Virus record (IMG/VR): IMGVR_UViG_3300036766_001722 | Source: an uncultured virus (IMG/VR IMGVR_UViG_3300036766_001722) | Lineage: Duplodnaviria > Heunggongvirae > Uroviricota > Caudoviricetes | Length of the DNA: 64,000 nt | Direction: 5' to 3' (one strand) | Shown: one piece after another, positions 1 to 64,000 of the stretch | How positions within the stretch are numbered: position 1 is the first letter of the stretch | Layout of the letters: each line of letters begins with the position of its first letter | The notes under the pieces: model-generated | What the model saw: the letters and a program-made list of their open reading frames with translations, nothing else | Databases searched by the model: none | Told to the model about the DNA's origin: nothing | Position numbers and translations under genes: made by a program

Positions 1-689
1 ACCTTGATGCCGAGGCCTTCTGCGTCGATCGCATCTTGGAGACGCTGTCTCGCCTCGCCCTCGCTCAGCTCCCACAGTCGTTTCACCGAGGGCGCATTTC
101 TCCGTACGCGGCCGTTGACCGCGACAGAAGCGCTCGGGCGCTTGTGCTTCGCTCTCCGCTGCTTCTCGCGCTCGAGCTTCGCGGCATCGCCCTTCATCAA
201 GGTGTGCCGCCTCGCCAAGAGACTGGCGAGGTAGTCATCGGAGAGCGTGCGCACCGGCGGGATGTGATGTCCGACCTTGCGCAGTCGATGCTGGTGCCGC
301 AGCTTCTTCTTGTTCGCCCACACGACTTTCTCCGGGTTCACCGTGAACCAGAAGAGGCCGATCGCGATCACCGCGACGGCGCCCCAGCCGATCTTCAAGC
401 CGGTCGAGAGTCCCGAGTCCTGTACCGGCGGCGGGCTCAGCGACGCATCGGTCGTCGGTGGCGGCGTCTGGCCGAGCTGACCCGGCAGGCGAGCCGGGAA
501 GTTCGCACGCGGGAAGCCAGCTCCCGCGGTCTGGTAACGCATCGGGCGAGACCCGGTCGCCGTCGCGCCGAGGCCCGACATCGCGGCCTGCGTCACGTGC
601 GAGAGCACGGCACGGTGATGATCCTGCCGCGCACCCGCGTAGGGATCGGTCACGCGCGAAGACGTTCCGGGTTTGTTGTGATAGGTCAT
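1..689 (-). CDS. Putative virion membrane protein (MTY start, SGLGA/QLGQ, one TM, basic tail); runs off the left edge
   Basis: Not in the ORF track; translated by hand from ATG at 689: MTYHNKPG...AMSGLGAT...GQLGQTPPP...LKIGWGAVAVIAIGLFWFTV...VAVNGRVRRNAPS..., with no stop before position 1. Confidence 0.8.
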   Translation of the reverse strand, partial: MTYHNKPGTSSRVTDPYAGARQDHHRAVLSHVTQAAMSGLGATATGSRPMRYQTAGAGFPRANFPARLPGQLGQTPPPTTDASLSPPPVQDSGLSTGLKIGWGAVAVIAIGLFWFTVNPEKVVWANKKKLRHQHRLRKVGHHIPPVRTLSDDYLASLLARRHTLMKGDAAKLEREKQRRAKHKRPSASVAVNGRVRRNAPSVKRLWELSEGEARQRLQDAIDAEGLGIK

Positions 690-692
690 CGA

Positions 693-1460
693 TCACCGCC
701 TCGCCGAAGTGCTGCCCGCCACAGACTCATACTCGCGACCATTCCACACTTGGAGATTGCTCCGTGAAACAGGCCCATTCGTGCTGCGTTTCGCTTCCCG
801 CAGTGCGTCGTCGTCGTCGTTTGCACAGATTTCAATCCAGCCGTACGGACCACGATAGCGGTAGCTAACCCAGCCTGCGCTGCACGGGGCACGCAGGTCG
901 CGGATGAGAATGAAGCGATTCGTTCCGGATGCATCGAGACCGCGCGCCCTCGCAGCATCGTAGATGCGATCGATCTGCGCGGGCGTGTAACCCTCCGCGT
1001 CGATTGTTACCTCTCGTCTCCTAGCTTTCACTTGATCCAGAATTTGATCCAGCCTCGTCTCACGACGACGACGCGTGTTTTTCTCCGCCGTCGCCGCCTT
1101 CCCCATCATCCAGAAGATGGCGATCGTGCCCAGCACGATGGCGACGCCGCCGACCCTCGTGATCGTCTCGGGGCTCGCGCTCGGGATCGTGGTCTGCCCG
1201 ACGCCGCCGCCGTGTCCTGCGAACGTGACGCGACCATCGACGCCCACGGTCGCGACGAGCGGCCACGCTCCCGTCAGCCGATGCCCTCGACCATCATCCT
1301 GCGCCGTGATCTCGACGGGCGGCGGCTTCCGCGCCCGTCGCGCCGCTGCAATCGCCGGACGGATCCCTTTGACGAGCCACGGCGCGAAGAGCAGGATGCC
1401 CCTCTGGCTGAGGCTGAACGTGGCCCTGTTCAGGTCGATGTCGTGGCCGTTGACGATCAT
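693..1460 (-). CDS. Putative virion membrane protein (GGVGQ, TM, KNTRRRR, C-terminal modules)
   Basis: 255 aa; TM VGGVAIVLGTIAIFWMM; coupled to neighbours. Confidence 0.8.
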   Translation of the reverse strand: MIVNGHDIDLNRATFSLSQRGILLFAPWLVKGIRPAIAAARRARKPPPVEITAQDDGRGHRLTGAWPLVATVGVDGRVTFAGHGGGVGQTTIPSASPETITRVGGVAIVLGTIAIFWMMGKAATAEKNTRRRRETRLDQILDQVKARRREVTIDAEGYTPAQIDRIYDAARARGLDASGTNRFILIRDLRAPCSAGWVSYRYRGPYGWIEICANDDDDALREAKRSTNGPVSRSNLQVWNGREYESVAGSTSARR

Positions 1461-2941
1461 CAGAGCTGCCTCAGGGACTGCGGCACCACGGCGTAGACCC
1501 CGCCGCGTTCATCTTCCAGCACGGTGTGCTTCTGCCCGTCGATGGAGCGTGAGCCGATCTCCTTCGCGAGAACCGTGACCATCGACTCCACCCAGTCGTC
1601 GCTCGGGGCCGTACGCCACCGGCCTTTCGGTCCCGTGTACTCGAAGGCGTAGCCCTCGATCTCGTGCCATGGATCGCGCCCGTTCCACGCGAGCTGCCGA
1701 GCGCTGACGCTCGACCCGCGACCGTGACGCTCGTACTTCCACGTCTGGCGGTTGAACTTGGCGACGTAGCACCCAGCGATTCGCGCCGGGATGCCGTCGA
1801 TCGTGGTGCGCACGATCGCGCGATCGGCTTCGGCCGCGCTCGGCCCCGTCCAGACGATGGTGTCGCTACCGCAGAGGACCGCGAACGGCTTCGGGATGGC
1901 GCGCGCCTTCTCGCCCTGGTTGCGACGCAGTGGCTTCAGACCGCTGCCACCAGCGCGGCGAACCGAGACCTTCCTGTCGCTGTAGTAGGGATGGCCCTTG
2001 TCGAAGTGAACGAGATACGCGTCATCGCCGTACGACGACGTTTCGACGACCGTGCCGGGAAACCCCCATGCGTCTGAAACGCGGTCTCCCGCGCCGAACG
2101 TACCCGGGTTGCGACGCGTCCGCTTGCGACCGTTGGTCGCCATCCGCCGTGTGCTTCGACGCGACAGCCACCACCAGAGACCACCGGCCAGCACGAGGCC
2201 GCCGCCCACTGCCGCGGCGATCGGCACTGCCGTCGCCAGCGTACGGTCCGCCGAAAACACCGACTCGTTGCTCGGCGCGTCCGGCGGCAGGTCCCCCGGC
2301 AGCGTGTTCTTCGCCAGCTCCGGCGCGCTCGCCGGGATGCCCTCGCCCGTTGGGTAGACGTAGAGGTCAGACATCGGCCACACGCGGTGCACGCGGTAGC
2401 GCACCATCACGATCCGTGCGCCTGACGTGAGCCCCTCCGCCGCCGCCTTGAAGAGACGCGACGCGATGTTCGCGTAGTCGACCGCGTTGTACTGCTTGTC
2501 CGGCTTCCAGACGACGTAGATCTTTCCTGCGTCGCCACCGGCGGCCGTTCCCCACTTCGCAGTCGCGACGTTGGCCCCCGTGCTCTCTAGCACCTGCTTC
2601 ACCGCCGCGGGAACCCGCACTGCTGCCGCCGGATCGATGCCGTGCGGAACGAGTGCCGCATCGAGATACCAGTCGGTGCCCGACGGGCCGACCATGTACG
2701 CACGGACGGCATCCGTGTTCATGGTGGGAATCGCGTCACCGATGCCACGCTGAGCGACGATCGGATTCGCCGGAATGACCCACACCTTGTAACCGTCGAT
2801 CGTGTGAGGCACGCGTGGCGCCACCGCGCGCACGTTACTCGTCGTGCCGACGATGATGCGCCCACCTTCGGGGTGTACGGACACGATGCCGTGCTTGCCG
2901 AGCACCTTCCGCGACAGCTTGTCGATGGTCTTGTCGATCAC
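1460..2941 (-). CDS. Putative virion membrane protein with Asn-delimited C-terminal modules
   Basis: GTG start at 2941 overlaps the upstream TGA; RGIGD motif; TM AVPIAAAVGGGLVLAGGLWWWL; then MATNG, RRNPG, RRNQG and AWNG junctions. Confidence 0.8.
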   Translation of the reverse strand: MIDKTIDKLSRKVLGKHGIVSVHPEGGRIIVGTTSNVRAVAPRVPHTIDGYKVWVIPANPIVAQRGIGDAIPTMNTDAVRAYMVGPSGTDWYLDAALVPHGIDPAAAVRVPAAVKQVLESTGANVATAKWGTAAGGDAGKIYVVWKPDKQYNAVDYANIASRLFKAAAEGLTSGARIVMVRYRVHRVWPMSDLYVYPTGEGIPASAPELAKNTLPGDLPPDAPSNESVFSADRTLATAVPIAAAVGGGLVLAGGLWWWLSRRSTRRMATNGRKRTRRNPGTFGAGDRVSDAWGFPGTVVETSSYGDDAYLVHFDKGHPYYSDRKVSVRRAGGSGLKPLRRNQGEKARAIPKPFAVLCGSDTIVWTGPSAAEADRAIVRTTIDGIPARIAGCYVAKFNRQTWKYERHGRGSSVSARQLAWNGRDPWHEIEGYAFEYTGPKGRWRTAPSDDWVESMVTVLAKEIGSRSIDGQKHTVLEDERGGVYAVVPQSLRQL

Positions 2942-3825
2942 GGCGCAGCCTTTCCAGCTCCCGTGAGCTTTCGGATCGCGGCCTTGCCCCAAGGCGTGAA
3001 CTTGAAGAAGAGGAAGAGACCGGCCGCGCTCCCGCCGATGATCGCCGTGTAGCGGATCGCGTCGCCGATGCCGCCGCCGACGACGTTCGTGAAGTTCGAC
3101 GCCGCCGCGTCGAACGGACCGAGCGCGAGATCATGCTGAAGTTGCGCGCGCTGCGCCGCGCTGCACGGAGGCGTCGCCGTACGGCAAATCGCCTCCGCTT
3201 GCTGCGACGCGTACTCGAGCCGCTTGCTGCTGTCGAGCCAGTAGCTGATCGCGGTGATCGCTGCGGCGCCCAAGAGAACGGCCACGACCACCGCCGCGAT
3301 GATCACCACGGTCTCGACCTGCCCAAGGCCGTGCGTGCCCGACGGCATGCTCGTGAGCGGCGTCATGTTCCGGAGCACCTCGGAGGCCGAGTTGAACATC
3401 GTGCGGGCCGGAAGAACCAGCGCCGACTGCGCCGCCTGGTTCGCGTCGCGTTCCGCGGCGGTATTCACGGTGAGCGTCGCGAGCTGCTTCGCGCGAACGA
3501 CAGCATCGGCGACCTGTCCGATGGTGCCGCCAACGAACTGCTTCAGCTCGTCCCGCGAGAGCGTCGTGAGGTTGCCGCCCTGCGTCTGGATCTTCTGCCG
3601 GAGGAGATCGAAGGCCGGCTTCGAGAACGGGGACTGCCCTCCGAACGTCGCGATGGCGCGCTGCGTGAGCGACTTGAGATCCGTGGAGAGATCCGCGATC
3701 CCGTTCACCGGCCCGGCCGGCCCAGGCGTCGTCGCCTGGCCGAGACCGGCCACGGGCGCACCCGTGCACGCACAGCCAAGCGGCTGCGTCCGACGACGAT
3801 GAGCGAGTGCGGACGTGTAGCTCAC
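2938..3825 (-). CDS. Putative virion membrane protein (MSY start, two GLGQ motifs, two hydrophobic helices)
   Basis: GTGA overlap at 3822-3825 gives MSYTSALAH...; AGLGQ and HGLGQ; hydrophobic VVIIAAVVVAVLLGAAAI and IIGGSAAGLFLFF. Confidence 0.8.
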   Translation of the reverse strand: MSYTSALAHRRRTQPLGCACTGAPVAGLGQATTPGPAGPVNGIADLSTDLKSLTQRAIATFGGQSPFSKPAFDLLRQKIQTQGGNLTTLSRDELKQFVGGTIGQVADAVVRAKQLATLTVNTAAERDANQAAQSALVLPARTMFNSASEVLRNMTPLTSMPSGTHGLGQVETVVIIAAVVVAVLLGAAAITAISYWLDSSKRLEYASQQAEAICRTATPPCSAAQRAQLQHDLALGPFDAAASNFTNVVGGGIGDAIRYTAIIGGSAAGLFLFFKFTPWGKAAIRKLTGAGKAAP

Positions 3826-4793
3826 GCAGCACGTCTCCTGCTTCGACGCACGCGGCGGCGGTTCGAGCGCATCGGTGCGCCGAAGTACTCCTTCTCCTCG
3901 CCGGTCTGCGTGTCGATGACAGAGATGCCCTCGTCGCGCTTGTCGGCGAGGCGTTGCGCCTCGGTGGCCCATCCGGCGTCGAGCCTCTTGAGCACCTTGC
4001 CGCTCTCCGTGCGCAGCTCGTACCGTCCGCTGCCAGGGCCAAAGAAGTTGGCCTTGAGAGCATGCGTCGCGCTACGCAAGATGCGCTCTTCCTCAGCGTT
4101 GAGCCTATGTGCTTCACATGCCTGCGCGACGGCCTGCTCTCGCGAAACGCCAGTGCGATGAGTCGAGCTACGTTCGGCGTGGTGAACATCTGCGAGCGCA
4201 CGCTTGATCTTCGCGCCGTCTACTCCGTTGCGACGCAGGCGACGACGGTTCGCCTTCACCGCTGCCGGCGATGCCGCGGCGGCCGGCTTCTTCGAGAGGT
4301 AGACCGCTCCGCCGATGAGCGCGAGAACCCCAACGCCGATCGCCGCGTACATCTTGTAGTCCGGCGTGCCGGGCGGCGACGTCGAGGCCGCTGCCTGATC
4401 GGCTGCCGCCTGATCCAGCACGGCCTGATCGCCAGGCCCCACCAGCGTGGGGTCGACCGCCGCAGGCGGCGTCACCGAGGCCGGCGAAGTCGAGCCAGAC
4501 GGCGACGCCGTCGCCACCGCGGCGTCGATCGCATTCAGTGCTGCGGTCGTCACGGTGTAGTGGTACGTCGAGCCGACGAGCGCGGTCCTCACCGTCTCGC
4601 CCGTGTACCCGACGCTGCGCGCGGCTGCGCCGAGCGCGTTGATCGTCTGCGGGCCGAAGAAGCCGTCGACGCCCGACGCGGGAAGAAACCCGAGCGCGGA
4701 GAGCTTCGCCTGAAGCGTCCGAACGGCGGCGCTCCGCGTATTCGTCACGACGCTCGTCACCGCCGGAAGCGTGCCTAGTCCGTAGTAGCTCAC
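3822..4793 (-). CDS. Peptidoglycan-binding (PGBD-like) membrane protein with basic, Asn-delimited tail
   Basis: GTGA overlap gives MSYYGLGT; VRTLQAKLSALGFLPASGVDGFFGPQTINAL fits the PG_binding_1 pattern; TM YAAIGVGVLALIGGAVYL; KANRRR, RRNG, KANF, RSNRRR. Confidence 0.8.
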   Translation of the reverse strand: MSYYGLGTLPAVTSVVTNTRSAAVRTLQAKLSALGFLPASGVDGFFGPQTINALGAAARSVGYTGETVRTALVGSTYHYTVTTAALNAIDAAVATASPSGSTSPASVTPPAAVDPTLVGPGDQAVLDQAAADQAAASTSPPGTPDYKMYAAIGVGVLALIGGAVYLSKKPAAAASPAAVKANRRRLRRNGVDGAKIKRALADVHHAERSSTHRTGVSREQAVAQACEAHRLNAEEERILRSATHALKANFFGPGSGRYELRTESGKVLKRLDAGWATEAQRLADKRDEGISVIDTQTGEEKEYFGAPMRSNRRRVRRSRRRAA

Positions 4794-4933
4794 TTCTTCC
4801 TCCGATTCCGACGAGGGCCCTTGCCCTTCTTGAGGTAGTTCGCGATCAGCATCCCCGTTCCCACGAACGGGAAGGCGATCAGCAACATGTACCCAGCCAT
4901 GAGCGGCGCGGGCAGTACGTCGAGGACAATCAC
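4790..4933 (-). CDS. Small membrane protein (47 aa, TM plus RRNRRKK)
   Basis: GTGA overlaps at both ends; MIVLDVLPAPLMAGYMLLIAFPFVGTGMLIANYLKKGKGPRRNRRKK. Confidence 0.65.
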   Translation of the reverse strand: MIVLDVLPAPLMAGYMLLIAFPFVGTGMLIANYLKKGKGPRRNRRKK

Positions 4934-6282
4934 CGACCACCCCGCGTGTTGCGCAGGTACCCCGGGCGCACGCCCGCGCGGCGAGCTGCCTTGCGTGCGA
5001 TGCTGTACGCGATCGCCGAAGCCTGCTCCGGCGACTTCCCGGCGCGACGCTCGATGCCGATGATCTTGCCCATCGTCTTGCGCGAGTAGCCGTGGGGGAT
5101 GGGGTTCTTCTGCGTCCGTCCACTGTACTTGCGCTTGCCGCCGCTGCTTCCGGACCAGTACTCGTTGCCGCGGCCGTCGATCACCAAGGCCGTGGTGACG
5201 CCCTTGTCGAGCCACATCTCCGCAGCGCCGACCGCATCGTCGAGCGCGTCCTTCTCCGTGTGGAACTCGTCCGAGTCCTCGAACACGAGATCATCATCAC
5301 GGAAGCCGGACAGCGTCTCGATCCACGACAGACCGGCCGGGTGACGCATCACGTGGATGACCATGTCGTCGAAGTTGGTCGCGTTGCGCCGAACGCGGCG
5401 CCCGTTCCGCACCGTCAGCTTCTGGCGCGGCTTCTTCTTGAGCATGAAGTACGCACCAGCCGCGACGAGCACACCGCCGCCGATGAGGAACGGCGCAATC
5501 GTGCCCCAGTCCGGTCCCCCGCCAGGCGTCGTCACGATCGTGCCGTCGGGCAGCACAGTCTGCGTGCCGCCGCCGCTAGCGTTCGGCGCCGACTGCAGCG
5601 CCTCCCACGTACCGGAGGAGAACGCGATCGAGTGCTTGTCGGAGGACACCGTGTACGTCGTGACCTGGCCGCCCAGGACGACGTATCGTCCGATTGCCGA
5701 GAGTGCGAGCCTGAGCGCGTTCGCGGTCGCCGTGCCGAACGTGTTGTCCGCGCCGCCCGCGAGTGTGTAGCCCTTGCGGAGGAGTAGCGACTGGACGTCC
5801 GACGTCGGAACCGACTGCCCGACAGTGCCTCCCGAGGTCCGTCCCGCGGGCGCCGTCCCCGACGGCGCCGACGTGGGCGTCCCAGGAGGCGCCGTGGTCG
5901 GCGCGGCGCCCGACGGCGCCGACTCGCCGGGCAGGAGCAACTTCGCGTCCGAGGCAACGCTGCGCTCGGCTGCGCGGATCGCAGTCGTCAGCGCCGCGCG
6001 GCGCTGCGTGGCGGTCCAGCCCGTCGCCGGGAGAAACACCACGAAGAGGTGTCCCATGTCCGACCATCCCGAGCGCACGTAGCCCGCCGGGAACCCAGCC
6101 GCCTGCATCGCGTTCACGATGGTGTTCGGCACGTACTGGGCCTGGACCGGCGTGATGTTGTACGGCGTCAGCGACGTCATGTACTCGCCTGCCGTGGCGC
6201 CGGTGCCGGCCTGATCGATCGCGCCGAGGCCATGACGACCAAAGAGACGACGGATGGGATGGGTGGTCGAGTAGTAGGTCAT
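4930..6282 (-). CDS. Putative virion membrane protein (MTYY, HGLGA, PGBD-like domain, TM, Asn-delimited modules)
   Basis: 450 aa; DVQSLLLRKGYTLAGGADNTFGTATANALR is PGBD-like; TM IAPFLIGGGVLVAAGAYFML; VRNG, RRNA, QKNP, LRNT. Confidence 0.8.
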   Translation of the reverse strand: MTYYSTTHPIRRLFGRHGLGAIDQAGTGATAGEYMTSLTPYNITPVQAQYVPNTIVNAMQAAGFPAGYVRSGWSDMGHLFVVFLPATGWTATQRRAALTTAIRAAERSVASDAKLLLPGESAPSGAAPTTAPPGTPTSAPSGTAPAGRTSGGTVGQSVPTSDVQSLLLRKGYTLAGGADNTFGTATANALRLALSAIGRYVVLGGQVTTYTVSSDKHSIAFSSGTWEALQSAPNASGGGTQTVLPDGTIVTTPGGGPDWGTIAPFLIGGGVLVAAGAYFMLKKKPRQKLTVRNGRRVRRNATNFDDMVIHVMRHPAGLSWIETLSGFRDDDLVFEDSDEFHTEKDALDDAVGAAEMWLDKGVTTALVIDGRGNEYWSGSSGGKRKYSGRTQKNPIPHGYSRKTMGKIIGIERRAGKSPEQASAIAYSIARKAARRAGVRPGYLRNTRGGR

Positions 6283-6288
6283 CGCTCC

Positions 6289-7005
6289 TCAGATCGTCTG
6301 ACCGTCCTCGCGAAGGAGGTCGATGTACTGCTCCCAGGCCTTGCCGCGCTTACCGCCAGCGGGGTAGCAGCCGAGCGAGCCGTCTTCGTGCTTGCTGATC
6401 GTCAGGCCCTCGCGCGCGGCCATCTTCTGGAGATCCTTGTCGACGTCGAGCTTCACCGAAGCGCAGCACACGGTCACGAGCGGCGAGATGTGCTTCACAC
6501 GCCCCTTCTTCGCCTCCTCCGCGTCGTCCCACACCTTGACGCCCTTGATGCCCTTGCGGGAGAAGTGCGTCTCGATCTTCTTCGCGATGTTGCCGCGGCC
6601 CGGCGACCAGTCGCCGACCTCGGGCAGGGCAGTGGCGGCCCCGTTCGTGTGACCGTTCGGGCCGTGATCGTCATCCTCGCCATCGTTCTTCTTGATGGGC
6701 TTCTTTGCGAGGAACCACCACGCGGCGCCGCCGCCGCCGACCACGGTGACGAGCCCGAGCGCCCACACGGGCACGCCGAGCACCTTCTTGGTGAAGAAGT
6801 TCTCGGACGGAGGCGCGGTGTTCTGGCCGAGCGGGATCATCTGAAGCGGAGGCACCGGGGGCAGCGCCAGCTCCTGGCGCTGCTCCGATGTCGCGAGCTG
6901 GTAGCGCTCGCGCGGCACCCCGGCGGGCATCCTCAGCTCCTCGCCCGGGGCGCCGAACATCTCGTCCAGCTCCTGGTCGTCGTACGTGTTCTGTTCGAAG
7001 GTCAT
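6289..7005 (-). CDS. Putative virion membrane protein (PLGQ, TM, KKN, soluble C-terminal domain)
   Basis: 238 aa; TM VPVWALGLVTVVGGGGAAWWFL; GAGGAG upstream. Confidence 0.8.
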   Translation of the reverse strand: MTFEQNTYDDQELDEMFGAPGEELRMPAGVPRERYQLATSEQRQELALPPVPPLQMIPLGQNTAPPSENFFTKKVLGVPVWALGLVTVVGGGGAAWWFLAKKPIKKNDGEDDDHGPNGHTNGAATALPEVGDWSPGRGNIAKKIETHFSRKGIKGVKVWDDAEEAKKGRVKHISPLVTVCCASVKLDVDKDLQKMAAREGLTISKHEDGSLGCYPAGGKRGKAWEQYIDLLREDGQTI

Positions 7006-7045
7006 CTCTCGTAGTCTCCTCTTGGCGCCCCGGTGTCAGCCGCAT

Positions 7046-7714
7046 CTAGTAGATGCGGATCGTCTCTTTCGGCAGCCTCGCATGCCGCCGTGCTGCGTGC
7101 CTGTGCCCGCGGCTGTGCTTCATCGCAGCTCCGCTGTGCCGCTTCGCCGAAGCTCCGGCGGGAACGGAGACCGCCCTGGTCTTGGCCTCCGGCACGGTGA
7201 GCGGGTACTTCCGCTTCGACATGTACACGACCGCTGCGATGCCGATGAGTCCGCCTCCGACGAGCAGCACGGGCATCCACGGGAACGTGCTGCCGCTCGC
7301 CGCCGCGGCGCCCGGTGGCGGTACCGTGCTGTCGGCCGTTGCGGGCGTGATCAGCCCACCGCCGTCGGACGGCGGCGTGCCGACGATCGTCTGCACCTGC
7401 TGCAGCGCCGGTGGCGGCGCGTTCTGGATCAGGTTCATCAGGTCGTCGGGCACGGTGATCGTCGTGCCGGCAACCGAGTAGGGAGGCGCCGTATACCCGA
7501 CGTATTGCGCCGCGGCGCGCATCGCGCTCTCGGTACGTACGCCCCACTTGCCATCCACACCGGTCGGGCCGGCTCCGGCCGCGAGGAAGCCGAGACGCTG
7601 GAGCTGCGTCTGGATGATCCGAACGCCGTCGTCTCCCGTGACGGTGTTCACCGCCGCGGTAGAACCGACGCCGCCGTACCCGGCGAACTCGCCGCCCTTG
7701 CGTACGTAACTCAC
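7046..7714 (-). CDS. Peptidoglycan-binding (PGBD-like) membrane protein
   Basis: GTGA overlap gives MSYVRKGGEFAGYGGVGS; VRIIQTQLQRLGFL...VDGKWGVRTESAMR; TM WMPVLLVGGGLIGIAAVVYM; basic tail. Confidence 0.8.
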   Translation of the reverse strand: MSYVRKGGEFAGYGGVGSTAAVNTVTGDDGVRIIQTQLQRLGFLAAGAGPTGVDGKWGVRTESAMRAAAQYVGYTAPPYSVAGTTITVPDDLMNLIQNAPPPALQQVQTIVGTPPSDGGGLITPATADSTVPPPGAAAASGSTFPWMPVLLVGGGLIGIAAVVYMSKRKYPLTVPEAKTRAVSVPAGASAKRHSGAAMKHSRGHRHAARRHARLPKETIRIY

Positions 7715-8403
7715 GCAGCTCTCCGATAGCGGCGACGACGGTTCGCCGCCACCGCTGCTGCGGGTGCTGCGGCCGGAGCCGCTGCCTTCTTCTTCCCGCC
7801 GCTCAGCGCGAGGAAGCCGAGAAGTCCGACGACGCCGACTGCGCCGACCCCGATGACCCACATAGGGATGCCGCTCACGGTCGACGTGATGCCGGTCGTG
7901 ACCGGCGGTGTCGTGCTGCCGTCTGCCGTGGGAGTGACCGGCGGCGTTGCTCCCGGCGTAGCGTCCGGCGTCGTCGCGGCGGGCGGCAGCTTGATGTCGG
8001 ACGAGTCCACGAACGTGATCGGATTGATGAGCGAACCCTTGCCGCCGGGACGCAGGCCGTCTTCGTTGTAGTCCGAGGTGGCGTCGAAGAACGCGCCCTT
8101 GACCTTTCCGGCCGTCGAGGTCGTGTTCGGTACGATGACCTCGAGATGGATGAGACCGTCTGAACCCCACCCGTTGCCGGGAATGTTGACCGTCCATCCA
8201 GGCAGCCGTGCCCGAATCTTCTGCTTGAGGTAGGGAGGGATCTGCGCCGAGACGGTGCCCACCGTTCCCGACGGCTGCCACGTACCTTCGATCGTCACGT
8301 ACTGCTTGAGAACGCGCGGATCGTTGCGCGGCATCTGCCCCGCGCCCGGGTTCCAAACTGCGTCTGCCGGCCAGTCGCCGACTCCGTGGAGATGGTAGCT
8401 CAT
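7711..8403 (-). CDS. Putative virion membrane protein (MSYHLHGVGD, TM, ANRRRR)
   Basis: 230 aa; Pro/Thr linker; TM IPMWVIGVGAVGVVGLLGFLAL. Confidence 0.8.
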   Translation of the reverse strand: MSYHLHGVGDWPADAVWNPGAGQMPRNDPRVLKQYVTIEGTWQPSGTVGTVSAQIPPYLKQKIRARLPGWTVNIPGNGWGSDGLIHLEVIVPNTTSTAGKVKGAFFDATSDYNEDGLRPGGKGSLINPITFVDSSDIKLPPAATTPDATPGATPPVTPTADGSTTPPVTTGITSTVSGIPMWVIGVGAVGVVGLLGFLALSGGKKKAAAPAAAPAAAVAANRRRRYRRAA

Positions 8404-8421
8404 GGTGATCCGATCCTTTGG

Positions 8422-8988
8422 TCAGGTTGCCGGCCCGCGGAAGTGGCTGAGGAACGCTCGCACCTTCGCGAGCTTCTTCGTGCGCAGCAGCGTGTCCGAC
8501 GACCCCATCGCGAAGTAGTCGGCGTGCTTGGCGGAGATCTTGTACGTCGTGTGGTCGCCAGGGTTGTAGCGGTCGAGGTAGAGACCCTGATGGCGAGCAG
8601 TCTTCTGCAACGACAGGAACGAGTTTCCCGTGTTGCGACGCATGCGACGGCGACGGTTCATGTGCACCGGCGCTGCGCTGCTCGTGACCTTCGACACCGT
8701 GTAGAGATAGACAGCGAGCGAGAGCGCCGACAGGCCGAGGCCGACCTTCGCGAGCGCCTCCATGCGCGCCCCGCGCGCCTCCGCGTCGCTCACCACCGTG
8801 CCGCTTGGCGTCGTCGCCTGACCGAGATAACCGAGGTGACGGTTGCCCAGCACCGGAGGCTCGGTCTGGAAGATGACCGGAGACACGTAGCCGCGATGCC
8901 GCTGCGGCTGACCGTAGTCGGCGAACACCCACGGGTTTACGACGCCCCAGGGCTTGTAGCCGAGCCTTCTGTCGACCGTGTAGCTCAC
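8422..8988 (-). CDS. Putative virion membrane protein (MSYT, YLGQ, TM, MNRRRRMRRNT, C-terminal module)
   Basis: GTGA overlap at 8985-8988; TM VGLGLSALSLAVYLYTV. Confidence 0.75.
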   Translation of the reverse strand: MSYTVDRRLGYKPWGVVNPWVFADYGQPQRHRGYVSPVIFQTEPPVLGNRHLGYLGQATTPSGTVVSDAEARGARMEALAKVGLGLSALSLAVYLYTVSKVTSSAAPVHMNRRRRMRRNTGNSFLSLQKTARHQGLYLDRYNPGDHTTYKISAKHADYFAMGSSDTLLRTKKLAKVRAFLSHFRGPAT

Positions 8989-9266
8989 TTGGCCGATTCC
9001 TCTTGCCAGTTCTTCTTCATCTTCGCCTTGAGGCCCGGCAGCAGCTTGCCGAACACGAGATAGCCGAGGCCGAAACCGACCGCGACACCCACCGGCAGAA
9101 CGACCATCGGCGCGCGGTACCACTGCACCGGTGGCGGCTCCTGCCCGAGCGGCGGCACGCCGTAGAGCGGGTACGGCGCCATACCGGGCTGCGAACCGGC
9201 CACGCCCGATGCCTGAGCGGCTGCCTGCTCGAAGGCCTGGTCGGGCGCGTAATGAGACTGAGGCAT
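8985..9266 (-). CDS. Small putative virion membrane protein (PLGQ, TM, KKN)
   Basis: ATG 9266 preceded by AGGAAAGGA; TM VVLPVGVAVGFGLGYLVF. Confidence 0.75.
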   Translation of the reverse strand: MPQSHYAPDQAFEQAAAQASGVAGSQPGMAPYPLYGVPPLGQEPPPVQWYRAPMVVLPVGVAVGFGLGYLVFGKLLPGLKAKMKKNWQEESAK

Positions 9267-9285
9267 GACGATCCTTTCCTGACGA

Positions 9286-9642
9286 TCAGAAGTAGTTGCC
9301 GCCGACCATGCGCAGACGCTTCGCCGCCGAGCCCCATCCACCGAACGGCGGAAGCGTGCCGAGCCCCGACAACGTCTCGCGCATCGTCGTCACCGCATGC
9401 TGGCTCGGCGACGCCATACGCTGAGATGCGCTACGGGTCGCCACCATCTTCGGGCGCGCCGCGTCTTGCGCCATCATCTGCGCCACCGTCATCGAAGCCG
9501 CCTGGCTCGGCGGCCGAATCGCGGACGCGACACGAAGCCGCGCGAACCGATTCGCGGGATGCGCGTGACGCACGAGATGATGGAGCGCCGCCGCCGCGAC
9601 ATGCGGTGCTGCGCCGACTCCGTTATGTGCGTGATAGCTCAT
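9286..9642 (-). CDS. Small basic protein (MSYH, NGVGA, SGLGT, ends VGGNYF)
   Basis: TGATG overlap at 9640-9644; shares the family motifs but has no TM. Confidence 0.7.
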   Translation of the reverse strand: MSYHAHNGVGAAPHVAAAALHHLVRHAHPANRFARLRVASAIRPPSQAASMTVAQMMAQDAARPKMVATRSASQRMASPSQHAVTTMRETLSGLGTLPPFGGWGSAAKRLRMVGGNYF

Positions 9643-10127
9643 CAGAATTCGCTGACACAGCGGCCGTAATGCCGGTTGAAATGACTGCCGGGCGGGCACC
9701 CGTGGGAGTAATACTCCCGCGTGGCTGCGCTGTAGGGTTTTACGCGGGGGTCTACGCCGGGGTCTACCGCCGCGCGTCGCGTCCCCACCGGGAAGTAGTT
9801 ACCGCCGATGCCTGCGGCGCCGCCAGGCATCGGTGTCGGGCCACTGGGCGGCGACACCGTTACGCGAGCCGGAGCGGCCCGGCCACTGGCGACCAGTCCG
9901 TCGATCGCCCCGAGCACGTCGGCGACCTGTTCGACGCTCATGCCGGACATGAACAGCAGGTCGAGCCGACCCCCTCTGAGGACTCGATTCGCCGTCATCA
10001 TCGCGCCGGACGCGGCGATGCGTCCCGCAGGAGGCAGTACTCCAGCGCCTCCGCGTGCAGCCCAGTCACGCATCTGCATGTAGCGCCTGTAGGCCAGGTA
10101 CTTGATCGGGGTGTCCATCGACGGCAT
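9642..10127 (-). CDS. Hypothetical protein (GIGGNYF motif, C-terminal CPPG..C)
   Basis: TAATG overlap at 10125-10129 gives MPSMDTPIKYLAY... Confidence 0.7.
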   Translation of the reverse strand: MPSMDTPIKYLAYRRYMQMRDWAARGGAGVLPPAGRIAASGAMMTANRVLRGGRLDLLFMSGMSVEQVADVLGAIDGLVASGRAAPARVTVSPPSGPTPMPGGAAGIGGNYFPVGTRRAAVDPGVDPRVKPYSAATREYYSHGCPPGSHFNRHYGRCVSEF

Positions 10128-11533
10128 TACAGACCCACCTTCCTCGCGAACTTCTTCGCGTTCTTCTTGAGTGACTTCCGATTGCGCCAGAGCAGGAACG
10201 CTCCGAGGCCGACACCGCCAGCGATGAGCATGTTCTTGCCGGTGAACACTCCGTTTGCCGGGATCATGGCAGCGGGGACCGGCGCCGACGCGGTATCCTG
10301 CGCGACCTGTCCCATGCCCTGGACCGCGGTCGGCGATGCCTTGAGCGCGCTGATCTCCGTCGTGAGCGCGGCCTGGCTTGCCGCCACCGGCGCCACGATC
10401 TTCGTCGCCAGCTCCGTCACCGGCGTCTGCGGGGCCGCCGCCGCGAGGTTGCTGATCCGCCGGAGGCCTCCCTTGCCGCCGCGTCTCTGACGCGAGACGA
10501 GGTCGTCCATCGTCGCGTGCATCACGCAGTGAGCCATGACGTGGGCGATCGCCTTCTCGGGCGGATAGCCCATCGCGATCAGCTTCTGCGCCACGCGGCT
10601 GCACTTCTTCGACAAGCCCGGTCCGAGCGAGTCCATCGCGCGAGCGAGGAACTGGTCGCGCCACTGACGCTGCATCCCCTTGCTCTCCTTCACAAGAGCG
10701 TTGGCGATGTTCCACCCGAACGACTCGATCTTCGAGTTGCTCGGGGGCGGACGATACGCGTCGACGCGTGCCGAGAGCGCGACGCCGCCCGCGGACGGCT
10801 GCGTGACGCGCCATTCGTCCGCGGTCGTGTCCCACATCTCCGACTGCTGCACGCCCAGCTCGGCCTCGTCGGCGATGTACGCCGGGAGCGCGAACTGATG
10901 AGCGAAGATGCCGTCCTGGTTGCGCCAGGTGACGCCTTCCTCCTCGTCGTAGATGCCGTTGCCGATGACGTTCTGCGACGAGTCGTCGTACTCGTAGCTG
11001 TCACGGTCATAGACCGTGAGAGGATCGACGCCACGGTTCGACGTCTGCTGGTTCATCTGGGGGTTGCGCATCGGCCACGGCACCGGGGCCGTCACCTCCG
11101 GCTCGTAGAGCATCGTGTCCGTGGGCACCGACTTCACGGTGGTGGACTGGTCGCTGCCGAGGTTGACGTCGGTCTGCTGCTGAGAGAACGAACGATAGCC
11201 CTGGCCGCTGCCGGGCCCCCACGGGCTAGAACCGAAGTCGGTCTGCTCCATCCCTTCGCCGTCCTGCACAGCGAGGAGATCGAGCTGCGACATGTCGATG
11301 TCGGTAGCGGGGCCGGCTCCGTCGCCGGGACGCGACGGGGTGTCCTCCTGGATCTCGTCGTCAAGGATCGAAGAGCGACCCGGACCCTGGTAGTCCTCCA
11401 CGTCGAGGTTCGCGTTGCCACGCATCGTCGGGATGGCCATCGAGCCATCGCCGTCGAACAGCGTCGCCAGATCGGCGTCGTCCATCGAGGTATCCGTGTC
11501 CATGTCATCTCTTGCCATGTTGCGCCCCATCAC
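10127..11533 (-). CDS. Putative virion protein: acidic N-terminus, shared helical domain, GMGQ, C-terminal TM, KKN
   Basis: 468 aa; TM MLIAGGVGLGAFLLW followed by RNRKSLKKNAKK. Confidence 0.8.
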   Translation of the reverse strand: MMGRNMARDDMDTDTSMDDADLATLFDGDGSMAIPTMRGNANLDVEDYQGPGRSSILDDEIQEDTPSRPGDGAGPATDIDMSQLDLLAVQDGEGMEQTDFGSSPWGPGSGQGYRSFSQQQTDVNLGSDQSTTVKSVPTDTMLYEPEVTAPVPWPMRNPQMNQQTSNRGVDPLTVYDRDSYEYDDSSQNVIGNGIYDEEEGVTWRNQDGIFAHQFALPAYIADEAELGVQQSEMWDTTADEWRVTQPSAGGVALSARVDAYRPPPSNSKIESFGWNIANALVKESKGMQRQWRDQFLARAMDSLGPGLSKKCSRVAQKLIAMGYPPEKAIAHVMAHCVMHATMDDLVSRQRRGGKGGLRRISNLAAAAPQTPVTELATKIVAPVAASQAALTTEISALKASPTAVQGMGQVAQDTASAPVPAAMIPANGVFTGKNMLIAGGVGLGAFLLWRNRKSLKKNAKKFARKVGL

Positions 11534-12198
11534 GCGGTCGCCTTCGGCCGCTTCTTGATCGCCAAGTATCCCACGGCCAGGATCCCCGCGAGCACCGCAA
11601 ACGACACGCCGTACGTCACGAGCGGGCTCGCCGGTGGTGCCGAGGTTGCCGTCGTGTCAGGAGTCGGCGTCGTAGGCGGCGGCGTGAGCTGAGAACACTG
11701 TGCCACGCCCTGAGCAGCCGCGAATCCCGTCGTCGTCGCGCTGTGCGCGTCGGAGCCCTGCGTCTGGCCGACGAGGTCAGACACCGCGCTCGAGAGCGGC
11801 GTCGAGCAGATGAGCCCCTGGAACGACCTCGCTACGGCGTCCGCCGTGGCATCGCCGAGTCCCACCCCACCGAGGCCGCTGTTCGGCGACCACGCGATCG
11901 GACGCCCGTACTGCGCTGCGCGACCGATCTTCTGGATCTTGCGGATCGACGCATCGGCCAGCGACCGAGCGAGAGCTTCGTGGACCGCCGCGCTCGTCGT
12001 CATACCGCGTGCTCGAAGCGTGTCGGAGACCTTGGCCACCGTCGTGGGCAGCGCAGGATCGACCGCGCGCAAAGCTGAGCTGAGACGCTGCATCCGAACC
12101 GCTTCCGGCTGCCGACGCGTGGCCGCGAGGATCTCCGTCGCGGCGGCACGGTGGTGCGCCAGAATCGGGTCGCTATGCCTGCTGGTGGAACGGTTCAT
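11530..12198 (-). CDS. Putative virion membrane protein (shared helical domain, SGLGGVGLGD, C-terminal TM)
   Basis: 222 aa; TM LVTYGVSFAVLAGILAVGYLAI then KKRPK. Confidence 0.8.
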   Translation of the reverse strand: MNRSTSRHSDPILAHHRAAATEILAATRRQPEAVRMQRLSSALRAVDPALPTTVAKVSDTLRARGMTTSAAVHEALARSLADASIRKIQKIGRAAQYGRPIAWSPNSGLGGVGLGDATADAVARSFQGLICSTPLSSAVSDLVGQTQGSDAHSATTTGFAAAQGVAQCSQLTPPPTTPTPDTTATSAPPASPLVTYGVSFAVLAGILAVGYLAIKKRPKATA

Positions 12199-12201
12199 GT
12201 C

Positions 12202-12954
12202 TCAGATCTTCTTCACGACGACCACTCCGACGATCCCGAGCAGCAGCACGCCGCCGCCGATCATTGCGAGCTTGATCATCGTGCCCTGCTTGGCCGTGCC
12301 GGCGGCGATCGCGGCCTGCTGCGTCTGCGCGTTCGCCTGGGCAGCGGCAAGGTTCGCCGCGGTCTGCTGGTTCTGCGCGTCGATCTGCGCTTGCGTGTTC
12401 GCAGCCGCGTGCGCGCCGCAGAACGTGTTCGCTGCCGTGTTGATCGACCCTGTGGCGTCCGTCGTGGTCGTCTTCGTGGCCGCTCCGACGAGGCTGGTGA
12501 GCGCGCTGAGGCCGGCCATGACGCCGCACGAGATGTCCGTGCCGGTGTAGTCCGGCGCCGCCGCCTGACCGAGAGCAGAACCACCGACGGCGGCGACCAT
12601 CGCACGGATCTGCTCGATCGCCTTGTCGGCCAGCACGTTCGCGACCACGAGGCGCAGCGCGTTGAACGTGACCTGTGTGCCGCGAGCGCCGCTGGCGGCT
12701 AGCAGGCGGTACTGGTCGTTGAAGCGCTGCGCGAGACCGGACTGGATCTTGTTCGCCTCCGCACGGATGATGCGGAGCTGCCCCGCGGCCGATGTCGCAG
12801 TGCTCGCCTTGCGGATGATCTGCGACGCCATGAGGGACGCCGACGAGACCACGATGTCGCGACTCGCGAGCGAGCCGACCGAGACCGCCGTCGCGCCGAG
12901 ACCACCGACCGAAGTCTTCCGAGCGCCGAAGCGCGCCTTGGCCTTGTAGCTCAT
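12202..12954 (-). CDS. Putative virion membrane protein (MSYK, GGLGA, ALGQ, C-terminal TM)
   Basis: 250 aa; TM LAMIGGGVLLLGIVGVVVV then KK. Confidence 0.8.
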   Translation of the reverse strand: MSYKAKARFGARKTSVGGLGATAVSVGSLASRDIVVSSASLMASQIIRKASTATSAAGQLRIIRAEANKIQSGLAQRFNDQYRLLAASGARGTQVTFNALRLVVANVLADKAIEQIRAMVAAVGGSALGQAAAPDYTGTDISCGVMAGLSALTSLVGAATKTTTTDATGSINTAANTFCGAHAAANTQAQIDAQNQQTAANLAAAQANAQTQQAAIAAGTAKQGTMIKLAMIGGGVLLLGIVGVVVVKKI

Positions 12955-13307
12955 CGACGGCTCCTGCTGTAGGAACGCTTCCCGCGTCTCTTGTTCGACT
13001 TGATCGGCATCGGCTTGCCGAACCCCTGAGCGAATGCCACGGCAGGCGTTACGATTGGAAAGAGCCCGCCGAGCAGTCCCCAGCCGATGGCGGCGCCGAC
13101 CGACCCGTTGTGGCGACGGTACCCGTGAAACGCACTGAGTCCGACACTGGCCATGTCCAGCACGTAGAAAAGGATACGGAGTGGACCCGTCGACGGCCCC
13201 TGAACGACCTGAATCGTCGTCGGAGTCTGGACGGGCGCGGGCGGCGTCGCCTGGCCAAGGTGCTCGAAGCCGAGACCAGCGGTGCTGTAGTAGGGAGCGG
13301 CCATCAT
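12951..13307 (-). CDS. Small membrane protein (AGLGF, HLGQ, two hydrophobic helices, KSNKRR)
   Basis: ATGA overlap at 13304-13307 gives MMAAPYYSTAGLG... Confidence 0.75.
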   Translation of the reverse strand: MMAAPYYSTAGLGFEHLGQATPPAPVQTPTTIQVVQGPSTGPLRILFYVLDMASVGLSAFHGYRRHNGSVGAAIGWGLLGGLFPIVTPAVAFAQGFGKPMPIKSNKRRGKRSYSRSRR

Positions 13308-13897
13308 TCCACCTTGAAGATCTTGTAGACCTTCACGCGAGCGAGCATCGACGCCGTACGACGACCGGCGACAGGATCGAGAACCCACCACACCTTCGAC
13401 CGAGGATCTTGCGCGCGAGCGAACACATGCGTGTACACCGGCGGCTGCCCCCACATCGGCGTCTCGAACCCCACCGTGATGAAGTCGACCGGCGCGCCGA
13501 TCGTGAGACAGCTCGCGCCAATGGCAGTCGAGTACCCATCGCAGTCAAGAAGCAGGGAGCCACGAGCCGCGTCATCGAGCATCCGGTCGGTCGTCCCGAG
13601 CATCTCGACGTGCACCGGGTCACGCGTGTAGCGGCCTGCGTTACCCCACCACTTACCGATCGCGACGACCTCCGACGTGTAGTCCTTGGGACGCACGTTG
13701 TTGATGATCTGCTCGGCGTGACGACGCACGCGGATCGAGCGCTCGCCGTCGAGCGCCGTCCCGACCATCTGGATCGGGTTCCGCTGACGACGCGCGAGCT
13801 GAATCATCACCGCCACGGTGTGATCGACGCCGCGATACGGCTCGACGGAGCCGGTCGCCTGCGTGTAGCTCGGGGCGTAGCGCTGCTGGCGGAGCAT
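13304..13897 (-). CDS. Transglutaminase-like cysteine protease, candidate virion maturation protease
   Basis: Cys-His-Asp order typical of the transglutaminase-like fold: LDCDGYS, YTHVFA, WVLDPV, plus RYTRDP upstream. Start at 13897 (GGAGG upstream) or 13942. Confidence 0.75.
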   Translation of the reverse strand: MLRQQRYAPSYTQATGSVEPYRGVDHTVAVMIQLARRQRNPIQMVGTALDGERSIRVRRHAEQIINNVRPKDYTSEVVAIGKWWGNAGRYTRDPVHVEMLGTTDRMLDDAARGSLLLDCDGYSTAIGASCLTIGAPVDFITVGFETPMWGQPPVYTHVFARAQDPRSKVWWVLDPVAGRRTASMLARVKVYKIFKVE

Positions 13898-13967
13898 GTC
13901 TTTCGACCGCTCCTCCAAGCGCCCGACGAGAGCATCGCACACGGATACCTACACGTGCAAGGGCTCG

Positions 13968-15239
13968 TTCAGACGGATAGTGGGTCAGTCTAAGTGAATC
14001 GTTCGTCAGTCCGGTCGTCCAATCGCGTCACAGGTACCGTGGTCCGCACGTTCCGCTACCCACTGCACCCGACCAAGGCCCAGGAAGCCATCCTGGAGTC
14101 CTGGCTCAGGGCGTGCTGCGCGCTCTATAACGCCGCCCTCGAACACCGGCAGGGTGCCTGGCATTACGAGAAAGTGCAGCGACAGGCTGCTGAGGACCTC
14201 GGTGTCGAGCGCAGGCCTGGCAAGATGCCATCGCGATACGACCAGTTCGTAGAGCTGACGACTGTGCGCGCGTCCGATACTGTCATTGACAGTGTTCCGG
14301 TGACCGTGCTGCGTTCCGCGCTCGGTCGTCTCGACGAAGCGATGAAGTCGTTCTTCCGTCGCTGCAAGTCTCGTGAGAAGCCCGGCTACCCGCGCTTCCG
14401 TAGTCGTCACCGCTACGATTCGTTCGGCGTGGGCCGCGTGGCGATCGACATCGACGGCAAGCGTGGCGAGGTCCGCGTCCCGAAGCTCGGCCCGGTGCGC
14501 TTCAAGGCCTACCGTCCGCTGAAGGGCGCCGTCCGTGATGTGACGATCAAGCGCACGGCGAAGGGCTGGCAGGTCGCCATCGTGTGCGACCTGGGCGCCG
14601 CGCCCGAGAAGCAGGCGGCGGTGCGCAACCGGGTCGGCATCGACCTCGGCCTCACGTCGTTCGCCGCGCTCAGCGACGGCACGCTCGTCGAGAACCCCCG
14701 CCACTACCGCCGCGCCGAAGAGCGGCTAGTCACCGAGCAGCAGGTGTTGTCCCGCAAGAGGCGCGGTAGCAAATCGCGCCACAAGCAGCGCAACGTCGTC
14801 GCACGAGCGCACGAGCATGTCCGCAACCAGCGGCTGGACTTCCACCGGAAGCTCGCGGTGCTGCTGTTCGCGAGGTACGACCTCGTGGCGTACGAAGATC
14901 TGAACGTCCGCGGAATGGTCCGTGGGCGGATGGCGAAGTCGATTCACGATGCCGGGTGGGCGCAGTTCATCCGGTGCCTCCAAGCCAAAGCGGAAGAAGC
15001 TGGGCGATGGGCGGTGCCGGTAGATCCACGCGGTACGAGTCAACGATGCAGCGCATGCGGCTGCACGGTGAGCAAGGACTTGAGCGTCCGGGTTCACGCG
15101 TGCCCGTGTGGCTACGTCGAGGACCGTGACGTGAACGCGGCGAAGAATGTTCTGGCGCTCGGTAGGAGCGCGGTACCGATGCTCACGGCAAGCGTGAGCT
15201 AGGATCGGAGGGTCAGAGTGACCCACTGCCTTCAGACGG
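13968..15239 (+). mobile_element. TnpB-only (IS1341-like) element, antisense within the structural operon; ends approximate
   Basis: No tnpA seen; hairpin GGGTCA-gag-TGACCC at 15210-15224 after the ORF; TTCAGACGG at both 13968 and 15231. Confidence 0.6.
13994..15202 (+). CDS. tnpB: RNA-guided endonuclease TnpB (IS200/IS605 family), apparently intact
   Basis: N-terminal RTFRYPLHPT...LYNAAL; RuvC motifs GIDLG, YEDL, DRDVNAAKN; zinc ribbon CSACG...CPCG. Confidence 0.95.
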   Translation: MNRSSVRSSNRVTGTVVRTFRYPLHPTKAQEAILESWLRACCALYNAALEHRQGAWHYEKVQRQAAEDLGVERRPGKMPSRYDQFVELTTVRASDTVIDSVPVTVLRSALGRLDEAMKSFFRRCKSREKPGYPRFRSRHRYDSFGVGRVAIDIDGKRGEVRVPKLGPVRFKAYRPLKGAVRDVTIKRTAKGWQVAIVCDLGAAPEKQAAVRNRVGIDLGLTSFAALSDGTLVENPRHYRRAEERLVTEQQVLSRKRRGSKSRHKQRNVVARAHEHVRNQRLDFHRKLAVLLFARYDLVAYEDLNVRGMVRGRMAKSIHDAGWAQFIRCLQAKAEEAGRWAVPVDPRGTSQRCSACGCTVSKDLSVRVHACPCGYVEDRDVNAAKNVLALGRSAVPMLTASVS

Positions 15240-15549
15240 GCCGCTGGCGACGGACGAGCGCTCGGCCGTGCCGTGCGTAGATGCGCGGGGTGCCCCGACG
15301 CTCCTGTGCCGGACGGGCATCCGCAAACAGCTCGTACCGTACTCCCACGACGCGCTGCGCGGCCGTGCTGACGATCATGACGACGCGCTCGCCCTCTTTC
15401 ACGCCCAGCGCCAAGAGAGGGGCTGACGGCACCGCGTACGCGGTGCCATCGTGGAAGCGCACAGACGCCCGCGACCCTCGATATCCGAGCACGGTCACCG
15501 GGCGTCTCTGCTCGACGACTGGCGCAGGCGTGGCGACATAGCTACCCAC
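15232..15549 (-). CDS. Hypothetical protein
   Basis: 105 aa, collinear with the operon. Confidence 0.55.
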   Translation of the reverse strand: MGSYVATPAPVVEQRRPVTVLGYRGSRASVRFHDGTAYAVPSAPLLALGVKEGERVVMIVSTAAQRVVGVRYELFADARPAQERRGTPRIYARHGRALVRRQRPV

Positions 15550-15563
15550 GGCCGCAGCGTACC

Positions 15564-16235
15564 TCAGATCTCGTCGTCCGGCTTGGGCGGAGGCGTGACG
15601 ATCGGCTCGCCCGCGTCACGACGGTGCTGCTTCTCGAACGCGGCGAGCACCTGCCGAACCAGATCTTCCGGCACAGTGAACACGTCCTCGGGCTCGGCGC
15701 CAAAGAGCAGCACGCCACCGCTCGGCGCACGTGCGACCGTGCCGATCTTCGTGTAGCCGAGCGGCACGTCGCGGGCCGGCGGTCCCTTGCCGAACAGCGC
15801 GTCCAGTTCGGGCTTGCTGAACCCAGGCGGAGGCTGCGGTGCTGCCGCCGCGATACGCGACACCGAGAACGCGTCGATCAGTTGAGGCAGCACCGTGTCG
15901 ATGAGCTTGGCCAGTAGCTCCGGCGGAAGCAGCGGCTTGCGTGTCGGCGGCGGCAGCATCAGCGCGTCGAGCGCCCGAAGAACACGAAGTCGCATCGTCT
16001 CGGAGAGAGGATCGATCGCCGTCGCCGCGTCCGCGAACGCCTTGATCTGGTCTGTGCCGGCGACCTCCTGCTTTTCGGCCGCGACGAAGTCAGCCTCGAC
16101 CGCTGCATCGTAGGAGCTGAAGATCTCGTCCACCTCCTCGGCGGTCCACACCTTGTCGCCGGGCGCCTTTGAGGCGCGGATCTTGAGAATCGTCGCGATG
16201 ACCCTTTCGCGCTCTTCGTCTGCCGTCGTGCCCAT
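15564..16235 (-). CDS. Hypothetical protein
   Basis: 223 aa; GAGGAGGG upstream of the ATG. Confidence 0.75.
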   Translation of the reverse strand: MGTTADEERERVIATILKIRASKAPGDKVWTAEEVDEIFSSYDAAVEADFVAAEKQEVAGTDQIKAFADAATAIDPLSETMRLRVLRALDALMLPPPTRKPLLPPELLAKLIDTVLPQLIDAFSVSRIAAAAPQPPPGFSKPELDALFGKGPPARDVPLGYTKIGTVARAPSGGVLLFGAEPEDVFTVPEDLVRQVLAAFEKQHRRDAGEPIVTPPPKPDDEI

Positions 16236-16246
16236 GATGTCCCTCC

Positions 16247-18721
16247 TCAGCCCGCGTGCTGCTCACGCAGGAGACCGAACGCGCGATGCACGAACGCTTG
16301 TCCTGCGGGCGTTGCCCCGGCCGAACGCGGCTCGAGCGCCTGGATGCCCTTCTCGATCTGATCCGCCGTGTAGTTGGTCACGAGCGCCTTGATTGCCGCT
16401 CCCGGGAAGTGCTGGCTGAGGCTCGCGATGAACTCTTCCGGCTCCTCACCGCTCGACACTGCGTTGTGAATCAGCTTGGCGATCATGAGAAGCGCGCCCT
16501 TCTCCTGTGCGCTCATGCGCATGGCTCCGCCGTCGCTCGGCTCCACCTGCGCCTGCTGCTGTGCCTGCTGCTGCTGCTGCTGCGGAGAGGGCTGCGAACG
16601 CCGAGCCTTCTCGGGCGGCGGGATCTTGACGCCAGTGCTGCGCTCCGACGCGATCCTCGTCAGCTCCTCGACGCGAGCATCCTCATCACCGCCCGGCTGC
16701 GGCGGCTTCTCAAGGCCGTGCGAGAGATCGGGGATCGGGATCTGAGAGGGCTTACGCTGCCGAGGAACGTAGCGACGCCCGCCTCCTCCGCCTCCGTTGC
16801 CAGCCGTGAGGCCGCGCCGAGACTGCTCAGCCTCGTGACGCGCCGCGAGAGCGGCGTTGTGAGCGTCGAGGTTCGCCTTCGGCACCTTCTGCCAGCCCTG
16901 AGGCGTGCTGAGGATGACGTACTGGACGCCGTTCTCCACGACGACCTGCCCGTGCACCGGTTGCTGCTGATGCTGAGGCGGCGCGTTCGCCTTCGTGAAG
17001 ATGTTCTCGACCGTGCCGAGGATCTGCGGCACGCGCTCGACGAGCCCATCGATGAGCTGCGTCTTCCACATGTCGCCGCTATCGCCGGAGAGACCGATCC
17101 CCCCAGGGGCGCCGCCCGACCCGCCACCACCCGACTCCGGCACGCCCATCGCCTCTTGGAGCTGCTTGTGCTTCTGGATGAGCGCGATCGGATCCGACTG
17201 TTCGTAGCCGCGCGCGCGAAGGTCGGCGACATCCTGCTTCGCTCGGTCCAGCTCGGCCTGCAAGAACTGGATCCGATTCTCCCAGTTCGTCTGCGCCGAC
17301 TGGTAGCGAGAGTCGAACGTCGTGTCGAGCATCTGCTTCTGCTGATCGATGCGCTCCTTCCAAGCGCGTTCGGCAGCGTCGAGACGCTCCTTCGCCGCTC
17401 GGTCAGCGTTGTCGAGACGCTCCTTCCACCGACCGTCGAGCGCCTCGATCTCCTTGCGATGCGACTCCTGATCGCGACGGCGCTCCTCGCGCTCCATCTT
17501 GAGCGAATCCTCGATCCGCTCTTCGCGGCGACGCCCGGCGTCACGCTCCGCCTGCAGCTCACGCTGCTGGCCGTCGTGGATCACCTGCTTCTCCTGCGCG
17601 TGCGACGCGCGCATGGAATCGAGAGTCGCGTTGTGCTGCGAGTGCAGACGCGTCAGTTCTTCGCCGTGTCGCGCCTGGATGTCCTTCATCGCGCTATCGG
17701 CGAAGCGCGCAGCGCTGTCGTCTCTCACGACGGGCTCCTGTTTCGGCATCGCGCTCAGCACTGCCGCGAGTTCCGTCCCGATGCTCACTTGCGGCTGCTG
17801 CTGCTGCATGTGCAGATCCTTCTTCATCTCGTCGAGGGACACCTCGAACCGCCTGCGATCTTCCTTGCGCTCTTCCCGCTCGTTTTCGAGCAGACGCTCG
17901 TACGCGGCCTTCTCTGCCGTGACGCGCTCCTGCGCAGACTTTTCCGCCGCGTTCGCGCGAGCGTCGTGAGCTGCCGCGATCTGCCCCATGAACGGCTGCA
18001 TGCCTGCCACCCCCGCGTCCGCGTGACGCTCGGCTTCACGACGATCCTGGCGCTCGTTTTCGAGCATCTTGCCCATCGCTCCGAGCGCGACCTCCACGAC
18101 CTTGGGACTCTCATTATGCGGAACCGCGGCGGGTGCCGGTACCCCGGCCTGCTGCTGCTCTGTGCGCGGCGAGAGATGCGTCAGGATGGGGTCTCCGGGG
18201 AGGTTGACCTGCACCGACTCGTAGTGCTTCGTGAAGCCAATCCCCTTGGTCGGATGCGGCCCCTCGATCGACACGCGGTACGTGCCGCCGCCGTAGGTGT
18301 TCTGGATGAAGTCCTCGGTGATCGGCGCGTCGAAGATGCCGTAGCGGCCGTCGATCTTCACGGTCTGCCAGAACTTCGGAGAAGAGCGAGTCAGGATCGC
18401 CTTGAAGTCCGGGCGCGCCCCGATCTCGTACTTCGCGTACAGCTCGCCGAGCGTCTTGATGTTCTCCACCGGCTTGGGCAGCTCACGCTCGGCGTCGAGG
18501 TCGTCGAGGTCTTCGAGCGACTGCTGCTTGGGCTCCGGCTCGGGCTCCGCGGCGCGCGCCTTCCGCGTAGCGCGAGGCTTCGGAGCACGACGAGACGGCG
18601 CGACATCGTCTACGACGACGACGTCCGCATCGTCGTCCTCGGACTCGTTGTCGTCCGGAGGCATGAACGGAAGCCCCTGGCTCGGCGGACGAAACTCGTC
18701 GATGCCATCTACTTCGGACAT
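16247..18721 (-). CDS. Large coiled-coil protein with acidic N-terminus and YGGGTY motif
   Basis: 824 aa; long E/R/Q/K heptad-like region; TGATG coupling. Confidence 0.8.
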   Translation of the reverse strand: MSEVDGIDEFRPPSQGLPFMPPDDNESEDDDADVVVVDDVAPSRRAPKPRATRKARAAEPEPEPKQQSLEDLDDLDAERELPKPVENIKTLGELYAKYEIGARPDFKAILTRSSPKFWQTVKIDGRYGIFDAPITEDFIQNTYGGGTYRVSIEGPHPTKGIGFTKHYESVQVNLPGDPILTHLSPRTEQQQAGVPAPAAVPHNESPKVVEVALGAMGKMLENERQDRREAERHADAGVAGMQPFMGQIAAAHDARANAAEKSAQERVTAEKAAYERLLENEREERKEDRRRFEVSLDEMKKDLHMQQQQPQVSIGTELAAVLSAMPKQEPVVRDDSAARFADSAMKDIQARHGEELTRLHSQHNATLDSMRASHAQEKQVIHDGQQRELQAERDAGRRREERIEDSLKMEREERRRDQESHRKEIEALDGRWKERLDNADRAAKERLDAAERAWKERIDQQKQMLDTTFDSRYQSAQTNWENRIQFLQAELDRAKQDVADLRARGYEQSDPIALIQKHKQLQEAMGVPESGGGGSGGAPGGIGLSGDSGDMWKTQLIDGLVERVPQILGTVENIFTKANAPPQHQQQPVHGQVVVENGVQYVILSTPQGWQKVPKANLDAHNAALAARHEAEQSRRGLTAGNGGGGGGRRYVPRQRKPSQIPIPDLSHGLEKPPQPGGDEDARVEELTRIASERSTGVKIPPPEKARRSQPSPQQQQQQAQQQAQVEPSDGGAMRMSAQEKGALLMIAKLIHNAVSSGEEPEEFIASLSQHFPGAAIKALVTNYTADQIEKGIQALEPRSAGATPAGQAFVHRAFGLLREQHAG

Positions 18722-19263
18722 CAGGCCTCCGGTCCCGGCTCGGCAGCGCCGTCTCCGTCTTTCGACTCGTCGTCATCGTCGGCGTCTGGCTCGTCCGAGT
18801 ACGACGGAGCGAGAGCCTCGACGACGCGCTCGATGGCCTCGTCGACCGTGTCGAGCGCCTTCTGGACCTCCGGATCGTCGGGCATCTTCTTGTCGAGCAG
18901 CGTGATGAGGCTGTGGAACGACTCCTGAAGGTCGTTCGCCATCTCCTGCTCTTCGCCTTCCGCGCCGATGAGGTCTTCGCGCTTGACCCCTAGCTTGGCG
19001 AAGTTCGTCATCATCACCTTCCGAAGGCGACGAATCTCCGACACGTTGCTCGACGCGAAGCCGAATGTGTCCTCGTAGGACATGCCGAAGAACTCGGCGA
19101 ACTCCACGATCCTCGGCACGAGGAACTGCGCCACCCACTGGCGAAGCTGCGCCGGGTCCTGGTACGTCTTGTCCTTCAGCAGGGTGCGGCGGTCCTTGTT
19201 CAGGCCCTCGATCATCTCGATGAGATCGGGGTGCAGCTCGACTTCCTCTTGATCGTCAGCCAT
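18721..19263 (-). CDS. Acidic helical hypothetical protein
   Basis: 180 aa; AAGGAG upstream. Confidence 0.75.
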   Translation of the reverse strand: MADDQEEVELHPDLIEMIEGLNKDRRTLLKDKTYQDPAQLRQWVAQFLVPRIVEFAEFFGMSYEDTFGFASSNVSEIRRLRKVMMTNFAKLGVKREDLIGAEGEEQEMANDLQESFHSLITLLDKKMPDDPEVQKALDTVDEAIERVVEALAPSYSDEPDADDDDESKDGDGAAEPGPEA

Positions 19264-19280
19264 GCGTTCTCCTTACTTCA

Positions 19281-19784
19281 TCACAGGTCGAGCTTCGCGC
19301 TCTTCTGCGCGGATTCATCAGCGATATCCCGCTGCCGATCTTCGAAGTCGTCGATCACCTGGCGGGAGCGTTCCTCCGGCGGATCGCGCAGCGTGCAGGC
19401 GATCATGTCCTGGTCGATCTCGAACAGCTCTGCGGCCGTCGCGAGGCGCGTGCAGAAGCGCCGAATCTGGTGCATCTGCTCGAAGCCGCGGGCAACGCCC
19501 TCCGCCTTCGTCAGCACGGCTCCGTAGTAGCGGCACGGGTCACGGCCGGGCGCGCGGTTGCAGACGAGCCCTTCCACGGTGAGGCCAGACGGGGGAGGTG
19601 GGGGCGGATCTCCCTGCATGAGCGGCATGCCGTCGGGGCCTCGGCCGACCGCGGCACGGCCGGTCTCGTAGTAACGGTTCGGGTCGACCTCCATCCCGCG
19701 CTGCGTACGCGGTTCGAGATCTTTCTCGTCCTCCGTCGAAGGAGGAAATTCGTCCTTGGCGCCCACGAGCTGCACCGTACACAC
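19281..19784 (-). CDS. Cys-containing hypothetical protein, first gene of the leftward operon (start uncertain)
   Basis: 167 aa ORF with four spaced Cys in the C-terminal half. Confidence 0.6.
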   Translation of the reverse strand: MCTVQLVGAKDEFPPSTEDEKDLEPRTQRGMEVDPNRYYETGRAAVGRGPDGMPLMQGDPPPPPPSGLTVEGLVCNRAPGRDPCRYYGAVLTKAEGVARGFEQMHQIRRFCTRLATAAELFEIDQDMIACTLRDPPEERSRQVIDDFEDRQRDIADESAQKSAKLDL

Positions 19785-19884
19785 GATCGCGCCGCCGCCA
19801 ACCCACCATTTTATTATGCTGACAAGCTAGCTGCCTTTTTGTGTCTAGCTGGGGGCCCATTTCAGACGTCGTACGGCCCTCTTT

Positions 19885-19932
19885 CAGCTAGGGGCCTACT
19901 TGATCGTCAGAGGCGACCTGGGCCCCTAGCTG
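19885..19932. repeat. Perfect 12-bp inverted repeat in the divergent control region
   Basis: CAGCTAGGGGCC (19885-19896) and GGCCCCTAGCTG (19921-19932); related TAGCTGGGGGCCC near 19846. Confidence 0.8.
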
Positions 19933-20273
19933 TCTGGCCACAAAGACCGGCCCGAGCGCCCATATCCGGCCGTCATCGCCTCTCCGGCCCATTCGGAGGA
20001 GGTGCTTCGGGCGTTTTCTGACATCCGCGCCGCGCTTTTCTGCGTTCTGGGGCATCGCAGAGTCGTGTCCGGCCGCGCTTCCATCGAGCCCATCGGGAGC
20101 GCGACGCGACACCGACGTACCGAACCACGACCGGCCGCCGCACCGTGCAACTGCCCGCGATCGCAGCGTTATTCGACTCCTGGCGCTGCGAATTTCCGTG
20201 CGCACTGAGTACCGTTCTACACGCCTAACTGCGTACCGTGATTCGCACCGCAGCCTATTTCGTCAATGCTTTT

Positions 20274-20306
20274 GCGGTTGACGGGCCTGGCACGATGACT
20301 GCATTA
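20274..20306 (+). promoter_or_regulatory. Putative early promoter, copy 1
   Basis: GCGGTTGACGGGCCTGGCACGATGACTGCATTA, near-identical to 22723-22754; contains TTGACG. Confidence 0.65.
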
Positions 20307-20359
20307 CCCTAGCTCGTCGATGCCGTGACGAGCGGCCGACAGGAACAAGGAGGTGTTCG

Positions 20360-20551
20360 ATGGTCACAACCCGCAAGAATGGGGTAGTCCATTGGGGTGG
20401 CGCCTCGGGAGCGCCGTGGTGCGGAGCGAATCGTCGCACGGCGACCGTGACGCGCGACGAGACGAAGGTCACGTGCAAGACGTGCATGCGCTTCGACCGA
20501 ATGCACGGTGAGCGCGTCCGCCGTTGGCGCGCGGCGCAGGTGAAGCCATGA
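20360..20551 (+). CDS. Small Cys-rich hypothetical protein
   Basis: Strong RBS AAGGAGGT; VTCKTC. Confidence 0.7.
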   Translation: MVTTRKNGVVHWGGASGAPWCGANRRTATVTRDETKVTCKTCMRFDRMHGERVRRWRAAQVKP

Positions 20552-20970
20552 CGGCGTGTGGACATCGAACCGCCCGCTTCATGGGCGCACCATGCGAGCG
20601 CCCCGGCAAGCCGGAGTACGGCGGGCGTTGCTGGCAACACCGTCAGATCACGCACGAGGAGGCCAAGGCGCGCAGGCTCGCGGAGTATGCCGCGCAAGAG
20701 GCAAAAGAAGCACAGCGCAACGCCACGCGGTGCCCGACGTGTCATGGAACCGGCCGCGTCGCCGCCGCGGCCGACGAGCACGCCGAACGCGAGTGCATCG
20801 CCGCCCTCGCCGCCGCGAAGCGGGAGGCGCTCGAAGAGGCGGCGACGCGCATCGAACAGACCATCGGCCGGGCGCGGCGCGGCGAAGGCATGGCCGTCGC
20901 GGCGCGACGCGACTCTGCACGCATCTGCCGCGACCTCGCCGCCAAGGTGACGTTCCAGAAGGAGGCCTGA
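20548..20970 (+). CDS. Hypothetical zinc-binding protein (C..RPGK..GRCWQH; CPTCHGTG)
   Basis: ATGA overlap; N-terminus paralogous to 22160-22522. Confidence 0.7.
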   Translation: MTACGHRTARFMGAPCERPGKPEYGGRCWQHRQITHEEAKARRLAEYAAQEAKEAQRNATRCPTCHGTGRVAAAADEHAERECIAALAAAKREALEEAATRIEQTIGRARRGEGMAVAARRDSARICRDLAAKVTFQKEA

Positions 20971-20971
20971 C

Positions 20972-21241
20972 ATGTCTTTCATCGACGACGACGACTTCTC
21001 CCACAGCGACTTCCCGGACGACGAGGAGTACATCGAGGACGACGATCTCGCCGACGAAGAGGACCGGAGCGAGTTCGCCGACCCGGGCGGCAAGAGCGCC
21101 CTCCGCGCCGCTACGCCGGAGAACCCGCGCGACCTCCCCTGCCCCGACTGCGGCGCGCCCAACCGGCTGACGCCGAAGGACGTCGCGCTCGGCTACTGCT
21201 GCGACGCGTGCGCCGATCGGAACGAAGGCGGCGGCTACTAG
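20972..21241 (+). CDS. Small acidic zinc-ribbon protein
   Basis: D/E-rich N-terminus; CPDC...CDAC; AGGAGG RBS. Confidence 0.7.
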   Translation: MSFIDDDDFSHSDFPDDEEYIEDDDLADEEDRSEFADPGGKSALRAATPENPRDLPCPDCGAPNRLTPKDVALGYCCDACADRNEGGGY

Positions 21242-21243
21242 CC

Positions 21244-21792
21244 ATGAAGGTCGTCAACCACACCGACTACGACACGCGTACGCTCCGCGGCATCTTCGCC
21301 GCGGTCCACGCGAACAGCGGACGCAAGCCTCACCCGCGCTGGAAGCACGTCGTCGTCACGGTCGTCTACTCGCGACGCGGAGGGGTCTCGGGCAAGGCCT
21401 GGTACAACGGCACCGGGATCCACTGCCGCCTGTCTCGCGGCGCGGTGCCGGCGCGCGACGTCGCCGCTCTCTTCCTGCACGAGCTGCTGCACTCTCTCGG
21501 GTACCGTCACGGACAGGGCGGGCTTCGCTCGTGCGGCATCGGCAACCAGCTCCGCGAGGTCGCCGCGTTCATCCCGGAGTCGACCCTCGAGGAGGTGGAG
21601 ATGGTGAAGCCGAAGCCGACCATCGACGACAAGCGCGCCGCGAAGCTCGCCTCCATCGAGGCGCGGATCGCGAAGTGGGAGTCCAAGCTCCGCCGGGCCG
21701 AGAAGGCGATCGCCAAGCTCAAGCGCGAGAAGGTGTTCTCCATCCTCCGTCCTAGCCCCGACGACGTGGCGATGGCAGCGGGATCGTCGTGA
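21244..21792 (+). CDS. Putative zincin-like metalloprotein with coiled-coil tail
   Basis: LFLHELLHSLGYRH (HExxH plus a third His). Confidence 0.6.
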   Translation: MKVVNHTDYDTRTLRGIFAAVHANSGRKPHPRWKHVVVTVVYSRRGGVSGKAWYNGTGIHCRLSRGAVPARDVAALFLHELLHSLGYRHGQGGLRSCGIGNQLREVAAFIPESTLEEVEMVKPKPTIDDKRAAKLASIEARIAKWESKLRRAEKAIAKLKREKVFSILRPSPDDVAMAAGSS

Positions 21793-22163
21793 CCGCCTCC
21801 GGCACGGGGATGAAGTGGGACACGCGCGAGCCGTGCGCCTCGTGCCCCTACCGGAAGGACGCTCCTAAGAAGATGTGGGCACGCGAGGAGTTCGAGAACC
21901 TGCTCGCCGCGGACGCGAACGAGTTCGGCGGCGCGATGTTCGGCTGCCACAAGTTCCGCAACCACCCCGAACAGGCGCAGGTGTGCGGAGGATGGCTGCT
22001 CGACCAGAAGCGGCGCGGCTGCCCGTCGATCCAGCTCCGCCTCGTGCTCATCCACAAGTCCGAGGCCGTGAAGGCCATCGAAGAGGTCACCGACGGCGGC
22101 CACAAGCTCTACCCGTCGATCGCCGCGATGTGCCGCGCGAACGGCGTAAAGACGAACCAATGA
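21789..22163 (+). CDS. DUF6283-like protein
   Basis: PCASCPYRKD...W..EEF..L...FGCH...CGGWL pattern. Confidence 0.65.
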   Translation: MTASGTGMKWDTREPCASCPYRKDAPKKMWAREEFENLLAADANEFGGAMFGCHKFRNHPEQAQVCGGWLLDQKRRGCPSIQLRLVLIHKSEAVKAIEEVTDGGHKLYPSIAAMCRANGVKTNQ

Positions 22164-22522
22164 ACTGCGGAGCGCCGACAAAGATCGTTTACGGGACATG
22201 CGACCGGCCTGGGAAGGAGCGCTTTCACGGCCGCTGCTGGCAGCACGCCCCCGTGACCGACGAGGAACGCGCCGAGAAGAAGCGCGAACGCCTGTTCAAG
22301 CTCCGGCGCGCCGAGCTGCTCGAAAGCGAGCACGTCGCCGCACGTCGCTACCACCGTGCCAAAGACGCCCTCCTCTCCACAATCTTCCTGATGACCGAGA
22401 CCGACGTCAAGAAGCAGTTCGCTTCGCCCCTCGCCAAGCTCGTGCGCGAACTGCGCCTTCTGCTCGCCACGTGGAAGGCCGCGACAGCGACCGCCGACGC
22501 GTACGACAAGGAGCGTCACTGA
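22160..22522 (+). CDS. Hypothetical protein (C..RPGK..GRCWQH)
   Basis: ATGA overlap; paralog of the 20548 N-terminus. Confidence 0.7.
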   Translation: MNCGAPTKIVYGTCDRPGKERFHGRCWQHAPVTDEERAEKKRERLFKLRRAELLESEHVAARRYHRAKDALLSTIFLMTETDVKKQFASPLAKLVRELRLLLATWKAATATADAYDKERH

Positions 22523-22722
22523 TGGCCCTCTACAACGTGATCGTCGTCTACCAGCTCCGCCTCGCAGACGGCTCGACCATCGAGGTGCATCCCCGCAACT
22601 GCCCCTGCCACGGCTGCCGACTGCCCGTGGCGAGGTCCCGAGAGGTGCGTACTCCGGTTCGCACTGCGTAATCGGTTACCGCGTAGCCAATCGGCCACCC
22701 CACCCGAAACACCAATAGCTGC

Positions 22723-22754
22723 GCGGTTGACGACCTGGCACGGTGACTGCATTA
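22723..22754 (+). promoter_or_regulatory. Putative early promoter, copy 2
   Basis: GCGGTTGACGACCTGGCACGGTGACTGCATTA, intergenic, upstream of 22803. Confidence 0.65.
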
Positions 22755-22802
22755 GCTATGGGTAGTTCGACGCTCTGATGAGGAGCCGGACGGGAGACGA
22801 CG

Positions 22803-23057
22803 ATGAGCAAGCCCGATCGCATCGAGCACCGTGGCGAGTGGATGCAGAGCTACCACGGCGGTACGTGGCACCTCGCGGTATTCCACGAGACCTACTACGC
22901 GGTCTCGGGGCGCGTCTTCTCGACGTACCACACGACGGCGTGCAACGGCGCGAGCCTCTACTCGGTGTGGGGCAAGCCCACGGTCAAGCCCGAGCGGCCC
23001 GCCGACGCGAAGGTCTGCAAGCGTTGCGCTGCGATCGCCGCGAAGGTGAAGTCGTGA
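22803..23057 (+). CDS. Small hypothetical protein (C-terminal CKRC)
   Basis: GGAG upstream; first of a coupled gene string. Confidence 0.65.
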   Translation: MSKPDRIEHRGEWMQSYHGGTWHLAVFHETYYAVSGRVFSTYHTTACNGASLYSVWGKPTVKPERPADAKVCKRCAAIAAKVKS

Positions 23058-23284
23058 CCCGCATCAACCATCGCACGACGAGCGTACAGGAGGCAGCGCG
23101 GCTCATGCGCGACCGCTTCGGCGCCGGGGCTGCGCGCGAGGCGAGCAATCGCTCCGACGCGACCGAGCATCCGCTGCGCGCCTCTTTCTGGGAACGCGTG
23201 ACGTATGAGATCGAGGCCCTCGATCGCCTCTCCGCCCTCTCCACCCGTGAAGCCCTCTCCAAGACGCAAAAGGAGTCCACGTGA
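23054..23284 (+). CDS. Small hypothetical protein
   Basis: GTGA overlaps at both ends. Confidence 0.55.
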   Translation: MTRINHRTTSVQEAARLMRDRFGAGAAREASNRSDATEHPLRASFWERVTYEIEALDRLSALSTREALSKTQKEST

Positions 23285-23655
23285 CCACGAAGACCTACAC
23301 GATCTCAGCCGGCAGCTACGACTCGACCCTCGACGCGACCGCCTCGCGCACCGGTCACGAGTCGATCGAGGACGCGCTCTATGCGCTCGCCTGCGTCGTA
23401 GGCGGCTGCACGATCGATGCGCGGGCCGTGGCCGAGGGCCGGATCGAGACGAGCCTCGTGACCTGTGAGACCTGCGACGGCGACAGCGTCCTCGTCTACC
23501 GCTCACAGCCCGACTGCGACGCCGACTCCGACGGGTCCAGGGCCCTCGCCACGATCTCCCCGATAGGCTGCCGCGTCTGCGGCGGCGCGCTCCGGCCCGG
23601 CTACGCGGAGCCCCTCTGCTACGACTGTGCCCTCTCCGACAGGGAGCTACCGTGA
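23281..23655 (+). CDS. Hypothetical protein with C-terminal CxxC..CxxC
   Basis: AAGGAG RBS; 124 aa. Confidence 0.65.
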   Translation: MTTKTYTISAGSYDSTLDATASRTGHESIEDALYALACVVGGCTIDARAVAEGRIETSLVTCETCDGDSVLVYRSQPDCDADSDGSRALATISPIGCRVCGGALRPGYAEPLCYDCALSDRELP

Positions 23656-24171
23656 AGCCCTTCAGCTACCACACGCCGTTCCGCTACACCAACGACCGCG
23701 AGCGCGACATCGCGCGTGCTCGCGTCGAGTTCCACCAGATCGGGGACCAGGCGCCCTACTTCTCGATCACGGGCGAGATCTACAGCGCCGCGCGCGTCCG
23801 CGGCGAGAAGAAGGTCTCGTTCGATGGGCAGAACTGGTGGATGCACTCGTGCGGCTGCCAGCACGAGATGATCGCCAAGACGTTCCCCGAGCTGGCGCCG
23901 TTCATCAAGTGGCACCTCAGCGCGGCAGACGGCCCGATGCAGATGCACTACGTAGCCAACGCCGTCTACCGTGCCCAGGACGCGGGCGACGTGGCGCTCT
24001 ATCAGAGCTGCGGCGACACGCGCGAGCGCTCGACCGGAGGCCTACGCGAAGACGCGTCGAGCCATCGTCGAGTCCGAAGTCACTGCGTGGTGCGAGTCGC
24101 GCCTCCCCGCGCTCCGCGACGCGTTCATGCGGACGCTCGTCACCGCTCGCGACCTCGACGGGAAGCTCTGA
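23652..24171 (+). pseudogene. Phage hypothetical protein, apparently frameshifted near 23990-24030
   Basis: The PYFSITG...GCQHE...FPELAPFIKWHL...HYVAN frame degenerates, and a plausible C-terminus (WCESRLPALRDAFM) lies in another frame ending at 24171. Confidence 0.45.
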
Positions 24172-24386
24172 CCTGACCACGAACGAAGGAGGCTCGACAT
24201 GATCCCCACGCTCACCGTTCTCGAACTCGAGGCGCAGCTCGCCGACCGCGGCGTCACCGACATCAACGGCAAGTGCAAAGGCGGCCTCTGGCGCTTCCGC
24301 TGCTCGACTCTGCGGCGCCGCTACTCGGTCAGCGCGCCCAGCATGCTCGTCGCTCTCGCCAAGCTCTGCGCTGTCGTGGGTGTGTC

Positions 24387-25253
24387 GTGACGACCGAACT
24401 GCTCAACGCGGTGAGCCGGTTGCTGACCGCGTACACCGAAGGCTCGAAGCGCGCGCGCTTCCTCGACGGCCACCGCGACCTCGTGCACGAGATCGTGCGT
24501 CTCGAAAAGGAGTACCTCGCAGCGATCGGCCAGCCCGAGGGCGTGCCGCGCAAGCCGTACGAGAACAAGGCGCAAGCCCACAGCGGCGGAGGCGACAAGG
24601 ACACCATCGAGACGCACGAGAGCTTCGGCATGATCCAGTTCAGCCGCGTCTCGGGAAGCGCTGCGCGGCTCTTCGGCTCGGCCATCGAACACCACCAGCA
24701 CTTCATCCGCCTCTACATCCGGCGCGGCGAACGCATCATGTCGTCGCTCGGATACGAGCGCTACACCGAGACAGGGCGCGTGCCGATCGTCGAGATCGAC
24801 CTGAGCGCAGCGCAATTCGCCGAGGCCATCACCTGCATGAACGTCGGAAGCGGCGTCCCGTGCACGATCCGCGGCGTCGAAGGTTCCCGCATGGACGAGG
24901 TGCCCGAGATGGAGTCCGAGGTGCGGCTCATCGACAGCAACTTCCGTGAGCGTACCGAGGAGATGACCGTCGCCGCCAAGAAGCACCTCGCCGAGATCGA
25001 CGCGATCCTCGCCGCGTCGTCTGCCAAGAAGACCGACAAGGAGAAGATCCGCACCGCGATCTGGACATGGGAGCGCCACGTGCGCGACAGCGCGCCGTTC
25101 ATGCTCAAGCAGTTCCGCGAGGCCATCGAGTCGCACTCCGCGAAGGCGAAGACGGAGATCGAGAGCTTCGTCGTCTCGGTGGTGCACAAACTCGGGATGA
25201 AGTCGGTGAAGGACTTGGCGCGCCTCGGTGCGTCCGAGAACGACAAGGAGTAG
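24387..25253 (+). CDS. Phage-type hypothetical protein
   Basis: GTGA overlap; HESFGMIQFSRVSG...LFGS...QFAEAITCMNVGSGVPCTI. Confidence 0.75.
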   Translation: MTTELLNAVSRLLTAYTEGSKRARFLDGHRDLVHEIVRLEKEYLAAIGQPEGVPRKPYENKAQAHSGGGDKDTIETHESFGMIQFSRVSGSAARLFGSAIEHHQHFIRLYIRRGERIMSSLGYERYTETGRVPIVEIDLSAAQFAEAITCMNVGSGVPCTIRGVEGSRMDEVPEMESEVRLIDSNFRERTEEMTVAAKKHLAEIDAILAASSAKKTDKEKIRTAIWTWERHVRDSAPFMLKQFREAIESHSAKAKTEIESFVVSVVHKLGMKSVKDLARLGASENDKE

Positions 25254-25300
25254 CTCGAAGCCACACACGCACGGTCCCCCATTCTCAGGAGCCCAACCCG

Positions 25301-25615
25301 ATGACCAAGCCCATCTCCCCCAACCAGACCTCCCTCTTCGGCGCGCCATTCGAGACCAGCTCGCGGACCTCGCGCGAGGCCGCGGTGTTGATCGCGCCCC
25401 ACTCCGCAACGCTGAGGGCGCGCATCCTGACGATCATCCGGAACAGCGGGCAGCAGGGCATGACCGACGACGAAATCGAGGTCGTGACCGGCCTCATCCA
25501 CCAGACGGCGAGCGCCCGGCGGCGCGAGCTGGTGCTCGGAAACTTCATCAAGGACAGCGGTCTGACGCGCCCGACGCGAAGCAACCGCCAGGCCACCGTG
25601 TGGGTCGCGCTGTGA
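25301..25615 (+). CDS. Winged helix-turn-helix DNA-binding protein
   Basis: GMTDDEIEVVTGLIHQTASARRRELV...DSG...R.ATVW; AGGAG RBS. Confidence 0.7.
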   Translation: MTKPISPNQTSLFGAPFETSSRTSREAAVLIAPHSATLRARILTIIRNSGQQGMTDDEIEVVTGLIHQTASARRRELVLGNFIKDSGLTRPTRSNRQATVWVAL

Positions 25616-26055
25616 CGGCCGCGCTCATGCTCGTTCCCCAGTCCGACAGCCTCACGGAGATCCGCTCCCAGCTAGACGTCGCCTTCCGCGCCCTCCGCTC
25701 GGCCGGCTTCGTCGCGCGCCGCTCGTTCATGTGCTGCTCGGGCTGCGCGAACTCCGCCTTCTGCGGCGAACTGAGGAACCTCCCGGAGAAGGCCAGGGCG
25801 AAGATCAAGGGCATCGTCTTCTACCATCAGCAGGACGCCGAGGCCTTGTACAGCGCGCGGCGGCGGCGGTTCGCGTACCCGCGGCGCGACAGCTTGACGA
25901 TTCGCTTCGGCGCCACGCCCGAAACGGACAGCCCGGCGATGACCACGTTCGAGGTCGGCGTCGCCGTCCTGCTCGCGCTCCGCGATGCTGGCCTAAAGGC
26001 CACGTGGAGCGGCAAGACGAACGCGTGCATCGTCGTCCCGGTGCGAGAGGGATGA
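25612..26055 (+). CDS. DUF6891-like protein
   Basis: AFRALRSAGFVARRSFMCCSGC...GIVFYHQQD. Confidence 0.6.
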   Translation: MTAALMLVPQSDSLTEIRSQLDVAFRALRSAGFVARRSFMCCSGCANSAFCGELRNLPEKARAKIKGIVFYHQQDAEALYSARRRRFAYPRRDSLTIRFGATPETDSPAMTTFEVGVAVLLALRDAGLKATWSGKTNACIVVPVREG

Positions 26056-26245
26056 TGGCTCCGCGCTTCGCCGAAGGCAGCCGGGTGCGGGTCACACGCA
26101 TCACCTGCGCGCACTCCGCGTGCCTGCCGAGGACGACCGTCTACGTGAAGCGTGTCGAGTACCGGGGCCTCATCGAGAAGCCCGAGTGGTGGTACAAGCT
26201 CACGAACGGCATGTGGTACGCCGAGAGCGAGCTGTCGGAGGACGC

Positions 26246-26533
26246 ATGAGGCGCAGCCTGTCAAGCGAGAGGGACGAAATCGAGGAAGGCCTCACGGAGC
26301 GCGACGCCGAGCATCGCGAAGCCGCGAGCGAGGTCGCGAAAGACATCGCACGAGCATTCGGTGCCGACCCCGGCGCCGAACGGCCCGATCACTACGACGA
26401 GCGCACCAACTGGGACGACTGGCTCGACTCCCAGCTCGGCGCGTGGTTGACGATGGACGACTACTACGGGGCCGGTCTCGACGTCGAGGAACAGCCCGTC
26501 CCGATCTTCGGGTACGACGACGTGGACTGGTGA
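26246..26533 (+). CDS. Small acidic hypothetical protein
   Basis: GGAGG RBS; D/E/W-rich. Confidence 0.6.
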   Translation: MRRSLSSERDEIEEGLTERDAEHREAASEVAKDIARAFGADPGAERPDHYDERTNWDDWLDSQLGAWLTMDDYYGAGLDVEEQPVPIFGYDDVDW

Positions 26534-26536
26534 ATA

Positions 26537-26581
26537 ACCTGTCCGACAGGTACTTGACACGTCCCTAGAACTAGCTAAGCT
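26537..26581 (+). promoter_or_regulatory. Palindromic operator plus sigma70-like promoter
   Basis: ACCTGTCCGACAGGT (26537-26551), then TTGACA (26554)-16 nt-TAAGCT (26576). Confidence 0.75.
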
Positions 26582-26626
26582 GTGCTGACTGAACCGATGC
26601 CCTGACGAGGGGCCGGAAGGAAACCG

Positions 26627-27388
26627 ATGACGCAAGGAAAAGGAAAGTGCTCCGCGTGCGAGCAGCCCCTCCGCAATCAAAGGAGAGACGGTGCGCCACA
26701 TCATCCTCATGCGCACCGAGGAAGAGCTACGCCCGTGAAGGCGATCACCATCCGCGACGCCGTGAAGCTGATCGGCAGTAAGACCTCCGACTGGGAAGGC
26801 AAGTGCTTCGGCGTCGCCTCGGCGCTCGCCCCGCACCTCGGTGGCATCGCGGTCTACGGCCACTGGCTCGGGAAGATCAACCCCAAGGGCTACTGGAAGA
26901 CGCGCGCCGGGGCTCCCTTCGTGCAGCATGGGTGGGTCGTGCTCCCCGGTCCCGACGGGAAATACACGGAGAACACCGAGACGATCGTCGACCCAACGCG
27001 CTGGTCGTTCGAAGCGAAGAAGCCCTACCTCTGGCAAGGCAAGAACGACGGTGCGTACGACGAGGGAGGCAACGAGATGCGCATGCACCTCAGTGCGCAC
27101 GACGTGTCCAACGACAACTTCATCGAGCCGCTCGATGTCTCAAACGGGTGCCTGGAACACCTCGCGATGCTGCTCCGCGACGGCGACGTCGAGAGTGGCC
27201 TGATCTTGAAGTCGCAGGTCTTCACCATCGCGAACGCGGCGCCAAAGATCCTCGACTGGTTTTGGGTCGCGGAGATCTACGAAGCGCTCGACAAGGCCGG
27301 CTACCACGGGCTCATCCCAACCGATAACTGGCGGATGGTCGATCGGCGCCACGGTCTTCGGCGCCGCGACGCGAGGACCACGCCGTGA
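26627..27388 (+). CDS. Hypothetical protein with C..H..D pattern (possible papain/transglutaminase-like fold)
   Basis: GKCF, QHGWV, IVDPT in that order; start uncertain. Confidence 0.55.
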   Translation: MTQGKGKCSACEQPLRNQRRDGAPHHPHAHRGRATPVKAITIRDAVKLIGSKTSDWEGKCFGVASALAPHLGGIAVYGHWLGKINPKGYWKTRAGAPFVQHGWVVLPGPDGKYTENTETIVDPTRWSFEAKKPYLWQGKNDGAYDEGGNEMRMHLSAHDVSNDNFIEPLDVSNGCLEHLAMLLRDGDVESGLILKSQVFTIANAAPKILDWFWVAEIYEALDKAGYHGLIPTDNWRMVDRRHGLRRRDARTTP

Positions 27389-27584
27389 GCCGCCGCCCCG
27401 AACAGAAAAGCCACCAGGAACGACTCGAGGCGCTCGAAGTCTTCGCCGATGAGTTGACTGCCTGGTGCCGCAGACACGTACCCATCGATGACGCGCCAGT
27501 GCTTCCGCTCCACTTCCGCTGCTCGTGCGGCTACTTGCCGTGCGTCTGCGACTTCGAACACCGACACGCACGGGGGACCGACGA

Positions 27585-27962
27585 ATGAGCTACGCGAGGA
27601 TCGGCAAGGACAGCGACGTCTACGTGTACGGCGGCTCCGAACATTCCGTGCTCGTCTGCTGCGCGTGCCGTCTCCATCCGACGGGACTCGCCAGCGGCTA
27701 CGTGCACGAGAGCGTGTTCCCCGAAACCTGGGGCCAGGCGCTCGACCACTTCCTGCTGCACATCAAGGCCGGCCACCGCGTGCCCGACCGCGTGTTCAAG
27801 CGGCTCGTGCAGCAGGCGCAGCTCGAAACCGCCCGCGACGCGCCCACCGCCAAGAAAAAGGCGAAGGGCCCGGCGCTACCGCCGCCGACCAAGTACGTGC
27901 CCTGTCACAACGGGCCGTTCCCGGAGCAAGGCAAGAAACGCCGCTACAAGAGGAGTCGCTGA
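27585..27962 (+). CDS. Hypothetical protein (SDVYVY, CCAC, H..AGH.VP)
   Basis: ATGA overlap. Confidence 0.65.
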   Translation: MSYARIGKDSDVYVYGGSEHSVLVCCACRLHPTGLASGYVHESVFPETWGQALDHFLLHIKAGHRVPDRVFKRLVQQAQLETARDAPTAKKKAKGPALPPPTKYVPCHNGPFPEQGKKRRYKRSR

Positions 27963-28429
27963 TGGGCGAGCCCAAGACGATCAAGACCACCGAACCGACC
28001 GCCACGAAGCTGCGCGTAGTCCGCGAGTGGGACCGCGAGCCCGTCCCGATGGAGCTGTGGGGGAAAGACCATCTCTCGACCCTGCTCTACATCGAGAGCC
28101 GCTGCGTCGACGGTGGCGGCAGGCCGATGCTCGCACGGATGCGGCACTGGCCAGGCCGGCCACTCCGCGGCTGGGACGGGAGCGGACCCGAAGGCGGTGG
28201 CATGCCGTGCATGCCCACGGCGTGCCCGACGCGCCTAAAGGACGGCTCCGATCTGTCGAACCACGACGACTGGGACTGCGTCGACGACATGGAGGCCGAG
28301 GGCCTGCTCGAAACGCTCGGCACCGGCCTTCAGCCCATCATCAAGCTCACCGACTACGGATGGCTCGTCGCGAGCGCGCTGCGCCGCCACCGTGCCGAGA
28401 AGTGGAGCCCCGACGGCCCGGGCCCGTGA
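27962..28429 (+). CDS. Phage-type hypothetical protein
   Basis: WGKDHLSTLLYIE...HDDWDCVDDMEAEGLL; TGATG coupling with GAGGAG. Confidence 0.7.
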   Translation: MGEPKTIKTTEPTATKLRVVREWDREPVPMELWGKDHLSTLLYIESRCVDGGGRPMLARMRHWPGRPLRGWDGSGPEGGGMPCMPTACPTRLKDGSDLSNHDDWDCVDDMEAEGLLETLGTGLQPIIKLTDYGWLVASALRRHRAEKWSPDGPGP

Positions 28430-28457
28430 GGACGTTCGTCATCCCGCAGAGGCCGAA

Positions 28458-28805
28458 GTGACGACCACGAAGCCACGCCAGTACACCGTCGAGGAACAGC
28501 GCAATATGTTCCTCAACCACCTTCGCAGCCTCGTCCACTACTGCGAGCACGAGACACGCAGCAAGACCTCGAAGGAGAAGCTCGACATGCTCGCCTTCTC
28601 GTTCCTCACGATGATCGACGGCGTCAGCAGCGAGATGCCAGGGTTCGACCTCGTGCCGCGCACCGACGCATCGGACCCCGAGTGCCACCGTGACCACGGC
28701 GAGAACTGGTGGCCATCGAACGCGCACCTCGACGACATCGACGGCTACGAGCCCATCAACGGAGGCGAACACTTCCACGACCTTTTCTTCGCGAAGAAGG
28801 ACTGA
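28458..28805 (+). CDS. Hypothetical protein
   Basis: GTG start; LAFSFLTMIDG...PGFDLVP. Confidence 0.65.
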   Translation: MTTTKPRQYTVEEQRNMFLNHLRSLVHYCEHETRSKTSKEKLDMLAFSFLTMIDGVSSEMPGFDLVPRTDASDPECHRDHGENWWPSNAHLDDIDGYEPINGGEHFHDLFFAKKD

Positions 28806-28814
28806 GGGAGTCAG

Positions 28815-29081
28815 ATGGCCAAGCGCAAGAGAACCGAAGAAGAGCAGCAGGTGTTCGACGCGATCGACGAAGCGAAGGCAAAGCGGCGCGAGCTACTGGA
28901 AGCCAAGGCGATGGCGCTGCTCGCCATCGAGAACATCGACCTGAATGCGGACAGCACCGTCATCCTCGTGCGCACCCGCAACTACCTCGCGAGCATCATG
29001 CTCCTCCGCGACTGCGAGGGGGTCATCGCCTCGCGCGAGGCCGAGTACAAGAGGCTTCGAACGAACGGAGCGCAGTCGTGA
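28815..29081 (+). CDS. Small helical hypothetical protein
   Basis: GGGAG RBS. Confidence 0.65.
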   Translation: MAKRKRTEEEQQVFDAIDEAKAKRRELLEAKAMALLAIENIDLNADSTVILVRTRNYLASIMLLRDCEGVIASREAEYKRLRTNGAQS

Positions 29082-29437
29082 AGGACATCATGTCGGCCTA
29101 CGAGATCGTCGAGGCGAACGGCCACACGTGGCGCGAGAACCGCCTCGCTCTCCCGCACAACATCCCGCTCAAGGCGCTCGTGGAGGTCGAGATCGAGAAG
29201 CTCTTTGCGAACAACACCTCCCTCAAGGGCGTCGTCCAGATGTACGTGATCTGGCACGGTCGCGACTGCGACGGCTCGCCGCTCTACTGGCTCGGCACGG
29301 ACCCCGCTGGTGCCGACCGGTGGCCGCCCGATGGCAGCACGTTCACCTCCATCATGCTCTACCGATCCGAGTACGGGGTCGATGGCGGTTACAACGAAGA
29401 GCAGCTCCATGTCGTGGCCGAAGGGGGACCGCCTTGA
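29078..29437 (+). CDS. Hypothetical protein (HNIP..HGRDCDGSPLY)
   Basis: GTGA overlap. Confidence 0.65.
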   Translation: MKDIMSAYEIVEANGHTWRENRLALPHNIPLKALVEVEIEKLFANNTSLKGVVQMYVIWHGRDCDGSPLYWLGTDPAGADRWPPDGSTFTSIMLYRSEYGVDGGYNEEQLHVVAEGGPP

Positions 29438-29761
29438 CCCACTTCCTGCTCGACAAAGAGAGTGGACCCTCGATGCCGACCACGCGTCTCATCGCCGGAG
29501 CGACCGTGCGCTATCAGAAGCGTGGACGCGATCGGCTGCTCATCGTCTGCACGCCCGACGACGTGGAACATCCGATCGCTGCCATGAGGATGGGCTCGCA
29601 GATGGCACCGGTGCCGGACTCCGTGAAGATCATCGATCCCACGACGAAGAAGCCGATCAGGCCGTCGCACCGCTTCTGGGTCACGCTCGAAACGCTCGAC
29701 CCCTTCCACATGGTGATCGACACGGAGTGGCCATGACCAACGAACCGACCAGGGAGCGCTG

Positions 29762-30946
29762 ATGACCGACGAGACCACGAAGACGAACTCCGGCCTGAGC
29801 GCCACCATCGAGGCACTCTCGATCTGCATCCAGGCCCACGTCCCCGCGATGCTCTGGGGGCAGTCAGGCGCCGGGAAGACGAAGACGGTCGCGGCAATCG
29901 CGAACGCCCTCCTGTTCCAGATGTGGACGATCATCCTCTCGGTGCGAGAGCCGACCGACCAGGGAGGCTACCCGCTCGTCAACCGCGAGGAGCGCGTCGT
30001 CGATCTCGTGCCCACACGCTGGGCCAAGGAGCTGACAAAAGCCGGGCAAGGCGTCGTGTTCTGGGACGAGCTGAATACGGCGACGACGCCGGTGCAGGCA
30101 AGCGCCCTCCGTGTCGTCGACGAGGGATACGCCGGAGACAGCAAGCTCCCCGAGACGACCTCGCACGTTGCGGCCTGCATGCCGCACGAGCCCGGCAGCG
30201 GTACGAACCCCTTGATCGGCGCCATGGCGAACCGGTGGTGCCACTTCACGTGGAACCCGTCGCCCGAGGAGCGCATCACCGCGCGACGGGCAGGCTACCC
30301 GGCGCCGGTGCTGCCCAAGATCGATCACGAGCTGATCGACGAAGGCATGGACGACGCCAATTTGATCGTCAGCCTCTTCCACGAGAAGCGCCCGCAGCTC
30401 ATCCACTCGCGTCCCGGCGACGTGGCGGCCCGCGGCAAGGCGTGGCCGAGCGATCGTACGTGGACGATGGCGGCGCGGCTCATCTCCGCGGCCCGCGTAG
30501 CCGGCCACGACCACAAGTCGCCGGTGATGCGCATGCTCGTCGAGGGCGCGGTCGGCGAAGGCGCGAGCCGTGAGTTCTTCTCATGGATGATCAACATGAA
30601 CCTCCGCAACCCGGAGGAGTACCTCGCCAACCCGACACTGCCACTCCCGGAGCGCCAGGATCAGATCTTGGTGACCCTCTCCGCCATCGCCGCTGCCGCG
30701 GTGCGCACCGGCCCTGGAAACGGCGACGAGGCGCGCACACGGCGCCAGTACGCGGCATTCAAGGTGATCGGTCGCGTGTGCCGGGAGCTGAAGAAGGCCG
30801 ATCTCTGCGCGCCCGCGGCACGAGTAATCTTCAGCGGCATGACATCGCAGTTCGCCTCGAACCTCCCTTCCGACGATATCGGGCCGCTCGCTCAGATGCT
30901 CCGCGGCGCAGGGAAGACCGTCCGCCGGTCGCGGGACGTCTCGTGA
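29762..30946 (+). CDS. MoxR-like AAA+ ATPase
   Basis: Walker A GQSGAGKT, Walker B VVFWDE, AMANRW arginine finger, WPSDRTW; followed by a VWA partner. Confidence 0.85.
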   Translation: MTDETTKTNSGLSATIEALSICIQAHVPAMLWGQSGAGKTKTVAAIANALLFQMWTIILSVREPTDQGGYPLVNREERVVDLVPTRWAKELTKAGQGVVFWDELNTATTPVQASALRVVDEGYAGDSKLPETTSHVAACMPHEPGSGTNPLIGAMANRWCHFTWNPSPEERITARRAGYPAPVLPKIDHELIDEGMDDANLIVSLFHEKRPQLIHSRPGDVAARGKAWPSDRTWTMAARLISAARVAGHDHKSPVMRMLVEGAVGEGASREFFSWMINMNLRNPEEYLANPTLPLPERQDQILVTLSAIAAAAVRTGPGNGDEARTRRQYAAFKVIGRVCRELKKADLCAPAARVIFSGMTSQFASNLPSDDIGPLAQMLRGAGKTVRRSRDVS

Positions 30947-32232
30947 CCGATGCGGCGCCCTCATTGCTCACGCTGAGCGTCACCGACAAGCTGTACGCGG
31001 CGCGCTTCGCGCTGTCCGAGTGGCGCCCGTACTTCTCGCACGCGATCTTCGGCCTCATTCTCGTCGAGAAGAAGCACCCGGGGCTCCGCACGCTCGCCGC
31101 CGACAAGTGGTGGCGCCTGTACTACAACAGCGCGTGGGTTGAGTCGCGATCGGTTCCCGATCTCGTCGTGGCCCTCTACGCCGCCATGTCGAGCCTCTTG
31201 CGCGAACAGTTCGAACAGGCCATCGCCTACGGCGTGACCCGCGAGACGGAAGCGGTAGCCCGCGTCGCGTTCAGCGCGGAGATCGACGACGATCTCCGAG
31301 ACGACATCTCCGAAGACGTGAAGAAGCTCGCTGTGCAGCTCCACACCGAGGCCACGCTGCTCGACGAAATCGTGTACCCAGCGGACTTCGACTGCGAGGA
31401 AGGCGCTCTCTGGATGCACTACTACGAGCACCTGTTGACCTTGCCCTCGCTTCCGGGTCACTCCCTCGACGCCGGGAGCGGAAGCACGGGGCTTACCCAA
31501 CCGTGGGAGCACGGTAGCCCCCTCGACAGCCAGTTCGAAGGTCTCGAAGACGGTGACCGGCGAGACATCCAGCGACTCGTCGCCGAGGCTGTTGTGCACC
31601 ATCAAAACCTGTGCGGCGATGTGCCTGGCAACTGGTCGGTGTGGGCGGACAAGGTGCTGCGTCCGGCGCCGATTCCGTGGGACCAGCAGCTCGACGCTGC
31701 CATGCGCGCGGCCTGCGACACGCAATGGGGCCGCGTCCTGCCCGTCTACAAGAAGCCGGGTCGTCGCAGCGAAGCGCTTCCGGAGTTCATCGTGCCTGGC
31801 TACGTGAAGCCGCGGCCTCTCATCGTCTTCGTCGGAGACACGTCCGGCTCGATGGGAGATCACCTCACTCTTCTTCGTGGTGTCGTCGAAGGCCTGGCGC
31901 GCGCAATGGATGCTCGCATTGCGTTCATCTCGACCGACGCCGTCGTTCATGGAGACCCGCAGTACATCGATGTAGACAACGACGTCCCCATCGAGATGCG
32001 CGGCCTCGGCGGCACCGACATGGGCGTCGGTATCGAGTGGGCCCTCTCCCACGTGAGCCCGACGCCGAACGTCATCGTGGTCGGCACGGACGGCGCGACG
32101 CCGTGGCCGATGTACGATGTGGGCGTGCTCGTCATCGCTGCGATCATCGACAACAAGGAGGCCGATGACCCGCCGGGATGGATCGTGCGCATCGACGTCA
32201 AGCCAATGAAGAAGCACCTCACGGAGAACTGA
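30943..32232 (+). CDS. DUF2201-type protein: degenerate metallopeptidase-like N-domain plus VWA domain
   Basis: TLAADKWWRLYYN; MIDAS motifs DTSGSM, GGTDM, TDG. Confidence 0.8.
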   Translation: MTDAAPSLLTLSVTDKLYAARFALSEWRPYFSHAIFGLILVEKKHPGLRTLAADKWWRLYYNSAWVESRSVPDLVVALYAAMSSLLREQFEQAIAYGVTRETEAVARVAFSAEIDDDLRDDISEDVKKLAVQLHTEATLLDEIVYPADFDCEEGALWMHYYEHLLTLPSLPGHSLDAGSGSTGLTQPWEHGSPLDSQFEGLEDGDRRDIQRLVAEAVVHHQNLCGDVPGNWSVWADKVLRPAPIPWDQQLDAAMRAACDTQWGRVLPVYKKPGRRSEALPEFIVPGYVKPRPLIVFVGDTSGSMGDHLTLLRGVVEGLARAMDARIAFISTDAVVHGDPQYIDVDNDVPIEMRGLGGTDMGVGIEWALSHVSPTPNVIVVGTDGATPWPMYDVGVLVIAAIIDNKEADDPPGWIVRIDVKPMKKHLTEN

Positions 32233-32233
32233 C

Positions 32234-32575
32234 ATGAGCCGCTCCGCCGAAGAGGCTCTTGCACGAGCTATCAGCAGTGTCGAAAGCGAACTGATCGTAG
32301 ACAACGAACTGCTGTGCAAGCCGCGGCGGCTCGACACCGGGGCTCTCCTGTTCGTGTCGTTCAATCTGCTGCGCAGACCGCGATGGATCGACGGCCGGCT
32401 CGTCGTGCTGGTCCCACGTCGAACCCGCCACATCTATGTCGAGGCGCGAGTGAAGGGCGTGACGCGGTTGAAGGGTGTGGCTGGCAAGCTAGTTGAAGTA
32501 GACGTGTTTGGCCACACTTTCTGGCTCCACTTCTCTTCCACCCGCGTCCACAGAGACAGTCTGTACGCCACATGA
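32234..32575 (+). CDS. Hypothetical protein
   Basis: 113 aa, coupled. Confidence 0.55.
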   Translation: MSRSAEEALARAISSVESELIVDNELLCKPRRLDTGALLFVSFNLLRRPRWIDGRLVVLVPRRTRHIYVEARVKGVTRLKGVAGKLVEVDVFGHTFWLHFSSTRVHRDSLYAT

Positions 32576-33000
32576 CCCACCCGATCGCCACTTACGAACT
32601 CGACGAGGAGCAGCTCCTCGCTGCCACGATCACGGAGATCGGCGAGGCGCGTCTCCACCTCGGAGACGCCGAGCAGTGCCTCTACAGCAAACTCTCCGCT
32701 GACGACGCCCGCGACGCCGCGGCGCGCATCGTGCGCGCCATCGATTGCGCACGCGTCGCCCGTGCGCGTGTCGATGCTGACGAGCTTCCGCTCTTCGTGA
32801 CGCAGCCCACGGCCAGTCTACTGCAGCGTTGCATCGCCGCTTGCGACGTCGCGCTCGCACACGTGAAGCTCCTCGAGAACGTCATCGACGACGAGAACGC
32901 GCTTCCCCAGGTGCTGAGTCACGCGAAGAAGGCCATAGACGCCGCGCGAGGCGAGATGCACAAGGTGCTCGCGGCCCTGCTCGCGGCCACGAAGGCCTGA
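32572..33000 (+). CDS. Helical hypothetical protein
   Basis: 142 aa, ATGA overlap. Confidence 0.6.
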   Translation: MTHPIATYELDEEQLLAATITEIGEARLHLGDAEQCLYSKLSADDARDAAARIVRAIDCARVARARVDADELPLFVTQPTASLLQRCIAACDVALAHVKLLENVIDDENALPQVLSHAKKAIDAARGEMHKVLAALLAATKA

Positions 33001-33005
33001 CGATC

Positions 33006-33365
33006 ATGGCCCGCGATCCTAAGCCGGGCAGCAACGACGAGATCCATAACGACGACTGGCAACCGCCGCGGCCTCCGCCGACACAAGAAGAGCTGATCCG
33101 AACCGAAGGTCGGTGGCTATGGTTCGCGTGCTACGCGCTGCTCGTGCACAGCGGCATCCTCGAACGCGGCGGCAAGCCGAGACGCGAGATCCCGAACACG
33201 CCCGGGCAGCTCCTCGCGTACGCTGACGAACTGGTCGCGTTCTGCGAGAAGACAAAGCGCCTCGGCAGCGGTCAAGCCACGCTCGACGCCGAAGCGATTC
33301 GACGACGGTCTTCCACGCTGCGTTGGCTCATGAACGAGAGCCAGGCGGACGACACGCCCTACTAG
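33006..33365 (+). CDS. Hypothetical protein
   Basis: ATG at 33006 (MARDPKP...). Confidence 0.6.
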   Translation: MARDPKPGSNDEIHNDDWQPPRPPPTQEELIRTEGRWLWFACYALLVHSGILERGGKPRREIPNTPGQLLAYADELVAFCEKTKRLGSGQATLDAEAIRRRSSTLRWLMNESQADDTPY

Positions 33366-33844
33366 GGCCACTCGCTCGTGAGGATCAGCTTGCGCACATC
33401 GCGGTCTTCGTAGAGGACCGAGTTCTCCTGGTTGGCATCCGCCTCGTACTGAGCCTGCTTCTCGGCGTAACGCTCGATGTCGCGCTCGTCCGGCTCGCCG
33501 GTCTCCTCGTCGATGTCGATGCCGGCCGCGGCGGGGTCGTCCGTTGCCTCCTGCATCGCGTCCCTGTAGCGCTCCTTCGCGAGCGACTCGATCCACTTGT
33601 CGAACTCGTGCTTGTCCGACACGCCACCCGCGTCATCCACGACCAGCTCGAACCGACCGTTCTCGTCCCACCAGTCTTCGACGATCTTCGAAGCCGTCGC
33701 CCACGTCATCCCGATGTCTTCGTCGGGCTCCGACGCGCCGTAGTACAGGTTGTGAAGCGCCGCCTCGCGCGCCTCCTGCACGTCCTTCGGCATCATCTCG
33801 AAGATGTAATTCTCGACGGCCTTGTCGTTGGTTTTTCTGGACAT
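33362..33844 (-). CDS. Strongly acidic protein (possible DNA mimic), lone reverse gene
   Basis: MSRKTND...; D/E-rich; convergent with 33006-33365. Confidence 0.65.
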   Translation of the reverse strand: MSRKTNDKAVENYIFEMMPKDVQEAREAALHNLYYGASEPDEDIGMTWATASKIVEDWWDENGRFELVVDDAGGVSDKHEFDKWIESLAKERYRDAMQEATDDPAAAGIDIDEETGEPDERDIERYAEKQAQYEADANQENSVLYEDRDVRKLILTSEWP

Positions 33845-33984
33845 GCCGCCGAGCATACCACGCAGACCTCGAAACCGAATTCGTTACGAAGCGCCGCGGA
33901 CCGATTCGGCAAGGACTACACTGTAGTGCGCACCAAACCTCTGCGCCACGGTAATGCTCTTCGCGTGTCAGTCGAGATTCTTCC

Positions 33985-34013
33985 TTGACGTCTGCGGGTG
34001 CCTGAGGTTATCT
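33985..34013 (+). promoter_or_regulatory. Putative sigma70-like promoter of the replication operon
   Basis: TTGACG-17 nt-TTATCT, 25 nt upstream of the HTH gene. Confidence 0.5.
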
Positions 34014-34038
34014 CGACGGACTTTCTGGGCGCCACTGA

Positions 34039-34257
34039 ATGACCGCTCCGCTAACTATCGGGAAGCGGGGCTTGCTCTCGACCACCGAGGTCGCGGCCAA
34101 GCTCTGCGTTCACCGATCCACCGTCTGGGGATGGGTGCGCTCGGGCGCTCTCCGGGCTCGACGGCTGGGGCGCAAGCGGAACTTCTACGGCATCCGTCGA
34201 GACGACATGGAGAGGTTCGCGCAGCTCTGGCTACGCGCCAAGGAGACGCATGACTGA
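34039..34257 (+). CDS. Excisionase-like helix-turn-helix protein (HTH_17 type)
   Basis: LLSTTEVAAKLCVHRSTVWGWVRSGALRARRLG. Confidence 0.8.
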   Translation: MTAPLTIGKRGLLSTTEVAAKLCVHRSTVWGWVRSGALRARRLGRKRNFYGIRRDDMERFAQLWLRAKETHD

Positions 34258-35536
34258 CCAAGTGATCGACACGCACGGCGAGACCGTAACCACCGACGGA
34301 CTTCCGAAGGAAGCGATGCCGCTCGTCACGCGAGACGACAGCATCGACTACGCATTCCTCCGCGATCGCGGCTTCATCACGCCGATCGCGGCGCCCACGC
34401 AGATCCGTCAGGCCTTCGCCTACCTGCAGAAGGTCTACGCGAGCGTGCTCGACGACCGCGACTACCTCTACACCGTCAGTTACTCGGACGGCAGCAAAAC
34501 GAAAGAGAAGACGCTCCACACGCTCGAAGACGCGAAGCTGTGGGCCGAGAAGTACAAGACGCAGTTCAAGGCGTCGCCCAAGAAGAGCGGCGTCACGAAG
34601 CTCGCGATGGCGTTCGGCGTCGAAGCCCAGCGCGTGAAGGTCAAGGGTCTGCCCGAGACGGCAGACGCGCACTACTCGTACGTGGTCTACGAGGCGACGC
34701 ACAGGCAGACCGGGCGCAAGGCCGAGGGCATCGGCTGGTCCGACATGAGCGAGCACAACGGCTACATGACCCGGCACAACTGCGTCGCCACCGCGGACAC
34801 GCGCGCGTTCAACCGCGCGATCCTTCGTCTGCTCGGCTTCGGCGAGGTCTCGGCAGAAGAGATCATCAGCGCCGACCCGAGCGAGGCGCCGGATGTGGAC
34901 ATCCCGGACGACGCGGTTCCGCCGAAGGAGCCGTCCAATCTCCCGCCCACGACGTCGACTGACGTAATGGAGGCGGCGCGTGCATGGGCCGAGGCCGTCG
35001 CGGCCCGCCCGATGCAGGACCGTCTCCTTCCGCGTGCACAGCAGGACGATGGTGTCGCGCGTGGCCTCCGCGGTCAGGCCCGTGTCGGCGATACCGAGGC
35101 TGCCCAGAAGCTCGGCGCGGCCGGCTACGACTGGACGGGGCCCGCGCAGATCGGCGAGCGCTCATTCCACGTCGGTGCGTCGCCCGTCGATCCGCGCACG
35201 ATCCGCAAGCCCGAGACGAAGCCGGCTGACCCGAAACCGCAGACAGCGCCGGTCGAGCAGCGCACGGAAGCGCCTCCGGCGTCGCCTCTCGCGGCCAACG
35301 GCGGTGACATCGCACCCGGCCCCGCGACCGACCAGTCGCGCAACGACGTGACGAACGCACAGATCATGGAACTCAGCTCGAAACTGCTCGCCAAGTTCGC
35401 TGACATCGCCGACAAGGACAAGAAGAAGGAGGCCGCTCAGGCCTGGCTGATGAAGACCGTCGGAGTGGACAGCACCAAGAAGCTCACCCTCAAGACCTAC
35501 AGCGAGGCGATGCTCGCGCTGAAGGAGACGAAGTAA
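34250..35536 (+). CDS. Putative single-strand annealing/recombination protein
   Basis: ATADTRAFNRAILRLLGFGEVSAEE motif, Pro-rich linker; sits before SSB-like and helicase genes. Confidence 0.55.
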   Translation: MTDQVIDTHGETVTTDGLPKEAMPLVTRDDSIDYAFLRDRGFITPIAAPTQIRQAFAYLQKVYASVLDDRDYLYTVSYSDGSKTKEKTLHTLEDAKLWAEKYKTQFKASPKKSGVTKLAMAFGVEAQRVKVKGLPETADAHYSYVVYEATHRQTGRKAEGIGWSDMSEHNGYMTRHNCVATADTRAFNRAILRLLGFGEVSAEEIISADPSEAPDVDIPDDAVPPKEPSNLPPTTSTDVMEAARAWAEAVAARPMQDRLLPRAQQDDGVARGLRGQARVGDTEAAQKLGAAGYDWTGPAQIGERSFHVGASPVDPRTIRKPETKPADPKPQTAPVEQRTEAPPASPLAANGGDIAPGPATDQSRNDVTNAQIMELSSKLLAKFADIADKDKKKEAAQAWLMKTVGVDSTKKLTLKTYSEAMLALKETK

Positions 35537-36075
35537 TGGCCAAGATCGTCGCCACCATGCCCGATGTCGGTAACCCGTCGAGCGAACCCCCGCGTCGGGA
35601 ACCCGTTCCGCCGGGCGACTACGCCGTGATGCTGGCCGCCGTGAAGGACGGCTTCAAGGAAGGCGTGAGCCCGCCCATCGCCACGGTGACGTTGGAGTTC
35701 CAGGTCTTGCACCTGATTCTCGCCGACGCGAGCACGGACGACAAGCTCAAGGGTCGACGTGTCTGGCAGCAGTACGTGTGCGCCGAGGATCCCAGCGTCG
35801 ATTCCGGGATCAACGCGCTACGCGGCTACGAGCTGAAGCAGATGATCGCCGCCACGCGCACGCCGCACGAGATCCTCGGCCCGAACTCCATCAGCTTCGA
35901 CACCGACGACATCGTGAAGAACGCGCCAATACTGAAGATCACCGTGGTGAACAAGACGAAGACCTTCGACGACGGCGTCGAGATGGACGGCAAGAAGAAG
36001 ACCAAGGAGCGGACGTTCTCGAACGTGCAGCGCATCGACACCGCGGAGAAGCTCGACGACGAAGCGGTCGTCTGA
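35536..36075 (+). CDS. Putative single-stranded DNA-binding protein (DUF669-like)
   Basis: PVPPGDYAV...LEFQV...KGRRVW; acidic C-terminus. Confidence 0.6.
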   Translation: MAKIVATMPDVGNPSSEPPRREPVPPGDYAVMLAAVKDGFKEGVSPPIATVTLEFQVLHLILADASTDDKLKGRRVWQQYVCAEDPSVDSGINALRGYELKQMIAATRTPHEILGPNSISFDTDDIVKNAPILKITVVNKTKTFDDGVEMDGKKKTKERTFSNVQRIDTAEKLDDEAVV

Positions 36076-36084
36076 TCTGCCGGC

Positions 36085-39000
36085 ATGCCTGCTGACAACC
36101 GGATCTGGATGCCGTTCCCCGACGGCACCTCCTGGACGCGTCAGCCCGGGCCGCACGGAGACTTCCTGCATGTCTCCGTGATCGGCGTCGGGCCATCCGT
36201 GGACCGCCCGGCGTCCGTGCCACAGCGCATCGAGCCTCAGACCGCACAGCCCGTCTGCCGGTTCCCCCTGCACAACTTCCAGAACGAAGCCGTGCTCGCG
36301 TGCGAGAAGATGTACATCGAGAAGAGCAGCCGTGCGCCACTCGTCGTCCTTCCGACGGGATGCCACCGCGCCGGACAACACCTGCTGATGTACGACGGGT
36401 CCACCAAGGCCGTCGAAGACGTCGTCTCTGGCGATATGCTCATGGGCCCCGACTCGTCTCCCCGCACCGTCCTTTCGCTGTGCCGGGGGCACGGGCACAT
36501 GGTGACGATCAAGCCCGTGAAGGGCGACCCGTGGACGGTCAACGAAGATCACATCCTGACAATCGTGCTCACTCCTGACAGCGACTCACCGGCATCCGTG
36601 CACGACATCGCGATCAGAGACTACGAACACGAGACGAAGACATTTCGGCACCGTGCAAAGCTGTTTCGCCCGGCCGTCGTTCATTTCCCTCCGCTAAACT
36701 CGCCCCCGCTCGATCCGTACTTTTTGGGTCTGTACCTGGCGGATGGCACGCTGGCGGTGCCCCAGGTCGCAGTCAGTAAGCCTGACGCCGAAGTCCGCCA
36801 GGAGTGCGAACGCCAAGCCTCCCTCTATGGGATGTCCGTACGCCAAACCATATCGCCTCGCGGCGGCTGCCCCACCTGGCATATCCGTGTTCGGCGCGGA
36901 TCCGGCCGCAACCCGATTCTTGACATTCTTCGCAACCTCAACCTGATGCCGTGCGCAAGCGAAGCGCGATTCGTACCGGACTGCTATCGCCTTGGTTCTG
37001 TCACGACGCGCAGCTCATGCCTCGCGGGCATTCTCGATGGAGACGGCCATCTCAGTGGCGGTGGATACGACTTCATCTCCAAGTCGCACCGCCTAGCCAC
37101 GGACGTGACCTTTCTTGCTCGCAGCCTTGGCTACGCCGCTTTCATGTCTGCCTGCATCAAGCACTGCCAAAACAGCTTCACCGGCTCTTACTGGCGCGTA
37201 TCCATTAGCGGCGACCTGTCCAGGCTTCCGATGCGCATTCCGCGTAAGAAGGCCGCGCCTCGGCAACAGAAAAAGAACCACCTGCGCACAGGCTTCGCCG
37301 CTGAACGCACCGGAACCGTCGAGCCATATTTCGGCTTCACGCTCGATGGTGACGGACGTTACCTCCTCGGCGACTTCACGGTTACCCACAACACCGGAAA
37401 GACGCTCGTGGCCAGCGCGCTGATGCAGCGCTCGATGTCGTGGACGTTCCGTCCCTACAAGGACGCGCGCCAGTCGGGTGCGCTCTTCATCACGCATCGG
37501 CGCGAGCTGATCAAGCAGACCGTCGAGAAGGTCAGGCTCGTCGCCGAGGAGCTGCGTGTCGGCGTCGTGCAGGGAGAACGCAACGAGCTGGGCTGCCACG
37601 TCACCGTCGCAAGCATCTCGACGCTCTCTGCGGGGCGACGGCTCGAGGGCATCATCGATGCTGGCCCGTACCACTTGATCGTCATCGACGAGGCGCACCA
37701 CGCCGTCGCGAAGACCTGGCGCAAGGTGCTCGACCGGCTGCGTGCTGCCTTCCCCGAGGCGTTCCTCTTCGGCATGACCGCGACCCCTGGGCGAGCAGAC
37801 GGCACCGCTCTCGACCTCGTCTTCGACTCCGTCGCCTACGAGAAGTCCTTGGAGTGGGCGGTGAACCACGGGTACCTCGTGCCGCCGCGAGGGAAGGTCA
37901 TCCCGCTCAAGGTCGACCTCGACAAGGTAGAGAGCCAGAACGGCGACTTCGTCACGGCGAAGCTCAGCAAGGTCATGAACACCGAACCGGTGAACAAGGC
38001 CGTGGTCCGTGGCTGGCAGGAGTACGGCAACGACGCCAAGATGCTCGCGTTCTGCGTCGACGTCGCGCACTCCTACGCGCTCGCGCAGATGTTCTGCGAC
38101 GAGGGCTACCCCGCGATCGCTGTGGACGGCAAGACGAAGCCGGCCGCTCGCGAGAAAGCGCTCGCCGACTTCCGTAGCGGAGCTATCCGCATCTTGGCTA
38201 GTGCGGACCTGTTTTCTGAAGGCTATGACGACCCCTCCGCCGAAGGCATTCTTCTCGCTCGGCCCACGCTGTCACAGGGACTGCTGATTCAGCAGATCGG
38301 GCGCGGCCTCCGCAGGTTCCCCCTCAAGACCGAATGCCTCGTGCTCGACTGCGTGGGGAACACCTCGCGTCACCAGCTCGCGCAGCTCGCCACGATCGCC
38401 GGGCTCGATCCGGAGAAGAAGATCGCCGCCTCGTCCAGCGGGCAGGTCCCGCCGTGGATGTTGCCGCCTCAAGAGCCGGACCCGGTCGTCAACGACGCAA
38501 CCGTGGGCCCCGCACGCGACGTGCAGCTCATCGGTGCCCTCTCCGCAACGAAGTACCAGTGGCGGCAGACGACCGCTGGCTTCGCACTCCGCATCCCGCG
38601 CGTCGGGTACTACCTCGTCGTGCCCGACGACGATCTCCCGACGAAGGCCCACGTCCGCTTCTTCGACCGACGCAAGGATCGAGAGCACGGGACACCGCGG
38701 CACGTGATGGGCCCGATCGAGATGGAGATGGCCTACACGCTCGTAGAGGCCGATCTCGACCGACTTCGTCGCGCCACGAACGACTCGTACTGGACGAAAG
38801 ACCGGGGTGGACCGCAGGACGGCGAAGCCGTGCCGCTGCCCACCGGGCTCATCGACTTCGGAGACGGCGTCGACTTCGTGCCCGACGAGTGGCTGCTCAA
38901 GGAGCAGTCCTGGCACGACCAACCGGCAACTCCGAAGCAGATCGAACTGCTCCGCAAGCTCGGCGTAAAGATGAAGTCGATGCCCGACACGTCCGGCGAA

Positions 39001-39258
39001 GCGTCCGAGTTGATCGACGTGTTGCAGATCGAGAAGGACATCCGCAACAGCCAGCCAGCCACCGGGCCGCAGAAGTGGTACATCCGCCAGAATCGGCTGC
39101 CGCTCCCGAGAGGGACGTCGATCGAAACGGTCACGCGCTCCCAAGCGAGCCGGATGATCGTCAGCCACAAGATCCAAGCCCACAAGAAGCCGAAGCCGAC
39201 CGACATGGCGATGGAAGGCGAGCAGCTCTCCATGCCGGACATGGAGGAACCGTCATGA
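36085..39258 (+). CDS. Superfamily 2 (DEAH/ResIII-like) helicase containing an intein
   Basis: Walker A LPTG|TGKT split by the intein; IDEAHH, GMTATP, SEGYD, QQIGRGLR. Confidence 0.9.
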   Translation: MPADNRIWMPFPDGTSWTRQPGPHGDFLHVSVIGVGPSVDRPASVPQRIEPQTAQPVCRFPLHNFQNEAVLACEKMYIEKSSRAPLVVLPTGCHRAGQHLLMYDGSTKAVEDVVSGDMLMGPDSSPRTVLSLCRGHGHMVTIKPVKGDPWTVNEDHILTIVLTPDSDSPASVHDIAIRDYEHETKTFRHRAKLFRPAVVHFPPLNSPPLDPYFLGLYLADGTLAVPQVAVSKPDAEVRQECERQASLYGMSVRQTISPRGGCPTWHIRVRRGSGRNPILDILRNLNLMPCASEARFVPDCYRLGSVTTRSSCLAGILDGDGHLSGGGYDFISKSHRLATDVTFLARSLGYAAFMSACIKHCQNSFTGSYWRVSISGDLSRLPMRIPRKKAAPRQQKKNHLRTGFAAERTGTVEPYFGFTLDGDGRYLLGDFTVTHNTGKTLVASALMQRSMSWTFRPYKDARQSGALFITHRRELIKQTVEKVRLVAEELRVGVVQGERNELGCHVTVASISTLSAGRRLEGIIDAGPYHLIVIDEAHHAVAKTWRKVLDRLRAAFPEAFLFGMTATPGRADGTALDLVFDSVAYEKSLEWAVNHGYLVPPRGKVIPLKVDLDKVESQNGDFVTAKLSKVMNTEPVNKAVVRGWQEYGNDAKMLAFCVDVAHSYALAQMFCDEGYPAIAVDGKTKPAAREKALADFRSGAIRILASADLFSEGYDDPSAEGILLARPTLSQGLLIQQIGRGLRRFPLKTECLVLDCVGNTSRHQLAQLATIAGLDPEKKIAASSSGQVPPWMLPPQEPDPVVNDATVGPARDVQLIGALSATKYQWRQTTAGFALRIPRVGYYLVVPDDDLPTKAHVRFFDRRKDREHGTPRHVMGPIEMEMAYTLVEADLDRLRRATNDSYWTKDRGGPQDGEAVPLPTGLIDFGDGVDFVPDEWLLKEQSWHDQPATPKQIELLRKLGVKMKSMPDTSGEASELIDVLQIEKDIRNSQPATGPQKWYIRQNRLPLPRGTSIETVTRSQASRMIVSHKIQAHKKPKPTDMAMEGEQLSMPDMEEPS
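36361..37392 (+). mobile_element. Intein with LAGLIDADG homing endonuclease (344 aa)
   Basis: Starts CHRAGQHLLMYDG; block B VNEDHIL; LGLYLADG and LAGILDGDG; ends DFTVTHN followed by Thr. Confidence 0.92.
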
Positions 39259-40058
39259 GCGACAACTGGATCGTCACCGCATCCGGCAGGCAGTTCGACT
39301 ACGAGCACCCGGAACTCGGGCTCGACATCCGCGACATCGCGACGTCGCTCGCCAGCACGTGTCGCTTCGGCGGACACGTGACCAGGTACTACAGCGTCGC
39401 GCGCCATTCGATCCACGTCTCGCTCCTCGTTCCGACGCGTTATGCGATGTACGGGCTCCTGCACGACGCAGCCGAGGCGTATGTCGGCGACGTCGTGCGT
39501 CCGCTCAAGAATCTGCTGCCGTCGCTGCGTCCCATCGAGAAGCGCATCGAGAGGGCGATCTTCGAACGCTTCACCGGCGCTCCGATGCCCGAAGAAGCCC
39601 AGCGACCCGTCAAGCTCGCCGACCTCATTGCGCTCGCCACCGAACGTCGCGACGTCGTCTGCGACAAGACCGGTCTGCCGTGGTTCTTTGACGGCACCGG
39701 TATCGAGCCGTCTCCGACGCCCGTCGCGCCGTCAGATCCCGGCCGCGACATGCTCGACTTCCTCGCCCGCTTCGAGCAACTCGGAGGAGCAGTCGCGGCA
39801 GAACAGCACGAGCTGAAGTGCTGGCCTGCTCCGTTCCAAGCGATGCGCAACGAGACCAAGCCGTACGAGATCCGCCGCAGCGACCGCTGCTTCCGGGTTG
39901 GCGACTCGCTGTTCCTCCGTGAGTGGATGCCACAGACCGGCCAGTACACCGGACGCTCACTCACGCGCGAGGTGACCTACATCTCCGGGCCGAGCGAATG
40001 GGGGCTACCCGCCAATCTCGTCGTGATGGGCGTCCGAGCGGTACCCGTCGATGGCTAG
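39255..40058 (+). CDS. HD-domain phosphohydrolase (YfbR-like) fused to a DUF3850/ASCH-like domain
   Basis: RFGGH...YSVARHS...LLHDAAEAYVGD...ADL; C-terminal HELKCWP...EIRRSDR.FRVGD.L.LREW. Confidence 0.85.
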   Translation: MSDNWIVTASGRQFDYEHPELGLDIRDIATSLASTCRFGGHVTRYYSVARHSIHVSLLVPTRYAMYGLLHDAAEAYVGDVVRPLKNLLPSLRPIEKRIERAIFERFTGAPMPEEAQRPVKLADLIALATERRDVVCDKTGLPWFFDGTGIEPSPTPVAPSDPGRDMLDFLARFEQLGGAVAAEQHELKCWPAPFQAMRNETKPYEIRRSDRCFRVGDSLFLREWMPQTGQYTGRSLTREVTYISGPSEWGLPANLVVMGVRAVPVDG

Positions 40059-40599
40059 CGTCCCTCTTCCAAAAGGTCGCATCGCCAGCCTTCGCGAACG
40101 CCTCACCTGGCACCGCCGGTTCACGCTGTCTTCGGCCGCGCCGTGGAGCGCAATGTCTGCTTTCGACCAATGCTACTCGCACGACATTATCATCACAACC
40201 GCCGAGGCCTCCGGCGTCGACCTCGTCCGGGCCAACGACATCCAGCTTTCTGTCGTTCTCTCGCAAAAGACCGTCCACAGTCTCCCGCTGTCTACGGTCT
40301 GCGTAGCCGACTCCGTCCTCGAGGCGCGCGTTTCCGAGATTGAGAAGATCATCGCAGCACTGCTCGACGCTAACGCCACCGCGATTGCGCAGATCGCGGC
40401 AGTGTTCGGTGCGAAGCGCGACCACGTCGACCACCGAACGCTCCCCGTGGGGGTCCATGTGCAGCGCGGCGAACTGTACGGCGTACGACTAGACGTGTAC
40501 GAAACGTCACAGACTGCTGGCCCGTATCGAAGCGCAGCGCTTCCTCCGGAAACCATCAACGTCGACCTCTTCGGCATCGACAGCCGAGACGTGAAGTAG
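40051..40599 (+). CDS. Hypothetical protein
   Basis: 182 aa filling the gap between coupled genes. Confidence 0.5.
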   Translation: MASVPLPKGRIASLRERLTWHRRFTLSSAAPWSAMSAFDQCYSHDIIITTAEASGVDLVRANDIQLSVVLSQKTVHSLPLSTVCVADSVLEARVSEIEKIIAALLDANATAIAQIAAVFGAKRDHVDHRTLPVGVHVQRGELYGVRLDVYETSQTAGPYRSAALPPETINVDLFGIDSRDVK

Positions 40600-40602
40600 C
40601 TC

Positions 40603-41271
40603 ATGCACTACCTCGCCCGTGACCTCTGCCCGTGGTGGGAGCATCCGATCACCGTCGTCGACTGCGAGACGACCGGCGTGGATCACGAGCAGCATCGCAT
40701 CATCGAGGTAGGCGCCGTCCGCTTTGAGCGAGGTCAGCCTGTGCGCTCTTACTCGTCGCTCGTCGGAAGCGTGACCGAGGTCAGCGAGGAGATCACTGGC
40801 ATCACCGGCATCCGCTCGGCCGACCTGATCGGCGCGCCTCCGTTCTACCTGGTCGTGCCGCACCTCTACTCGCTCGCGCACGGCTCATGCGTCGCCGCGT
40901 ACAACGCGGACTTCGACCAGAAGTTCTTCCTGATGGAGCTGCAGCGTTCCGGACTCGACCTTGCTGGCCCGCTCTTCGATTCCGATGCCGCGTGGCTCGA
41001 CCCTCTCGTCTGGGTCCGCCACTTCGAGCGGTACGCGAAGGGCAAGGGACGGCACAAGCTGGCGGCGGTATGCGAGCGGAGAGGCGTCGCACTCGACGGC
41101 GCACACCGCGCCGCGGCGGACGCTGAGGCCGCAGGGCGGGTGCTCTACACGTTCACCGCGCAGGTCGGCGGACTGACGCTTCCCGAGATCCTCCTCCGGC
41201 AGCGGCAGCACGCCGTAGCCCAGGAACGCGAGTACCAGGAGTGGCGCGCGAGGAAAGACGCCGCGCCGTAA
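40603..41271 (+). CDS. DEDDh 3'-5' exonuclease (DnaQ-like)
   Basis: VDCETTG, AYNADFD, HRAAADA. Confidence 0.9.
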   Translation: MHYLARDLCPWWEHPITVVDCETTGVDHEQHRIIEVGAVRFERGQPVRSYSSLVGSVTEVSEEITGITGIRSADLIGAPPFYLVVPHLYSLAHGSCVAAYNADFDQKFFLMELQRSGLDLAGPLFDSDAAWLDPLVWVRHFERYAKGKGRHKLAAVCERRGVALDGAHRAAADAEAAGRVLYTFTAQVGGLTLPEILLRQRQHAVAQEREYQEWRARKDAAP

Positions 41272-41278
41272 GCGTGCT

Positions 41279-41293
41279 ACAACATGTCGGACA
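41279..41293. promoter_or_regulatory. Operator copy (ACAACATGTCGGACA)
   Basis: Followed by CCATG, as at 53828; suggests the next gene starts at 41296. Confidence 0.6.
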
Positions 41294-41295
41294 CC

Positions 41296-41517
41296 ATGTC
41301 AGAGGCCGATGACATCGTCGCCGCGGTCCTTGGGGCGGAGGGCTTTCAATGCGACCGCTGCCATCGCTCGGCGCACGTACTCAACGGGTGGTTGGTCTTC
41401 CGCGATGAACCTGTCGAGCTGTTCGGGGAGTGCTGCTCCATGGACTGCGCGAACGCGATGATCGCTGCGCAACCGAACCCGGGGCAATGCTGGTGGGTCC
41501 CTCCTTCTACCCGATGA
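41296..41517 (+). CDS. Small zinc-finger protein
   Basis: CDRC...CSMDC. Confidence 0.55.
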   Translation: MSEADDIVAAVLGAEGFQCDRCHRSAHVLNGWLVFRDEPVELFGECCSMDCANAMIAAQPNPGQCWWVPPSTR

Positions 41518-42671
41518 CGCTGACCACCGACGAGAAGGCCGCTCTCCTGATGGAGCTGACCCGTGGACCTGCTGCGGTCTACGCGCTGCGTTCGACGCGC
41601 ACTGATCAGGAAGAGTTCTGGCGACCGGTGTACGCGCCGCTCTCGACGCAGGTCGTGAAGATGCACCTCTCCGGGAGGGTGGAGATCGGAAACTACGCGC
41701 TCCTCCCCGAGCGGCCGATGCCGAAGACGTGCTGGGTCGCCGCGGACTTCGACGGGAAGAAGCCAGGCGTCGAATGGAAGAACGACGTGAAGCGCGCAAC
41801 TCAGTTCCTCGTCTCGTCGGGCGCGAACGTCTTCGTGAACCTGTCGCGTTCTGCGAAGGGCGCGCACGTGCGCGTGCTCTTCAAGGAGCCGGTCCCCGCG
41901 TGGCTAGCTCGGCGCTGGATGATGGCGTGGCTCGAGGAAGCGGAGGTTGTGCTCAAAGATCCCGAGACGTGGGACAAGGCGCCGCCGAGCTTCGACCTCC
42001 TCGTCCCTCGTCAAGACGTGCTCTCGACGGTCGGCACCGCCGGTGGCAACCCGAACCCGGGCAACCTTGTCGGCGCTCCCCTGAGCGGAACGCGTGTGAC
42101 GAAGTTTGGCGGCGGCACGTTGCCGCTCTGCCTCGAAGACGTGCTCGACGGGCGATTCGAGCCCGACGGCCGTCACTGGGAACACGTCCAGCGTGCTCTC
42201 GACAGACGCGCATGGGGAGAGGCCGAGCTGCGCCAGGCGCTACGCGACGCGCCGGGCGACATCGACACGGCCACGCCTGACAGTTCCCGCTACTACGACG
42301 CCGAAGGGAAGCTACGCCTGCCGATGATGAGCGGCGGCTCCGCCGAGCTGAACTTCGTCGTGCAGCAGTGCCGCTTCTTCGAGTACATGCGTGCGTCCGA
42401 CCAGCCCTACCACCTGTGGGTCGCGATGGCGTCGCAGCTTCACGCGTTCGGCGAGGCGGGGCGCGAGATGTTCCACGAAATCTCCGCCCTCGATCCGCGG
42501 TACGACTCCGACGCCGTCGAGCAGAAGTGGAACCACACGGCGACCATGCACCCGGTACGCTGCGACACGCTCGTCCAGTGGGGCTACCGTTGCCGGCACC
42601 TCGACGACAACCGCTGTGGCACGACGGTGCCGGCTAACCTGGCCCGTGCATCACGGTGCGAGCTGGTTTGA
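41514..42671 (+). CDS. Archaeo-eukaryotic primase (TOTE-primase-like) with PriCT-like C-terminus
   Basis: HLSG...IGNYALL...CWVAADFD...SRSAKGAHV; C-terminal YHLWVAMA...F...S...Y......KW and Cys cluster. Confidence 0.8.
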   Translation: MTLTTDEKAALLMELTRGPAAVYALRSTRTDQEEFWRPVYAPLSTQVVKMHLSGRVEIGNYALLPERPMPKTCWVAADFDGKKPGVEWKNDVKRATQFLVSSGANVFVNLSRSAKGAHVRVLFKEPVPAWLARRWMMAWLEEAEVVLKDPETWDKAPPSFDLLVPRQDVLSTVGTAGGNPNPGNLVGAPLSGTRVTKFGGGTLPLCLEDVLDGRFEPDGRHWEHVQRALDRRAWGEAELRQALRDAPGDIDTATPDSSRYYDAEGKLRLPMMSGGSAELNFVVQQCRFFEYMRASDQPYHLWVAMASQLHAFGEAGREMFHEISALDPRYDSDAVEQKWNHTATMHPVRCDTLVQWGYRCRHLDDNRCGTTVPANLARASRCELV

Positions 42672-42684
42672 CAACCTGTCCGAC
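42668..42684. promoter_or_regulatory. Operator copy overlapping TTGACA
   Basis: TTGACAACCTGTCCGAC at the primase stop codon. Confidence 0.65.
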
Positions 42685-42989
42685 GCCACGCCGTGAACGA
42701 CGCATCGCGGATTTTTCATCAGAACTACGAGCCGGTCTTCAGTTGCAAGGTCGCCCTGTTACGGGTCGTACTTGCGGCGATCTCGTCGATCTTACGCCGA
42801 ACGCTTCTTGACGACCGAGTGAACCCGTGGCCTAGTGGCCGTCCGTCTGGCGGTTGGTCCGTCGGACAAACAACGGCGGCCCCGAGATTGTCGTCTCGGA
42901 GCCGCGTGTGGTCGTGCAGTTCGTGCTGCCGTGTCCGACACGTACTCTAACCCCACGTCCCTGCGCTGTCCAGCCCTCATCCGGAGGGA

Positions 42990-45980
42990 ATGGTGACAAG
43001 CGAGTTCCGGGACGATGATCTGGACGTTGGCGACCCGACCGCCACGTTCGCCTACCACGCGTGGGTCGCTGGCAACGACTACCTCACCCGCATCAGCGTT
43101 GCCCTCTCCGCGACGGGCACCGACGACGTCGCCAGGGCGGCGCGCCACGCTCTCTCTTCCCTGATCGACATCTCGGCGATCCGCGTCATCCACGAGACGA
43201 GCAACGGTCTCTACGACCAGCTCCTCGCGCTCTCGCCGGACGACGACGCCGATCGAGCGCGCCTCGCCACGGAGATCGCCGAGAACACGCAGGCGATCGC
43301 CAAGCGCTTCGAAAACGGCAAGCACGCCGCCGCCGCCGCCGCGGCTCCCGACGTCGAACCGAGTACGCTCCCCGAAGCACCGCTCCCGGAAACGAAGGAC
43401 TGGGCGACGACGGCCGCCCGAGTTCGGGCCGACACGCTGGCGTGGCTCGCTGCTCACACCGAGCCCAAGCGCGACATGTTGGTCCTCAAGCCGAGCCCGT
43501 CGACCGGCAAGACGGAGAGCATGATCGCCGCAGCCCTCGCGACGATCGTGAGTCAGAAGCAAGTCGTCTTCGCCGTCCGCACGAAGGAGATGCTCGAGAC
43601 CGAGCTGACATCACGTCTCGACGACGCCGCCAAGAAACACCCCGTGCTTCGCGGCACCAGCGTGCACCTGCGGGTCATCACCGGACGCGACAAGGACAAC
43701 TGCAACTTCATCGACAACGTCGAGATGGTGCAGGCCCACGGATACAGCCCCGGCCACACCGTCTGCGCTGAGTGTCCCTACCACCCGAAGTTCGCATACG
43801 CCGCCCACATGGAGCCGTGCGCGTACTACCAGCAGCGCATCCTCGCCCACCAGCACACGCGCCTCGTCGGGAAGGTCTACCGCTACCACCCGCTAATCTT
43901 GACGACCCACGCGTCGCTCGCCGCAGTCGCCGAGCACGGCGGCGGCAAGTACGGCTCGTTCTGGAACGCCGACCTCGCGCTCATCGACGAAGACCTCACG
44001 GACGCGTTCGAGTCCGTAACCGAACTGGGACGCGCTCACCTCGACTTCGATGCCAGCGGCAACGAAGTGCACCAGCCGGCCGCCGACTTCGCCGAGTTGC
44101 TTCGCCACGTCGTCGATCTCGCGAACGCGGAACGCAAGACACTGCAACGCCGCGGCTACTTCGTCGACGCTCACGACGAACGGAAGGGCAAGTCGGAAGT
44201 TCACACCGCGTACGGCTCCACGATTGCCGGACGTGACCTGCACCGTCTGCTCGCCCAGGCACTCGCTGCTCATCCCCAAACGCATCCCGATGGCCGCACG
44301 AAGATCCTCGCCACGGTTGTTAGCGCTGCCGCCGACCTCACACCGAAGCCTGGCCCCGGTGAACTCTTCGGCATGAACAGCACGAGCGACGTGAACGAGC
44401 ACGTCCCGCACCACGGCATCGCACGCCTCGCTGACGTGCTCGCGAACGAGATGCGCCTCGCGCGCTACCGCGCCCTACACCTCGTGCAAGAGGCGACTGG
44501 CAAGACTGTGACGGACCTGCTCGCCGACCACACGCGACGCGGCGAAGTGCTGGATGTCGAAGATGCGATCTCCATGTACGCGGGACCGGAGTGGGACAAC
44601 TGCTACCAGGCACGCCTCTCATGCAGCGCCGATGACGCCTGGCGCTTCGCCATCCACGAGTTCAGCAACCTCGACAACCTCGACTCGAACATCATCTACG
44701 GCGACGCGTACGCGCAGGTGGACCACATCCGCAGCCTGCTCAACAAACCCGCGCCGACCGACGGCTCGCCGGACCCCATGACGATCATCGAGCACGTGGC
44801 CCACTTTCCAACCGGCAGCGTCCTGTGGCGCTTCCCGACGCAGTCGAACATCGGGCACCTCGACGGCCAGGGCTACTGGGGCGAGCACTGCGACGACCTG
44901 CTCGAAGTACTCAGCGCTCTCGCCGGACGGCGCGTGCTCGTCTACGGACACAGTGCGCTTCGCGAACGCTTCGAAGCGTTCATGGAGAAGAACAACGCGT
45001 TCGGCATCGAGGAGTGGGCCTGGGAGCACTGGTGGGGCGGGCGCGGCAAGGACCAGTACAAGAACTTCGACGCCGTCGTCGCGATCTCCGAGCCCGTCAT
45101 GAACGTAGGCGGCACTTTCAACATCGTCAACGCTCGCGCCTTCCGTGACGTGCAGCGCATGCCTGGCACGGCGAATGTTCAGCACTTGCTTCCCCGCATC
45201 CGTCCTAGCGCGGACAGGCGACACGGCATTGCCGCGATGATGCGCGACCCTCACACGCACGAGCGCGTGAGGCACGAGCACGAGCGCCAGAACGTCAACG
45301 AACACGCGCAGGCAATGCACAGGCCTCGGCCGCTGATGGCTCCCCGCATCATGATCACCATGTCGTCGCAGATCGAGCTGACCCGCGACGTCATCGCCGC
45401 GAGCAGCACCGCCGACCGTCCCCTCAGCGACCGAGGACGTCTGACCGAAGGCCACCTCAGCGCGTTCTACACCGCCGAGGAGATGCTCACGGCCATGCTG
45501 GCGATCGAGGAGTACTACGGGGTGTGGAGCCCCCTCTTCTGCCATACCCTGACCTCGGTGACGATCGACCAGCTCATCTTTGGGGACACCGAACCCCATC
45601 AAACGACCGAATCCGAACCGAGCCGCCCCGCTTATCAATTCAATTCTCTTAACACTGGGCGGTCCACTGAAGATCGACTCGTGGATCGGGTCTGGACACC
45701 CCAGCCGTACTGGGAGGACCGAACGCGTCGCCTGCGCAACCACCGCGCGTACATGCAAGCCGCTCAAATGCTGAATGCCGAGCTGACGAAGCACGAGCCC
45801 GTACAGGTTCCGTGGAAGCTGAAGGACCAGAAGCAGCGCGGCCGGTACGGCGTCTGGTCTCGTAACGGCGACGTCGTCGTGGTTCGGAAGACCTTCCTGG
45901 ATATCGCGAGCGACCGCTACGGCGTGACGATCAACGGGATCGTGCAAGCGCCGCGGAAGCTCGGGCGCGTACCGTTCTGA
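42990..45980 (+). CDS. Large helicase-like replication protein with a Cys cluster
   Basis: Walker A PSPSTGKT, GRDKDNC...CAECPY...C, LIDED, QAMHRPR; GGAGG RBS. Confidence 0.65.
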   Translation: MVTSEFRDDDLDVGDPTATFAYHAWVAGNDYLTRISVALSATGTDDVARAARHALSSLIDISAIRVIHETSNGLYDQLLALSPDDDADRARLATEIAENTQAIAKRFENGKHAAAAAAAPDVEPSTLPEAPLPETKDWATTAARVRADTLAWLAAHTEPKRDMLVLKPSPSTGKTESMIAAALATIVSQKQVVFAVRTKEMLETELTSRLDDAAKKHPVLRGTSVHLRVITGRDKDNCNFIDNVEMVQAHGYSPGHTVCAECPYHPKFAYAAHMEPCAYYQQRILAHQHTRLVGKVYRYHPLILTTHASLAAVAEHGGGKYGSFWNADLALIDEDLTDAFESVTELGRAHLDFDASGNEVHQPAADFAELLRHVVDLANAERKTLQRRGYFVDAHDERKGKSEVHTAYGSTIAGRDLHRLLAQALAAHPQTHPDGRTKILATVVSAAADLTPKPGPGELFGMNSTSDVNEHVPHHGIARLADVLANEMRLARYRALHLVQEATGKTVTDLLADHTRRGEVLDVEDAISMYAGPEWDNCYQARLSCSADDAWRFAIHEFSNLDNLDSNIIYGDAYAQVDHIRSLLNKPAPTDGSPDPMTIIEHVAHFPTGSVLWRFPTQSNIGHLDGQGYWGEHCDDLLEVLSALAGRRVLVYGHSALRERFEAFMEKNNAFGIEEWAWEHWWGGRGKDQYKNFDAVVAISEPVMNVGGTFNIVNARAFRDVQRMPGTANVQHLLPRIRPSADRRHGIAAMMRDPHTHERVRHEHERQNVNEHAQAMHRPRPLMAPRIMITMSSQIELTRDVIAASSTADRPLSDRGRLTEGHLSAFYTAEEMLTAMLAIEEYYGVWSPLFCHTLTSVTIDQLIFGDTEPHQTTESEPSRPAYQFNSLNTGRSTEDRLVDRVWTPQPYWEDRTRRLRNHRAYMQAAQMLNAELTKHEPVQVPWKLKDQKQRGRYGVWSRNGDVVVVRKTFLDIASDRYGVTINGIVQAPRKLGRVPF

Positions 45981-45985
45981 CCCAC

Positions 45986-46014
45986 TCGACAACCTGTCCG
46001 ACAGGTTGTAGGCT
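45986..46014 (+). promoter_or_regulatory. Perfect 21-bp palindromic operator inside a sigma70-like promoter
   Basis: ACAACCTGTC-C-GACAGGTTGT (45989-46009); TCGACA-17 nt-TAGGCT. Confidence 0.8.
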
Positions 46015-46022
46015 TCGACCGA

Positions 46023-46757
46023 ATGGCAGCGCGACGTCGGTACGACGAGCAAGAAGATGAGGAGGAGGCGGAGCGGCCGTCGGAGCATCAGCGTGAGCTG
46101 ATAGTTCCGGACACGTTGCTCGCGTGGGCGCAGGAGCCCAGCGTTGCGTCGACGATGAGAGATCCGCTGGGCCGGATGGCCGAGCGCCTCGTTCGACAGG
46201 GAGCACGCGAACCGCTGACGAAAGCGGAGACCAGTCGACTGCTGAATTTGCTCGACGGGATCGTGGGCATGGCGCTCCGGGCGGGGCGCCAGGAACTGGT
46301 GCTGGGGTTCGACACGTACACGGCGAACCTCTTGAACCTGCACGTCGACCTCACCGTGAACGGCAAGAAGGTCACGGTCGGACGCAAGGGCCGCTGGTGG
46401 TTCGAGGAGATCGCGCTCGTGCAGGCGACCGACGATCCTCCCGCGGCCCGCGACTTCGTCGAGCGAGTGAAAGACCTATTCGCGGACGTCTTCCCCGACG
46501 CCCGCGTCAGCGCGGTCGGTCGGCCGCAACCGCAGCATTGCATCGGCTGTGGCGAAGAAGTTGTCGGGGGAGTGCTGGTCGAGATCGAGGAGCGGGAGGG
46601 CTATTGCCGGGAGTGTTGGCTGATGCGGTACGGGCCTTCGAAGACAGAGACGCGGCCGGACTTGATCGTCAAGAAGAAGCGCGGCGAGAAGCGGAGCGAT
46701 CTCAAACCGGAAGATCCGGAGCAACTCGGCTTGCTCGCGGAGCACGACTGGGACTAG
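46023..46757 (+). CDS. Hypothetical protein with CxxC..CxxC
   Basis: 244 aa. Confidence 0.7.
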   Translation: MAARRRYDEQEDEEEAERPSEHQRELIVPDTLLAWAQEPSVASTMRDPLGRMAERLVRQGAREPLTKAETSRLLNLLDGIVGMALRAGRQELVLGFDTYTANLLNLHVDLTVNGKKVTVGRKGRWWFEEIALVQATDDPPAARDFVERVKDLFADVFPDARVSAVGRPQPQHCIGCGEEVVGGVLVEIEEREGYCRECWLMRYGPSKTETRPDLIVKKKRGEKRSDLKPEDPEQLGLLAEHDWD

Positions 46758-46766
46758 TATCCGCGC

Positions 46767-47501
46767 ATGTCCGGTCCTCGTGGCTCTGAATTCGGAATCG
46801 TCCAACCCCTTGCGGCGGGTGGGACGATCCAGACCAACGCAAATCTGGTGTGGACACCTGGGCAGTTCGGCCTGGACAACGGCGTCATGAAGCAGCTCAC
46901 GCCGACAGACGCATTCCGGCCGGGTCAGCAGATCTTCTTCTGGGTGGGCATCTACAACCCGGTGGTCGCCGGAAACTTCTGGACGCAGGTGCAGATCAAG
47001 CCGTACTGGCTGCGCCCGAACCGCGAGCACCGAGCGCCAGGCACGCCGACTCCGAGCCCGCAGCTCGAAATTCCCCCTGGCTCCGGCTGGTCGCCGCTCG
47101 ACGATGCTACGTTTCATCCGGGCCCGGTGCCCGGCTTCCCGCTCGACCAGAACATGTACACGTGGATCCCGTCGCCGAAGCGGCTCGACATCACGGAGTA
47201 CGCGCCGCTACCTGGTCCTCCGCTGCCGTCGCCGCCGCGCAATAGCGCGAGCGAGATGGAGGACGATTTCTGGCAGTGGAACCTGCAGAACCCGACGACG
47301 GCAGCGTACGCGGCGCTGTTTGTCGCGCCGCAGGTCGTGTCGCGATGGTCGGCATTCCTCTACCCGGCGATGGGGTACGCGCTCGCCTTCAAGGCCAGCG
47401 CGACACCGAACACGACGACGACGACGCTCCCGCTGGATGTGAACGTCACGTACGCGGTCGGCACGCTCGGCGGCGAGAATTACCAGGAATCTATTGGGTG
47501 A
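46767..47501 (+). CDS. Pro/aromatic-rich hypothetical protein (possibly structural)
   Basis: 244 aa, low charge, beta-strand-like stretches. Confidence 0.6.
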   Translation: MSGPRGSEFGIVQPLAAGGTIQTNANLVWTPGQFGLDNGVMKQLTPTDAFRPGQQIFFWVGIYNPVVAGNFWTQVQIKPYWLRPNREHRAPGTPTPSPQLEIPPGSGWSPLDDATFHPGPVPGFPLDQNMYTWIPSPKRLDITEYAPLPGPPLPSPPRNSASEMEDDFWQWNLQNPTTAAYAALFVAPQVVSRWSAFLYPAMGYALAFKASATPNTTTTTLPLDVNVTYAVGTLGGENYQESIG

Positions 47502-47503
47502 GC

Positions 47504-48492
47504 ATGGGTACCGGTGTAACTCACCGTGTCGTCGAGATTGCGTGGAAGCCTTCATCGGCCACGCAGTGGCAAGTGTTCACGGCGTCGCGCGTCGAAGCGG
47601 CACGACTTTGGACCGACATGATTGTGCGGCATCGTCGCATCCGCTGCTTTGGCAAGCTGATGAAGTGGCCATCGAAGATGCGTTGGATGCGCTGGGTCAA
47701 GCGTCGTTACCCGGGTCTCTCTGCACAGTCGGCGCAGCAGATGGTAGGCGAGTTTCTTGAGGCGGTCAGGTCAACGCGTCAGCTTCACAAAAACGGCTAT
47801 ACGGGCGCACGGTTCCCGTGGAGAACACCAAGGTACCGTGATGTCACATACACGAATCAGGGCGCCGATGTCCGTGGTCGGGTTCTCGCGCTGTCGAATG
47901 GGAAGGTGACCGGTCCGTTGCGCGTGAAGCTGCCGCGTGGCTTCGTTGAGCCTGGGCGGCTCATGGAAGTCATCCTGTCGTTTGGCGTCGTTCGTCTCGT
48001 TTATCTCTTGTCGGAACAGGTCGGCGTTGCGCCGCCTGAGATCACGATCACGGTTGGCATCGACCTCGGCGTCAACACCCTCATAGCTGCGGGTGACGAT
48101 CAGAGGGCGGTGCTAATCTCCGGTCGCGAGGCGAAGGCGACTATCCAGTGGCGAGCTAAGAAACTCTCGGAATTCGCGGTTGCGCAGTCGGCGTTGATGA
48201 AGGGATCTCGGCGTTGGCGCCGGATTCAGCGACGGAAGCATCTCGTCCTCGACAAGGCGCGGAATCGCATCCGCGACATCACGCACAAGGCGACGCGCAT
48301 CGTTGCGGACGCGTTTCCGAACGCGAAGGCTGTCGTCGGGAAGCCGTTCAACGACGCGGCGCAGAAGATGGGTCGTAAGCAGGCTCAGCAAGTGAGCCAG
48401 GCGTGCAACAGGAAGATCATCGCGCTGCTCGCTTACAAGCTGGCGGGCGGCGTGACGGAAGTGGAAGAGCACTACACCTCGCAGACCTGTCC
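47504..48492 (+). pseudogene. tnpB: Second TnpB-family gene, truncated at the start of the zinc ribbon
   Basis: GIDLGV RuvC-I, RIRDITHKATR, EEHYTSQTCP; similarity then stops and the frame runs antisense through the next gene. No second CxxC or DxNA motif. Confidence 0.8.
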
Positions 48493-48517
48493 GCTCGCAG
48501 CGTCGCCGCTCGCGTCG

Positions 48518-49276
48518 CTAGTGGCGGCGCCGCGGGCCACGCGCGAGGCGTGCGTCCACCGGTCCGTGTCCAGTGGGATGCCAGTTGGCGACGCGACGGA
48601 TGGCGTTCGAGTCGATCGCGTACATCACGTTCGCGAGCTGGACGGGCTGACCGTCCTCGATGCTTGCCACGACGCGCGGGAGCATCACGGCACCACGGAT
48701 GTGCTTGCCGTCCGCTGCCGAGCCCCAGTGCCGAGCGGTCGGCATCGGATTCGGAATCTCGCCGCGAAGAAAGCTGACGGTGAACTCACGAACGTGACGC
48801 CACGGCACGACGTAGTTGCGCCAGTTGACCGTCGCAGGGAAGCCAGGGTCGCTCGTCAGCTCGCCCCACGGGAGGGAACGGACCCACTGCTGGCGGGCCG
48901 TCGGGTGTGCGATGTGGTGCACCGAGCAGTAGCGGCGCGTCATCTCCTCAAAGTCCATGCGGCCGCCGGTCTGACGCGATCGGTAGAGCAGGATGTGCGA
49001 GAGGATCGCGTATTCGGTGGGGCGCCCCCAGTCCACCTCGCCGACGAGACACTGAGCGAGCGCGAGAGCGGCGTCCTCGTCTACGTCGACGGGTGGCAGC
49101 GGCAGCGGAACCACCGCGGGCACGATGAGCACGGTCTCTCTCTGAAACTCGACCTCCGTGGTAGCGACCTCAGTGGTGGCGATGTCGTCGTCGTTGTTCG
49201 TCGCGCCGTTGTCTTGTGCGAGCACCGTGCTTGCGACCAGAAACGAAACGACGAACGCGAAGAGGGCGTTCGTCAT
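48518..49276 (-). CDS. Secreted cell-wall hydrolase (SleB-like), candidate lysin
   Basis: Signal peptide MTNALFAFVVSFLVASTVLA-Q; LAQCLVGE...ILLYR...NPMPTARHW resembles the Hydrolase_2 pattern. Confidence 0.55.
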   Translation of the reverse strand: MTNALFAFVVSFLVASTVLAQDNGATNNDDDIATTEVATTEVEFQRETVLIVPAVVPLPLPPVDVDEDAALALAQCLVGEVDWGRPTEYAILSHILLYRSRQTGGRMDFEEMTRRYCSVHHIAHPTARQQWVRSLPWGELTSDPGFPATVNWRNYVVPWRHVREFTVSFLRGEIPNPMPTARHWGSAADGKHIRGAVMLPRVVASIEDGQPVQLANVMYAIDSNAIRRVANWHPTGHGPVDARLARGPRRRH

Positions 49277-49332
49277 GGGCCCACGTTAGGCAGCGAACGA
49301 TCCCCGCGCAAGGAGAAAGTGTCGTGATATGG

Positions 49333-49347
49333 TGTCGGACAGGTTGT
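49333..49347. promoter_or_regulatory. Operator copy between divergent genes
   Basis: TGTCGGACAGGTTGT. Confidence 0.7.
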
Positions 49348-49412
49348 AATGGCCCGATGCTTGCAACGCGCGAGTGAGCGTGGTCGCGCACGCGGTTCTC
49401 TGGTAGGGTCTC

Positions 49413-49817
49413 TTGATCGTCATGAAGAGCGTCGTCTTCTCGGAGTGCTTCCCGTCGCCGTCATCGCTGCCTGTCGCGGGATGGCCTGGTGACCCGCTCG
49501 GCGTGAGCCCATGGAGTTCGGCGTGGCCGCTCTACATGATGGCAGCCGCGAGCGGCTGGATCATCGGCATTCGACTGCGTCAGCGCGATGAGGGACGTCG
49601 TGAGCGTCCATGGCGCCGGAAAGCACTGAAGCCGTCTTCGGCGGAAGAGGTCCGCGCCGAGATCGATAGGTTCATTCGGCGCCGGTCACGTACCAAGGTC
49701 GAGGCGGAGGAGACCGAGCGGCTGCTGTCGTGGCTCCTCGAGGAGACGCGAGGCGATAGTTACTGTGAAGGCTTCGACGAGGGTCGGTGTTCATCCTCCG
49801 AGGATTATTGTGCCTGA
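49413..49817 (+). CDS. Small membrane-associated hypothetical protein (start uncertain)
   Basis: Hydrophobic AWPLYMMAAASGWIIGI followed by a basic region. Confidence 0.45.
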   Translation: MIVMKSVVFSECFPSPSSLPVAGWPGDPLGVSPWSSAWPLYMMAAASGWIIGIRLRQRDEGRRERPWRRKALKPSSAEEVRAEIDRFIRRRSRTKVEAEETERLLSWLLEETRGDSYCEGFDEGRCSSSEDYCA

Positions 49818-52464
49818 GCCTCAGTTCATCGAAACCATCGGCGACGTGGAGCGGCTGCTTTCGCGAGCCGGTCTCTACACGACGACCTCGGACTTCCAGG
49901 CGTACGGCGTGCTCAAGGCGCTCGACTGGGATCCGCGCGTCGAGGTTACGGAAGACCTCTTCGGTCCGCGTGTGAACACGATCGTGGTGCGCGTAGATCC
50001 TCGCGGGACGCGCCTTCGCCCGAACGAGAAGATGGGCGTCGACCCGAAGTACTGGGGCGACAAGCTCGACGCGTATCCGCACTGGGAGACCGCCTGGTGG
50101 CGCGAGTGCGTGCAGAACTCGCGCGACGCTAGGGCGACGCAGATCGCGCTGGAGTGCGTCGAGGAGGTGCACGAAGGCGTCCCCGCAATCCGCTGTTCGG
50201 TGACCGACAACGGCGACGGGATGAACGAAGACGTGCTGCGCCGGGCGTTCCTGACGTTCGGTGGGTCGGTGAAGGAGGCGGGATCGGTCGGTGGTTTCGG
50301 CGATGCGAAGGAGCTGATCATCCTGCCGTGGCTCGGGTACGAGATCCACACGCGTGACCGCATCGCACGCGGTAAGCACGACGACTTTCAAATTGCGGGG
50401 GCGCCACATCTTGCCGGCACGAAGGTGACGGCGTGGATGCCGCGCGAGAAGGCCACCACCGAGACGTACGCCAAGGCGCTCCTCGACCGGTGCGATCTCC
50501 CGACCATCACGTTCACCGTGAACGGGCGTCGCTACAAGGCGGATGCGGGCGGGGGTGACTTGAAGATGACGGCTGAGATCATGCGCGGGCACGGGCGCGT
50601 CGGGATGATGCGCGTCTACCACAATCCGAGGAGCCGGAAGCGTGGCTTCTTCATCCGCGCTCGCGGGCTCTACATGTTCGACAAGTACGTGCCCGAGTCG
50701 CAATACAAGGGCATCGTCTACATCGAGCTGGAAGGTAATGCACGCGATCTCTTCGACCAGAAGCGCGTGAACATGCAGTGGAGCGTTGCGGCCCTGGTCG
50801 ACCGGTTCATCGCCGAACTCACCGTCGACAAGTCGATGCTCGTACGCATGGGCAAGGGCAAGGAACGCAAGTTCTATGAGGGGGAGAAGTTCGACGTGCT
50901 GGCTGGTCAAGCGTCTGAGGCGGCGGCGAAGCTGGCAATGGCGGCGCCCGTCTCGGGCATGAAGAAGTGGAAGGACGGCGGGCTCTCGTTCGAGACGGGG
51001 CAGGTGGACTCGATCGTCGAGCAGCTCGAACAGGAGGAGCAGCGGGACGAGGGCGAGACGGCGCCGGAGACGGTGGTCGTGCGCGTGCCCTCGGCGACGC
51101 GCGTCATGCTCGAGGACACGAAGTTTGTGGGAGCAGATCACGCCGCGAACGCAATGCGTCTGCTCGCGTGGAAGCCGGCCTTCCTTCTCGTGAACGAGGT
51201 CGACTTCTATTCGGTGCCCGCGAAGGCGCGGCCCGAGGGTATGACGCCGACCTACAAGACGCTGCTGACGCTCTGGGCGGAGGTCTGTCGGTTCGTCCTG
51301 CTTCGTCTCGGGTGGACGAAGCCGTTCGGATCCGGGTTCATCTTCTCGTGGGACAGGGACACCGGCACGACGGTGCTCGCGGCGTACACGAAGGAGAGCA
51401 ACGTCGATTTCCTGATGCTGAACCCGTTCAAGCTGAAGGTCGCGAAGGAGAAGCGCGACTCCGACGGCGACGTTGTAGACATCACATACGACGACGAAGA
51501 GCGCTGGCGCGTCGCTGACGACGAGACGCTCAAGATGCTCTGCGCCGCTGCGATCCATGAAGCGACGCACATGGTGAACGGCATCGGTCAGCACAACGAG
51601 AGCTTCGCCTCGGCGCTCACGGAGAACATGGGGGCGCTCATCGACATGCTGCCGGTGGCGAAGAAGATCCGCTCGGCGGTCACGAGCCGGAAGGCCCGCG
51701 CCGAGCGTCGTGGACCGGTCGAGGCGAAGAAGAAGCGCGAGATCATGTTCGAGCAGCCGGACCCGGCGTCGAATCCGTTCTACTACCGCGTGGAAGAAGG
51801 CGGGAACATCATCGCCGAGATCGTGGGGAAGCTCGGCCGCGTCAGGCCTGACGGCCAGCGGTACGTCGAGGAGTGGCACGGGATCTCGTTCGTGGGCGCG
51901 GTCGGCCCGACGGGCGCGCATTCGTGGCCGATGGATACGCTCGACCAGGCGAAGAAGTGGGTGCTGGAGAAGCTCGGCGCCGTCGAGAAGGCCGCGCCCA
52001 CGCTCAACCGGAACAAGCTGACGGTCTACGAGTGGACGCGGGAGGGCCCATTCTCGTGGCAGGCACATCGTCCAGATGGTCGCGAGATCATCACGATCTC
52101 CGGGTGGGAAGAGCCGCCGGGTGAGCAGTGGGAAGCTGCCGTCGAGGGCCGCAAGCTGGCGGGGAAGCTGCCGTCGCGAGCTGAGGCGATGGAGCTGGTG
52201 CGCAAGCACTTCATGTTCCTCGGGCTGCGCGTGCTAGAGCTGGTTCCGACCGACAGGGACCGCAACGGGAACGGTCGTGACGATCAGCAGCGCATCCTCC
52301 TCGACGGGCGCTTCGCCGGAACGATCGACGCACCGGTGTCGCCGGGCGATGCGCTCTCGGTCTGGTGGAACGGCAAGAGCTACCGCGAGCACGAGGACTT
52401 CGTCTACACGAAGCTTCTCGTTGATCTCGCTCTGCACACAGATCCGAGTACGCTGCGAGAATAG
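49810..52464 (+). CDS. GHKL (Hsp90/MORC-like) ATPase with HExxH motif and accessory C-terminal modules
   Basis: RECVQNSRDA, DNGDGM, GGSVK..GGFG, GTKV; AIHEATH; GTG at 49810 after GAGGA. Confidence 0.8.
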   Translation: MPEPQFIETIGDVERLLSRAGLYTTTSDFQAYGVLKALDWDPRVEVTEDLFGPRVNTIVVRVDPRGTRLRPNEKMGVDPKYWGDKLDAYPHWETAWWRECVQNSRDARATQIALECVEEVHEGVPAIRCSVTDNGDGMNEDVLRRAFLTFGGSVKEAGSVGGFGDAKELIILPWLGYEIHTRDRIARGKHDDFQIAGAPHLAGTKVTAWMPREKATTETYAKALLDRCDLPTITFTVNGRRYKADAGGGDLKMTAEIMRGHGRVGMMRVYHNPRSRKRGFFIRARGLYMFDKYVPESQYKGIVYIELEGNARDLFDQKRVNMQWSVAALVDRFIAELTVDKSMLVRMGKGKERKFYEGEKFDVLAGQASEAAAKLAMAAPVSGMKKWKDGGLSFETGQVDSIVEQLEQEEQRDEGETAPETVVVRVPSATRVMLEDTKFVGADHAANAMRLLAWKPAFLLVNEVDFYSVPAKARPEGMTPTYKTLLTLWAEVCRFVLLRLGWTKPFGSGFIFSWDRDTGTTVLAAYTKESNVDFLMLNPFKLKVAKEKRDSDGDVVDITYDDEERWRVADDETLKMLCAAAIHEATHMVNGIGQHNESFASALTENMGALIDMLPVAKKIRSAVTSRKARAERRGPVEAKKKREIMFEQPDPASNPFYYRVEEGGNIIAEIVGKLGRVRPDGQRYVEEWHGISFVGAVGPTGAHSWPMDTLDQAKKWVLEKLGAVEKAAPTLNRNKLTVYEWTREGPFSWQAHRPDGREIITISGWEEPPGEQWEAAVEGRKLAGKLPSRAEAMELVRKHFMFLGLRVLELVPTDRDRNGNGRDDQQRILLDGRFAGTIDAPVSPGDALSVWWNGKSYREHEDFVYTKLLVDLALHTDPSTLRE

Positions 52465-52477
52465 GAGAGGGGCTCAC

Positions 52478-52891
52478 ATGTCAGGCAAATCGGTGTGGAC
52501 GGAAAACATGGACGGGGAGCGCGCGTACGCTGACGACGGCCTCATCGGGCTCGACAAGCTCGACGAGTCCGACGACAGGATCACGCAGCGCGGCGTCATT
52601 TGGATCGGCGACTGCGGTCGCTGCGGCTGGCAGCTCAAGGCCACGATCACGTGGGGCGAGGTGCTCGCCTTCCACATGCGGCAGGCGATCATCCCGAACA
52701 CGAAGATGGAGCACTGGGGCGTTCTCTTCGCGCTTCACTGCCGCAACTCGGCGTGCGGGAAGAACAACGCGGTGCGCCTCACGTGGTTCGAGATTCAGCG
52801 CTACCTGCACCACGCCATCCAGGCGCGCATCATCGATCCCAACCTTCTCGCTGGACGCCCGCAGCAGCCGGGCGTGCCTCAGCGTCGCTAG
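52478..52891 (+). CDS. Zinc-binding hypothetical protein
   Basis: AGGAGAGG RBS; CGRC...CRNSAC. Confidence 0.7.
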   Translation: MSGKSVWTENMDGERAYADDGLIGLDKLDESDDRITQRGVIWIGDCGRCGWQLKATITWGEVLAFHMRQAIIPNTKMEHWGVLFALHCRNSACGKNNAVRLTWFEIQRYLHHAIQARIIDPNLLAGRPQQPGVPQRR

Positions 52892-53325
52892 CCGGCCGGA
52901 GTTACGGATGGCGGCCAGGCCCCGCCGCGCGCGACGAGGTTCTCCTTCGCAGCGTCGAGGAAGCCTTGCAGCATGTACTTCGCGCGGATGATCGGCGTGC
53001 GGTCGTGGACCGTGCCGCCGCGGTTCACGATGGCGTGGTCGATCTGATCGACACGGATCTGCCACGCGAGGAAGAACGCGCAGTCGCCTCGGCGCATCGC
53101 ACGGATCGCGCGGTTCGAGTCCTCGTCGAAGAACATCTGCACGAGGTCGACGACGAACTTCGGAAGATCTTTCGTGACGCCGGTGCGCACGACAAGGTCG
53201 CGGATCTCACCCCATGCGCTCTTCGCGCCCTCGATCGACGACGCGTGGGCGATGGGAGCCGGCAGGTCGCGGAACATCGCCAGATGCGATCGCGGCGCCG
53301 GGCGTTCCTTCCTAGCCGCCGTCAC
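52888..53325 (-). CDS. Hypothetical protein
   Basis: GTGA overlap with the phosphatase stop. Confidence 0.6.
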   Translation of the reverse strand: MTAARKERPAPRSHLAMFRDLPAPIAHASSIEGAKSAWGEIRDLVVRTGVTKDLPKFVVDLVQMFFDEDSNRAIRAMRRGDCAFFLAWQIRVDQIDHAIVNRGGTVHDRTPIIRAKYMLQGFLDAAKENLVARGGAWPPSVTPAG

Positions 53326-53783
53326 GCCACCTTCGCGTGGTTGAGGACGAAGCGCTCGAACATCGGGTTCGTGAGCGGGTAGAGGTCTCCCTGCCGCGGA
53401 CGTCGTTGGCGGAGGAGAGAGATCGCGTTGTGCGCGGGCATCCTCAGGAGGCGCGTGAGCGCGAGCGTCGTCACGACGCCGGATCGGTTCATCCCGGCCG
53501 CGCACGTGACGAGCACACGGCGGCCGGCACGCACCTGCTGAACGACCGTGTCAGCCGTGGCGAAGAACCGGCGCGCCGACTGCTCGTCCACGGGTCGGTA
53601 GATGTCGTCGTCCTGTGGGCAGCGAAGGACGAGCTTGCCAGCCGGTACCTTCAGTGTCCGAGCTTGCAGTTCCATGGCGCAGAGGACGATGACGTCCATC
53701 GCCTGAAACGTCTCCGGCCAGTTCTCGGGGTAGGAGCCTTGGGCGAGACGGGGAATGATCCAGTGGTAATCGGGAGCGGCCAC
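53322..53783 (-). CDS. Dual-specificity protein phosphatase
   Basis: CX5R loop VLVTCAAGMNRSG; upstream QDD acid loop; C-terminal NPMF. Confidence 0.85.
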   Translation of the reverse strand: MAAPDYHWIIPRLAQGSYPENWPETFQAMDVIVLCAMELQARTLKVPAGKLVLRCPQDDDIYRPVDEQSARRFFATADTVVQQVRAGRRVLVTCAAGMNRSGVVTTLALTRLLRMPAHNAISLLRQRRPRQGDLYPLTNPMFERFVLNHAKVA

Positions 53784-53803
53784 GAGCCGACCGTAGCACA
53801 GCC

Positions 53804-53842
53804 TTGACCGACGGTGCGTCCTCCGGTACAACCTGTCCGACA
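53804..53842 (+). promoter_or_regulatory. Sigma70-like promoter overlapped by an operator copy
   Basis: TTGACC-17 nt-TACAAC; ACAACCTGTCCGACA at 53828-53842; ATG at 53845. Confidence 0.7.
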
Positions 53843-53844
53843 CC

Positions 53845-54858
53845 ATGGGCACCGACCAGGACGACTCGCAACTGATGCTCGACCTGACCGAGAAGCCGTC
53901 TGAGCCGCCTGAGGCGCTCAAGAGACTCATGCGCGGCGAGCATCCGGCGGTCGAAGGATGGGACGACGCACCGTTCATCGGTGGCACCGACCCCGCGGTC
54001 CTCATCATGAACCACGTCCGAGCGAACCCCTCGACGCTGAGCCCGCGAGCCATCGAGGAGATGGCGTTCGGAGGCTCGACGACGCTGACCCGCATCACGA
54101 CGCAGAGGCTTCTCGACGATGGTCGCCTTCTGCTCGACGATCACCTGAAGCTTCGGGTGGCCGAGTGGCTTCGCATCACGGAGGGTTCCTTCCGGCTTGA
54201 CGATCATGACGCGGTGGGATGGCTACAGCGTCTCGCGCCCGAGAGCGTCGATCTCTGCGTCACCGATCCCGCATACGAGAGCCTCGAGAAGCATCGCGCT
54301 CGCGGGACGACCACGCGGCTCAAGATCAGCAAGGGCTCGTCCAACGAGTGGTTCGACATCTTCCCGAACACGCGCTTCCATGAGTTCTTCGTCGAGCTGT
54401 ACCGCGTGATGAAGAAGAACACGCACGGCTACGTGTTCTGCGACCAGGAGACGATGTTCTTCATCAAGCCGATCATCGAGGAGGTCGGCTTCAAGTTCTG
54501 GAAGCCGCTCGTGTGGCACAAGCTGGGCCGCCTGGGTCTTGGCTATCATTGGAGAGCAAAGTACGAATTCATCTTGTTCTTCGAGAAGGGCAAGCGGCGT
54601 CTTCTTGATCTTGGAAAGCCAGATGTCCTGGAAGAGCAGCGTGTCAACAACGCTTATCCGACCGAGAAGCCCGTTGAGCTGATCAAAAAACTGGTGGCGA
54701 ACAGCAGCCAGTCCGGAGAACTCGTGATCGATCCTTTCTTTGGGAGCGGCGCGACCGGCGACGCCGCGCTACAGCTCGGTCGTCGGTTCATGGGCACGGA
54801 TACGAGCAAAGTTGCGCATGAGCACGCGTCGCCCCGCCTGAAGGCGCGGGGGACATAG
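53845..54858 (+). CDS. N6-adenine/N4-cytosine DNA methyltransferase with N-terminal extension
   Basis: TDPAY, YPTEKP, DPFFGSG. Confidence 0.88.
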   Translation: MGTDQDDSQLMLDLTEKPSEPPEALKRLMRGEHPAVEGWDDAPFIGGTDPAVLIMNHVRANPSTLSPRAIEEMAFGGSTTLTRITTQRLLDDGRLLLDDHLKLRVAEWLRITEGSFRLDDHDAVGWLQRLAPESVDLCVTDPAYESLEKHRARGTTTRLKISKGSSNEWFDIFPNTRFHEFFVELYRVMKKNTHGYVFCDQETMFFIKPIIEEVGFKFWKPLVWHKLGRLGLGYHWRAKYEFILFFEKGKRRLLDLGKPDVLEEQRVNNAYPTEKPVELIKKLVANSSQSGELVIDPFFGSGATGDAALQLGRRFMGTDTSKVAHEHASPRLKARGT

Positions 54859-55356
54859 GTGCTGGCAGCGGATGACAAGAGGAGGCGTCGCCGGTCTCTC
54901 GCCGATCGCTTCGAGACGAAAGTAGACCGTTCGGGTGGCATCAATGCCTGCCACCTCTGGACCGCTGCCACAAACAAAGGCTACGGCGTCATCATGGTTT
55001 TTGTCGGGCGGCAGAAGCGTATGCGAACGGCGTCGCGTGTCGCGTGGGAGTTGGGACGTGGCACCATTCCGCGCGGTCTGTACGTCTGCCATTCGTGCGA
55101 CAACCGTCGGTGCGTCAATGTCCGGCACTTGTTTCTTGGGACGGCACAAGACAACACTCATGACGCTCTCCGAAAGCACAGGATGAAAGGAGGGGCGCGG
55201 GGACGCCTCGGTATTCTGTGTCGTCGCGTGGGCGAGATTCGTCGTCGTCTAAGGAGCGGAGAGCAGGGAACATCCATTGCCAAGTCAATGGGTGTGACGC
55301 CGTCAGCTATTTCGCAGGTGAAGCACGGCTCCTCATACCGGAGCATCCATGGCTGA
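54859..55356 (+). CDS. HNH homing endonuclease with C-terminal HTH
   Basis: CHLW...GYG...ASRVAW...VCHSCDNRRCVNVRHLFLGTAQDN. Confidence 0.88.
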   Translation: MLAADDKRRRRRSLADRFETKVDRSGGINACHLWTAATNKGYGVIMVFVGRQKRMRTASRVAWELGRGTIPRGLYVCHSCDNRRCVNVRHLFLGTAQDNTHDALRKHRMKGGARGRLGILCRRVGEIRRRLRSGEQGTSIAKSMGVTPSAISQVKHGSSYRSIHG

Positions 55357-55597
55357 CCGCGAACGTCACACCGACCCCGCCACGCCGTCGAGCAAGGGCA
55401 TGGCCGTGTGGCAGACCGTTCGTACGTGGATCGAGATGGACCGGAAGAACCGCGACGTGCTGACGTTCGTGGACGACGAGGGCAACGCGTGCGTCGAGGT
55501 ACGACAGGGCGGCAAGAAGATGCGCGACGCGATCAAGGACGACGAGAACCCGTGGACGACCGCTGCACGTGTCATTTCGGCGCTGGCCGTGATCTGA
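55349..55597 (+). CDS. Small hypothetical protein
   Basis: 82 aa; GGAG RBS. Confidence 0.6.
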   Translation: MADRERHTDPATPSSKGMAVWQTVRTWIEMDRKNRDVLTFVDDEGNACVEVRQGGKKMRDAIKDDENPWTTAARVISALAVI

Positions 55598-55604
55598 GGA
55601 ACGA

Positions 55605-56693
55605 GTGAACCGCGTTCTCACCGGCGATGCCATCGCCATGATGGCGACGCTTCCCGCGTCATCGATTGACGCCATCGCGACGGATCCTCCGTACGGGTTG
55701 AATCTCCTCGGCCACGACTGGGACCACGGCGTGCCTGGGGTTCCGTACTGGGAGGCCGCGTACCGCGTGGCGAAGCCCGGAGCGTTCCTCGCCGCGTTCG
55801 GCGGCACGCGCACGCATCACCGACTGATGTGCGCGATCGAGGACGCCGGGTGGGAGCTGCGTGACTGCTTGCAGTGGCTTTTCGCGGAAGGAATGCCGAA
55901 GGGCTCGACGATCAAGAACGGCCGCGGTACCACGCTCAAACCGGGGTACGAACCAATCATCCTGGCGCGGAAGCCTCCGACCGGTACGGTCGCCGTGAAT
56001 GCAGTGCTGCACGGTACGGGAGCGTTGAACATCGAGGCGTGTAGGATCGCGGTCGCGGCGAATGACGCGAAGGGCGGCCCTGGCTACAGCAAGGGGAGGA
56101 GCGGCCGGAAGGTCGGTGCGACGCGTCGTGATGCGGGCGCTCTCGAGCTGGCGACGAAGGCTGGCAATCCGCTCGACGGTAAGGGGCGCTGGCCGGCCAA
56201 CGTGCTGATCGATGATGAGGTCGCCGCCTTGCTCGACGCCCAGAGCGGCGTGCTGAAGAGCGGCAAGGTGACGAAGAAGTACGGCAAGCAGATGGAGAGC
56301 AGCGTGGCGTTCGGCGACAAGCGACGCGTGCTGCACCCGGGCATGGTGTTCTCGGACGAGGGAGGCGCCTCGCGTTTCTTCACCGTCGTCTCGTGGGGAG
56401 AGGACGAGCTGCGCTTCCGCTACGTGGGTAAGGCGTCGCGTTCCGAACGGACGCACGGAGGCAAGGTCGAGAACTGGCACCCGACCGTGAAGCCTCGGGC
56501 GTTGATGCGGTGGCTCTTGCGGCTGATCACGCCGCCTGGCGGCACGGTGCTCGATCCGTTCTGCGGGTCGGGCTCGACGCTCGTGGCAGCGCTGGATGAG
56601 GGCCTCGAGTACATCGGCATCGACAACGACCCGAGGTCGGCTAGAACGGCGCGGGCACGTCTCGCCGTCGCAGGAAGGGAGCAGCGAGCATGA
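55605..56693 (+). CDS. N6-adenine/N4-cytosine DNA methyltransferase
   Basis: TDPPY, GRWPAN, HPTVKP, DPFCGSGST. Confidence 0.9.
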   Translation: MNRVLTGDAIAMMATLPASSIDAIATDPPYGLNLLGHDWDHGVPGVPYWEAAYRVAKPGAFLAAFGGTRTHHRLMCAIEDAGWELRDCLQWLFAEGMPKGSTIKNGRGTTLKPGYEPIILARKPPTGTVAVNAVLHGTGALNIEACRIAVAANDAKGGPGYSKGRSGRKVGATRRDAGALELATKAGNPLDGKGRWPANVLIDDEVAALLDAQSGVLKSGKVTKKYGKQMESSVAFGDKRRVLHPGMVFSDEGGASRFFTVVSWGEDELRFRYVGKASRSERTHGGKVENWHPTVKPRALMRWLLRLITPPGGTVLDPFCGSGSTLVAALDEGLEYIGIDNDPRSARTARARLAVAGREQRA

Positions 56694-57091
56694 AGTCGTC
56701 GGAGGCACGTTCCACGCTTCCCGCCGCCGAGGCGGAGATGGCGAAGTATCTGAACCAGCTCAACCTCGTGGAGGCGTCGCTTCGTGTGACGGCGCCGTCT
56801 GACCCGAAGCGTGGAGAACTGAAGCGACAGAAGGAGATTGCTCTCACGCATTACCGCGCCACGAAGGAGCGCGTGAAGGAGCTGCGTCGCAACGGCGGTG
56901 CTACGCCCGAGGCGAGTCCGGCGCAGCGCGCCGCGATGGCGGTCTTGACGGATGGCGCCGTGTTGCAAAAGCTCTACGTCGCGGTCGCCGAGGTGAGAGA
57001 CAGAGATCGCCGCGATGGTGACGCTGGTAGCTTTCTTACGCCTGGTGAGCGCGAGGCTATCGACGACTTTCTCGACGCGTGGGAGAGTTGA
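56690..57091 (+). CDS. Hypothetical protein
   Basis: 133 aa, ATGA overlap. Confidence 0.6.
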   Translation: MKSSEARSTLPAAEAEMAKYLNQLNLVEASLRVTAPSDPKRGELKRQKEIALTHYRATKERVKELRRNGGATPEASPAQRAAMAVLTDGAVLQKLYVAVAEVRDRDRRDGDAGSFLTPGEREAIDDFLDAWES

Positions 57092-57097
57092 CTGGCT

Positions 57098-58936
57098 GTG
57101 GAGCCACCGACGCTCAACTCCTTCCCGCGGATGGCACCTCGGGATGCACTTCGAACGGCGCCGCGCTGGATGGCGTCCCTTGGGGTAGCCGACGTCGACG
57201 CGCTCGAAGAGCTGGGCCGCGGCACGTACGCGGTGGCGTACCGATTGCCTGACGGGCGTGTTTTGAAAGTCACGGCGGACTCGCGGTCGGCGCGGGCAGC
57301 GAAGGTTGTGCTGGAAGCTGGGCCTGCTCCGGGCATCGTTCACGTCTACGAGGTCAAGCAGCTCCCCGGTGGCACGCCCTTCTGGGCGACCGTCGAAGAA
57401 TACGTGCTCGACGCTGAGCACTTGCATGACGATGTCCGAAACGATCTCGATGCCGCCGTTGAAGCGGTGCAATGGCTGCTCGACCGTGAGTGGCTGAGCA
57501 AGCTCAAGGCGGCGGGTGCGTCTCGGGACGCAGCCGAACGTATCATTCGTCAATTCGCCTCCGCCCCTCCGCTTTGGGAAAACGAGGCACAGGCGGTAAG
57601 GTGGTTGATGGACATCGCCACCGGTCTCTCGTGGCTCAGGGATCACGGCGTGAGGGGTATGTCCGATTTCCATGAACACAACGTTGGCATCCGAGAGAAC
57701 GGAAGCGCAGTCATCTTCGATCTCAGCAGCGACCGCATTCGTTCATCAGGAGCGATCGATGTCGCAGCCAACCCGGCACGGAAGCCGTTCGATGTGCGCA
57801 AGGTCTTCGTCGCGCTCGGCCGGCCGCGCGAGGTCCCCTCGATGGAGGCCCTGGCGAAGGGCATCGAGGTCGAGATGGAGCACACCGACGACCCCGTCCT
57901 CGCCGGGAAGATCGCGCTCGACCACTTCCGAGAGTTCCCCGACTACTATGAGCGGCTTGAGGTTATGGAAGAGCGCGCGAAGAAGGGGCTTCCGCCGAAC
58001 GCCAGGCGTCAGCCTGGATGCGTGGCGCAACGTCAGCAGCACGGCGGACGGCCGTGGACATGCCGGGTATGTGGGAAGACGGCGTGCGATATCTGCGGTC
58101 TCCACTATTGGAGCGGCAAGGACTTCGAGCGCCGCCTGGCAACGTGCTCGGGAGCGTGCCGGAGGAAGGTTGACGAGGAGTTCCGAGCGAAGATTCGCGC
58201 CGGGAGACTCGAGGAGAATCCGAATTATTCGGTGCGTCCCGGCACGGTGCTCACGCTGCGGCGCTTGACCACGACCGAGAGCAGGGGCTCGGCGGAACGC
58301 GAAACGACGCGCACCGTGAAGCGTATCGTCCTCGAGGAGCAGGGCGTCTTCGCGGTGAGGTTCGCCGAGGGACCGGAGAGGGTCTTCCGTGTAGATCTTG
58401 AGGCGATGGAAGTGACGTCCGCCAGGCCTCCGCTTCGCTACGAGATCCTTGATGTGCGGGACGAAGGCGCCCTGCCGAACCCGAAGCTCGTGAACAACGG
58501 AAGCAAGATGCCGCGCGTAGCGGCGGCGTTTGATCGGTGCTTCGAGATCGTGCGGGTCCAGTTCCCTGACTTCGGCGAGATCGAACTGCATCAGGACGAG
58601 AAGGCCGCATCTGACAACGGTCATGGCAGCGAGCGCCAGTTCGGCTACTGCATGGACGGTGATCCCATCCGTATCGCGTTCGCGCGAAAGACGGAAGACC
58701 TCCCGGAGGTGAACATCAACGGGCTCGTCGCGCACGAGTTCGGGCACGCGCTCGACAACCGGTACGGCGATGGCCTGTCGGCGCTTCTCGACTGCGACTT
58801 GCCTCGTGGCGCCGAGCGCCGCGCCGATGCGATCGCGAAGGAAGTCTTCGGCAAGACGATCAAGTACGACACCCGCGACGTCCAGTGCGTCGCGTGCCGG
58901 GGCGAGGCGCCGCGTCCGAGGAGGCTCGGGGCGTGA
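57098..58936 (+). CDS. Multi-module protein: kinase-like, DUF5661-like, zinc finger, unknown and zincin-like peptidase modules
   Basis: LGRGTYAVAY, VLKVT, DFHEHNVG, IFDL; KGIEVEMEHT..IALDHF.E.PDYY; CRVC..CDIC..CSGAC; AHEFGH..ERRADAIA. Confidence 0.8.
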   Translation: MEPPTLNSFPRMAPRDALRTAPRWMASLGVADVDALEELGRGTYAVAYRLPDGRVLKVTADSRSARAAKVVLEAGPAPGIVHVYEVKQLPGGTPFWATVEEYVLDAEHLHDDVRNDLDAAVEAVQWLLDREWLSKLKAAGASRDAAERIIRQFASAPPLWENEAQAVRWLMDIATGLSWLRDHGVRGMSDFHEHNVGIRENGSAVIFDLSSDRIRSSGAIDVAANPARKPFDVRKVFVALGRPREVPSMEALAKGIEVEMEHTDDPVLAGKIALDHFREFPDYYERLEVMEERAKKGLPPNARRQPGCVAQRQQHGGRPWTCRVCGKTACDICGLHYWSGKDFERRLATCSGACRRKVDEEFRAKIRAGRLEENPNYSVRPGTVLTLRRLTTTESRGSAERETTRTVKRIVLEEQGVFAVRFAEGPERVFRVDLEAMEVTSARPPLRYEILDVRDEGALPNPKLVNNGSKMPRVAAAFDRCFEIVRVQFPDFGEIELHQDEKAASDNGHGSERQFGYCMDGDPIRIAFARKTEDLPEVNINGLVAHEFGHALDNRYGDGLSALLDCDLPRGAERRADAIAKEVFGKTIKYDTRDVQCVACRGEAPRPRRLGA

Positions 58937-59214
58937 CGAGGCTAGCCACATTCTGGGGCATCGTCGTGTCGATTTTTATGGAGCCGAGCGGCAAACATCA
59001 TCGTCCTCACTTCCATGCGTTCGTTGGGGGCGAATCGGCGATCATCGCGATCGATGATGGAAAAATCATCTCCGGCGATCTACCCATCACCGCTCGGCAC
59101 GCAGTGAGGGACTTCTGGAAGCTGAGGCGCGTGCAGTTGCAAGAGGCATGGGACACGATAGCGATGGGACGCGCTCCTCGGAGGATCGCTCCGCCAAAGA
59201 GGATGAGACGATGA
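58933..59214 (+). CDS. DUF4160-family protein (putative toxin)
   Basis: FWGIVVSIF...HHRPHFHA...I.I..G.I..G.LP......W. Confidence 0.75.
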   Translation: MTRLATFWGIVVSIFMEPSGKHHRPHFHAFVGGESAIIAIDDGKIISGDLPITARHAVRDFWKLRRVQLQEAWDTIAMGRAPRRIAPPKRMRR

Positions 59215-59501
59215 AAACGCTTCCCATGCTTCGGATGGTCGACTGGCTCAGCGGGAACCGTGTCCGCCTGTTTTTCGCCGTGGGCAAGTCGATCAAGGTC
59301 GTGGAGATGCGGCTTCCGTGGATCAAGAATGCGCGAAACGTTCGCGTCGTGGATTACGGCATGGGCCTGGCGCTCGGCGACGGTCGTGACGTCAGCGCAC
59401 TCGGTCTGTGGGAGTCGCCGTACAAGAAGGTGCTGGTGCCGAAGGATGCATTGCCCGCCCGTCAGGAGAAAAAGCGACGCTCGAAGAGGCTCGCGGCGTG
59501 A
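59211..59501 (+). CDS. DUF2442-like protein (putative antitoxin)
   Basis: ATGA-coupled to DUF4160; V.L.F...VRVVDYGMGL..GDG.DVSA..L. Confidence 0.55.
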   Translation: MKTLPMLRMVDWLSGNRVRLFFAVGKSIKVVEMRLPWIKNARNVRVVDYGMGLALGDGRDVSALGLWESPYKKVLVPKDALPARQEKKRRSKRLAA

Positions 59502-60164
59502 CGATCAAGCACAGCAATGCGCCGCCGCTCGATCTCCTCGAGGTCGAGAGCCAGCTCGGCTGGTGGGAAGCCATCCAGCGCTCCGATGTGCGCCTCTTTG
59601 AGGCGTGGCTCGCACATCACGGAGCGATCGTCATCAGCGCACGCACGGTCGACCGGTTCGATACGTTCTTCTCAATGCTCGCGTCTCGGCGGTCGGTGAC
59701 GATGACGGATCACGCAGCCGGCTTCGTGTTCAGGAGACGTGTTCGATGAAGAAACGCGAGCAACGCTGCGTGCGCTGTAACTATCCGTGTAGCGAGGCGC
59801 TCTTCAACAGCAGCATCGATTGCACAAACCCCGACTGCCCCTTCTTCCCGAAGGAGGCGCGTGAGGTGCTCGACATGTGCGCCGAAGCAGAGCGGATGAT
59901 TCGCGCGGTGTTCCCGTGATGGCGTCGTCGCATCGGCCGCGCGTGATGGTCCAGTGGGTCGATGCGCGTAGGCAGGTCGTGGCGACGGTGGCGCAGGGAG
60001 TGCAGCCGAACGGCTTCGGGCATCCGGTTGCGGTGTACATCGCGACCGTGTCGGGGCTCGCGCCCGAGCCGTGTCCGCGATTCCAGTGCGCTGTCACGAA
60101 GGTGGAGGACGCACTACGTCGGCTCCGCATTCGAGCCACACGCATCGCTTGACGGGAAGCCCGG

Positions 60165-60179
60165 TGTCCGACAGGATGT
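60165..60179. promoter_or_regulatory. Operator copy downstream of TTGACG
   Basis: TGTCCGACAGGATGT; TTGACG at 60149. Confidence 0.6.
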
Positions 60180-60460
60180 ACCTGTGCTCCGCGTCGTCTT
60201 CCTCGCCCTGGCTCTTCTCTTCGTGCCTCTCTCGGCAGCGACGGCAGACATGTTGCCGGGCCCCGGACCGACGCGTCCAATCCCTCCGCTCCGCCCGAGG
60301 CCTTCCCCGCCGCGTCCGCAGCCCCTCTACGGCGTGAACTGTGTGAACGTGGACACGGTTGGTCTGTTCGCGGTGATGTTCGTCCTCGGAGGGGCGATGC
60401 TCACGCTGATCGAGCGCCGGAAGTTCCGCAGGGAAGCTGCGTAGGCGTTAGACTTCGAAG

Positions 60461-60838
60461 ATGTCGGTCTACGCATGTGGGGCGTTGCTGTTCGCGCCCG
60501 ACCACACCGTGCTGCTCCTTCGGAGATCGGCCGGAGGTTCGCTGGCTGGTCACTGGGACACGCCTGGCGGGCGGCGTGAGCACGGCGAGCGTCTCGACGT
60601 GGCGATGATGCGCGAGCTGTACGAAGAGGCCGGTTACAAGGGGCCGGTGACGGTCATGCGGAAGAACTTCCTGCCGCTTGGTCCGACGAGCCCGAGCCTC
60701 TTCTGTCTCTTCGAGTGCCGCGTCCCGAAGAGGTTCACGCCGAAGCTCAACGCGGAGCACGACACGTGGGGCTGGTTCACGGTCGATGCCATGCCGTCAC
60801 CGTTGCATCCAGGTCTCCGCTTTCTGCAGCCTCGCTGA
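60461..60838 (+). CDS. NUDIX hydrolase
   Basis: Nudix box GGRREHGERLDVAMMRELYEEAG; LNAEH..WGW..LHPG. Confidence 0.9.
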   Translation: MSVYACGALLFAPDHTVLLLRRSAGGSLAGHWDTPGGRREHGERLDVAMMRELYEEAGYKGPVTVMRKNFLPLGPTSPSLFCLFECRVPKRFTPKLNAEHDTWGWFTVDAMPSPLHPGLRFLQPR

Positions 60839-60855
60839 GGTCGTAGACTGGGCGG

Positions 60856-61158
60856 ATGGACCCAGTCGTCACCCTCGAAGAGGCGGTCGAGCGCGTCACA
60901 CAGATCGCCGCGGAGTGCGCAGTGCCGTACGACGCGCGATGTATGGAGGTGTTGATCCGAGTGGCGCGCCGGATGCGGAAGACGAGCAGCACGTCGCTCG
61001 CCGCCGCGGGAAGTGCTGCCAAAGGTGCACAGCACTTCGTGGCTGCGCGTCAGCAGCTAGATGCGGGGCTCGAAGAGATCGGTCACGTGACGCGCGCGAT
61101 CGCGTCGACGGCGGTCGCGGAGCCGGTCGACTCGGAGGAGGAGGACAAGAAGAAGTAG
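60856..61158 (+). CDS. Hypothetical protein
   Basis: 100 aa. Confidence 0.55.
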   Translation: MDPVVTLEEAVERVTQIAAECAVPYDARCMEVLIRVARRMRKTSSTSLAAAGSAAKGAQHFVAARQQLDAGLEEIGHVTRAIASTAVAEPVDSEEEDKKK

Positions 61159-61191
61159 CGAAGGGCCGAAGCGCGATGCTACTCTGGCGAC

Positions 61192-61521
61192 ATGGCTCTC
61201 TACTCCGTCTGGGACTGGAACCGGAATTCATACCGGGTCTACCAGAATCCCCGCCCTGTCTCGGTAGGCGATGACCCAGTCTCGCCGAGGCCCGGGACAA
61301 CATCAGCGCTCGGCGCCGATCCCGACACTCAGATCAACGTCGTCCCTCCGGACGCGAAGCTCATGGGCTACAGCCACATGGCTCGCGGCGAGATTCGCCG
61401 CCTGTCGGGCGGTCTAGGCGACTCAGCGGCCCCCGAACAGACGCCGTTCTGGAAGCAGCCGATCGTCGTGTTCGTCGCTGGCGCCGCCGCGGCGTGGGCG
61501 ACCATCAAGCTCTTCAAGTAG
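61192..61521 (+). CDS. Putative virion membrane protein (GGLGD, C-terminal TM)
   Basis: MALYSVWDW...LSGGLGDSAAP...IVVFVAGAAAAWATIKLFK. Confidence 0.75.
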   Translation: MALYSVWDWNRNSYRVYQNPRPVSVGDDPVSPRPGTTSALGADPDTQINVVPPDAKLMGYSHMARGEIRRLSGGLGDSAAPEQTPFWKQPIVVFVAGAAAAWATIKLFK

Positions 61522-61530
61522 GAGGCATCG

Positions 61531-62280
61531 ATGTTGATCGTCAGGCGGAACACCCTCACGCCGAACGACACCGACGATCGGGCCTCGATGGCCCTCGCCG
61601 AGCGTTTGGTCGCAGAGACCGAGCACGAGAGACTCCATCCGAACAAGGCGCACGCGCTCGGTCGGGCGGAAGCGATGAGCAGGATCTACGGCAAGGAGAT
61701 CGACATCGATCGCCTCCCCTCAGCCCGTGGCCGCATCGTGGACGCCGCGATGAAGCGCTACGAGACCTTCCACAAGAAGGACCCGATTGAGGTTCGAGAA
61801 CTGCTGGACCCTCCCGCTCGTGTCGTGTGCGTGGGCGATGCTCTCGCCGTCGCGTACCGCACCGACAAGTGGAAGAAGGACGGCGACGACATCGACTACA
61901 AGCACGTGCACGAGGCCGAAGGCGGCGGTCTCTATCCGGCGTCCAAGGGCGTGAAGCTCTACGAGCCCGCGAGCGAGTACCGCAAGAGCCTCCTCGGGAA
62001 AAACCCCGTCGAGTCCCGGCTCAAGGAGCAGGGGCCGCCGGTTCGCTACCCAAAGGCGTTCACACGCCTCGGCTACTGTCTCGGCGTGTGGTGCCGCCGC
62101 TACGATGTCGACGAGGGCTACTTCTCGACCCATCCGCGTGGCTGCGACCTCTACTGCTCGCCGAGCGGCAACCTGCTCGGCGTGTATTCGCCCGAGGAGC
62201 AGCCTGACGGATCGATCGGATGGCTGGCGATCATGGCTGGCGGCAACCTTCGCGTCATCGCAGACGGGATCGACGGATGA
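61531..62280 (+). CDS. Hypothetical protein with RRN/KNP motifs
   Basis: AGGAGG RBS; YETFH, Y.TDKW, YKHVH, GGNLRV..DGI. Confidence 0.75.
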   Translation: MLIVRRNTLTPNDTDDRASMALAERLVAETEHERLHPNKAHALGRAEAMSRIYGKEIDIDRLPSARGRIVDAAMKRYETFHKKDPIEVRELLDPPARVVCVGDALAVAYRTDKWKKDGDDIDYKHVHEAEGGGLYPASKGVKLYEPASEYRKSLLGKNPVESRLKEQGPPVRYPKAFTRLGYCLGVWCRRYDVDEGYFSTHPRGCDLYCSPSGNLLGVYSPEEQPDGSIGWLAIMAGGNLRVIADGIDG

Positions 62281-62879
62281 AGCCGGAAGATTTGATCCCT
62301 GTCGCCACGGCCGTCGGTGCGACGCTAGCCACGCTCGGCGTGCCGCGGCTCATCAAGGCGGTTGGCGAAGCGTGGAAGAAGCGGGCGGAGGCCGGTGCCG
62401 ATGTCGTCGTGATCAACGCGACGACGCAGGCCAAGACGCGGGAGGCCGACAGCACCGCGAAGCACAAGCTGGAAGCCGAACGCGCCGCGCTCGACAGCGA
62501 GCAAGAGAAGCGTGTGTTCGACCGGCTCATGGCGAAGGTCGAGGAGCACGACAAGACGCGCGAGGATAGGATCATCTACCTCGAACAGCACGTTGCGACG
62601 CTGGAACGGGAGCGGGATGCGGCGAGAACTGCTCGCGACGACCTTCAGCGCACGGCGCAAGATCTCGCTGAGCGTGCTTCGATGGTCGCCACTACCCTCG
62701 CGAAGACGGAGCGTCGCGTGCTCGAGTTGACCGCGACTTGCACGCGTCTCGAAGAACTGCTGGCGGGAGCGAAGGAGCAGATCGAGCAGCTTCGAGCAGC
62801 GCTGCACATCGCGCACCTGGAGAAGGCAGATCTCGAAGCGCAGCTCGAACGAGAGCGCGCCCGCGGCACCGCCGGTTAG
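62277..62879 (+). CDS. N-terminally anchored coiled-coil protein (possible lysis accessory)
   Basis: Hydrophobic LIPVATAVGATLATLGV followed by a long coiled coil. Confidence 0.6.
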   Translation: MKPEDLIPVATAVGATLATLGVPRLIKAVGEAWKKRAEAGADVVVINATTQAKTREADSTAKHKLEAERAALDSEQEKRVFDRLMAKVEEHDKTREDRIIYLEQHVATLERERDAARTARDDLQRTAQDLAERASMVATTLAKTERRVLELTATCTRLEELLAGAKEQIEQLRAALHIAHLEKADLEAQLERERARGTAG

Positions 62880-63244
62880 GCCGACTTCGCCGCCCAGACG
62901 AGGAAGCCGAACGCGCCCACGTAGATCGCCGGAATGATCCACGTCGGCATCGGCGTCATTATGTCGGCGGGCAGAGGCTGCAACTGGACGGTGGGCTGCA
63001 TCGGCACCGTGCTGTTCGTGGTCGTCACGGCCGGGCTCATCGTCTGAACCGCCACGTCCGCCGCTGTCGGCTGCGGCATCGTCAGCACGTCCGTGGGCGG
63101 CTGCGCTTTGAGGTGGTGCTCGCGACACATGGCGTCCGCGTCTCCGCCCGGTGGCATGCCGATGATGGAACCGTCGGCGCAGGTCACAGCGACTGCCTGT
63201 GGCACCTGTCCGAGACTGCGACGCGTAGGCCGGTGATAGCTCAT
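62876..63244 (-). CDS. Putative virion membrane protein (MSYH, SLGQ, Pro/Thr linker, C-terminal TM)
   Basis: MSYHRPTRRSLGQVP...WIIPAIYVGAFGFLVWAAKSA. Confidence 0.75.
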   Translation of the reverse strand: MSYHRPTRRSLGQVPQAVAVTCADGSIIGMPPGGDADAMCREHHLKAQPPTDVLTMPQPTAADVAVQTMSPAVTTTNSTVPMQPTVQLQPLPADIMTPMPTWIIPAIYVGAFGFLVWAAKSA

Positions 63245-63288
63245 GCGTGGATGATAGCTGGCTCCGATGATGACGATCAAAATAGTTC

Positions 63289-63317
63289 TTGACGTGAGCT
63301 TGGGCCCCAGTTAGGGT
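63289..63317 (+). promoter_or_regulatory. Putative sigma70-like promoter
   Basis: TTGACG-17 nt-TAGGGT upstream of 63368. Confidence 0.55.
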
Positions 63318-63367
63318 GCTCTTCGAGACTAAGCCGCTGCGGGTCGAAGTGCCGAACCCTGTGCAAA

Positions 63368-64000
63368 ATGGCTCTGGTCTACACTGCAAGCAGCGAACGA
63401 GAGGCGCGTGAGTACGCGCGGGTTCCTGGGATGGAACCGAACGGTCCCGGCGTCAGTGCGCTGACCGTCGTCAACCCGGGGAAGGCCCCTCGGGGTCGCG
63501 GTTTCAAGTGGGTCTCCAACGGGAGCAAAAAGAAGATGCCCTATACGGTCGCCAGCCTCCGTCGTGCTCGTCGCAATCCCGCGACCGGGCATCGTTCGGT
63601 GTTGGAGGCCGCGCGTGCGATGGACATCGGCAGCACGCCTTCGGGTACGCGCAAGCGCAAGTCGAAGGTGTCGGTCCGCAAGGGCAAGACGCACGCGAAG
63701 GTCCACGCCCACGGCAAGAAGAGCCGCAAGGGCAAGCGCAAGTCGTCGGGCGCGGCCCGCGCGACTCGCAAGAGCAGCAAGAAGAGCCGTCGCAGCGGTG
63801 GCGGTCTCCGCCGCATCTCGCGGCTCTTCAACCGTCCGGTCACGAGCAACCGTCGCAGCAAGCGTCGCAGCAAGCGCAAGTCGATGAAGAAGAACGCGGG
63901 AGTCAACATGTCCAGCCGTCGTAGAGGGCGCCGAGTGCGCCGCAATTCGCGTCGTCGTCGTACCCGTCGCAACCCGGGCGTGCGCTACGTGGTGGCCAAC
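63368..64000 (+). CDS. Highly basic Arg/Lys/Ser-rich protein with repeated Asn motifs (candidate DNA-condensing core protein); runs off the right edge
   Basis: Not in the ORF track; translated by hand: MALVYTASS...VVNPGK...VSNGSKKK...RRARRNPA...TSNRRSKRR...KKNAG...RRNSRRRRTRRNPGVRYVVAN. Confidence 0.85.
   Translation, partial: MALVYTASSEREAREYARVPGMEPNGPGVSALTVVNPGKAPRGRGFKWVSNGSKKKMPYTVASLRRARRNPATGHRSVLEAARAMDIGSTPSGTRKRKSKVSVRKGKTHAKVHAHGKKSRKGKRKSSGAARATRKSSKKSRRSGGGLRRISRLFNRPVTSNRRSKRRSKRKSMKKNAGVNMSSRRRGRRVRRNSRRRRTRRNPGVRYVVAN

What the first reader, a model, noticed from the sequence alone, without database searches (positions are those of the whole stretch)
1..13897. About 19 proteins share a (G)-L/V/I/M-G-Q/D/A/T motif, beside a transglutaminase-like protease: candidate undescribed maturation or sorting system
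Seen: nearly every gene from 1 to 13307, plus distant genes 61192 and 62876, carries the motif (SGLGA, QLGQ, GVGQ, GIGD, GLGQ twice, GLGT, GLGA, PLGQ twice, GVGS, GVGD, YLGQ, GVGA, GMGQ, GLGD twice, ALGQ, HLGQ, SLGQ). It sits at the end of a leader or domain, usually just before a Pro/Thr/Ala linker and a TM helix. The sequences are otherwise largely unrelated. The gene directly upstream of the run is a Cys-His-Asp transglutaminase-like protein. Known: adenovirus protease, poxvirus I7 and ASFV pS273R are cysteine proteases that mature many virion precursors at short Gly-containing sites. Inference: this bacterial virus uses an analogous phiG|x processing code, possibly read by the transglutaminase-fold enzyme.
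Basis: partly seen in the sequence, partly recalled or inferred. Interest (0 to 1): 0.88.

Follow-up and report, generated by a model that had tools for sequence, protein, structure and literature searches.

The report
Shared peptide tags on virus membrane proteins
About twenty otherwise unrelated small membrane proteins of an uncultured large virus-like element carry the same short Gly-Leu-Gly tag and an arginine-rich tail, next to a conserved cysteine enzyme that may cut the tag, which points to an undescribed way of addressing and maturing particle proteins.

Summary
As worded, [LVIM]-G-[QDAT] is close to chance in total count. The core G-[LMIV]-G-[Q/A/D/T], or [LVIM]-G-Q, is about five times enriched in the 18 block proteins and absent or depleted in the other 68 window proteins.

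In 56 related loci the core is conserved inside orthologous families, with the two Gly and the hydrophobic residue at 82-100% and the following residue variable.

It belongs to a three-part grammar:
- an N-terminal M-S/T-Y start followed by G-phi-G, or a copy just before the linker and membrane helix;
- one membrane helix;
- a tail of the form hydrophobic-x-x-Asn-Arg(n).

The upstream gene (13304-13897) has a transglutaminase-like fold with an invariant Cys-His-Asp. It heads the block in every locus where the DNA downstream was readable.

Cleavage is plausible, given the conservation pattern and the LapG precedent, but nothing here shows it.

Relatives are 150-300 kb records of 90-100% estimated completeness. 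I found no terminase, portal or HK97 capsid gene in them, and two encode a giant protamine-like protein. The particle may therefore be non-tailed.

This scan noted the same grammar earlier on another genome.

The parts
13304..13897 (-). Transglutaminase-fold Cys-His-Asp enzyme, candidate tag-processing protease. My ORF call ran to 13942; homologs start at the Met at 13897.
   Evidence: Alignment A1 (35 sequences) has invariant D133-C134-D135, H172 and D189. 15 of 35 members match Pfam Transglut_core at E<=1, best 1.9e-5; the window protein itself has 0 matches. AF2 pLDDT is 81. Foldseek hits: TglA 1e-4, putative Cys proteases 3kd4/3isr, LapG, TgpA, TGases.
12951..13307 (-). Family 1: N-terminal YY..GLG..HLGQ, two hydrophobic helices, SNKRRGKR tail. 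Overlaps the enzyme gene by 4 nt.
   Evidence: Alignment A3 has invariant YY, conserved LGQ and N-RRR. It is the first downstream gene in 41 of 56 loci.
12202..12954 (-). Family 0 paralog: MSY start, GGLGA (aa 18), SALGQ (aa 127), C-terminal membrane helix.
11530..12198 (-). Family 0 paralog: GVGLGD (aa 113), Pro/Thr linker, C-terminal membrane helix.
   Evidence: Family column: G 82%, phi 96%, G 96%.
10127..11533 (-). Family 2, the most conserved tagged protein: acidic N-terminus, helical domain aa 268-404, GMGQ (aa 406-409, nt 10307-10318), linker, membrane helix, NRK..KK tail.
   Evidence: Motif column: G 97%, phi 97%, G 100%.
9642..10127 (-). 161-aa protein in the block with no core motif and no membrane helix.
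9286..9492 (-). 68-aa protein with SGLGT (aa 43).
8985..9266 (-). Family 3: PLYGVPPLGQ (aa 39), then a membrane helix.
8422..8988 (-). Family 4: MSY start, GYLGQATTP (aa 54), membrane helix, MNRRRRMRRN.
7711..8403 (-). MSYHLHGVGD N-terminal tag, Pro/Thr linker, membrane helix, VAANRRRRYRR tail.
7046..7714 (-). MSY..GGVGS tag, PG_binding_1 domain, Pro-rich linker, membrane helix, basic tail.
   Evidence: Pfam PG_binding_1 4.4e-5.
6289..7005 (-). Family 5: MTF start, IPLGQNTAPP (aa 58), membrane helix, conserved C-terminal domain.
4930..6282 (-). MTYY..HGLGA tag (aa 18), PG-binding-like region, membrane helix, VRNGRRVRRN, C-terminal domain (phrog_2423).
4790..4933 (-). 47-aa hydrophobic protein ending NRRKK; no Gly motif.
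3822..4793 (-). MSYYGLGT tag, PG_binding_1 domain, linker, membrane helix, ANRRRLRRN and a C-terminal SNRRRVRRSRRR.
   Evidence: Pfam PG_binding_1 2.8e-6.
2938..3753 (-). MAGLGQATTP N-terminal tag, a second HGLGQ at aa 142, hydrophobic helices.
1460..2941 (-). 493-aa protein: GIGD (aa 66, possibly chance), membrane helix at aa 234, TNGRKRTRRN, C-terminal domain.
693..1460 (-). GGVGQTT (aa 86) directly before a membrane helix, then NTRRRR.
3..689 (-). MTY start, SGLGA (aa 39), QLGQTPPP (aa 71), membrane helix. The gene runs off the window end.
61192..61521 (+). Dispersed member: GGLGD (aa 74), then a membrane helix. Its ortholog lies inside the block in relative G002.
62876..63244 (-). Dispersed member: MSYHRPTRRSLGQ tag, Pro/Thr-rich region, C-terminal membrane helix.
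15232..19775 (-). Head of the same operon: 164-aa, acidic 180-aa, acidic/coiled-coil 824-aa, 223-aa and 76-aa proteins of no known family. The 164-, 180-, 824- and 76-aa genes are syntenic with L001/L002.
   Evidence: The ESM Atlas gives only unnamed viral clusters at 0.88.
14039..15202 (+). TnpB/IS605-type transposase gene inserted between the operon head and the enzyme gene. Not part of the system.
   Evidence: Pfam OrfB_IS605 5.5e-25, phrog_506 2.6e-94. No counterpart among the genes called in L001 and L002.

Best explanation
The minus-strand run 3-13897, continued upstream to 19775, is the particle (late) module of an uncultured 150-300 kb virus-like element. Its many small proteins are built from shared address modules:
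- a G-[L/M/I/V]-G site, placed either a few residues after an M-S/T-Y start or at the junction between a folded domain and a Pro/Thr/Ala linker;
- one membrane helix;
- a tail of the form hydrophobic-x-x-Asn-Arg(n).

Shown here: the modules exist, exceed chance, are conserved across more than 50 related loci, and sit on unrelated domains. The operon also carries a conserved transglutaminase-fold Cys-His-Asp enzyme directly upstream.

Inferred:
- The Arg tails hold these membrane proteins against the packaged DNA. Two relatives also encode a 670-924 aa protamine-like protein in the same run of genes.
- The G-phi-G site is recognised, and most likely cut after the second Gly, by the transglutaminase-fold enzyme acting as a maturation protease. 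That would remove short leaders or release domains from their anchors.

This would work like the T4 capsid-targeting sequence with gp21, or adenovirus protease on its DNA-bound core precursors, but with an unrelated enzyme.
For: - Enrichment in the window: G[LVIM]G[QDAT] 15 against 3.0; LGQ 8 against 1.3, with 0 in the other 68 proteins.
- Unbiased k-mers, 369 downstream proteins against 456 others: GLG 174 vs 50, LGQ 112 vs 26, NRRR 74 vs 9, MSY 88 vs 19.
- One representative per cluster (110): motif in 49 (shuffles 11.9, max 22); motif in the first 40 aa in 33 (4.9); N..RR..RR in 52 (1.7).
- Conservation within families: family 2 G 97% / phi 97% / G 100% with +1 Q only 18 of 32; family 0 82/96/96% with +1 Q 29 of 71.
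- The motif in family 2 sits right after the confident helical domain, at the start of a low-confidence linker.
- Enzyme: invariant C-H-D and a TGase-like fold.
- Precedent: LapG, a TGase-like protease, cuts at a short small-residue site (PMC10990149, passages).
- Synteny: the order enzyme, family 1, 0, 0, 2, 3, 4 recurs. Family 1 is the first downstream gene in 41 of 56 loci.
- Protamine-like protein with Asn-bounded Arg repeats and repeated AAAGMG[T/S/A] in G001 and G002.
- No terminase, portal or capsid gene found in relatives.
Against: - No direct evidence of cleavage, of enzyme-substrate contact or of virion location.
- The enzyme has no signal peptide or membrane helix. By the positive-inside rule many N-terminal tags, and the PG-binding domains, should lie on the far side of the membrane from the Arg tails, where a cytoplasmic enzyme could not reach them.
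- Family 1 has two helices, so tag and tail lie on the same side there. Topology is therefore not uniform.
- Ser codon AGC in 76 of the 87 Ser codons at MSY starts shows that the Ser/Thr at position 2 is partly a by-product of ATGA start/stop overlaps.
- The residues before Arg runs (N, S, T, G) are classical helix N-caps, so the 'Asn fence' may be structural only.
- It is not proven that the element makes particles.
Confidence: 0.4

Rival explanations
1. The G-phi-G tag is an uncleaved docking motif that recruits diverse proteins to a scaffold, shell or DNA condensate. The transglutaminase-fold enzyme has another job, for example cutting a host or cell-wall target or one specific precursor.
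For: - The tag lies in exposed or disordered contexts.
- It is repeated several times in the protamine-like protein.
- There is conservation on both sides of the Gly pair: A/Y upstream and T/A/P downstream in the logo.
- In T4, the targeting determinants of the CTS are separable from the processing determinants (PMC9026906, passages).
Against: - The strict G-x-G with a hydrophobic middle residue and a free next residue is more typical of a protease subsite pattern.
- The enzyme gene heads the tagged block in every locus read downstream.
Confidence: 0.22
2. The element is not a virus making particles, or the block is not structural. The tagged proteins are then inserted in the host membrane, with PG-binding domains outside and Arg tails inside, to remodel the envelope, exclude rivals or form a transfer apparatus of a plasmid-like element.
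For: - No capsid, portal, terminase or packaging-ATPase gene was found. The only Walker A matches lie in MoxR-like ATPases, helicases and a few proteins I did not characterise.
- Plasmid/ICE-type genes are present: PcfJ, DUF932, ART-PolyVal, ParB, integrase.
- PG_binding_1 domains occur on two tagged proteins.
Against: - IMG/VR holds the relatives as viral records, two with direct terminal repeats.
- ESM Atlas neighbours of the 824-aa protein are 96-100% viral.
- A protamine-like protein in the same run of genes suggests DNA condensation.
- No conjugation ATPase or relaxase family was hit.
Confidence: 0.15
3. The enzyme is a true transglutaminase or a sortase-like transpeptidase. It links the tag, through the Gln after G-phi-G or through the Gly carboxyl, to a lysine, to peptidoglycan or to a lipid amine.
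For: - The fold is shared with cross-linking transglutaminases.
- Gln is the commonest residue after the Gly pair: 26 of 63 in the logo.
- The juxta-membrane copies, with helix and basic tail, recall tripartite sorting signals (recalled knowledge).
Against: - Gln is the least conserved position: 41% in family 0 and 56% in family 2, replaced by D, N, A or E. A Gln acyl donor should be invariant.
- 0 of 26 proteins match any NCBIfam family above its cut-off, and none of the weak matches is a C-terminal sorting-domain model.
- Half of the tags are N-terminal and far from the helix.
Confidence: 0.08
4. The shared pieces are only relics of common descent or of Gly/Ala/Arg-rich composition in a fast-evolving paralog family, and have no signal function.
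For: - The genes are tandem and co-directional.
- The block is richer in Gly, at 10.6% against 7.1%.
- PG-binding paralogs exist.
- Part of the MSY start is explained by gene overlap.
Against: - Composition-preserving shuffles never reach the observed counts.
- The motif columns stay at 82-100% while the flanks diverge to 27-50% identity.
- Tagged genes also occur dispersed elsewhere in the genomes.
- The exact MSYxGLGQ coding pattern occurs 3 times in 2.9 million viral contigs, all three in this lineage.
Confidence: 0.08

Closest known systems
Phage T4 capsid-targeting sequence (CTS) of internal proteins IPI-III and Alt, removed by prohead protease gp21. Giant phages such as SPN3US have propeptides cut by gp245.
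   Same: A short shared N-terminal leader on otherwise divergent proteins directs them into the particle and is then cut at a short motif by a protease encoded in the head module (PMC9026906 and PMC7411985, passages). Many of those proteins are basic.
   Different: - Those proteases are serine enzymes of the herpesvirus-assemblin type, cutting after Glu. Here the candidate is a Cys-His-Asp transglutaminase-fold enzyme and the site is G-phi-G.
- The T4 proteins are soluble. These carry a membrane helix and an Asn-Arg tail.
- No HK97-type capsid, portal or terminase was found here.
Adenovirus protease (adenain), poxvirus I7 and ASFV pS273R acting on many virion/core precursors at Gly-containing sites (recalled knowledge; no call).
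   Same: One cysteine protease matures many different particle proteins at a short Gly-rich consensus. Several adenovirus substrates are Arg-rich DNA-bound core proteins.
   Different: - Those enzymes have the clan CE (Ulp1-like) fold with His-Asp/Glu-Cys order. This one has Cys-His-Asp order and a transglutaminase-like fold.
- Their sites are (M/I/L)xGG-x, AG-x or GG-x. This one is G-phi-G-x.
- Their hosts are eukaryotic.
LapG / BTLCP bacterial transglutaminase-like cysteine proteinases.
   Same: The fold family is shared (Foldseek 4u65 3e-3, 4fgq 1.4e-2). LapG cuts its substrate at a short small-residue site, 108AA109 of LapA (PMC10990149, passages).
   Different: - LapG is periplasmic, calcium-dependent and cuts one adhesin.
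- This enzyme has no signal peptide and would act on about 20 proteins.
- The motif is Gly-phi-Gly, not Ala-Ala.
- The window protein gave no Pfam match at all at E<=1, so none to a LapG/BTLCP model.
Tripartite C-terminal sorting signals (LPXTG/sortase, PEP-CTERM/exosortase, MYXO-CTERM and others; recalled knowledge).
   Same: The order is short motif, then membrane helix, then Arg/Lys cluster, on many unrelated proteins of one genome, with one dedicated Cys enzyme.
   Different: - The motif is 14-130 residues from the helix, or at the N-terminus.
- Several proteins continue far beyond the basic cluster.
- 0 of 26 proteins match a known sorting-domain model.
- No sortase or exosortase family was hit.

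Membership tests
Transglutaminase-like superfamily (Pfam Transglut_core, papain-like Cys-His-Asp fold) | Catalytic Cys, His, Asp in that order, conserved | tested here: met
   D133-C134-D135, H172 and D189 are invariant in 35 sequences.
Transglutaminase-like superfamily (Pfam Transglut_core, papain-like Cys-His-Asp fold) | Match to the family profile | tested here: inconclusive
   The window protein has 0 Pfam families at E<=1. 15 of 35 relatives match PF01841 at E<=1, best 1.9e-5. 1 of 120 listed homologs has it precomputed.
Transglutaminase-like superfamily (Pfam Transglut_core, papain-like Cys-His-Asp fold) | Fold | tested here: met
   AF2 model pLDDT 81, pTM 0.79. The Foldseek top 50 is dominated by TGase-like proteins: TglA 1e-4, 3kd4, 3isr, LapG, TgpA, TG2/TG3, PNGase/Rad4, NATs.
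Transglutaminase-like superfamily (Pfam Transglut_core, papain-like Cys-His-Asp fold) | Hydrolase (protease) versus transferase activity | not testable with these tools
   Only indirect evidence: the Gln after the Gly pair is poorly conserved.
LapG/BTLCP | Secreted (periplasmic) enzyme with a signal peptide | tested here: not met
   No hydrophobic N-terminal segment in the sequence or in the 35 aligned relatives.
T4-type CTS plus prohead protease | Short shared N-terminal leader on divergent proteins | tested here: met
   M[ST][YF] start in 40 of 110 cluster representatives against 22 of 456 other proteins. Motif within the first 40 aa in 33 of 110 against 4.9 in shuffles.
T4-type CTS plus prohead protease | Serine prohead protease (S77/S78/ClpP type) and HK97-type head genes | tested here: not met
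   No such PHROG or Pfam hit in the window, in G002 or in G001. Terminase_6N and Phage_capsid: 0 of 5 relatives.
T4-type CTS plus prohead protease | Leader removed during maturation | not testable with these tools
   Needs proteomics.
Adenain / I7 / pS273R (clan CE) | His-Asp/Glu-Cys order and Ulp1-like fold | tested here: not met
   The order is Cys-His-Asp. No clan CE protease is among the 44 Foldseek rows shown.
C-terminal tripartite sorting signals | Signature motif directly before a C-terminal helix and basic cluster; match to a known model | tested here: not met
   Distance from the last motif to the last helix has a median of 54 aa (10-90%: 14-132). No sorting-domain model is among the few weak NCBIfam matches of the 26 proteins at E<=0.1.

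The most novel reading that the evidence does not exclude
This is the morphogenetic module of an undescribed lineage of large (150-300 kb) non-tailed, membrane-containing viruses of bacteria. In this reading they have no terminase, portal or HK97 capsid. Their DNA is condensed by arginine modules carried on 20-35 different membrane proteins and on a giant protamine-like protein. A transglutaminase-fold cysteine protease matures these proteins at G-phi-G sites. That would be a core-maturation logic like that of adenoviruses and poxviruses, evolved independently in a prokaryotic virus.
Probability: 0.2. Interest if true: 0.95.

Novelty: new variant of a known kind. Interest (0 to 1): 0.78.

Why it matters
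If the tags are address and processing signals, they give a readable code for which proteins enter the particle of a widespread but uncharacterised lineage. At least 139 homologs of the enzyme were found in metagenomes, on contigs of up to 298 kb.

It would add a new enzyme class, the transglutaminase fold, to viral maturation proteases. The tag could also serve as a handle for loading foreign proteins, as the T4 CTS does.

No tailed-phage hallmark gene turned up in five records estimated 90-100% complete, and two relatives encode a protamine-like protein. Together these raise the possibility of a new particle architecture among prokaryotic viruses. Proteomics and microscopy on an enrichment or an isolate could test this directly.

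Tried and rejected
- No whole genome is held for the window.
- megablast of 1-20000, and tblastn of the 824-aa and 996-aa proteins, against 50,697 GenBank phages: no match.
- The search for related loci with the single 468-aa protein found nothing.
- A profile of the enzyme family against PDB sequences hit only designed Kelch-like repeat proteins through a short repeated stretch. I treat these as spurious.
- The ESM Atlas for the 824-aa protein gave only unnamed viral clusters at 0.88, and no structure is held.
- AF2 of the 468-aa family-2 protein (pLDDT 57): only a helical domain is confident. VIA-align gave Z <= 5.2 to death-domain-like bundles, which is uninformative. It did not reveal a capsid fold.
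- Complex prediction of the enzyme (16-212) with the first 45 residues of the neighbouring family-1 protein returned no answer (score 0.02, controls not run). This is neither support nor evidence against.
- Genome contigs: 7 MAG contigs labelled as 7 different phyla. I read these as mis-binned viral contigs, so they give no host.
- A Walker A scan found no candidate packaging ATPase.
- Literature searches for a transglutaminase-like phage maturation protease, and for large phages without recognisable capsid genes, returned nothing relevant. A search for S. pyogenes TglA found no paper on it.
- I considered type IV prepilin leaders, double-glycine bacteriocin leaders and Tat/Sec signals from memory. 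I rejected them because no hydrophobic segment follows the tag and no matching peptidase family was hit.

Full report
**Layout.** The window is 64 kb at 62-69% GC, and no whole genome is held for it. I called genes with a codon model trained on the window.

- Positions 3-13942 hold 19 co-directional minus-strand genes, many with 4-nt start/stop overlaps.
- A TnpB/IS605 gene on the other strand (14039-15202) separates them from five more minus-strand genes (15232-19775).
- The rest of the window encodes replication and DNA-modification functions: a helicase with an intein, an AEP primase, an exonuclease, two N6/N4 methyltransferases, NUDIX, and a MoxR-type ATPase with a VWA partner.
- No capsid, portal, terminase or tail family was hit in the window.

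**The observation.** SLGQ of the 62876 gene appears once the gene starts at 63244 (MSYHRPTRRSLGQ).

Shuffling each protein's residues gave these results:

| Pattern | Observed in 18 block proteins | Expected | Other 68 proteins |
|---|---|---|---|
| G[LVIM]G[QDAT] | 15 | 3.0 (0 of 2000 shuffles reach it) | 2 against 4.3 expected |
| LGQ | 8 | 1.3 | 0 |

- Sixteen of the 18 block proteins and both distant genes have a core motif outside a hydrophobic window.
- Apart from the PG-binding paralogs 3822/7046/4930 and a weak 1460/4930 match, the 18 proteins are unrelated by blastp at E < 0.01.

- Nine of 18 proteins start M-S/T-Y/F.
- Nine have an Asn followed by an Arg run shortly after the membrane helix, for example ANRRRLRRN, NGRKRTRRN and MNRRRRMRRN. 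N(RRR|GR[RKV]) occurs 7 times against 0.2 expected.

**Relatives.** The enzyme gene has close relatives on two IMG/VR contigs of 171 and 160 kb. Gene order is kept: operon head, enzyme, tagged block. Neither relative has a TnpB gene at this position.

- A protein search found 139 homologs of the enzyme. None has a functional name, and they lie on contigs of up to 298 kb.
- With an alignment of 35 of them (A1) I collected 8 viral and 80 metagenome loci.
- I entered 60 of these by hand. I left out duplicates of the same contig and loci where the match touches the end. Of the 60, 56 had at least 600 bases downstream.
- These gave 408 co-directional downstream proteins, 369 of them unique.

An unbiased count of 3- and 4-mers, in these 369 proteins against 456 proteins from the rest of the window and of two full relatives, put the following on top:

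| k-mer | Downstream proteins (369) | Other proteins (456) |
|---|---|---|
| GLG | 174 | 50 |
| LGQ | 112 | 26 |
| NRR | 102 | 22 |
| MSY | 88 | 19 |
| NRRR | 74 | 9 |
| GLGA | 51 | 2 |
| GLGQ | 56 | 8 |

Orthologs are not independent, so I clustered the 387 unique proteins into 110 clusters and took one representative of each:
- G[LVIM]G[QDAT] occurs in 49 (shuffles 11.9, maximum 22).
- A motif within the first 40 residues occurs in 33 (4.9 in shuffles).
- N..RR..RR occurs in 52 (1.7 in shuffles).
- M[ST][YF] starts occur in 40, against 22 of 456 elsewhere.
- The logo reads (M-S-Y)-x-A-G-[L33 M11 I10 V9]-G-[Q26 A20 D8 T5 E3 S1]-[T/A]-[A/T]-P-P.

The C-terminal module reads helix-[RK]2-3-x3-8-[V/L/M]-x-[A/P]-N-Arg(n). 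In block representatives 46 of 111 Arg runs are preceded by N or NG, against 14 of 133 elsewhere, and the residue three before the Asn is V/L/M/I in 40 of 46.

**Conservation within families.**
- In family 0 (71 members, including 12202 and 11530) the motif column is G 82%, phi 96%, G 96%. The next residue is Q in only 29 of 71, with D 14, N 8 and A 7.
- In family 2 (32 members, including 10127) it is G 97%, phi 97%, G 100%, with Q in 18 of 32.
- Family 1 (12951) has an invariant YY, a conserved G-L and LGQ, two hydrophobic helices and N-RRR.
- Flanking sequence identity among orthologs is 27-50%.
- The exact coding pattern for MSYxGLGQ occurs three times in the 2.9 million viral contigs, all three in these two relatives.

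**The enzyme.**
- A1 shows invariant D133-C134-D135, H172 and D189.
- Fifteen of 35 members match Pfam Transglut_core at E <= 1 (best 1.9e-5). The window's own protein matches nothing.
- The AF2 model has pLDDT 81 and pTM 0.79.
- Foldseek's best matches are transglutaminase-like proteins: TglA 1e-4, putative cysteine proteases 3kd4 and 3isr, LapG, TgpA, TG2/TG3, PNGase/Rad4 and arylamine N-acetyltransferases.
- In 41 of 56 loci the next gene is family 1, and the order 1-0-0-2-3-4 recurs.

**What kind of element.**
- G002 (160 kb, direct terminal repeats, CheckV 100%). Of 204 called proteins, 145 of at least 110 aa were scanned with PHROGs, 112 of those with Pfam, and three boundary proteins separately. 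None hit a capsid, portal, terminase or tail family. The 56 shorter proteins were not scanned.
- G001 (171 kb). 74 of 85 proteins of at least 190 aa that lie within one fetched piece were scanned, again with no such hit. I left out 11 block proteins, and 4 boundary-spanning proteins of that size were not scanned.
- Terminase_6N and Phage_capsid gave 0 of 5 relatives, while the control genomes rang.
- A Walker A scan found no candidate packaging ATPase; the identifiable matches were MoxR-like ATPases and helicases.
- G001 and G002 carry, downstream in the same co-directional run of genes, a 924- and a 670-aa protein. Its first two thirds are Arg/Ser-rich, with repeated Asn-bounded Arg modules. 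Its C-terminal part repeats AAAGMG[T/S/A]. The window ends before that position.
- The head of the operon encodes acidic and coiled-coil proteins of no known family.
- The 468-aa family-2 protein folds confidently only in a helical domain (aa 268-404). GMGQ comes directly after that domain, followed by a low-confidence linker and the membrane helix. No informative fold match was found.
- The host is unknown. Seven MAG contigs labelled as seven phyla look mis-binned.
- Shine-Dalgarno-like sequences precede several genes. PG_binding_1, Amidase_2 and M23 domains point to a bacterium with peptidoglycan.

**Mechanism.**

Shown here:
- a conserved three-part grammar on unrelated proteins;
- a conserved transglutaminase-fold Cys-His-Asp enzyme at the head of the block.

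Inferred:
- The Arg tails bind the element's DNA.
- G-phi-G is a recognition site of that enzyme and is probably cut after the second Gly.

For cleavage:
- Conservation is strict at G-phi-G and free at the next residue. This fits a protease with a hydrophobic S2 pocket (recalled knowledge of papain-like enzymes).
- It argues against Gln as a transglutaminase acyl donor.
- LapG is a precedent: a transglutaminase-like protease that cuts a short small-residue site (PMC10990149, passages).
- The T4 CTS/gp21 and SPN3US systems show the same logic with other enzymes (PMC9026906 and PMC7411985, passages).

Against cleavage:
- There is no direct evidence.
- There is a topology problem. The enzyme has no export signal, yet many N-terminal tags should lie across the membrane from the Arg tails. 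In the two-helix family 1, tag and tail lie on the same side.
- The Ser/Thr at position 2 is partly a by-product of ATGA overlaps: AGC makes up 76 of the 87 Ser codons at MSY starts.
- N, S, T and G before Arg runs are ordinary helix N-caps (the N-cap preference is recalled).

**Earlier notes of this scan.** Two notes on another genome (e1-5780463, e1-5780472) describe the same MSY...GLG...helix...hydrophobic-x-x-Asn-Arg grammar headed by a Cys protease.
- I re-derived the pieces independently on this window and on 56 loci.
It holds for 46 of 111 Arg runs, not 'always'.
- The second note's claim that tag and tail lie on opposite sides does not hold for family 1.

**Verdict.** The transglutaminase-fold neighbour is real. 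Processing is the best single reading (0.4) but is unproven. I found no description of this grammar in two literature searches.

Noticed in passing
window 14039-15202 (+): A TnpB/IS605-type gene (OrfB_IS605 plus the Cas12f1-like TNB domain) sits between the operon head and the enzyme gene. Neither syntenic relative, L001 or L002, has a gene there, so it is a recent insertion.
   Followed up: partly
window 36085-39258 (+): The 1057-aa SF2 helicase carries Hint and LAGLIDADG matches in its N-terminal third (aa 93-352), before the helicase motifs that start at aa 437. This looks like an intein. The orthologs in G001 and G002 (1045 and 1041 aa) show helicase matches from about residue 63-71.
   Followed up: no
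G002 (L005-L012), G001 (L013-L021), and G003-G005 behind L022, L024, L025: Records of 150-300 kb, estimated 90-100% complete, show no terminase, portal, HK97 capsid or tail family by PHROGs/Pfam. They do carry integrase, ParB, Mu Gam, three PcfJ-like proteins, DUF932 and ART-PolyVal. The lineage may be a non-tailed virus or another kind of mobile element.
   Followed up: partly
G002 60759-62771 (L008:759-2771) and G001 158770-161544: A 670/924-aa protamine-like protein with repeated modules N-G-RRRSRR...RRRV-[T/S]-R-N. Its C-terminal domain has GEYV[D/S]QP[L/M] and AAAGMG[T/S/A] repeats and a conserved end, ...PEGKG[Y/F]AGG[L/V]FAR[N/H]LFAGMF.
   Followed up: partly
window 16247-18721 (-): An 824-aa protein with an acidic N-terminus, a long Glu/Arg-rich coiled-coil-like middle and Gly/Gln-rich stretches. 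It is syntenic in relatives at 31-38% identity and has no known family. Possibly a scaffold.
   Followed up: partly
window 29762-32232 (+): A MoxR/AAA_5-like ATPase followed by a DUF2201 (putative metallopeptidase plus VWA-like) protein. The pair is conserved in G001 and G002.
   Followed up: no
window 49810-52464 (+): An 884-aa protein with an N-terminal GHKL (HATPase_c_3) domain, with an ortholog of 896 aa in G002. Function unknown.
   Followed up: no
block gene starts, window and 56 loci: Among M-S/T-Y starts the Ser codon is AGC in 76 of the 87 Ser codons. This is explained by (A/G)TGA start/stop overlaps that force an A after the start codon. The Tyr at position 3 is not explained this way.
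   Followed up: yes
L108-L114: Relatives of the enzyme gene lie on short contigs of MAGs labelled Clostridia, Acidobacteriota, Nannocystaceae, Planctomycetota, Patescibacteria, Lentisphaeraceae and Saccharibacteria. This is most simply binning error, and these labels should not be read as hosts.
   Followed up: partly

Follow-up and report, generated by a model that had tools for sequence, protein, structure and literature searches.

The locus raises the question of what is signified by the short asparagine- and arginine-rich stretches that recur behind the membrane anchors of a series of adjacent proteins, and whether they bound exchangeable passenger modules, as had been supposed in the original prediction. 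The source is an uncultured virus-like element of about 165 kb with a GC content of about 66%; the genes are located inside the window, i.e. the whole 64-kb stretch of DNA that was analysed, where a run of genes for single-pass or tail-anchored membrane proteins occupies the minus strand from position 3 to about 13300. All features given below are on this strand. Within 693-8988, an Asn motif is present behind the anchor in seven of nine membrane proteins; the other two, 2938-3825 and 7046-7714, are anchored and have basic flanks with no such motif. The domains ahead of the anchors are 100-260 aa long and lack signal peptides; an N-terminal PG_binding_1 domain is found in 3822-4793, in 7046-7714 and, weakly, in 4930-6282. 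Gene starts at 2941, 4793 and 8988 are consistent with the database proteins P0005 and P0015. No capsid, portal, terminase, packaging ATPase or prohead protease was recognised within the 64-kb window of the element; the nearest Atlas clusters of the neighbouring proteins are from tailed viruses, and these are leads only. The conserved 468-aa protein encoded at 10127-11533 served in the search for relatives, which were recovered as five loci (L001-L005) and 11 proteins.

All the Asn motifs originally quoted exist in the translations, each behind a hydrophobic segment. The 493-aa protein encoded at 1460..2941 (P0005) is composed of an ectodomain, a transmembrane (TM) segment (~2183-2239), an Asn/Arg linker, N-GRKRTRR-N (2108..2134), and three cassettes, and contains the motifs MATNG, RRNPG, RRNQG and AWNG. 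Cassette 1 (63 aa, 1919..2107) ends with LRRN and gives weak Tudor/SH3-like hints only, at E values of 0.02-0.04, below cut-offs; cassette 2 (79 aa, 1682..1918) ends with LAWN; cassette 3 (73 aa, 1463..1681) shows a GYAFEYTG...IDG...YA fold. The 323-aa product of 3822..4793 (P0015; KANRR, RRNG, KANF and RSNRR) starts with MSYYGLG and contains the PG_binding_1 domain, a TM segment (~4296-4352), the linker N-RRRLRR-N (4227..4250), a 60-aa cassette GVDG...ALKAN (4047..4226), a 62-aa cassette FFGPGSGRYEL...FGAPMRSN (3861..4046) and an arginine tail, N-RRRVRRSRRRAA (3825..3863). By direct reading, the AGG AGA codons of this tail form the ribosome-binding site for the next gene, and GTGA is the start/stop overlap. 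The 450-aa protein of 4930..6282 (P0001; VRNG, RRNA, QKNP and LRNT) has a MTYY...HGLG start and a TM segment (~5443-5499), followed by LTVR and the linker N-GRRVRR-N (5383..5406), where V291, R292 and N293 are invariant in four of four homologs; a variable 93-aa cassette (5104..5382) and the 57-aa cassette PIPHGYSRKTMGKIIG... (4933..5103) complete it. In the 188-aa protein of 8422..8988 (MNRR and RRNT), a VSYT start, a TM segment (~8695-8745) and the linker N-RRRRMRR-N (8632..8658) precede one 69-aa cassette (8425..8631).

Two further proteins carry a single module. The product of 6289..7005 (238 aa; KKND) has a TM segment, PIKKN, which is LQDN in its L001 ortholog, and a 131-aa module with an acidic start (6292-6684), and that of 693..1460 (255 aa; EKNT), for which the relatives yielded no homolog, has a TM segment, AEKN-TRRRR and a 127-aa module (696-1076). 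The protein of 3..689 (VNG and RRNA), whose C-terminus is lost at the window edge, shows a MTYH start, a TM segment, VWAN-KKK, a 66-aa stretch, the linker VAVN-GRVRR-N (96-116) and the next module; its N-terminus is similar to that of L001 9318-10076, with different cassettes. Shorter members end directly on the tag. The 230-aa protein of 7711..8403 (AANRRRR) finishes with VAAN-RRRRYRRAA (tail 7714-7743), and its L001 ortholog with VVAN-RRRRHRRR; outside 693-8988, a small two-helix membrane protein (12951..13307; KSNKRR) ends with IKSN-KRRGKRSYSRSRR and the conserved 468-aa protein (10127..11533; KKNAKK) with LWRN-RKSLKKN-AKKFARKVGL.

A basic stretch ending in Asn had been described; the closing Asn is present, but the arginine run is opened by Asn as often as it is closed by it. 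The signal is best written as [V/L/I/M]-x-x-Asn (phi-x-x-N) followed by the arginine run; between modules it becomes N-RRR-phi-RR-N, the second Asn being also part of a phi-x-x-N. When all 64 kb were translated in six frames and searched with the strict expression N[GRK][RK][RKV].{0,2}[RK][RK][NRS], eight matches were obtained, seven in true frames of the gene run and one off-frame at 2526-2549, with none in the remaining 51 kb. Asn stands immediately ahead of 7/19 basic runs in the cluster and 16/41 in the relatives, compared with 0/23 in the 42 other proteins of the window (Asn frequency 2.4-2.7%). Of the 36 Asn located behind the anchors, 18 show V, L, I or M at position -3 (background 16.8%, p 4.6e-6), the others departing from the rule; ahead of the anchors the count is 22/78 (p 0.14). 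In 58 cluster proteins and homologs, a set that takes in orthologs, so that its p-values overstate independence, the -3 residue is V, L, I or M for 33/40 run-opening and 24/31 run-closing Asn (background 20%), while the residue after the closing Asn can be P, A, N, W, F, R, I, Q, G, D, T or L. In a set of 52 cluster proteins, likewise including orthologs and with the same limit on its p-values, basic C-terminal tails are opened by Asn in 20 cases out of 27, with a hydrophobic -3 residue in 17 of the 20. Some junction Asn are exceptions, their -3 residue being T, Y, A or P, e.g. KRTRRN, RTQKN and PTPN. Cassette ends with no arginine run also finish with phi-x-x-N (ALKAN/FFG, LAWN/GRD, LTTN/SRQ, ISQN/SSS; the slash marks the boundary). 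The tag recurs 60-200 aa from the anchor, is found at the end of a protein with no hydrophobic segment (L005 7917-8165) and is kept in relatives at 43-47% identity; moreover, the Arg codons vary between motif copies, indicating conservation of the protein motif and not of the DNA. The tag is more than a mere membrane flank.

Comparison of the relatives revealed that the cassettes, of about 55-95 aa, one to four per protein and each ending with phi-x-x-N, are independent units: they have been inserted, deleted, tandem-duplicated, replaced and moved between anchors, with breakpoints at the Asn across the five loci and 11 proteins. The expected module size of roughly 40-80 aa holds in part, being 57-93 aa where the motif bounds both ends; the single modules of 127 aa (693-1460) and 131 aa (6289-7005) exceed it. 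In the 1460-2941 family, P0006-P0009 share the conserved N-terminal stretch of 278 aa, and the cassettes diverge after RRN: cassette 1 is replaced in P0006, where homology stops exactly after the closing Asn of the linker and cassette 2 is kept; cassettes 1 and 2 are missing from P0007; the third cassette is exchanged between P0008 and P0009. P0002, P0003 and P0004/L001 each have another cassette in place of the middle one of 4930-6282, and the last cassette of this protein is retained in P0002 and P0003 behind these different cassettes. The 60-aa cassette of 3822-4793 is absent from the ortholog P0016, and its FFGPGSG cassette is found on a different anchor in L001 9318-10076 (58-63% identity). 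The orthologs of 8422-8988 in L001, L003 and L004 stop at the Arg tail, and the extra cassette is specific to the window copy; L005 3587-4075 has an extra cassette after the Asn where its orthologs simply stop. L001 5508-7013 contains a tandem duplicate, with VRN[HR]RRSRR ahead of each copy. Ungapped alignments end at TVRN/ (P0002/P0003), RRN/ (P0005/P0006), RRNP/ (P0005/P0007) and SISQN/ (P0008/P0009), and homology restarts at LKAN/FF and MRRN/FF, at QKN/PIP and KRN/PVP, and at TAKN/PSK and TTRN/PSK; several junctions were placed by eye on alignments, and gapped BLAST ends were fuzzy by up to about 8 residues.

Some modules are also met outside the anchored proteins. Three cassettes have matches in PHROG, to families of small phage proteins that stand alone, among them the 57-aa cassette at 4933..5103, which matches phrog_2423, a profile of 52 positions, with an E value of 1.8e-9. 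One cassette is found on three different anchors. Cassette 3 of 1460-2941 is present in P0007, follows the same Asn on a 12951-type anchor in P0011, and is shared by P0010, P0013 and P0014, which are soluble, and by the 1386-aa P0012, where it is internal. In the AF2 model of P0005, the one model with usable confidence, cassette 2 has a pLDDT of 59-74 over most of its length and cassette 3 of 63-89, while cassette 1 and the linker are not confidently folded; the two Asn that can be judged, N341 and N420, fall in low-confidence segments (262-347 and 408-423) flanking cassettes 2 and 3, in linkers beside the confidently folded modules. The original observation is confirmed, and is stronger than had been stated. 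Its interpretation is supported in part, for a discrete signal bounding exchangeable passenger modules; a virion membrane, attachment to its inner face, release and delivery are still presumed.

The Asn-fenced modules look like an undescribed way to tag, and probably also to release, passenger proteins. The variable residue after Asn and the constant residues before it form the pattern of a protease site, and the most likely reading, although a tentative one, is that phi-x-x-N is such a site; the tagged proteins would then be membrane-anchored polyproteins. A maturation protease encoded by the virus would recognise Asn as P1 and the hydrophobic residue as P4; the arginine runs would keep the C-terminal portion in contact with nucleic acid, or with acidic lipid, on one membrane side. 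A cut after each Asn would trim the tails and free the small passenger domains and possibly also short Arg-rich peptides; processing may occur in the virion interior, at the host membrane during entry, or in the infected cell. No peptidase domain in cis was found on the anchored proteins. A candidate processing enzyme, putatively transglutaminase-like, is encoded at 13304..13942 and heads the run of tagged genes; counterparts have this position in L002, L003 and L004, and a C-terminal fragment is found in L005. Cys134, His172 and Asp189 are invariant in all four members of the family, of which one matches Pfam Transglut_core (E 0.013); the nearest Atlas clusters are Transglut_core and partly Peptidase_C93 (0.97, a lead only), no PDB sequence match was found, and the AF2 model has a pLDDT of 41. 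No enzyme of the transglutaminase-like or papain-like kind is known to be specific for Asn.

It is also conceivable, though rather unlikely, that these proteins are never cut, the arginine runs being nucleic-acid- or lipid-binding spacers, Asn-capped at both ends, that leave the passenger domains attached for good to the membrane, close to DNA or RNA. Helices are commonly capped by Asn, hence N-RRRxRR-N could be a capped basic helix, with Asn kept for capping or base contacts, and cassettes would swap at the linkers because these tolerate recombination. Indeed, the linkers are extremely basic and directly behind the anchor, their region is unstructured or of low confidence in AF2, many members are an anchor plus an Arg tail alone (20/27 basic tails), and viral arginine-rich RNA-binding peptides containing Asn exist. 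However, capping would accept Ser, Thr or Asp too, whereas Asn is used almost exclusively; furthermore, the hydrophobic -3 residue and the phi-x-x-N of cassette ends with no arginine run, such as ALKAN/FFG, are left unexplained. That the signal is nothing else than ordinary positive-inside flanks with chance Asn is very improbable: basic residues directly behind a TM helix are found in all membrane proteins, and 2938-3825 and 7046-7714 have them with no motif, but the six-frame matches, the frequency of Asn ahead of basic runs (7/19 here against 0/23 in other window genes) and the -3 counts already contradict it, as do the motifs that lie between cassettes, a long way from the anchor, or on an anchorless protein, and their conservation in relatives.

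Covalent chemistry on Asn appears improbable. A transglutaminase-like enzyme would deamidate or cross-link it, e.g. through an isopeptide bond to Lys of another virion component, fixing the tagged proteins in place or switching the charge beside the Arg run. Lys-Asn isopeptide bonds are known from a phage capsid and from pilins, and the conserved enzyme at 13304-13942 is weakly assigned to the appropriate superfamily; transglutaminases, however, are known to act on Gln and not on Asn, no partner Lys motif was seen, and cross-linking does not account for a site at the end of every cassette, internal ones included. An equally small probability is given to the arginine run as a translocation signal of tailed-virus ejection proteins, which may coexist with cleavage: at entry the hydrophobic segment would insert into the inner membrane of the host, whose potential would pull the polycation and the cassettes into the cytoplasm. 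The PG_binding_1 domains fit a periplasmic position at entry, the final N-out/C-in topology agrees with the positive-inside rule, and the N-terminal domains with no signal peptides, the small cassettes (55-95 aa) and the tailed-virus Atlas leads are consistent with it; no tail or head genes are evident in the 64 kb, though, and by itself translocation leaves the Asn and the -3 residue unexplained. Ejection proteins that insert in the host membrane at entry would require no virion membrane, and this placement is as conceivable as the virion-membrane one.

As regards the preferred protease reading, the closest known systems include the capsid-targeting propeptides and prohead-protease sites of T4-like and giant phiKZ/SPN3US-like phages, where many virion and ejection proteins, otherwise unrelated, are marked by a common short tag and a short cleavage motif that one phage protease reads; that of T4 cuts after Glu. 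As described in passages of PMC10052503, T4 propeptides direct proteins into the core of the prohead, and the SPN3US prohead protease gp245 cleaves proteins of both the head and the ejection type at a short motif in which valine is preferred at P4, its sites including E-124; this preference resembles V/L/I/M at -3, and the gp245 sites are a precedent for the proposed cleavage at phi-x-x-N. Those phages have N-terminal tags and a serine protease, whereas here the tag is C-terminal or internal, consists of Asn and an Arg run, and belongs to membrane-anchored proteins. Polyvalent proteins of phages and conjugative elements also join several unrelated small domains on one polypeptide, with a content that varies between relatives, and, according to passages of Iyer et al. 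2017 (PMC5512222), are believed to be delivered together with DNA and split by proteolysis. Differently from the window proteins, with their 55-95 aa cassettes, fixed boundary motif, arginine spacers and no cis peptidase domain found, they usually carry a metallopeptidase domain of their own and lack a membrane anchor. The Arg-rich core precursors of adenovirus, as well as polyproteins of large DNA viruses, are similar in their very basic peptides and hydrophobic P4; in adenovirus, basic DNA-associated peptides are freed in the particle by a viral cysteine protease. However, the viruses concerned are eukaryotic, their sites are Gly-based and their sequences are unrelated. Viral arginine-rich RNA/DNA-binding motifs share short Arg runs with Asn on flexible, genome-facing termini; to our knowledge they are neither boundaries of exchangeable cassettes nor tied to a -3 hydrophobic rule. 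Finally, the LPXTG, PEP-CTERM and MYXO-CTERM sorting signals, like the short members here, have a hydrophobic helix followed by a C-terminal Arg/Lys cluster; their signature motif is ahead of the helix, whereas in the window proteins it is behind the helix and recurs between cassettes, and an NCBIfam scan of 20 proteins gave a partial match for one, in the helix-plus-tail part only.

The membrane proteins considered here are encoded in a single gene run on the minus strand, going from position 19784 down to 3 and showing coding-type GC3. The run opens with conserved proteins of unassigned function, among them an 824-aa coiled-coil protein (16247-18721, minus strand); these are followed by a protein of 212 aa in which Cys134, His172 and Asp189 are invariant (13304-13942, minus strand) and then by about 16 membrane proteins. 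Most of the cluster proteins share one layout, consisting of an M-[S/T]-Y-[Y/H/T/V] start, G-L-G, an ectodomain, a Pro/Thr/Ala-rich stretch, a single hydrophobic helix (the anchor) and a basic segment. PG_binding_1 is found in the ectodomains of 3822-4793 and 7046-7714, and weakly in 4930-6282. Protein searches retrieved relatives of 4930-6282 (P0002-P0004), 1460-2941 (P0006-P0009) and 3822-4793 (P0016); a metagenome scan added the loci L001 and L002, which represent one syntenic relative at about 56% identity, and L003-L005, which are 43-47% identical and all have about 67.5% GC, came from scanning a genome collection. The gene order and the Asn/Arg tails are common to all relatives, as is the Cys-His-Asp protein, of which L005 has only a C-terminal fragment. 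The contigs of L003-L005 sit in MAGs labelled Acidobacteriota, Nannocystaceae and Phycisphaeraceae and are probably viral contigs mis-binned by composition; since the bins with relatives belong to three different phyla, a wide distribution of the group is probable, as is its misplacement in current bins. The 620-aa MAYH protein of L001, used as a query for more virus sequence in the three MAGs, gave no match.

All the Asn-centred basic motifs quoted in the original prediction are present in the translations and, once aligned, they reduce to one: a hydrophobic residue, two free positions, an Asn and then an arginine run. Where the protein continues, the run includes a single hydrophobic residue and a second Asn closes it, as in N-RRR-L-RR-N, N-G-RR-V-RR-N and N-RRRR-M-RR-N, so that the second Asn also has V, L or M at position -3. 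A strict regular expression applied to the six-frame translation of the window gave 8 matches, 7 in true frames of cluster genes, one off-frame and none in the other 51 kb. Basic runs are directly preceded by Asn in 7 of 19 cases in the cluster and in 16 of 41 in the relatives, compared with none of the 23 runs in 42 other window proteins; V, L, I or M occupies -3 for 18 of the 36 Asn behind the anchors (background 16.8%, p = 4.6e-6), compared with 22/78 before the anchors (p = 0.14) and 79/303 in other genes (p = 0.04). On these counts a chance motif was rejected. Among 58 cluster proteins and homologs, which are not independent, the -3 rule is followed by 33 of 40 run-opening and 24 of 31 run-closing Asn, and the residue right after the closing Asn is free. 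Basic C-terminal tails are present in 27 of 52 cluster proteins; 20 of these tails are opened by Asn, 17 with a hydrophobic residue at -3. A DNA-level repeat is ruled out, since the Arg codons vary among motif copies and only AAC is constant, which places the constraint at the protein level. A positive-inside topogenic flank was rejected as well, because the motif recurs between cassettes (the small passenger modules behind the anchor) 60-200 aa away from the anchor; a protein of L005 lacking a hydrophobic segment (7917-8165) also ends in the motif. Full-text word searches of one literature collection did not retrieve a description of it.

The homology of each protein is conserved through the anchor up to the Asn and stops there, and the modules that follow are exchanged among relatives, as had been anticipated; in the junctions below, a caret marks the breakpoint. 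Four homologs of 4930-6282 are 56-85% identical up to ...TVRN, then have four different middle parts, and in three of them identity resumes at (K/R)N^P(I/V)PHGY. Compared with 1460-2941, which carries three cassettes, P0006 has the first one replaced after RRN^, with identity back at (L/V)RRN, and P0007 lacks cassettes 1 and 2, its junction being RRNP^TLDGYAFEYTG; P0008 and P0009 differ from each other solely in the third cassette, between SISQN^ and (K/R)N^PSKPGKHG. The 60-aa cassette GVDG...ALKAN of 3822-4793 is missing from the ortholog P0016, which reads RRN^FFGAGSG. The FFGPGSG...FGAPMRSN cassette of the same protein is also found in L001 9318-10076 (58-63% identity), behind another anchor that resembles the one of window 3-689. 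In 8422-8988 a 69-aa cassette follows N-RRRRMRR-N, and the orthologs in L001, L003 and L004 stop at the Arg tail; conversely, L005 3587-4075 has a cassette after SPN, where the window ortholog 8985-9266 ends. Tandem arrangements are also present: L001 5508-7013 carries a cassette in two copies (59% identical), each after VRN[H/R]RRSRR, and splitting the L001 homolog of 1460-2941 at Asn yields units of 66, 66, 66 and 65 aa. In ungapped alignments four breakpoints on the left side coincide with the Asn or lie one residue past it; the ends given by gapped BLAST are less sharp, and for some junctions the position was taken by eye. A tblastn search of the relatives' cassettes against the window and all loci gave no further shared cassettes. 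Two adjacent L001 proteins, 7028-7861 and 7858-9321, have anchor helices that are nearly identical (...AALGIGYLWWKHR..., 62% over 32 aa); the former ends at this helix and the latter runs on into an Asn/Arg linker and cassettes.

The modules had also been expected to fold independently and to exist as stand-alone genes. When the three cassettes of 1460-2941 (63, 79 and 73 aa) were searched with HMMER against the full library, only cassette 3 gave matches: it forms the N-terminus of three small soluble proteins (P0010, P0013 and P0014), lies within the multi-domain P0012 (1386 aa, residues 597-658), and in P0011 (135 aa) follows a two-helix anchor of the 12951-13307 family and SMSRN^AGRRARR. 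Pfam and PHROGs scans of P0010-P0014 gave nothing, and hence no support for a head-protease or scaffold domain at the start of P0012. In this unrelated giant protein an ASLA (or ASLS/ASLG) string recurs between segments, possibly another boundary grammar of a different virus. Three of 23 isolated cassettes match PHROGs families of small phage proteins: the last one of 4930-6282 (phrog_2423, E 1.8e-9, 52-position profile) and two from L001, one matching phrog_16160 (E 2.7e-7) and one, HicA-like, matching phrog_2089 (E 9e-19; Pfam HicA_toxin E 9.5e-4, below cut-off). The other 20 have no significant match, and in Pfam none of the 23 reached the cut-off, cassette 1 giving weak Tudor hints (E 0.02-0.04). 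The AF2 model of 1460-2941 (9 sequences) is poor overall, with a mean pLDDT of 45.7; within it, confidence is good for cassette 3 (63-89) and moderate for cassette 2 (59-74), both being predicted as separate folded units, and the junction residues N341 and N420 fall in the low-confidence segments 262-347 and 408-423. This placement fits linkers at both junctions that can be judged in the model; cassette 1 and the first linker are not confidently folded in it. A structural search of the model (VIA-align) matched only the N-terminal ectodomain, residues 88-194 giving generic ferredoxin-like hits (Z up to 8.2).

The obvious candidate for a processing enzyme is the product of 13304-13942, whose assignment to a family is weak. 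C134, H172 and D189 occur in this order, as in the transglutaminase-like cysteine protease superfamily, and are invariant in all four homologs at 61-68% identity. Pfam Transglut_core matches one of four members at E 0.013, below cut-off, and an Atlas feature score of 0.97 to Transglut_core clusters serves as a lead only. No sequence match was found in the PDB, and the AF2 model (pLDDT 41) is unusable as fold evidence.

Known systems with short sorting or processing motifs differ from the viral one in several respects. The T4-type prohead protease cuts after the Glu of a short motif of the (L/I)-x-E type, whereas the conserved residue here is Asn, with V, L, I or M at -3; similarly, the T4-type capsid-targeting tag is N-terminal on its substrates, and the Asn/Arg tag lies behind the anchor or at the C-terminus. 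T4-type systems encode their serine prohead protease together with the head genes, and their substrates enter the capsid and are later ejected; Pfam and PHROGs scans of the cluster and its neighbours, covering 64 kb of about 165 kb, detected no prohead protease family. In C-terminal sorting signals (LPXTG, PEP-CTERM and MYXO-CTERM) the signature motif immediately precedes the C-terminal helix and basic tail; such a signal is not supported here, as NCBIfam models match 0 of 16 window proteins, and the one match among four relatives' proteins covers positions 12-33 of 34 of LPXTG_anchor, i.e. helix and tail and not the LPXTG. According to one report, T4 propeptides direct proteins to the core of the prohead, and the SPN3US prohead protease recognizes a short motif with Val preferred at P4 in head and ejection proteins (PMC10052503); the latter is a precedent for reading phi-x-x-N, where phi is V, L, I or M, as a site. 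Polyvalent proteins, as described in another paper, contain two to fifteen unrelated domains per polypeptide, usually have their own peptidase (MPTase) domain for self-processing and are probably delivered into the recipient with DNA; they are the precedent for multi-domain cargo separated by proteolysis (PMC5512222). Like them, the viral proteins carry one to four unrelated cassettes behind the anchor; no peptidase family was matched by HMMs in the tagged proteins or in the 23 isolated cassettes.

The original prediction regarded the Asn stretches as a processing or packaging signal attaching exchangeable passengers to the inner face of a virion membrane, for release or delivery into the host. 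This interpretation is supported in part: there is good evidence for the cassette architecture, and we infer the cleavage, the location and the delivery. [V/L/I/M]-x-x-N would represent a protease site, combining a residue fixed at a P1-like position with a hydrophobic one at a P4-like position and no constraint at P1', which is how short protease sites look, and every cassette has the site at its own C-terminus; cleavage after the motif is given slightly less than an even chance. The main rival is a permanent arginine-rich tether that is never cut and in which Asn acts as a cap. Cross-linking or deamidation at the conserved Asn, and a role of the Arg run as a polycation-driven translocation signal, are minor alternatives, both partly compatible with cleavage. 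Self-cleavage of the asparagine peptide lyase type relies on an Asn placed for cyclisation by a common folded context; the cassettes flanking the Asn are mutually unrelated and the residue after it varies, which argues against one shared autocatalytic fold. As regards location, signal peptides are absent from the large N-terminal domains, the cassettes would lie in the cytoplasm by the positive-inside rule, and the peptidoglycan-binding domains suggest a periplasmic position; this combination suits ejection proteins inserting at entry no less than it suits a membrane inside the virion.

Taken to its full extent, processing at Asn would define an unrecognised lineage of large bacterial viruses, in which a transglutaminase-like cysteine protease cuts after [V/L/I/M]-x-x-Asn and turns anchored cassette polyproteins into exchangeable small effector domains and free arginine-rich peptides condensing or escorting the genome; this plug-and-play effector delivery, with the Arg run also acting as a signal that carries cassettes across or against the membrane, is speculative and, as a whole, unlikely. 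If the reading holds, small passenger proteins would be attached, exchanged and released by the virus in a compact, rule-based way, in which many unrelated cargos are served by one anchor, one boundary site of four residues and one arginine spacer. It would also mean that a transglutaminase-like enzyme has a new protease specificity, for Asn at P1, and that a portable tagging grammar exists in nature; in addition, it would yield a catalogue of some 25 small uncharacterised domains which the virus deems worth delivering, among them a HicA-like one and three families so far seen only as small orphan genes of phages. The boundary rule parses otherwise unannotatable proteins into units and tracks their shuffling between genomes even if no cleavage takes place; the cassette catalogue and the breakpoint evidence are what the present analysis adds.

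The window, at 62-69% GC, belongs to a contig 164,952 bases long, and no tRNA genes were found in its 64 kb. From about 20.9 kb onward the plus-strand genes have replication and nucleotide functions, many with PHROGs matches: they encode an AEP primase, a ResIII/Helicase_C helicase (36085-39258, plus strand) with an intein near its N-terminus containing Hint and LAGLIDADG domains, an RNase T-like exonuclease, two DNA methylases, a MoxR-like ATPase with a VWA partner, NUDIX, dNMP phosphatase and DUF3850 proteins, and a dual-specificity phosphatase. The MoxR-like ATPase is only 24-28% identical to those of known phages, and a phage match for the primase was not found. Megablast of window 1-12000 against phages, tblastn of the 468-aa protein (10127-11533, minus strand) against phages and plasmids, and IMG/VR scans with two proteins retrieved no relatives, and capsid, portal, terminase and packaging ATPase were not recognised within the 64-kb window. 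Because the phage genes are only distantly similar and the region is without phage, plasmid or IMG/VR match, the source is treated as an uncultured large virus-like element. Also encoded is a 612-aa multi-domain protein (57098-58936, plus strand) of polyvalent-like appearance in the early region; its N-terminus is weakly kinase-like, DUF5661 and Cys-rich strings are present, and a HEFGH string lies at the C-terminal side; a kinship between its DUF5661 region and the C-terminal cassette of 4930-6282 was rejected, the two being unrelated on comparison.

Some features of the minus-strand run stand apart from the Asn/Arg tag. A TnpB/IS605 OrfB gene (OrfB_IS605, Cas12f1-like TNB and HTH; 13994-15202, plus strand) lies between the Cys-His-Asp gene and a conserved 102-aa gene (15247-15552), in the opposite orientation; L002, L003 and L004 lack it at the corresponding place. 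Another OrfB-like ORF is located at 47276-49327. The gap at 9342-10126 (minus strand) separates two conserved genes that are adjacent in L001, and it contains a putative MSYH-starting ORF (9286-9642) with no hydrophobic segment and no homologs in the relatives. At their N-terminal side most cluster proteins share a second tag, separate from the Asn/Arg one: M/V-[S/T]-Y-[Y/H/T/V], followed by G-L-G within 5-30 residues and often by Q-[A/T]-T. The corresponding gene starts on the minus strand are at 689, in the 2941 region, and at 3825, 4793, 6282, 7714, 8403, 8988, 9642, 12954 and 13307, and in L002 3876-4787 the tag is doubled in tandem. Finally, the junctions at 3822-3825 and 7711-7714 are alike: an Arg tail ...RRAA ends in a stop codon overlapping a GTG start as GTGA, and the AGG/AGA codons of the tail form the Shine-Dalgarno sequence of the downstream gene.

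Follow-up and report, generated by a model that had tools for sequence, protein, structure and literature searches.

Polyvalent proteins are thought to be a main route by which phages and plasmids bring several anti-host activities at once. As described by Iyer et al. in 2017 (PMC5512222), they share the repertoire met in the present locus, including kinases without a C-terminal subdomain and a zincin metallopeptidase (MPTase) serving as a hub, and autoproteolytic release of the domains by this hub was proposed. The same paper reports MPTase-bearing polyvalent proteins that are delivered uncut (the N4 virion RNA polymerase, ArdC and TraC1), and places kinases of this type mainly in phages and prophages of the Verrucomicrobia-Chlamydia group and of Bacteroidetes. 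That polyvalent proteins are dismantled, and how, has so far been proposed with no site defined. Term searches of the main text of Iyer et al. revealed neither a junction motif nor a cleavage motif, and literature on Asn-specific prohead cleavage, polyvalent-protein proteomics and phage polyprotein metallopeptidases yielded no description of the conserved four-residue junction reported below.

Modules of the polyvalent protein

The window, that is, the whole stretch of 64,000 nucleotides analysed here, carries on its plus strand an ORF (57098..58936) of 612 aa plus stop, with a GC3 of 0.78. Its product starts with a short leader and a kinase without C-terminal lobe; a DUF5661 domain, then a Cys-rich and a small beta module follow, and an HExxH zincin peptidase forms the C-terminus. 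The original prediction of a five-module chain is borne out by Pfam, Foldseek, AlphaFold2 and the alignments of relatives. The database copy of the protein begins at M25 (57170). Judged from the alignments, GTG at 57098 is likely to be the true start; in 15 relatives, residues 1 to 24 find a counterpart in the leader and the N-terminal helix, and two codons 5' of the GTG there is a stop codon. These residues (57098..57169, plus strand) form a leader remnant, in which N7 (57116-57118), a sixth Asn motif of the protein, aligns with the conserved leader Asn of the ...GLxPN junction of relatives.

The protein kinase domain without C-terminal lobe (aa 25-213; 57170..57736, plus strand) was delimited by Foldseek, alignment and AlphaFold2. 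Its fold matches PknB and other kinases with a Foldseek probability of 1.00 (E 7.7e-5 to PknB); the PHROG kinase match is weak (E 0.003). The catalytic residues K57, D190, N195 and D208 are kept in 107/107 aligned kinase segments, and the equivalent of DFG reads D-L-S. In the AlphaFold2 model, most of the domain has a pLDDT of 83-96, and a single 10-residue block drops to 70. The domain ends some 17 residues past D208, and no structured element follows between aa 213 and N225. ATP-binding and phosphotransfer residues are kept and the C-terminal subdomain is lost, which is what characterises the polyvalent-type kinases of Iyer et al.

The helical DUF5661 domain that follows (aa 228-302; 57779..58003, plus strand) is recognised by Pfam PF18905 over aa 249-293 (E 1.7e-13, 51.1 bits against a curated gathering cut-off of 27) and by AlphaFold2, whose model has four helices, seven of its eight ten-residue blocks averaging a pLDDT of 91-96. 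A literature search found no paper in which DUF5661 is named. The Cys-rich module (aa 303-370; 58004..58207, plus strand) holds seven cysteines between aa 308 and 354 (C308, C322, C325, C330, C333, C350 and C354), and is modelled with two helices at a pLDDT of 46-70. It had been described as a Cys-rich zinc finger: the Cys-rich stretch is there, but the zinc finger is only plausible, as the module has no family match and the zinc-finger matches are all sub-threshold (E 0.1 or worse). From the sequence, the module probably binds zinc. The small beta-rich module (aa 376-457; 58223..58468, plus strand), defined through relatives and AlphaFold2, is modelled with five strands at low pLDDT. It is mobile between proteins, recurring in the relatives P0134 (E 2e-18), behind V-I-R-N-P, and P0027 (E 9e-6), behind P-M-A-S-N-G; an Atlas search with it returned nothing usable, only small beta-barrel look-alikes below the bar.

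The zincin-like MPTase domain (aa 469-612; 58502..58933, plus strand) carries the motif HEFGH (58733-58747) and, as third zinc ligand, E573 (58814-58816). It has the HExxH plus downstream Glu of zincins and their core, made up of one N-terminal helix, a sheet of three strands and two helices on the C-terminal side. Residues H546, E547, H550, E573 and D577 are invariant in 106/106 aligned domains, and this conservation of HExxH and Glu suggests that the query peptidase is probably catalytically active. Further conserved features of the 106 domains are R513, Y590, R606-P607 and a C-terminal C-x-x-C region. The AlphaFold2 model (pLDDT 87.9; elements H33-49, E56-60, E77-80, E85-89, H98-125 and H133-145) has among its top 50 structural neighbours mostly zinc peptidases or related zincin-like hydrolases, the best being abylysin (Z 7.9, rmsd 2.6 A, 92 residues), with Spartan at Z 7.2; a Z below 8 counts as middling by the comparison tool's own note. 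Foldseek with the same model gave nothing at E 0.001 or better (best E 0.061), and a PDB profile search gave only fragilysin (E 0.21). Against Pfam, with E values allowed up to 10, the domain alone matched only eCIS_core (E 0.023), Peptidase_M90 and Peptidase_M57, all below threshold; the query did not reach the cut-off of MPTase-PolyVal (PF18818), and NCBIfam gave no match. Among 155 relatives, the sole match to a Pfam peptidase model is a borderline Peptidase_M57 in P0009 (21.6 bits against a cut-off of 21, E 2e-4). The phage-type MPTase clade of Iyer et al. (PMC5512222) is described as having a His that ends strand 2 and an Asp three residues past HExxH. The query has E-L-H498 and H-A-L-D553, in columns that are both less than 75% conserved in the 106 domains.

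By eye, the kinase segment had seemed richer in A/T-ending codons than the module after it, and its GC3 of 0.71 is indeed the lowest (Cys module 0.74, beta module 0.80, peptidase 0.85, DUF5661 0.89); this difference is weak evidence for separate origins of the modules.

The query is a phage polyvalent protein as defined by Iyer et al. in 2017. It combines at least two disparate activities (kinase, DUF5661 and zincin peptidase) with two further modules, and shows the repertoire typical of the class and its shuffling around a peptidase hub. Pfam identified in the 155 relatives DUF5661, ART-PolyVal, GNAT, weak ParB_N and weak ABC1/APH kinase domains around one shared peptidase, in module orders that vary widely. 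That the protein is phage-encoded is indicated by the gene content of the window, whose ORFs include methylases, HNH, an AEP primase, an intein-bearing helicase and an exonuclease, and by its relatives, which are found on high-GC IMG/VR phage contigs. These contigs measure 139-171 kb, and two have a completeness rating of 100%.

The Asn junction in the query and its relatives

Five Asn junctions separate the modules of the query, all on the plus strand. V-A-A-N225-P (57761..57775) lies inside the low-pLDDT linker of aa 214-227, L-P-P-N301-A (57989..58003) at the C-side of DUF5661, and L-E-E-N374-P (58208..58222) at the N-side of the beta-rich module; the last two, separated by a short spacer in L-P-N461-P-K-L-V-N-N467-G (58472..58501), precede the peptidase. 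The positions given in the original prediction for N225 (57770), N301 (57998), N374 (58217) and N461 (58478) are correct, and N467 is at 58496. Its claim that the module boundaries fall on such motifs agrees with two kinds of evidence. In the AlphaFold2 model, pLDDT is below 50 over aa 214-227, 303-320, 334-339, 371-421 and 427-461, such that each motif lies in a linker or at most two residues from one; and the points at which homology to the query breaks off fall in clusters at aa 226-232, 248-251, 294-312 and 457-472. Half of the protein's Asn residues (8/16) are edge Asn: N7, N225, N301, N374, N376, N461, N466 and N467. A 2A-like ribosome-skipping peptide, for which the consensus is ...N-P-G-P, was ruled out: N-P is followed in the query by A, N or K, never by G-P, and the +1 residue of the family can be G or A.

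Close relatives differ from one another by whole modules. P0002, 95% identical to the query, lacks two modules and is joined exactly at ...LPPN|PKLVNN...; P0001 against P0002 (95% identity), and P0003 with its ART module, are examples of whole-module differences with the join at the motif. Relatives with other module combinations thus exist, as had been anticipated, and break exactly at the Asn signals: we found neither an invariant full-length chain nor domain edges away from the motifs, and the original prediction stands in this respect.

Across 116 peptidase-bearing relatives, modules are joined by [L/M/V/I]-x-x-N followed by P, G or A. The pattern [LIVM]..N[PGAS] occurs 300 times in these proteins where 75.9 are expected (3.95x), while replacing N by D, E, Q, S, T, K, R, H or G gives ratios of 0.63-1.11. 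N[PGA] is found within 10 residues of 248/620 homology-breakpoint peaks, against 107.5 expected. In the peptidase-bearing relatives, Asn stands at 86/89 internal N-sides and 41/42 internal C-sides of the peptidase, N followed by P, G, A, S or T at 53/55 kinase C-sides, and an N-type end at 14/16 C-sides of DUF5661 (7/24 in proteins without the peptidase). At 186 boundary sites, which were anchored on Asn alone, L, M, V or I is present at position -3 in 167 cases, and the +1 position is occupied by P at 79 sites, by G at 34 and by A at 22. Of the Asn in domain cores, 46/416 have an aliphatic residue at -3, versus 423/804 outside cores. Conservation of the junction is seen in the amino-acid sequence, among proteins that share less than 50% identity.

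Junction type also follows the peptidase: kinase ends are N-type in 53/55 cases with this peptidase versus 4/60 without it, a comparison that involves essentially two clades, in a data set seeded by a protein having both features. Of the 60 ends without the peptidase, 44 finish in h-x-E. Among the giant multi-kinase proteins of a sister clade, which have no peptidase match, 49/60 kinase ends show P-P-V-L-E at the corresponding position. A word search with the kinase only returned three close relatives, and a search for shorter relatives returned eight, mostly DUF5661 fragments, so that the seeding bias remains. On the sequences compared, we show here that the junction motif is confined to module edges and tied to this peptidase family.

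Natural chain ends follow the same rule. Proteins starting with [M/V]-x-x-N number 19/116 where 1.5 are expected, whereas a single one has Asn at residue 3 and none at residue 5; 4/116 start with M-P-K-[I/L], with Met in the position of Asn. The short leaders of L002 and L011 are bounded by stop codons upstream. At the other extremity, 64/65 terminal peptidase domains finish at profile position 149 or 150, and these terminal domains stop one or two residues before the junction Asn. In internal copies, an Asn is found at +1 (12 cases) or at +8 or +9 (27 cases). The C-terminus of the query, ...RRLGA, is one residue short of the junction Asn of internal copies. The N461...N467 spacer of the query is a short form of the spacer N-PKIVSL...AAGLxP-N of relatives. 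In the related loci examined, this long spacer is confined to the polyvalent gene; of two complete related genomes, one contains a single copy, located within the polyvalent gene, and the second gave no match.

It had further been proposed that structural genes of the window use the same Asn code. This was not upheld: the 57 other candidate ORFs contain 38 junction patterns where 24.8 are expected (1.5x), equal to the 1.52x of 39 unrelated comparison proteins, against 6 versus 1.0 expected in the focal gene. The M-R-G-N-A and L-K-K-N-A sites of a putative virion-side ORF (10127-11533) are not kept in junction form in two related phages. Near its C-terminus, the product of this ORF carries a hydrophobic segment. 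Pfam and PHROG gave no matches for the ORFs at 1-20 kb, which are therefore not confirmed as structural; a prohead protease was not identified in the window. By analogy, we infer that the polyvalent protein might be packaged in the virion and injected; its gene, however, lies among methylase, HNH and NUDIX genes and does not adjoin recognisable head genes, so that packaging finds no support in its location.

Possible fates of the junctions

How could such a junction be used? The reading that we favour, to which the sequence comparisons give about an even chance, is that the junctions serve proteolytic processing, with a cut that probably follows Asn and is probably made by the peptidase of the chain itself. 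The chain would be cut at each junction, most probably just after Asn; the cutting enzyme would most probably be the embedded peptidase domain, acting in cis or in trans; and the kinase and the other modules would be released as separate proteins acting on the host. In a more specific version, which we consider tentative and somewhat doubtful, the undescribed zincin family would be a private Asn-directed processing enzyme that recognises aliphatic-x-x-Asn and cuts before Pro, Gly or Ala, and would also excise the Asn-bounded spacer of about 22 residues, PKIVSL...AAGLxPN. This spacer may be a targeting or packaging tag. Counting against a cut after Asn, Pro is the commonest +1 residue (79/186 sites), and most endopeptidases cleave poorly ahead of Pro. 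As zincins often choose the residue that follows the cut, cleavage ahead of the aliphatic residue at -3 has to be considered seriously. Moreover, the N-type junctions at 7/24 DUF5661 ends of proteins without peptidase imply that the enzyme may be encoded elsewhere, or that these records are fragments. Modelling does not place the 30 junction-bearing residues of the peptidase model against the active site (pLDDT 52-60), and a predicted complex of the peptidase domain plus Zn with the 40-residue kinase-to-DUF5661 linker scored 0.00 without controls and speaks neither for nor against cleavage.

The same N-type ends at 7/24 DUF5661 domains would also make sense if another protease, either a phage prohead protease or a host enzyme, cut the junctions, the embedded peptidase being then an effector against host proteins. 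T4-type prohead protease sites have the form hydrophobic-x-Glu, which the P-P-V-L-E of 49/60 sister-clade kinase ends resembles, and the short N-terminal leaders ending in the motif recall the capsid-targeting peptides of T4 internal proteins. An MPTase acting as an effector is also allowed for by Iyer et al. (PMC5512222). We nevertheless hold this scenario to be unlikely, as the other ORFs of the window are at background (38 versus 24.8, 1.5x like unrelated proteins), the long spacer occurs in the polyvalent gene only, and in one of two complete related genomes, no prohead protease was identified in the window, and the junction type tracks this very peptidase (53/55 versus 4/60). That the junctions are not cut at all is somewhat unlikely as well. 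They could be flexible joints, docking or packaging tags, the motif marking recombination seams left by module swapping: P0001, P0002 (95% identity) and the ART-bearing P0003 are joined at the motif, the window DNA has a 7-base stretch common to both seams of the P0002 deletion, and Iyer et al. (PMC5512222) both report polyvalent proteins delivered uncut and suggest cassette recombination for kinase-bearing polyvalent loci. However, seven bases are too short for homologous exchange, and conservation is seen at the amino-acid level, in proteins less than 50% identical. A passive linker would leave unexplained the fixed aliphatic residue at -3 (167/186), the start codons exactly three residues before Asn (19/116 versus 1.5 expected) and the stop codons placed just before it.

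A break right after Asn, to which the natural chain ends point, could also occur without any protease, the junction Asn cyclising to a succinimide as in asparagine peptide lyases. Asn is the sole near-invariant residue of the junction; known lyases, as described in PMC3207474, cut immediately C-terminal to their Asn, and CdiA toxins are released after V-E-N-N, likely by the same mechanism (bioRxiv 10.64898/2026.05.07.723447). But the lyases of PMC3207474 need a folded catalytic setting with an acidic partner, whereas here Asn follows four unrelated domain ends, in low-confidence linkers, and may even stand three residues from the initiator Met; in addition, no pretoxin-VENN Pfam match was obtained in the 155 proteins scanned. 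Self-cleavage is for these reasons very improbable. As to coincidence or a generic linker composition, Asn, Pro and Gly are common in loops, and unrelated proteins do show a 1.5x excess; the 3.95x of the family, against 0.63-1.11 for nine control residues, the occupancies of 86/89, 41/42 and 53/55, and an aliphatic -3 residue in 167/186 sites versus 46/416 core Asn make this explanation scarcely credible.

Comparison with described systems

The present family resembles the polyvalent proteins of Iyer et al. in its unrelated enzymatic domains placed on one phage polypeptide, its zincin MPTase hub, its kinase devoid of C-subdomain, and the ART, GNAT and ParB partners found in relatives; it differs in that the query peptidase matches no Pfam model, MPTase-PolyVal included. 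What is added is a countable junction signal, common to more than 100 diverged relatives and tied to one uncatalogued peptidase family. If the Asn-directed version of the processing scenario is true, polyvalent proteins would for the first time have a defined cleavage code, together with a metalloprotease cutting Asn-Pro bonds. The junction would also give a rule for module boundaries and mature termini in unannotated metagenomic phage proteins, and might reveal a protease of unusual Asn/Pro specificity.

Precursors trimmed at short motifs are known from virion proteins. In the T4 internal proteins and Alt, which are delivered with the DNA, leader peptides are removed by the prohead protease, and the known cleavage sites of processed phage head proteins end in Glu, whereas the junctions described here end in Asn, in a gene outside any recognisable head-gene block. 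DdrB and DarA of P1 (Iyer et al., PMC5512222) are likewise precursors of this kind that are delivered with the DNA, which the present family would resemble. Iyer et al. (PMC5512222) also drew the analogy with the polyproteins that RNA viruses of eukaryotes make, in which an embedded protease frees different domains; there, the peptidase classes and the domains are unrelated to those found here, and here the host is a bacterium and the virus a DNA virus.

With respect to the enzyme, the minimal zincins abylysin, selecase and jannalysin, as well as SprT/Spartan and Wss1, are the best structural neighbours of the peptidase model and have the same HExxH helix and Glu-bearing helix; the peptidase studied here departs from them by the additional conserved R513, Y590, R606-P607 and C-x-x-C, and has no significant sequence or Foldseek match. 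The preferred site of PPEP contains Asn-Pro-Pro, and PPEP-1 and its relatives are described as zinc metalloproteases that accept Pro at the scissile bond. With this group we detected no sequence or fold-specific relation, and in our family the +1 Pro can be replaced by Gly or Ala.

The seam itself resembles the VENN and (Q/E)LYN motifs of CdiA and polymorphic toxins, where a short motif ending in Asn likewise marks the passage from a conserved part of a conflict protein to its swappable modules; cleavage after Asn has been reported or proposed at CdiA-type seams (PMC5422565; bioRxiv 10.64898/2026.05.07.723447), and V-E-N-N of CdiA fits aliphatic-x-x-N. The pretoxin-VENN Pfam domain was not found in the query or its 155 relatives, and CdiA has one seam per protein, after a dedicated pretoxin domain, whereas the proteins of this family have up to six, after unrelated domains. 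The parallel between these two kinds of Asn-ending seams hints, by analogy, at a common solution in conflict proteins.

Module composition of the polyvalent gene

The polyvalent gene occupies 57098-58936 (+ strand) as originally predicted, and encodes 612 aa with a GC3 of 0.78. Its database copy, P0001, is shorter and starts at M25. Residues 1-24 (window 57098-57169), however, have aligned counterparts in the conserved leader and N-terminal helix of 15 relatives, and a stop codon lies two codons 5' of the GTG at 57098. This GTG, named in the original prediction, is therefore the likely start, and the database entry probably omits the first 72 coding bases.

The five modules and the Asn motifs are all at the predicted positions. 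The N-terminal block groups with PknB and other protein kinases (Foldseek probability 1.00, best E 7.7e-5). All 107 aligned kinase segments have K57, D190, N195 and D208, and almost all have G40 and G42; the query has D-L-S at the position where 103 of the 107 have D-x-G. The domain ends about 17 residues past D208 in the AlphaFold2 model. A kinase type that has lost its C-terminal subdomain and kept its catalytic residues is described in the main text of Iyer et al. (2017, PMC5512222), who defined the phage polyvalent proteins, and the query kinase is of this type. The DUF5661 match is above the Pfam threshold. The following stretch contains seven Cys, two C-x-x-C pairs among them, and no family match in a Pfam scan. 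The beta module is also present in two relatives (P0134, E 2e-18; P0027, E 9e-6), and its only look-alikes are sub-threshold beta-barrels.

In the C-terminal peptidase, H546, E547, H550, E573 and D577 are kept in all 106 aligned domains. It is modelled (pLDDT 87.9) as a helix, three strands and two helices, and its top 50 structural neighbours are mostly zinc peptidases or related zincin-like hydrolases. The best are abylysin (Z 7.9, rmsd 2.6 Å over 92 residues) and Spartan (Z 7.2), scores that rank as middling on the comparison tool's own scale. Nothing significant was found with Foldseek (best E 0.061) or among PDB sequence profiles (best E 0.21), and all Pfam and NCBIfam models stayed below threshold.

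In the full-length AlphaFold2 model (alignment of 119 sequences, mean pLDDT 76), the confident blocks are the kinase, DUF5661 and the peptidase, and pLDDT falls below 50 at aa 214-227, 303-320, 334-339, 371-421 and 427-461. N225, N374 and N461 fall within these segments, N301 lies two residues ahead of one, and N467 lies five residues ahead of the first peptidase helix. Homology breakpoints between the query and 154 relatives cluster at aa 226-232, 248-251, 294-312 and 457-472. The remark that the kinase uses more A/T-ending codons than its neighbour is correct, GC3 being 0.71 in the kinase (201 codons), 0.89 in DUF5661 (76 codons) and 0.74-0.85 in the other modules. The kinase-DUF5661 gap, about 3.7 standard errors by our own arithmetic in a post-hoc comparison, is weak evidence for separate origins.

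Module shuffling and the seam signal

An exhaustive HMMER search returned 3196 proteins at E <= 0.001; the best 150 of these, with P0002 and P0005-P0008 from a word search, form the set of 155 analysed. As they represent 50% clusters, counts are not of independent events, and domain ends were projected from profile coordinates. The peptidase is present in 116 of the 155, in C-terminal, middle or N-terminal position, and protein length ranges from 78 to 1363 aa. Across the 155, Pfam detects DUF5661, ART-PolyVal and GNAT, and more weakly ParB_N and ABC1/APH kinase domains, arranged in many different ways. The same repertoire, and a 'hub' behaviour of the peptidase, are reported for polyvalent proteins in the main text of PMC5512222; the query is a new member of this known class. 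Whole-module differences separate close relatives: P0002, 95% identical to the query, lacks the Cys and beta modules (join ...GLPPN/PKLVNN...), and P0003 has an ART domain and another module in place of DUF5661 and the Cys module. The seams at window 57998 and 58478, which the natural deletion in P0002 brings together, have the 7-base string GCCGAAC in common, a microhomology that could have mediated the deletion.

One short signal, an aliphatic residue three positions before an Asn, is common to every definable kind of module edge. Of 89 internal peptidase copies, 86 have an Asn in the 12 residues ahead of helix 1, as do 6 of the 16 copies close to an N-terminus. Around the peptidase end (-3 to +12) an Asn is present in 41 of the 42 internal copies, and in peptidase-bearing proteins it marks 53 of 55 kinase ends and 14 of 16 DUF5661 ends. 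Over 186 unique sites, anchored on Asn alone, position -3 is mostly L (107), M (31), V (19) or I (10); A (80), K (32) and R (16) lead at -2, P (57) and A (47) at -1, and P (79), G (34), A (22), R (13), S (12) and T (10) at +1. An aliphatic -3 residue accompanies only 46 of 416 control Asn within kinase, DUF5661 and peptidase cores, versus 423 of 804 outside them; the background frequency of aliphatic residues is 0.21. In the 116 peptidase-bearing proteins [LIVM]..N[PGAS] occurs 300 times versus 75.9 expected from composition; nine residues substituted for N give ratios of 0.63-1.11, and the pattern itself has a ratio of 1.52 in the 39 other proteins. In an unsupervised test, 248 of 620 BLAST-breakpoint peaks have N[PGA] no more than 10 residues away, versus 107.5 expected; with D, S, Q, T, E or K as control the ratio is 0.58-1.47.

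Chain ends carry the same signal. Nineteen of the 116 proteins start with [M/V]-x-x-N (for example MRRNPKIV), versus 1.5 expected per position, and the initiator therefore holds the aliphatic -3 place; Asn is at residue 3 in one protein and at residue 5 in none. Four of the 116 start with M-P-K-[I/L], Met standing in the Asn place, and upstream stop codons in two related loci, L002 and L011, confirm that the short leaders are genuine. At the other extremity, 64 of 65 terminal peptidase domains stop at profile position 149 or 150 (query end ...RRLGA), and internal copies have Asn at +1 in 12 cases (...HLAKN) and at +8 or +9 in 27 (...HLPDEKAKLKAN). The seam residue is thus Asn: exactly three residues stand before it at a chain start, and a stop codon takes its place at a chain end. 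Many relatives also contain, N-terminally or between modules, a spacer of about 22 residues, N-PKIVSLxP...AAAGLxP-N, of which the query carries the short form LPN-PKLVN-NG. It is confined to the polyvalent gene in the related loci examined and in one complete related genome, and was not found in a second.

The 60 kinase ends from proteins without the peptidase belong to 18 proteins (P0099, P0102, P0112-P0116, P0119-P0123, P0127, P0135, P0136, P0142, P0147 and P0153), most of them giant multi-kinase proteins of 1000-2400 aa with two to five scored copies each of the same truncated kinase. Most also have cytidylyltransferase-like domains by Pfam; three have pyrophosphatase, and 2'-5' RNA ligase and SLT domains occur in one each. 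Here ends are N-type in 4 of 60 cases and hydrophobic-x-Glu in 44, with a P-P-V-L-E consensus at 49. This group is a second polyvalent clade with its own repeated end motif. P-P-V-L-E resembles the Glu-ending sites of T4-type prohead proteases but could equally be a structural helix start in this clade, so the likeness is given little weight.

Genomic context

The window seems to belong to a large phage with little annotation. The P0001 contig has 164,952 bases; three relatives come from IMG/VR contigs of 139-171 kb, and in one of these (L002) a DNA methylase lies upstream of the homologous gene, as it does in the window. Directly upstream of the polyvalent gene, two N6/N4 DNA methylase genes flank an HNH endonuclease gene (53845-56693, +). 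The window also encodes NUDIX, AEP primase and exonuclease proteins, a ResIII/DEAD helicase of 1057 aa (36085-39258, +) with an intein (Hint and LAGLIDADG element, about aa 93-352), and an IS605 OrfB/TnpB-like protein (13994-15202, +; OrfB_IS605, Cas12f1-like TNB and HTH domains) on the opposite strand within a minus-strand ORF block. Read from its first possible start, a DUF4160 ORF (58885-59214, +) shares 52 bases with the 3' end of the polyvalent gene; it probably begins at a later codon.

The proposal that structural genes use the same Asn code is not supported, because the junction pattern occurs 38 times versus 24.8 expected over 57 other candidate ORFs, a 1.5-fold ratio equal to that of unrelated proteins, and because two related phages do not retain the sites of ORF 10127-11533 (-) in junction form. 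The ORFs at 1-20 kb, putatively structural, gave no Pfam or PHROG matches bar one small family. ORF 10127-11533 encodes a conserved protein of 468-483 aa (48-50% identity in two related complete phages, L015 1483-2934 and L016 1495-2934) with an acidic N-terminus, a C-terminal hydrophobic segment, then a basic tail, and no family match. By analogy with its class, we infer that the polyvalent protein may be packaged in the virion and injected.

In several other window ORFs a basic stretch precedes [K/R]-N-P-[I/G] (for example RTQKNPI, RTRRNPG, RRQRNPI, GSGRNPI). Such sites lie at aa 393 of ORF 4930-6282 (-), aa 295 of 1460-2992 (-), aa 55 of 13304-13942 (-) and aa 276 of 36085-39258 (+); in ORF 4930-6282 the 43 residues just past the motif are matched by phrog_2423 (E 6e-8), a small phage family whose members stand alone. 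Each site may be an Asn-Pro seam to an additional fused module, in numbers too small to judge.

Possible roles of the seam

No boundary or cleavage motif was found in the main text of PMC5512222, no literature on "DUF5661", and no description of the seam signal in further literature searches. In this sense the signal is new, as is its association with a peptidase family missing from the catalogues. A fixed, P4-to-P1-like tetrapeptide that is kept at natural termini and otherwise confined to module seams is most readily understood as a processing site, at which cleavage is predicted. The natural chain ends make cleavage after Asn the more likely. If so, terminal and internal copies of the peptidase would differ by a single residue, and an M-P-K... 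module, once its Met is removed as the established rule dictates, would have the same N-terminus as a cleaved N/PK... module.

Most simply, the cutting enzyme would be the embedded, apparently active zincin, since junction type tracks peptidase presence, the spacer is private to the polyvalent gene, and exactly such self-release of domains was proposed in the main text of PMC5512222. Against self-processing, some MPTase-bearing polyvalent proteins travel uncut according to the same text. N-type seams also occur at 7 of 24 DUF5661 ends in proteins without the peptidase, and the junction-peptidase association comes from two clades, in sequences gathered with the query as seed, which both count against it. 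Bonds before Pro, moreover, resist most endopeptidases. Since what zincins recognise is often the residue that follows the cut, cleavage might instead take place before the aliphatic -3 residue or after Pro, as in the Pro-Pro endopeptidases. Less likely rival readings are that another protease cuts the junctions, that they stay uncut and serve as recombination seams or tags, or that they cleave themselves by Asn-lyase chemistry, as proposed for the VENN motif of CdiA.
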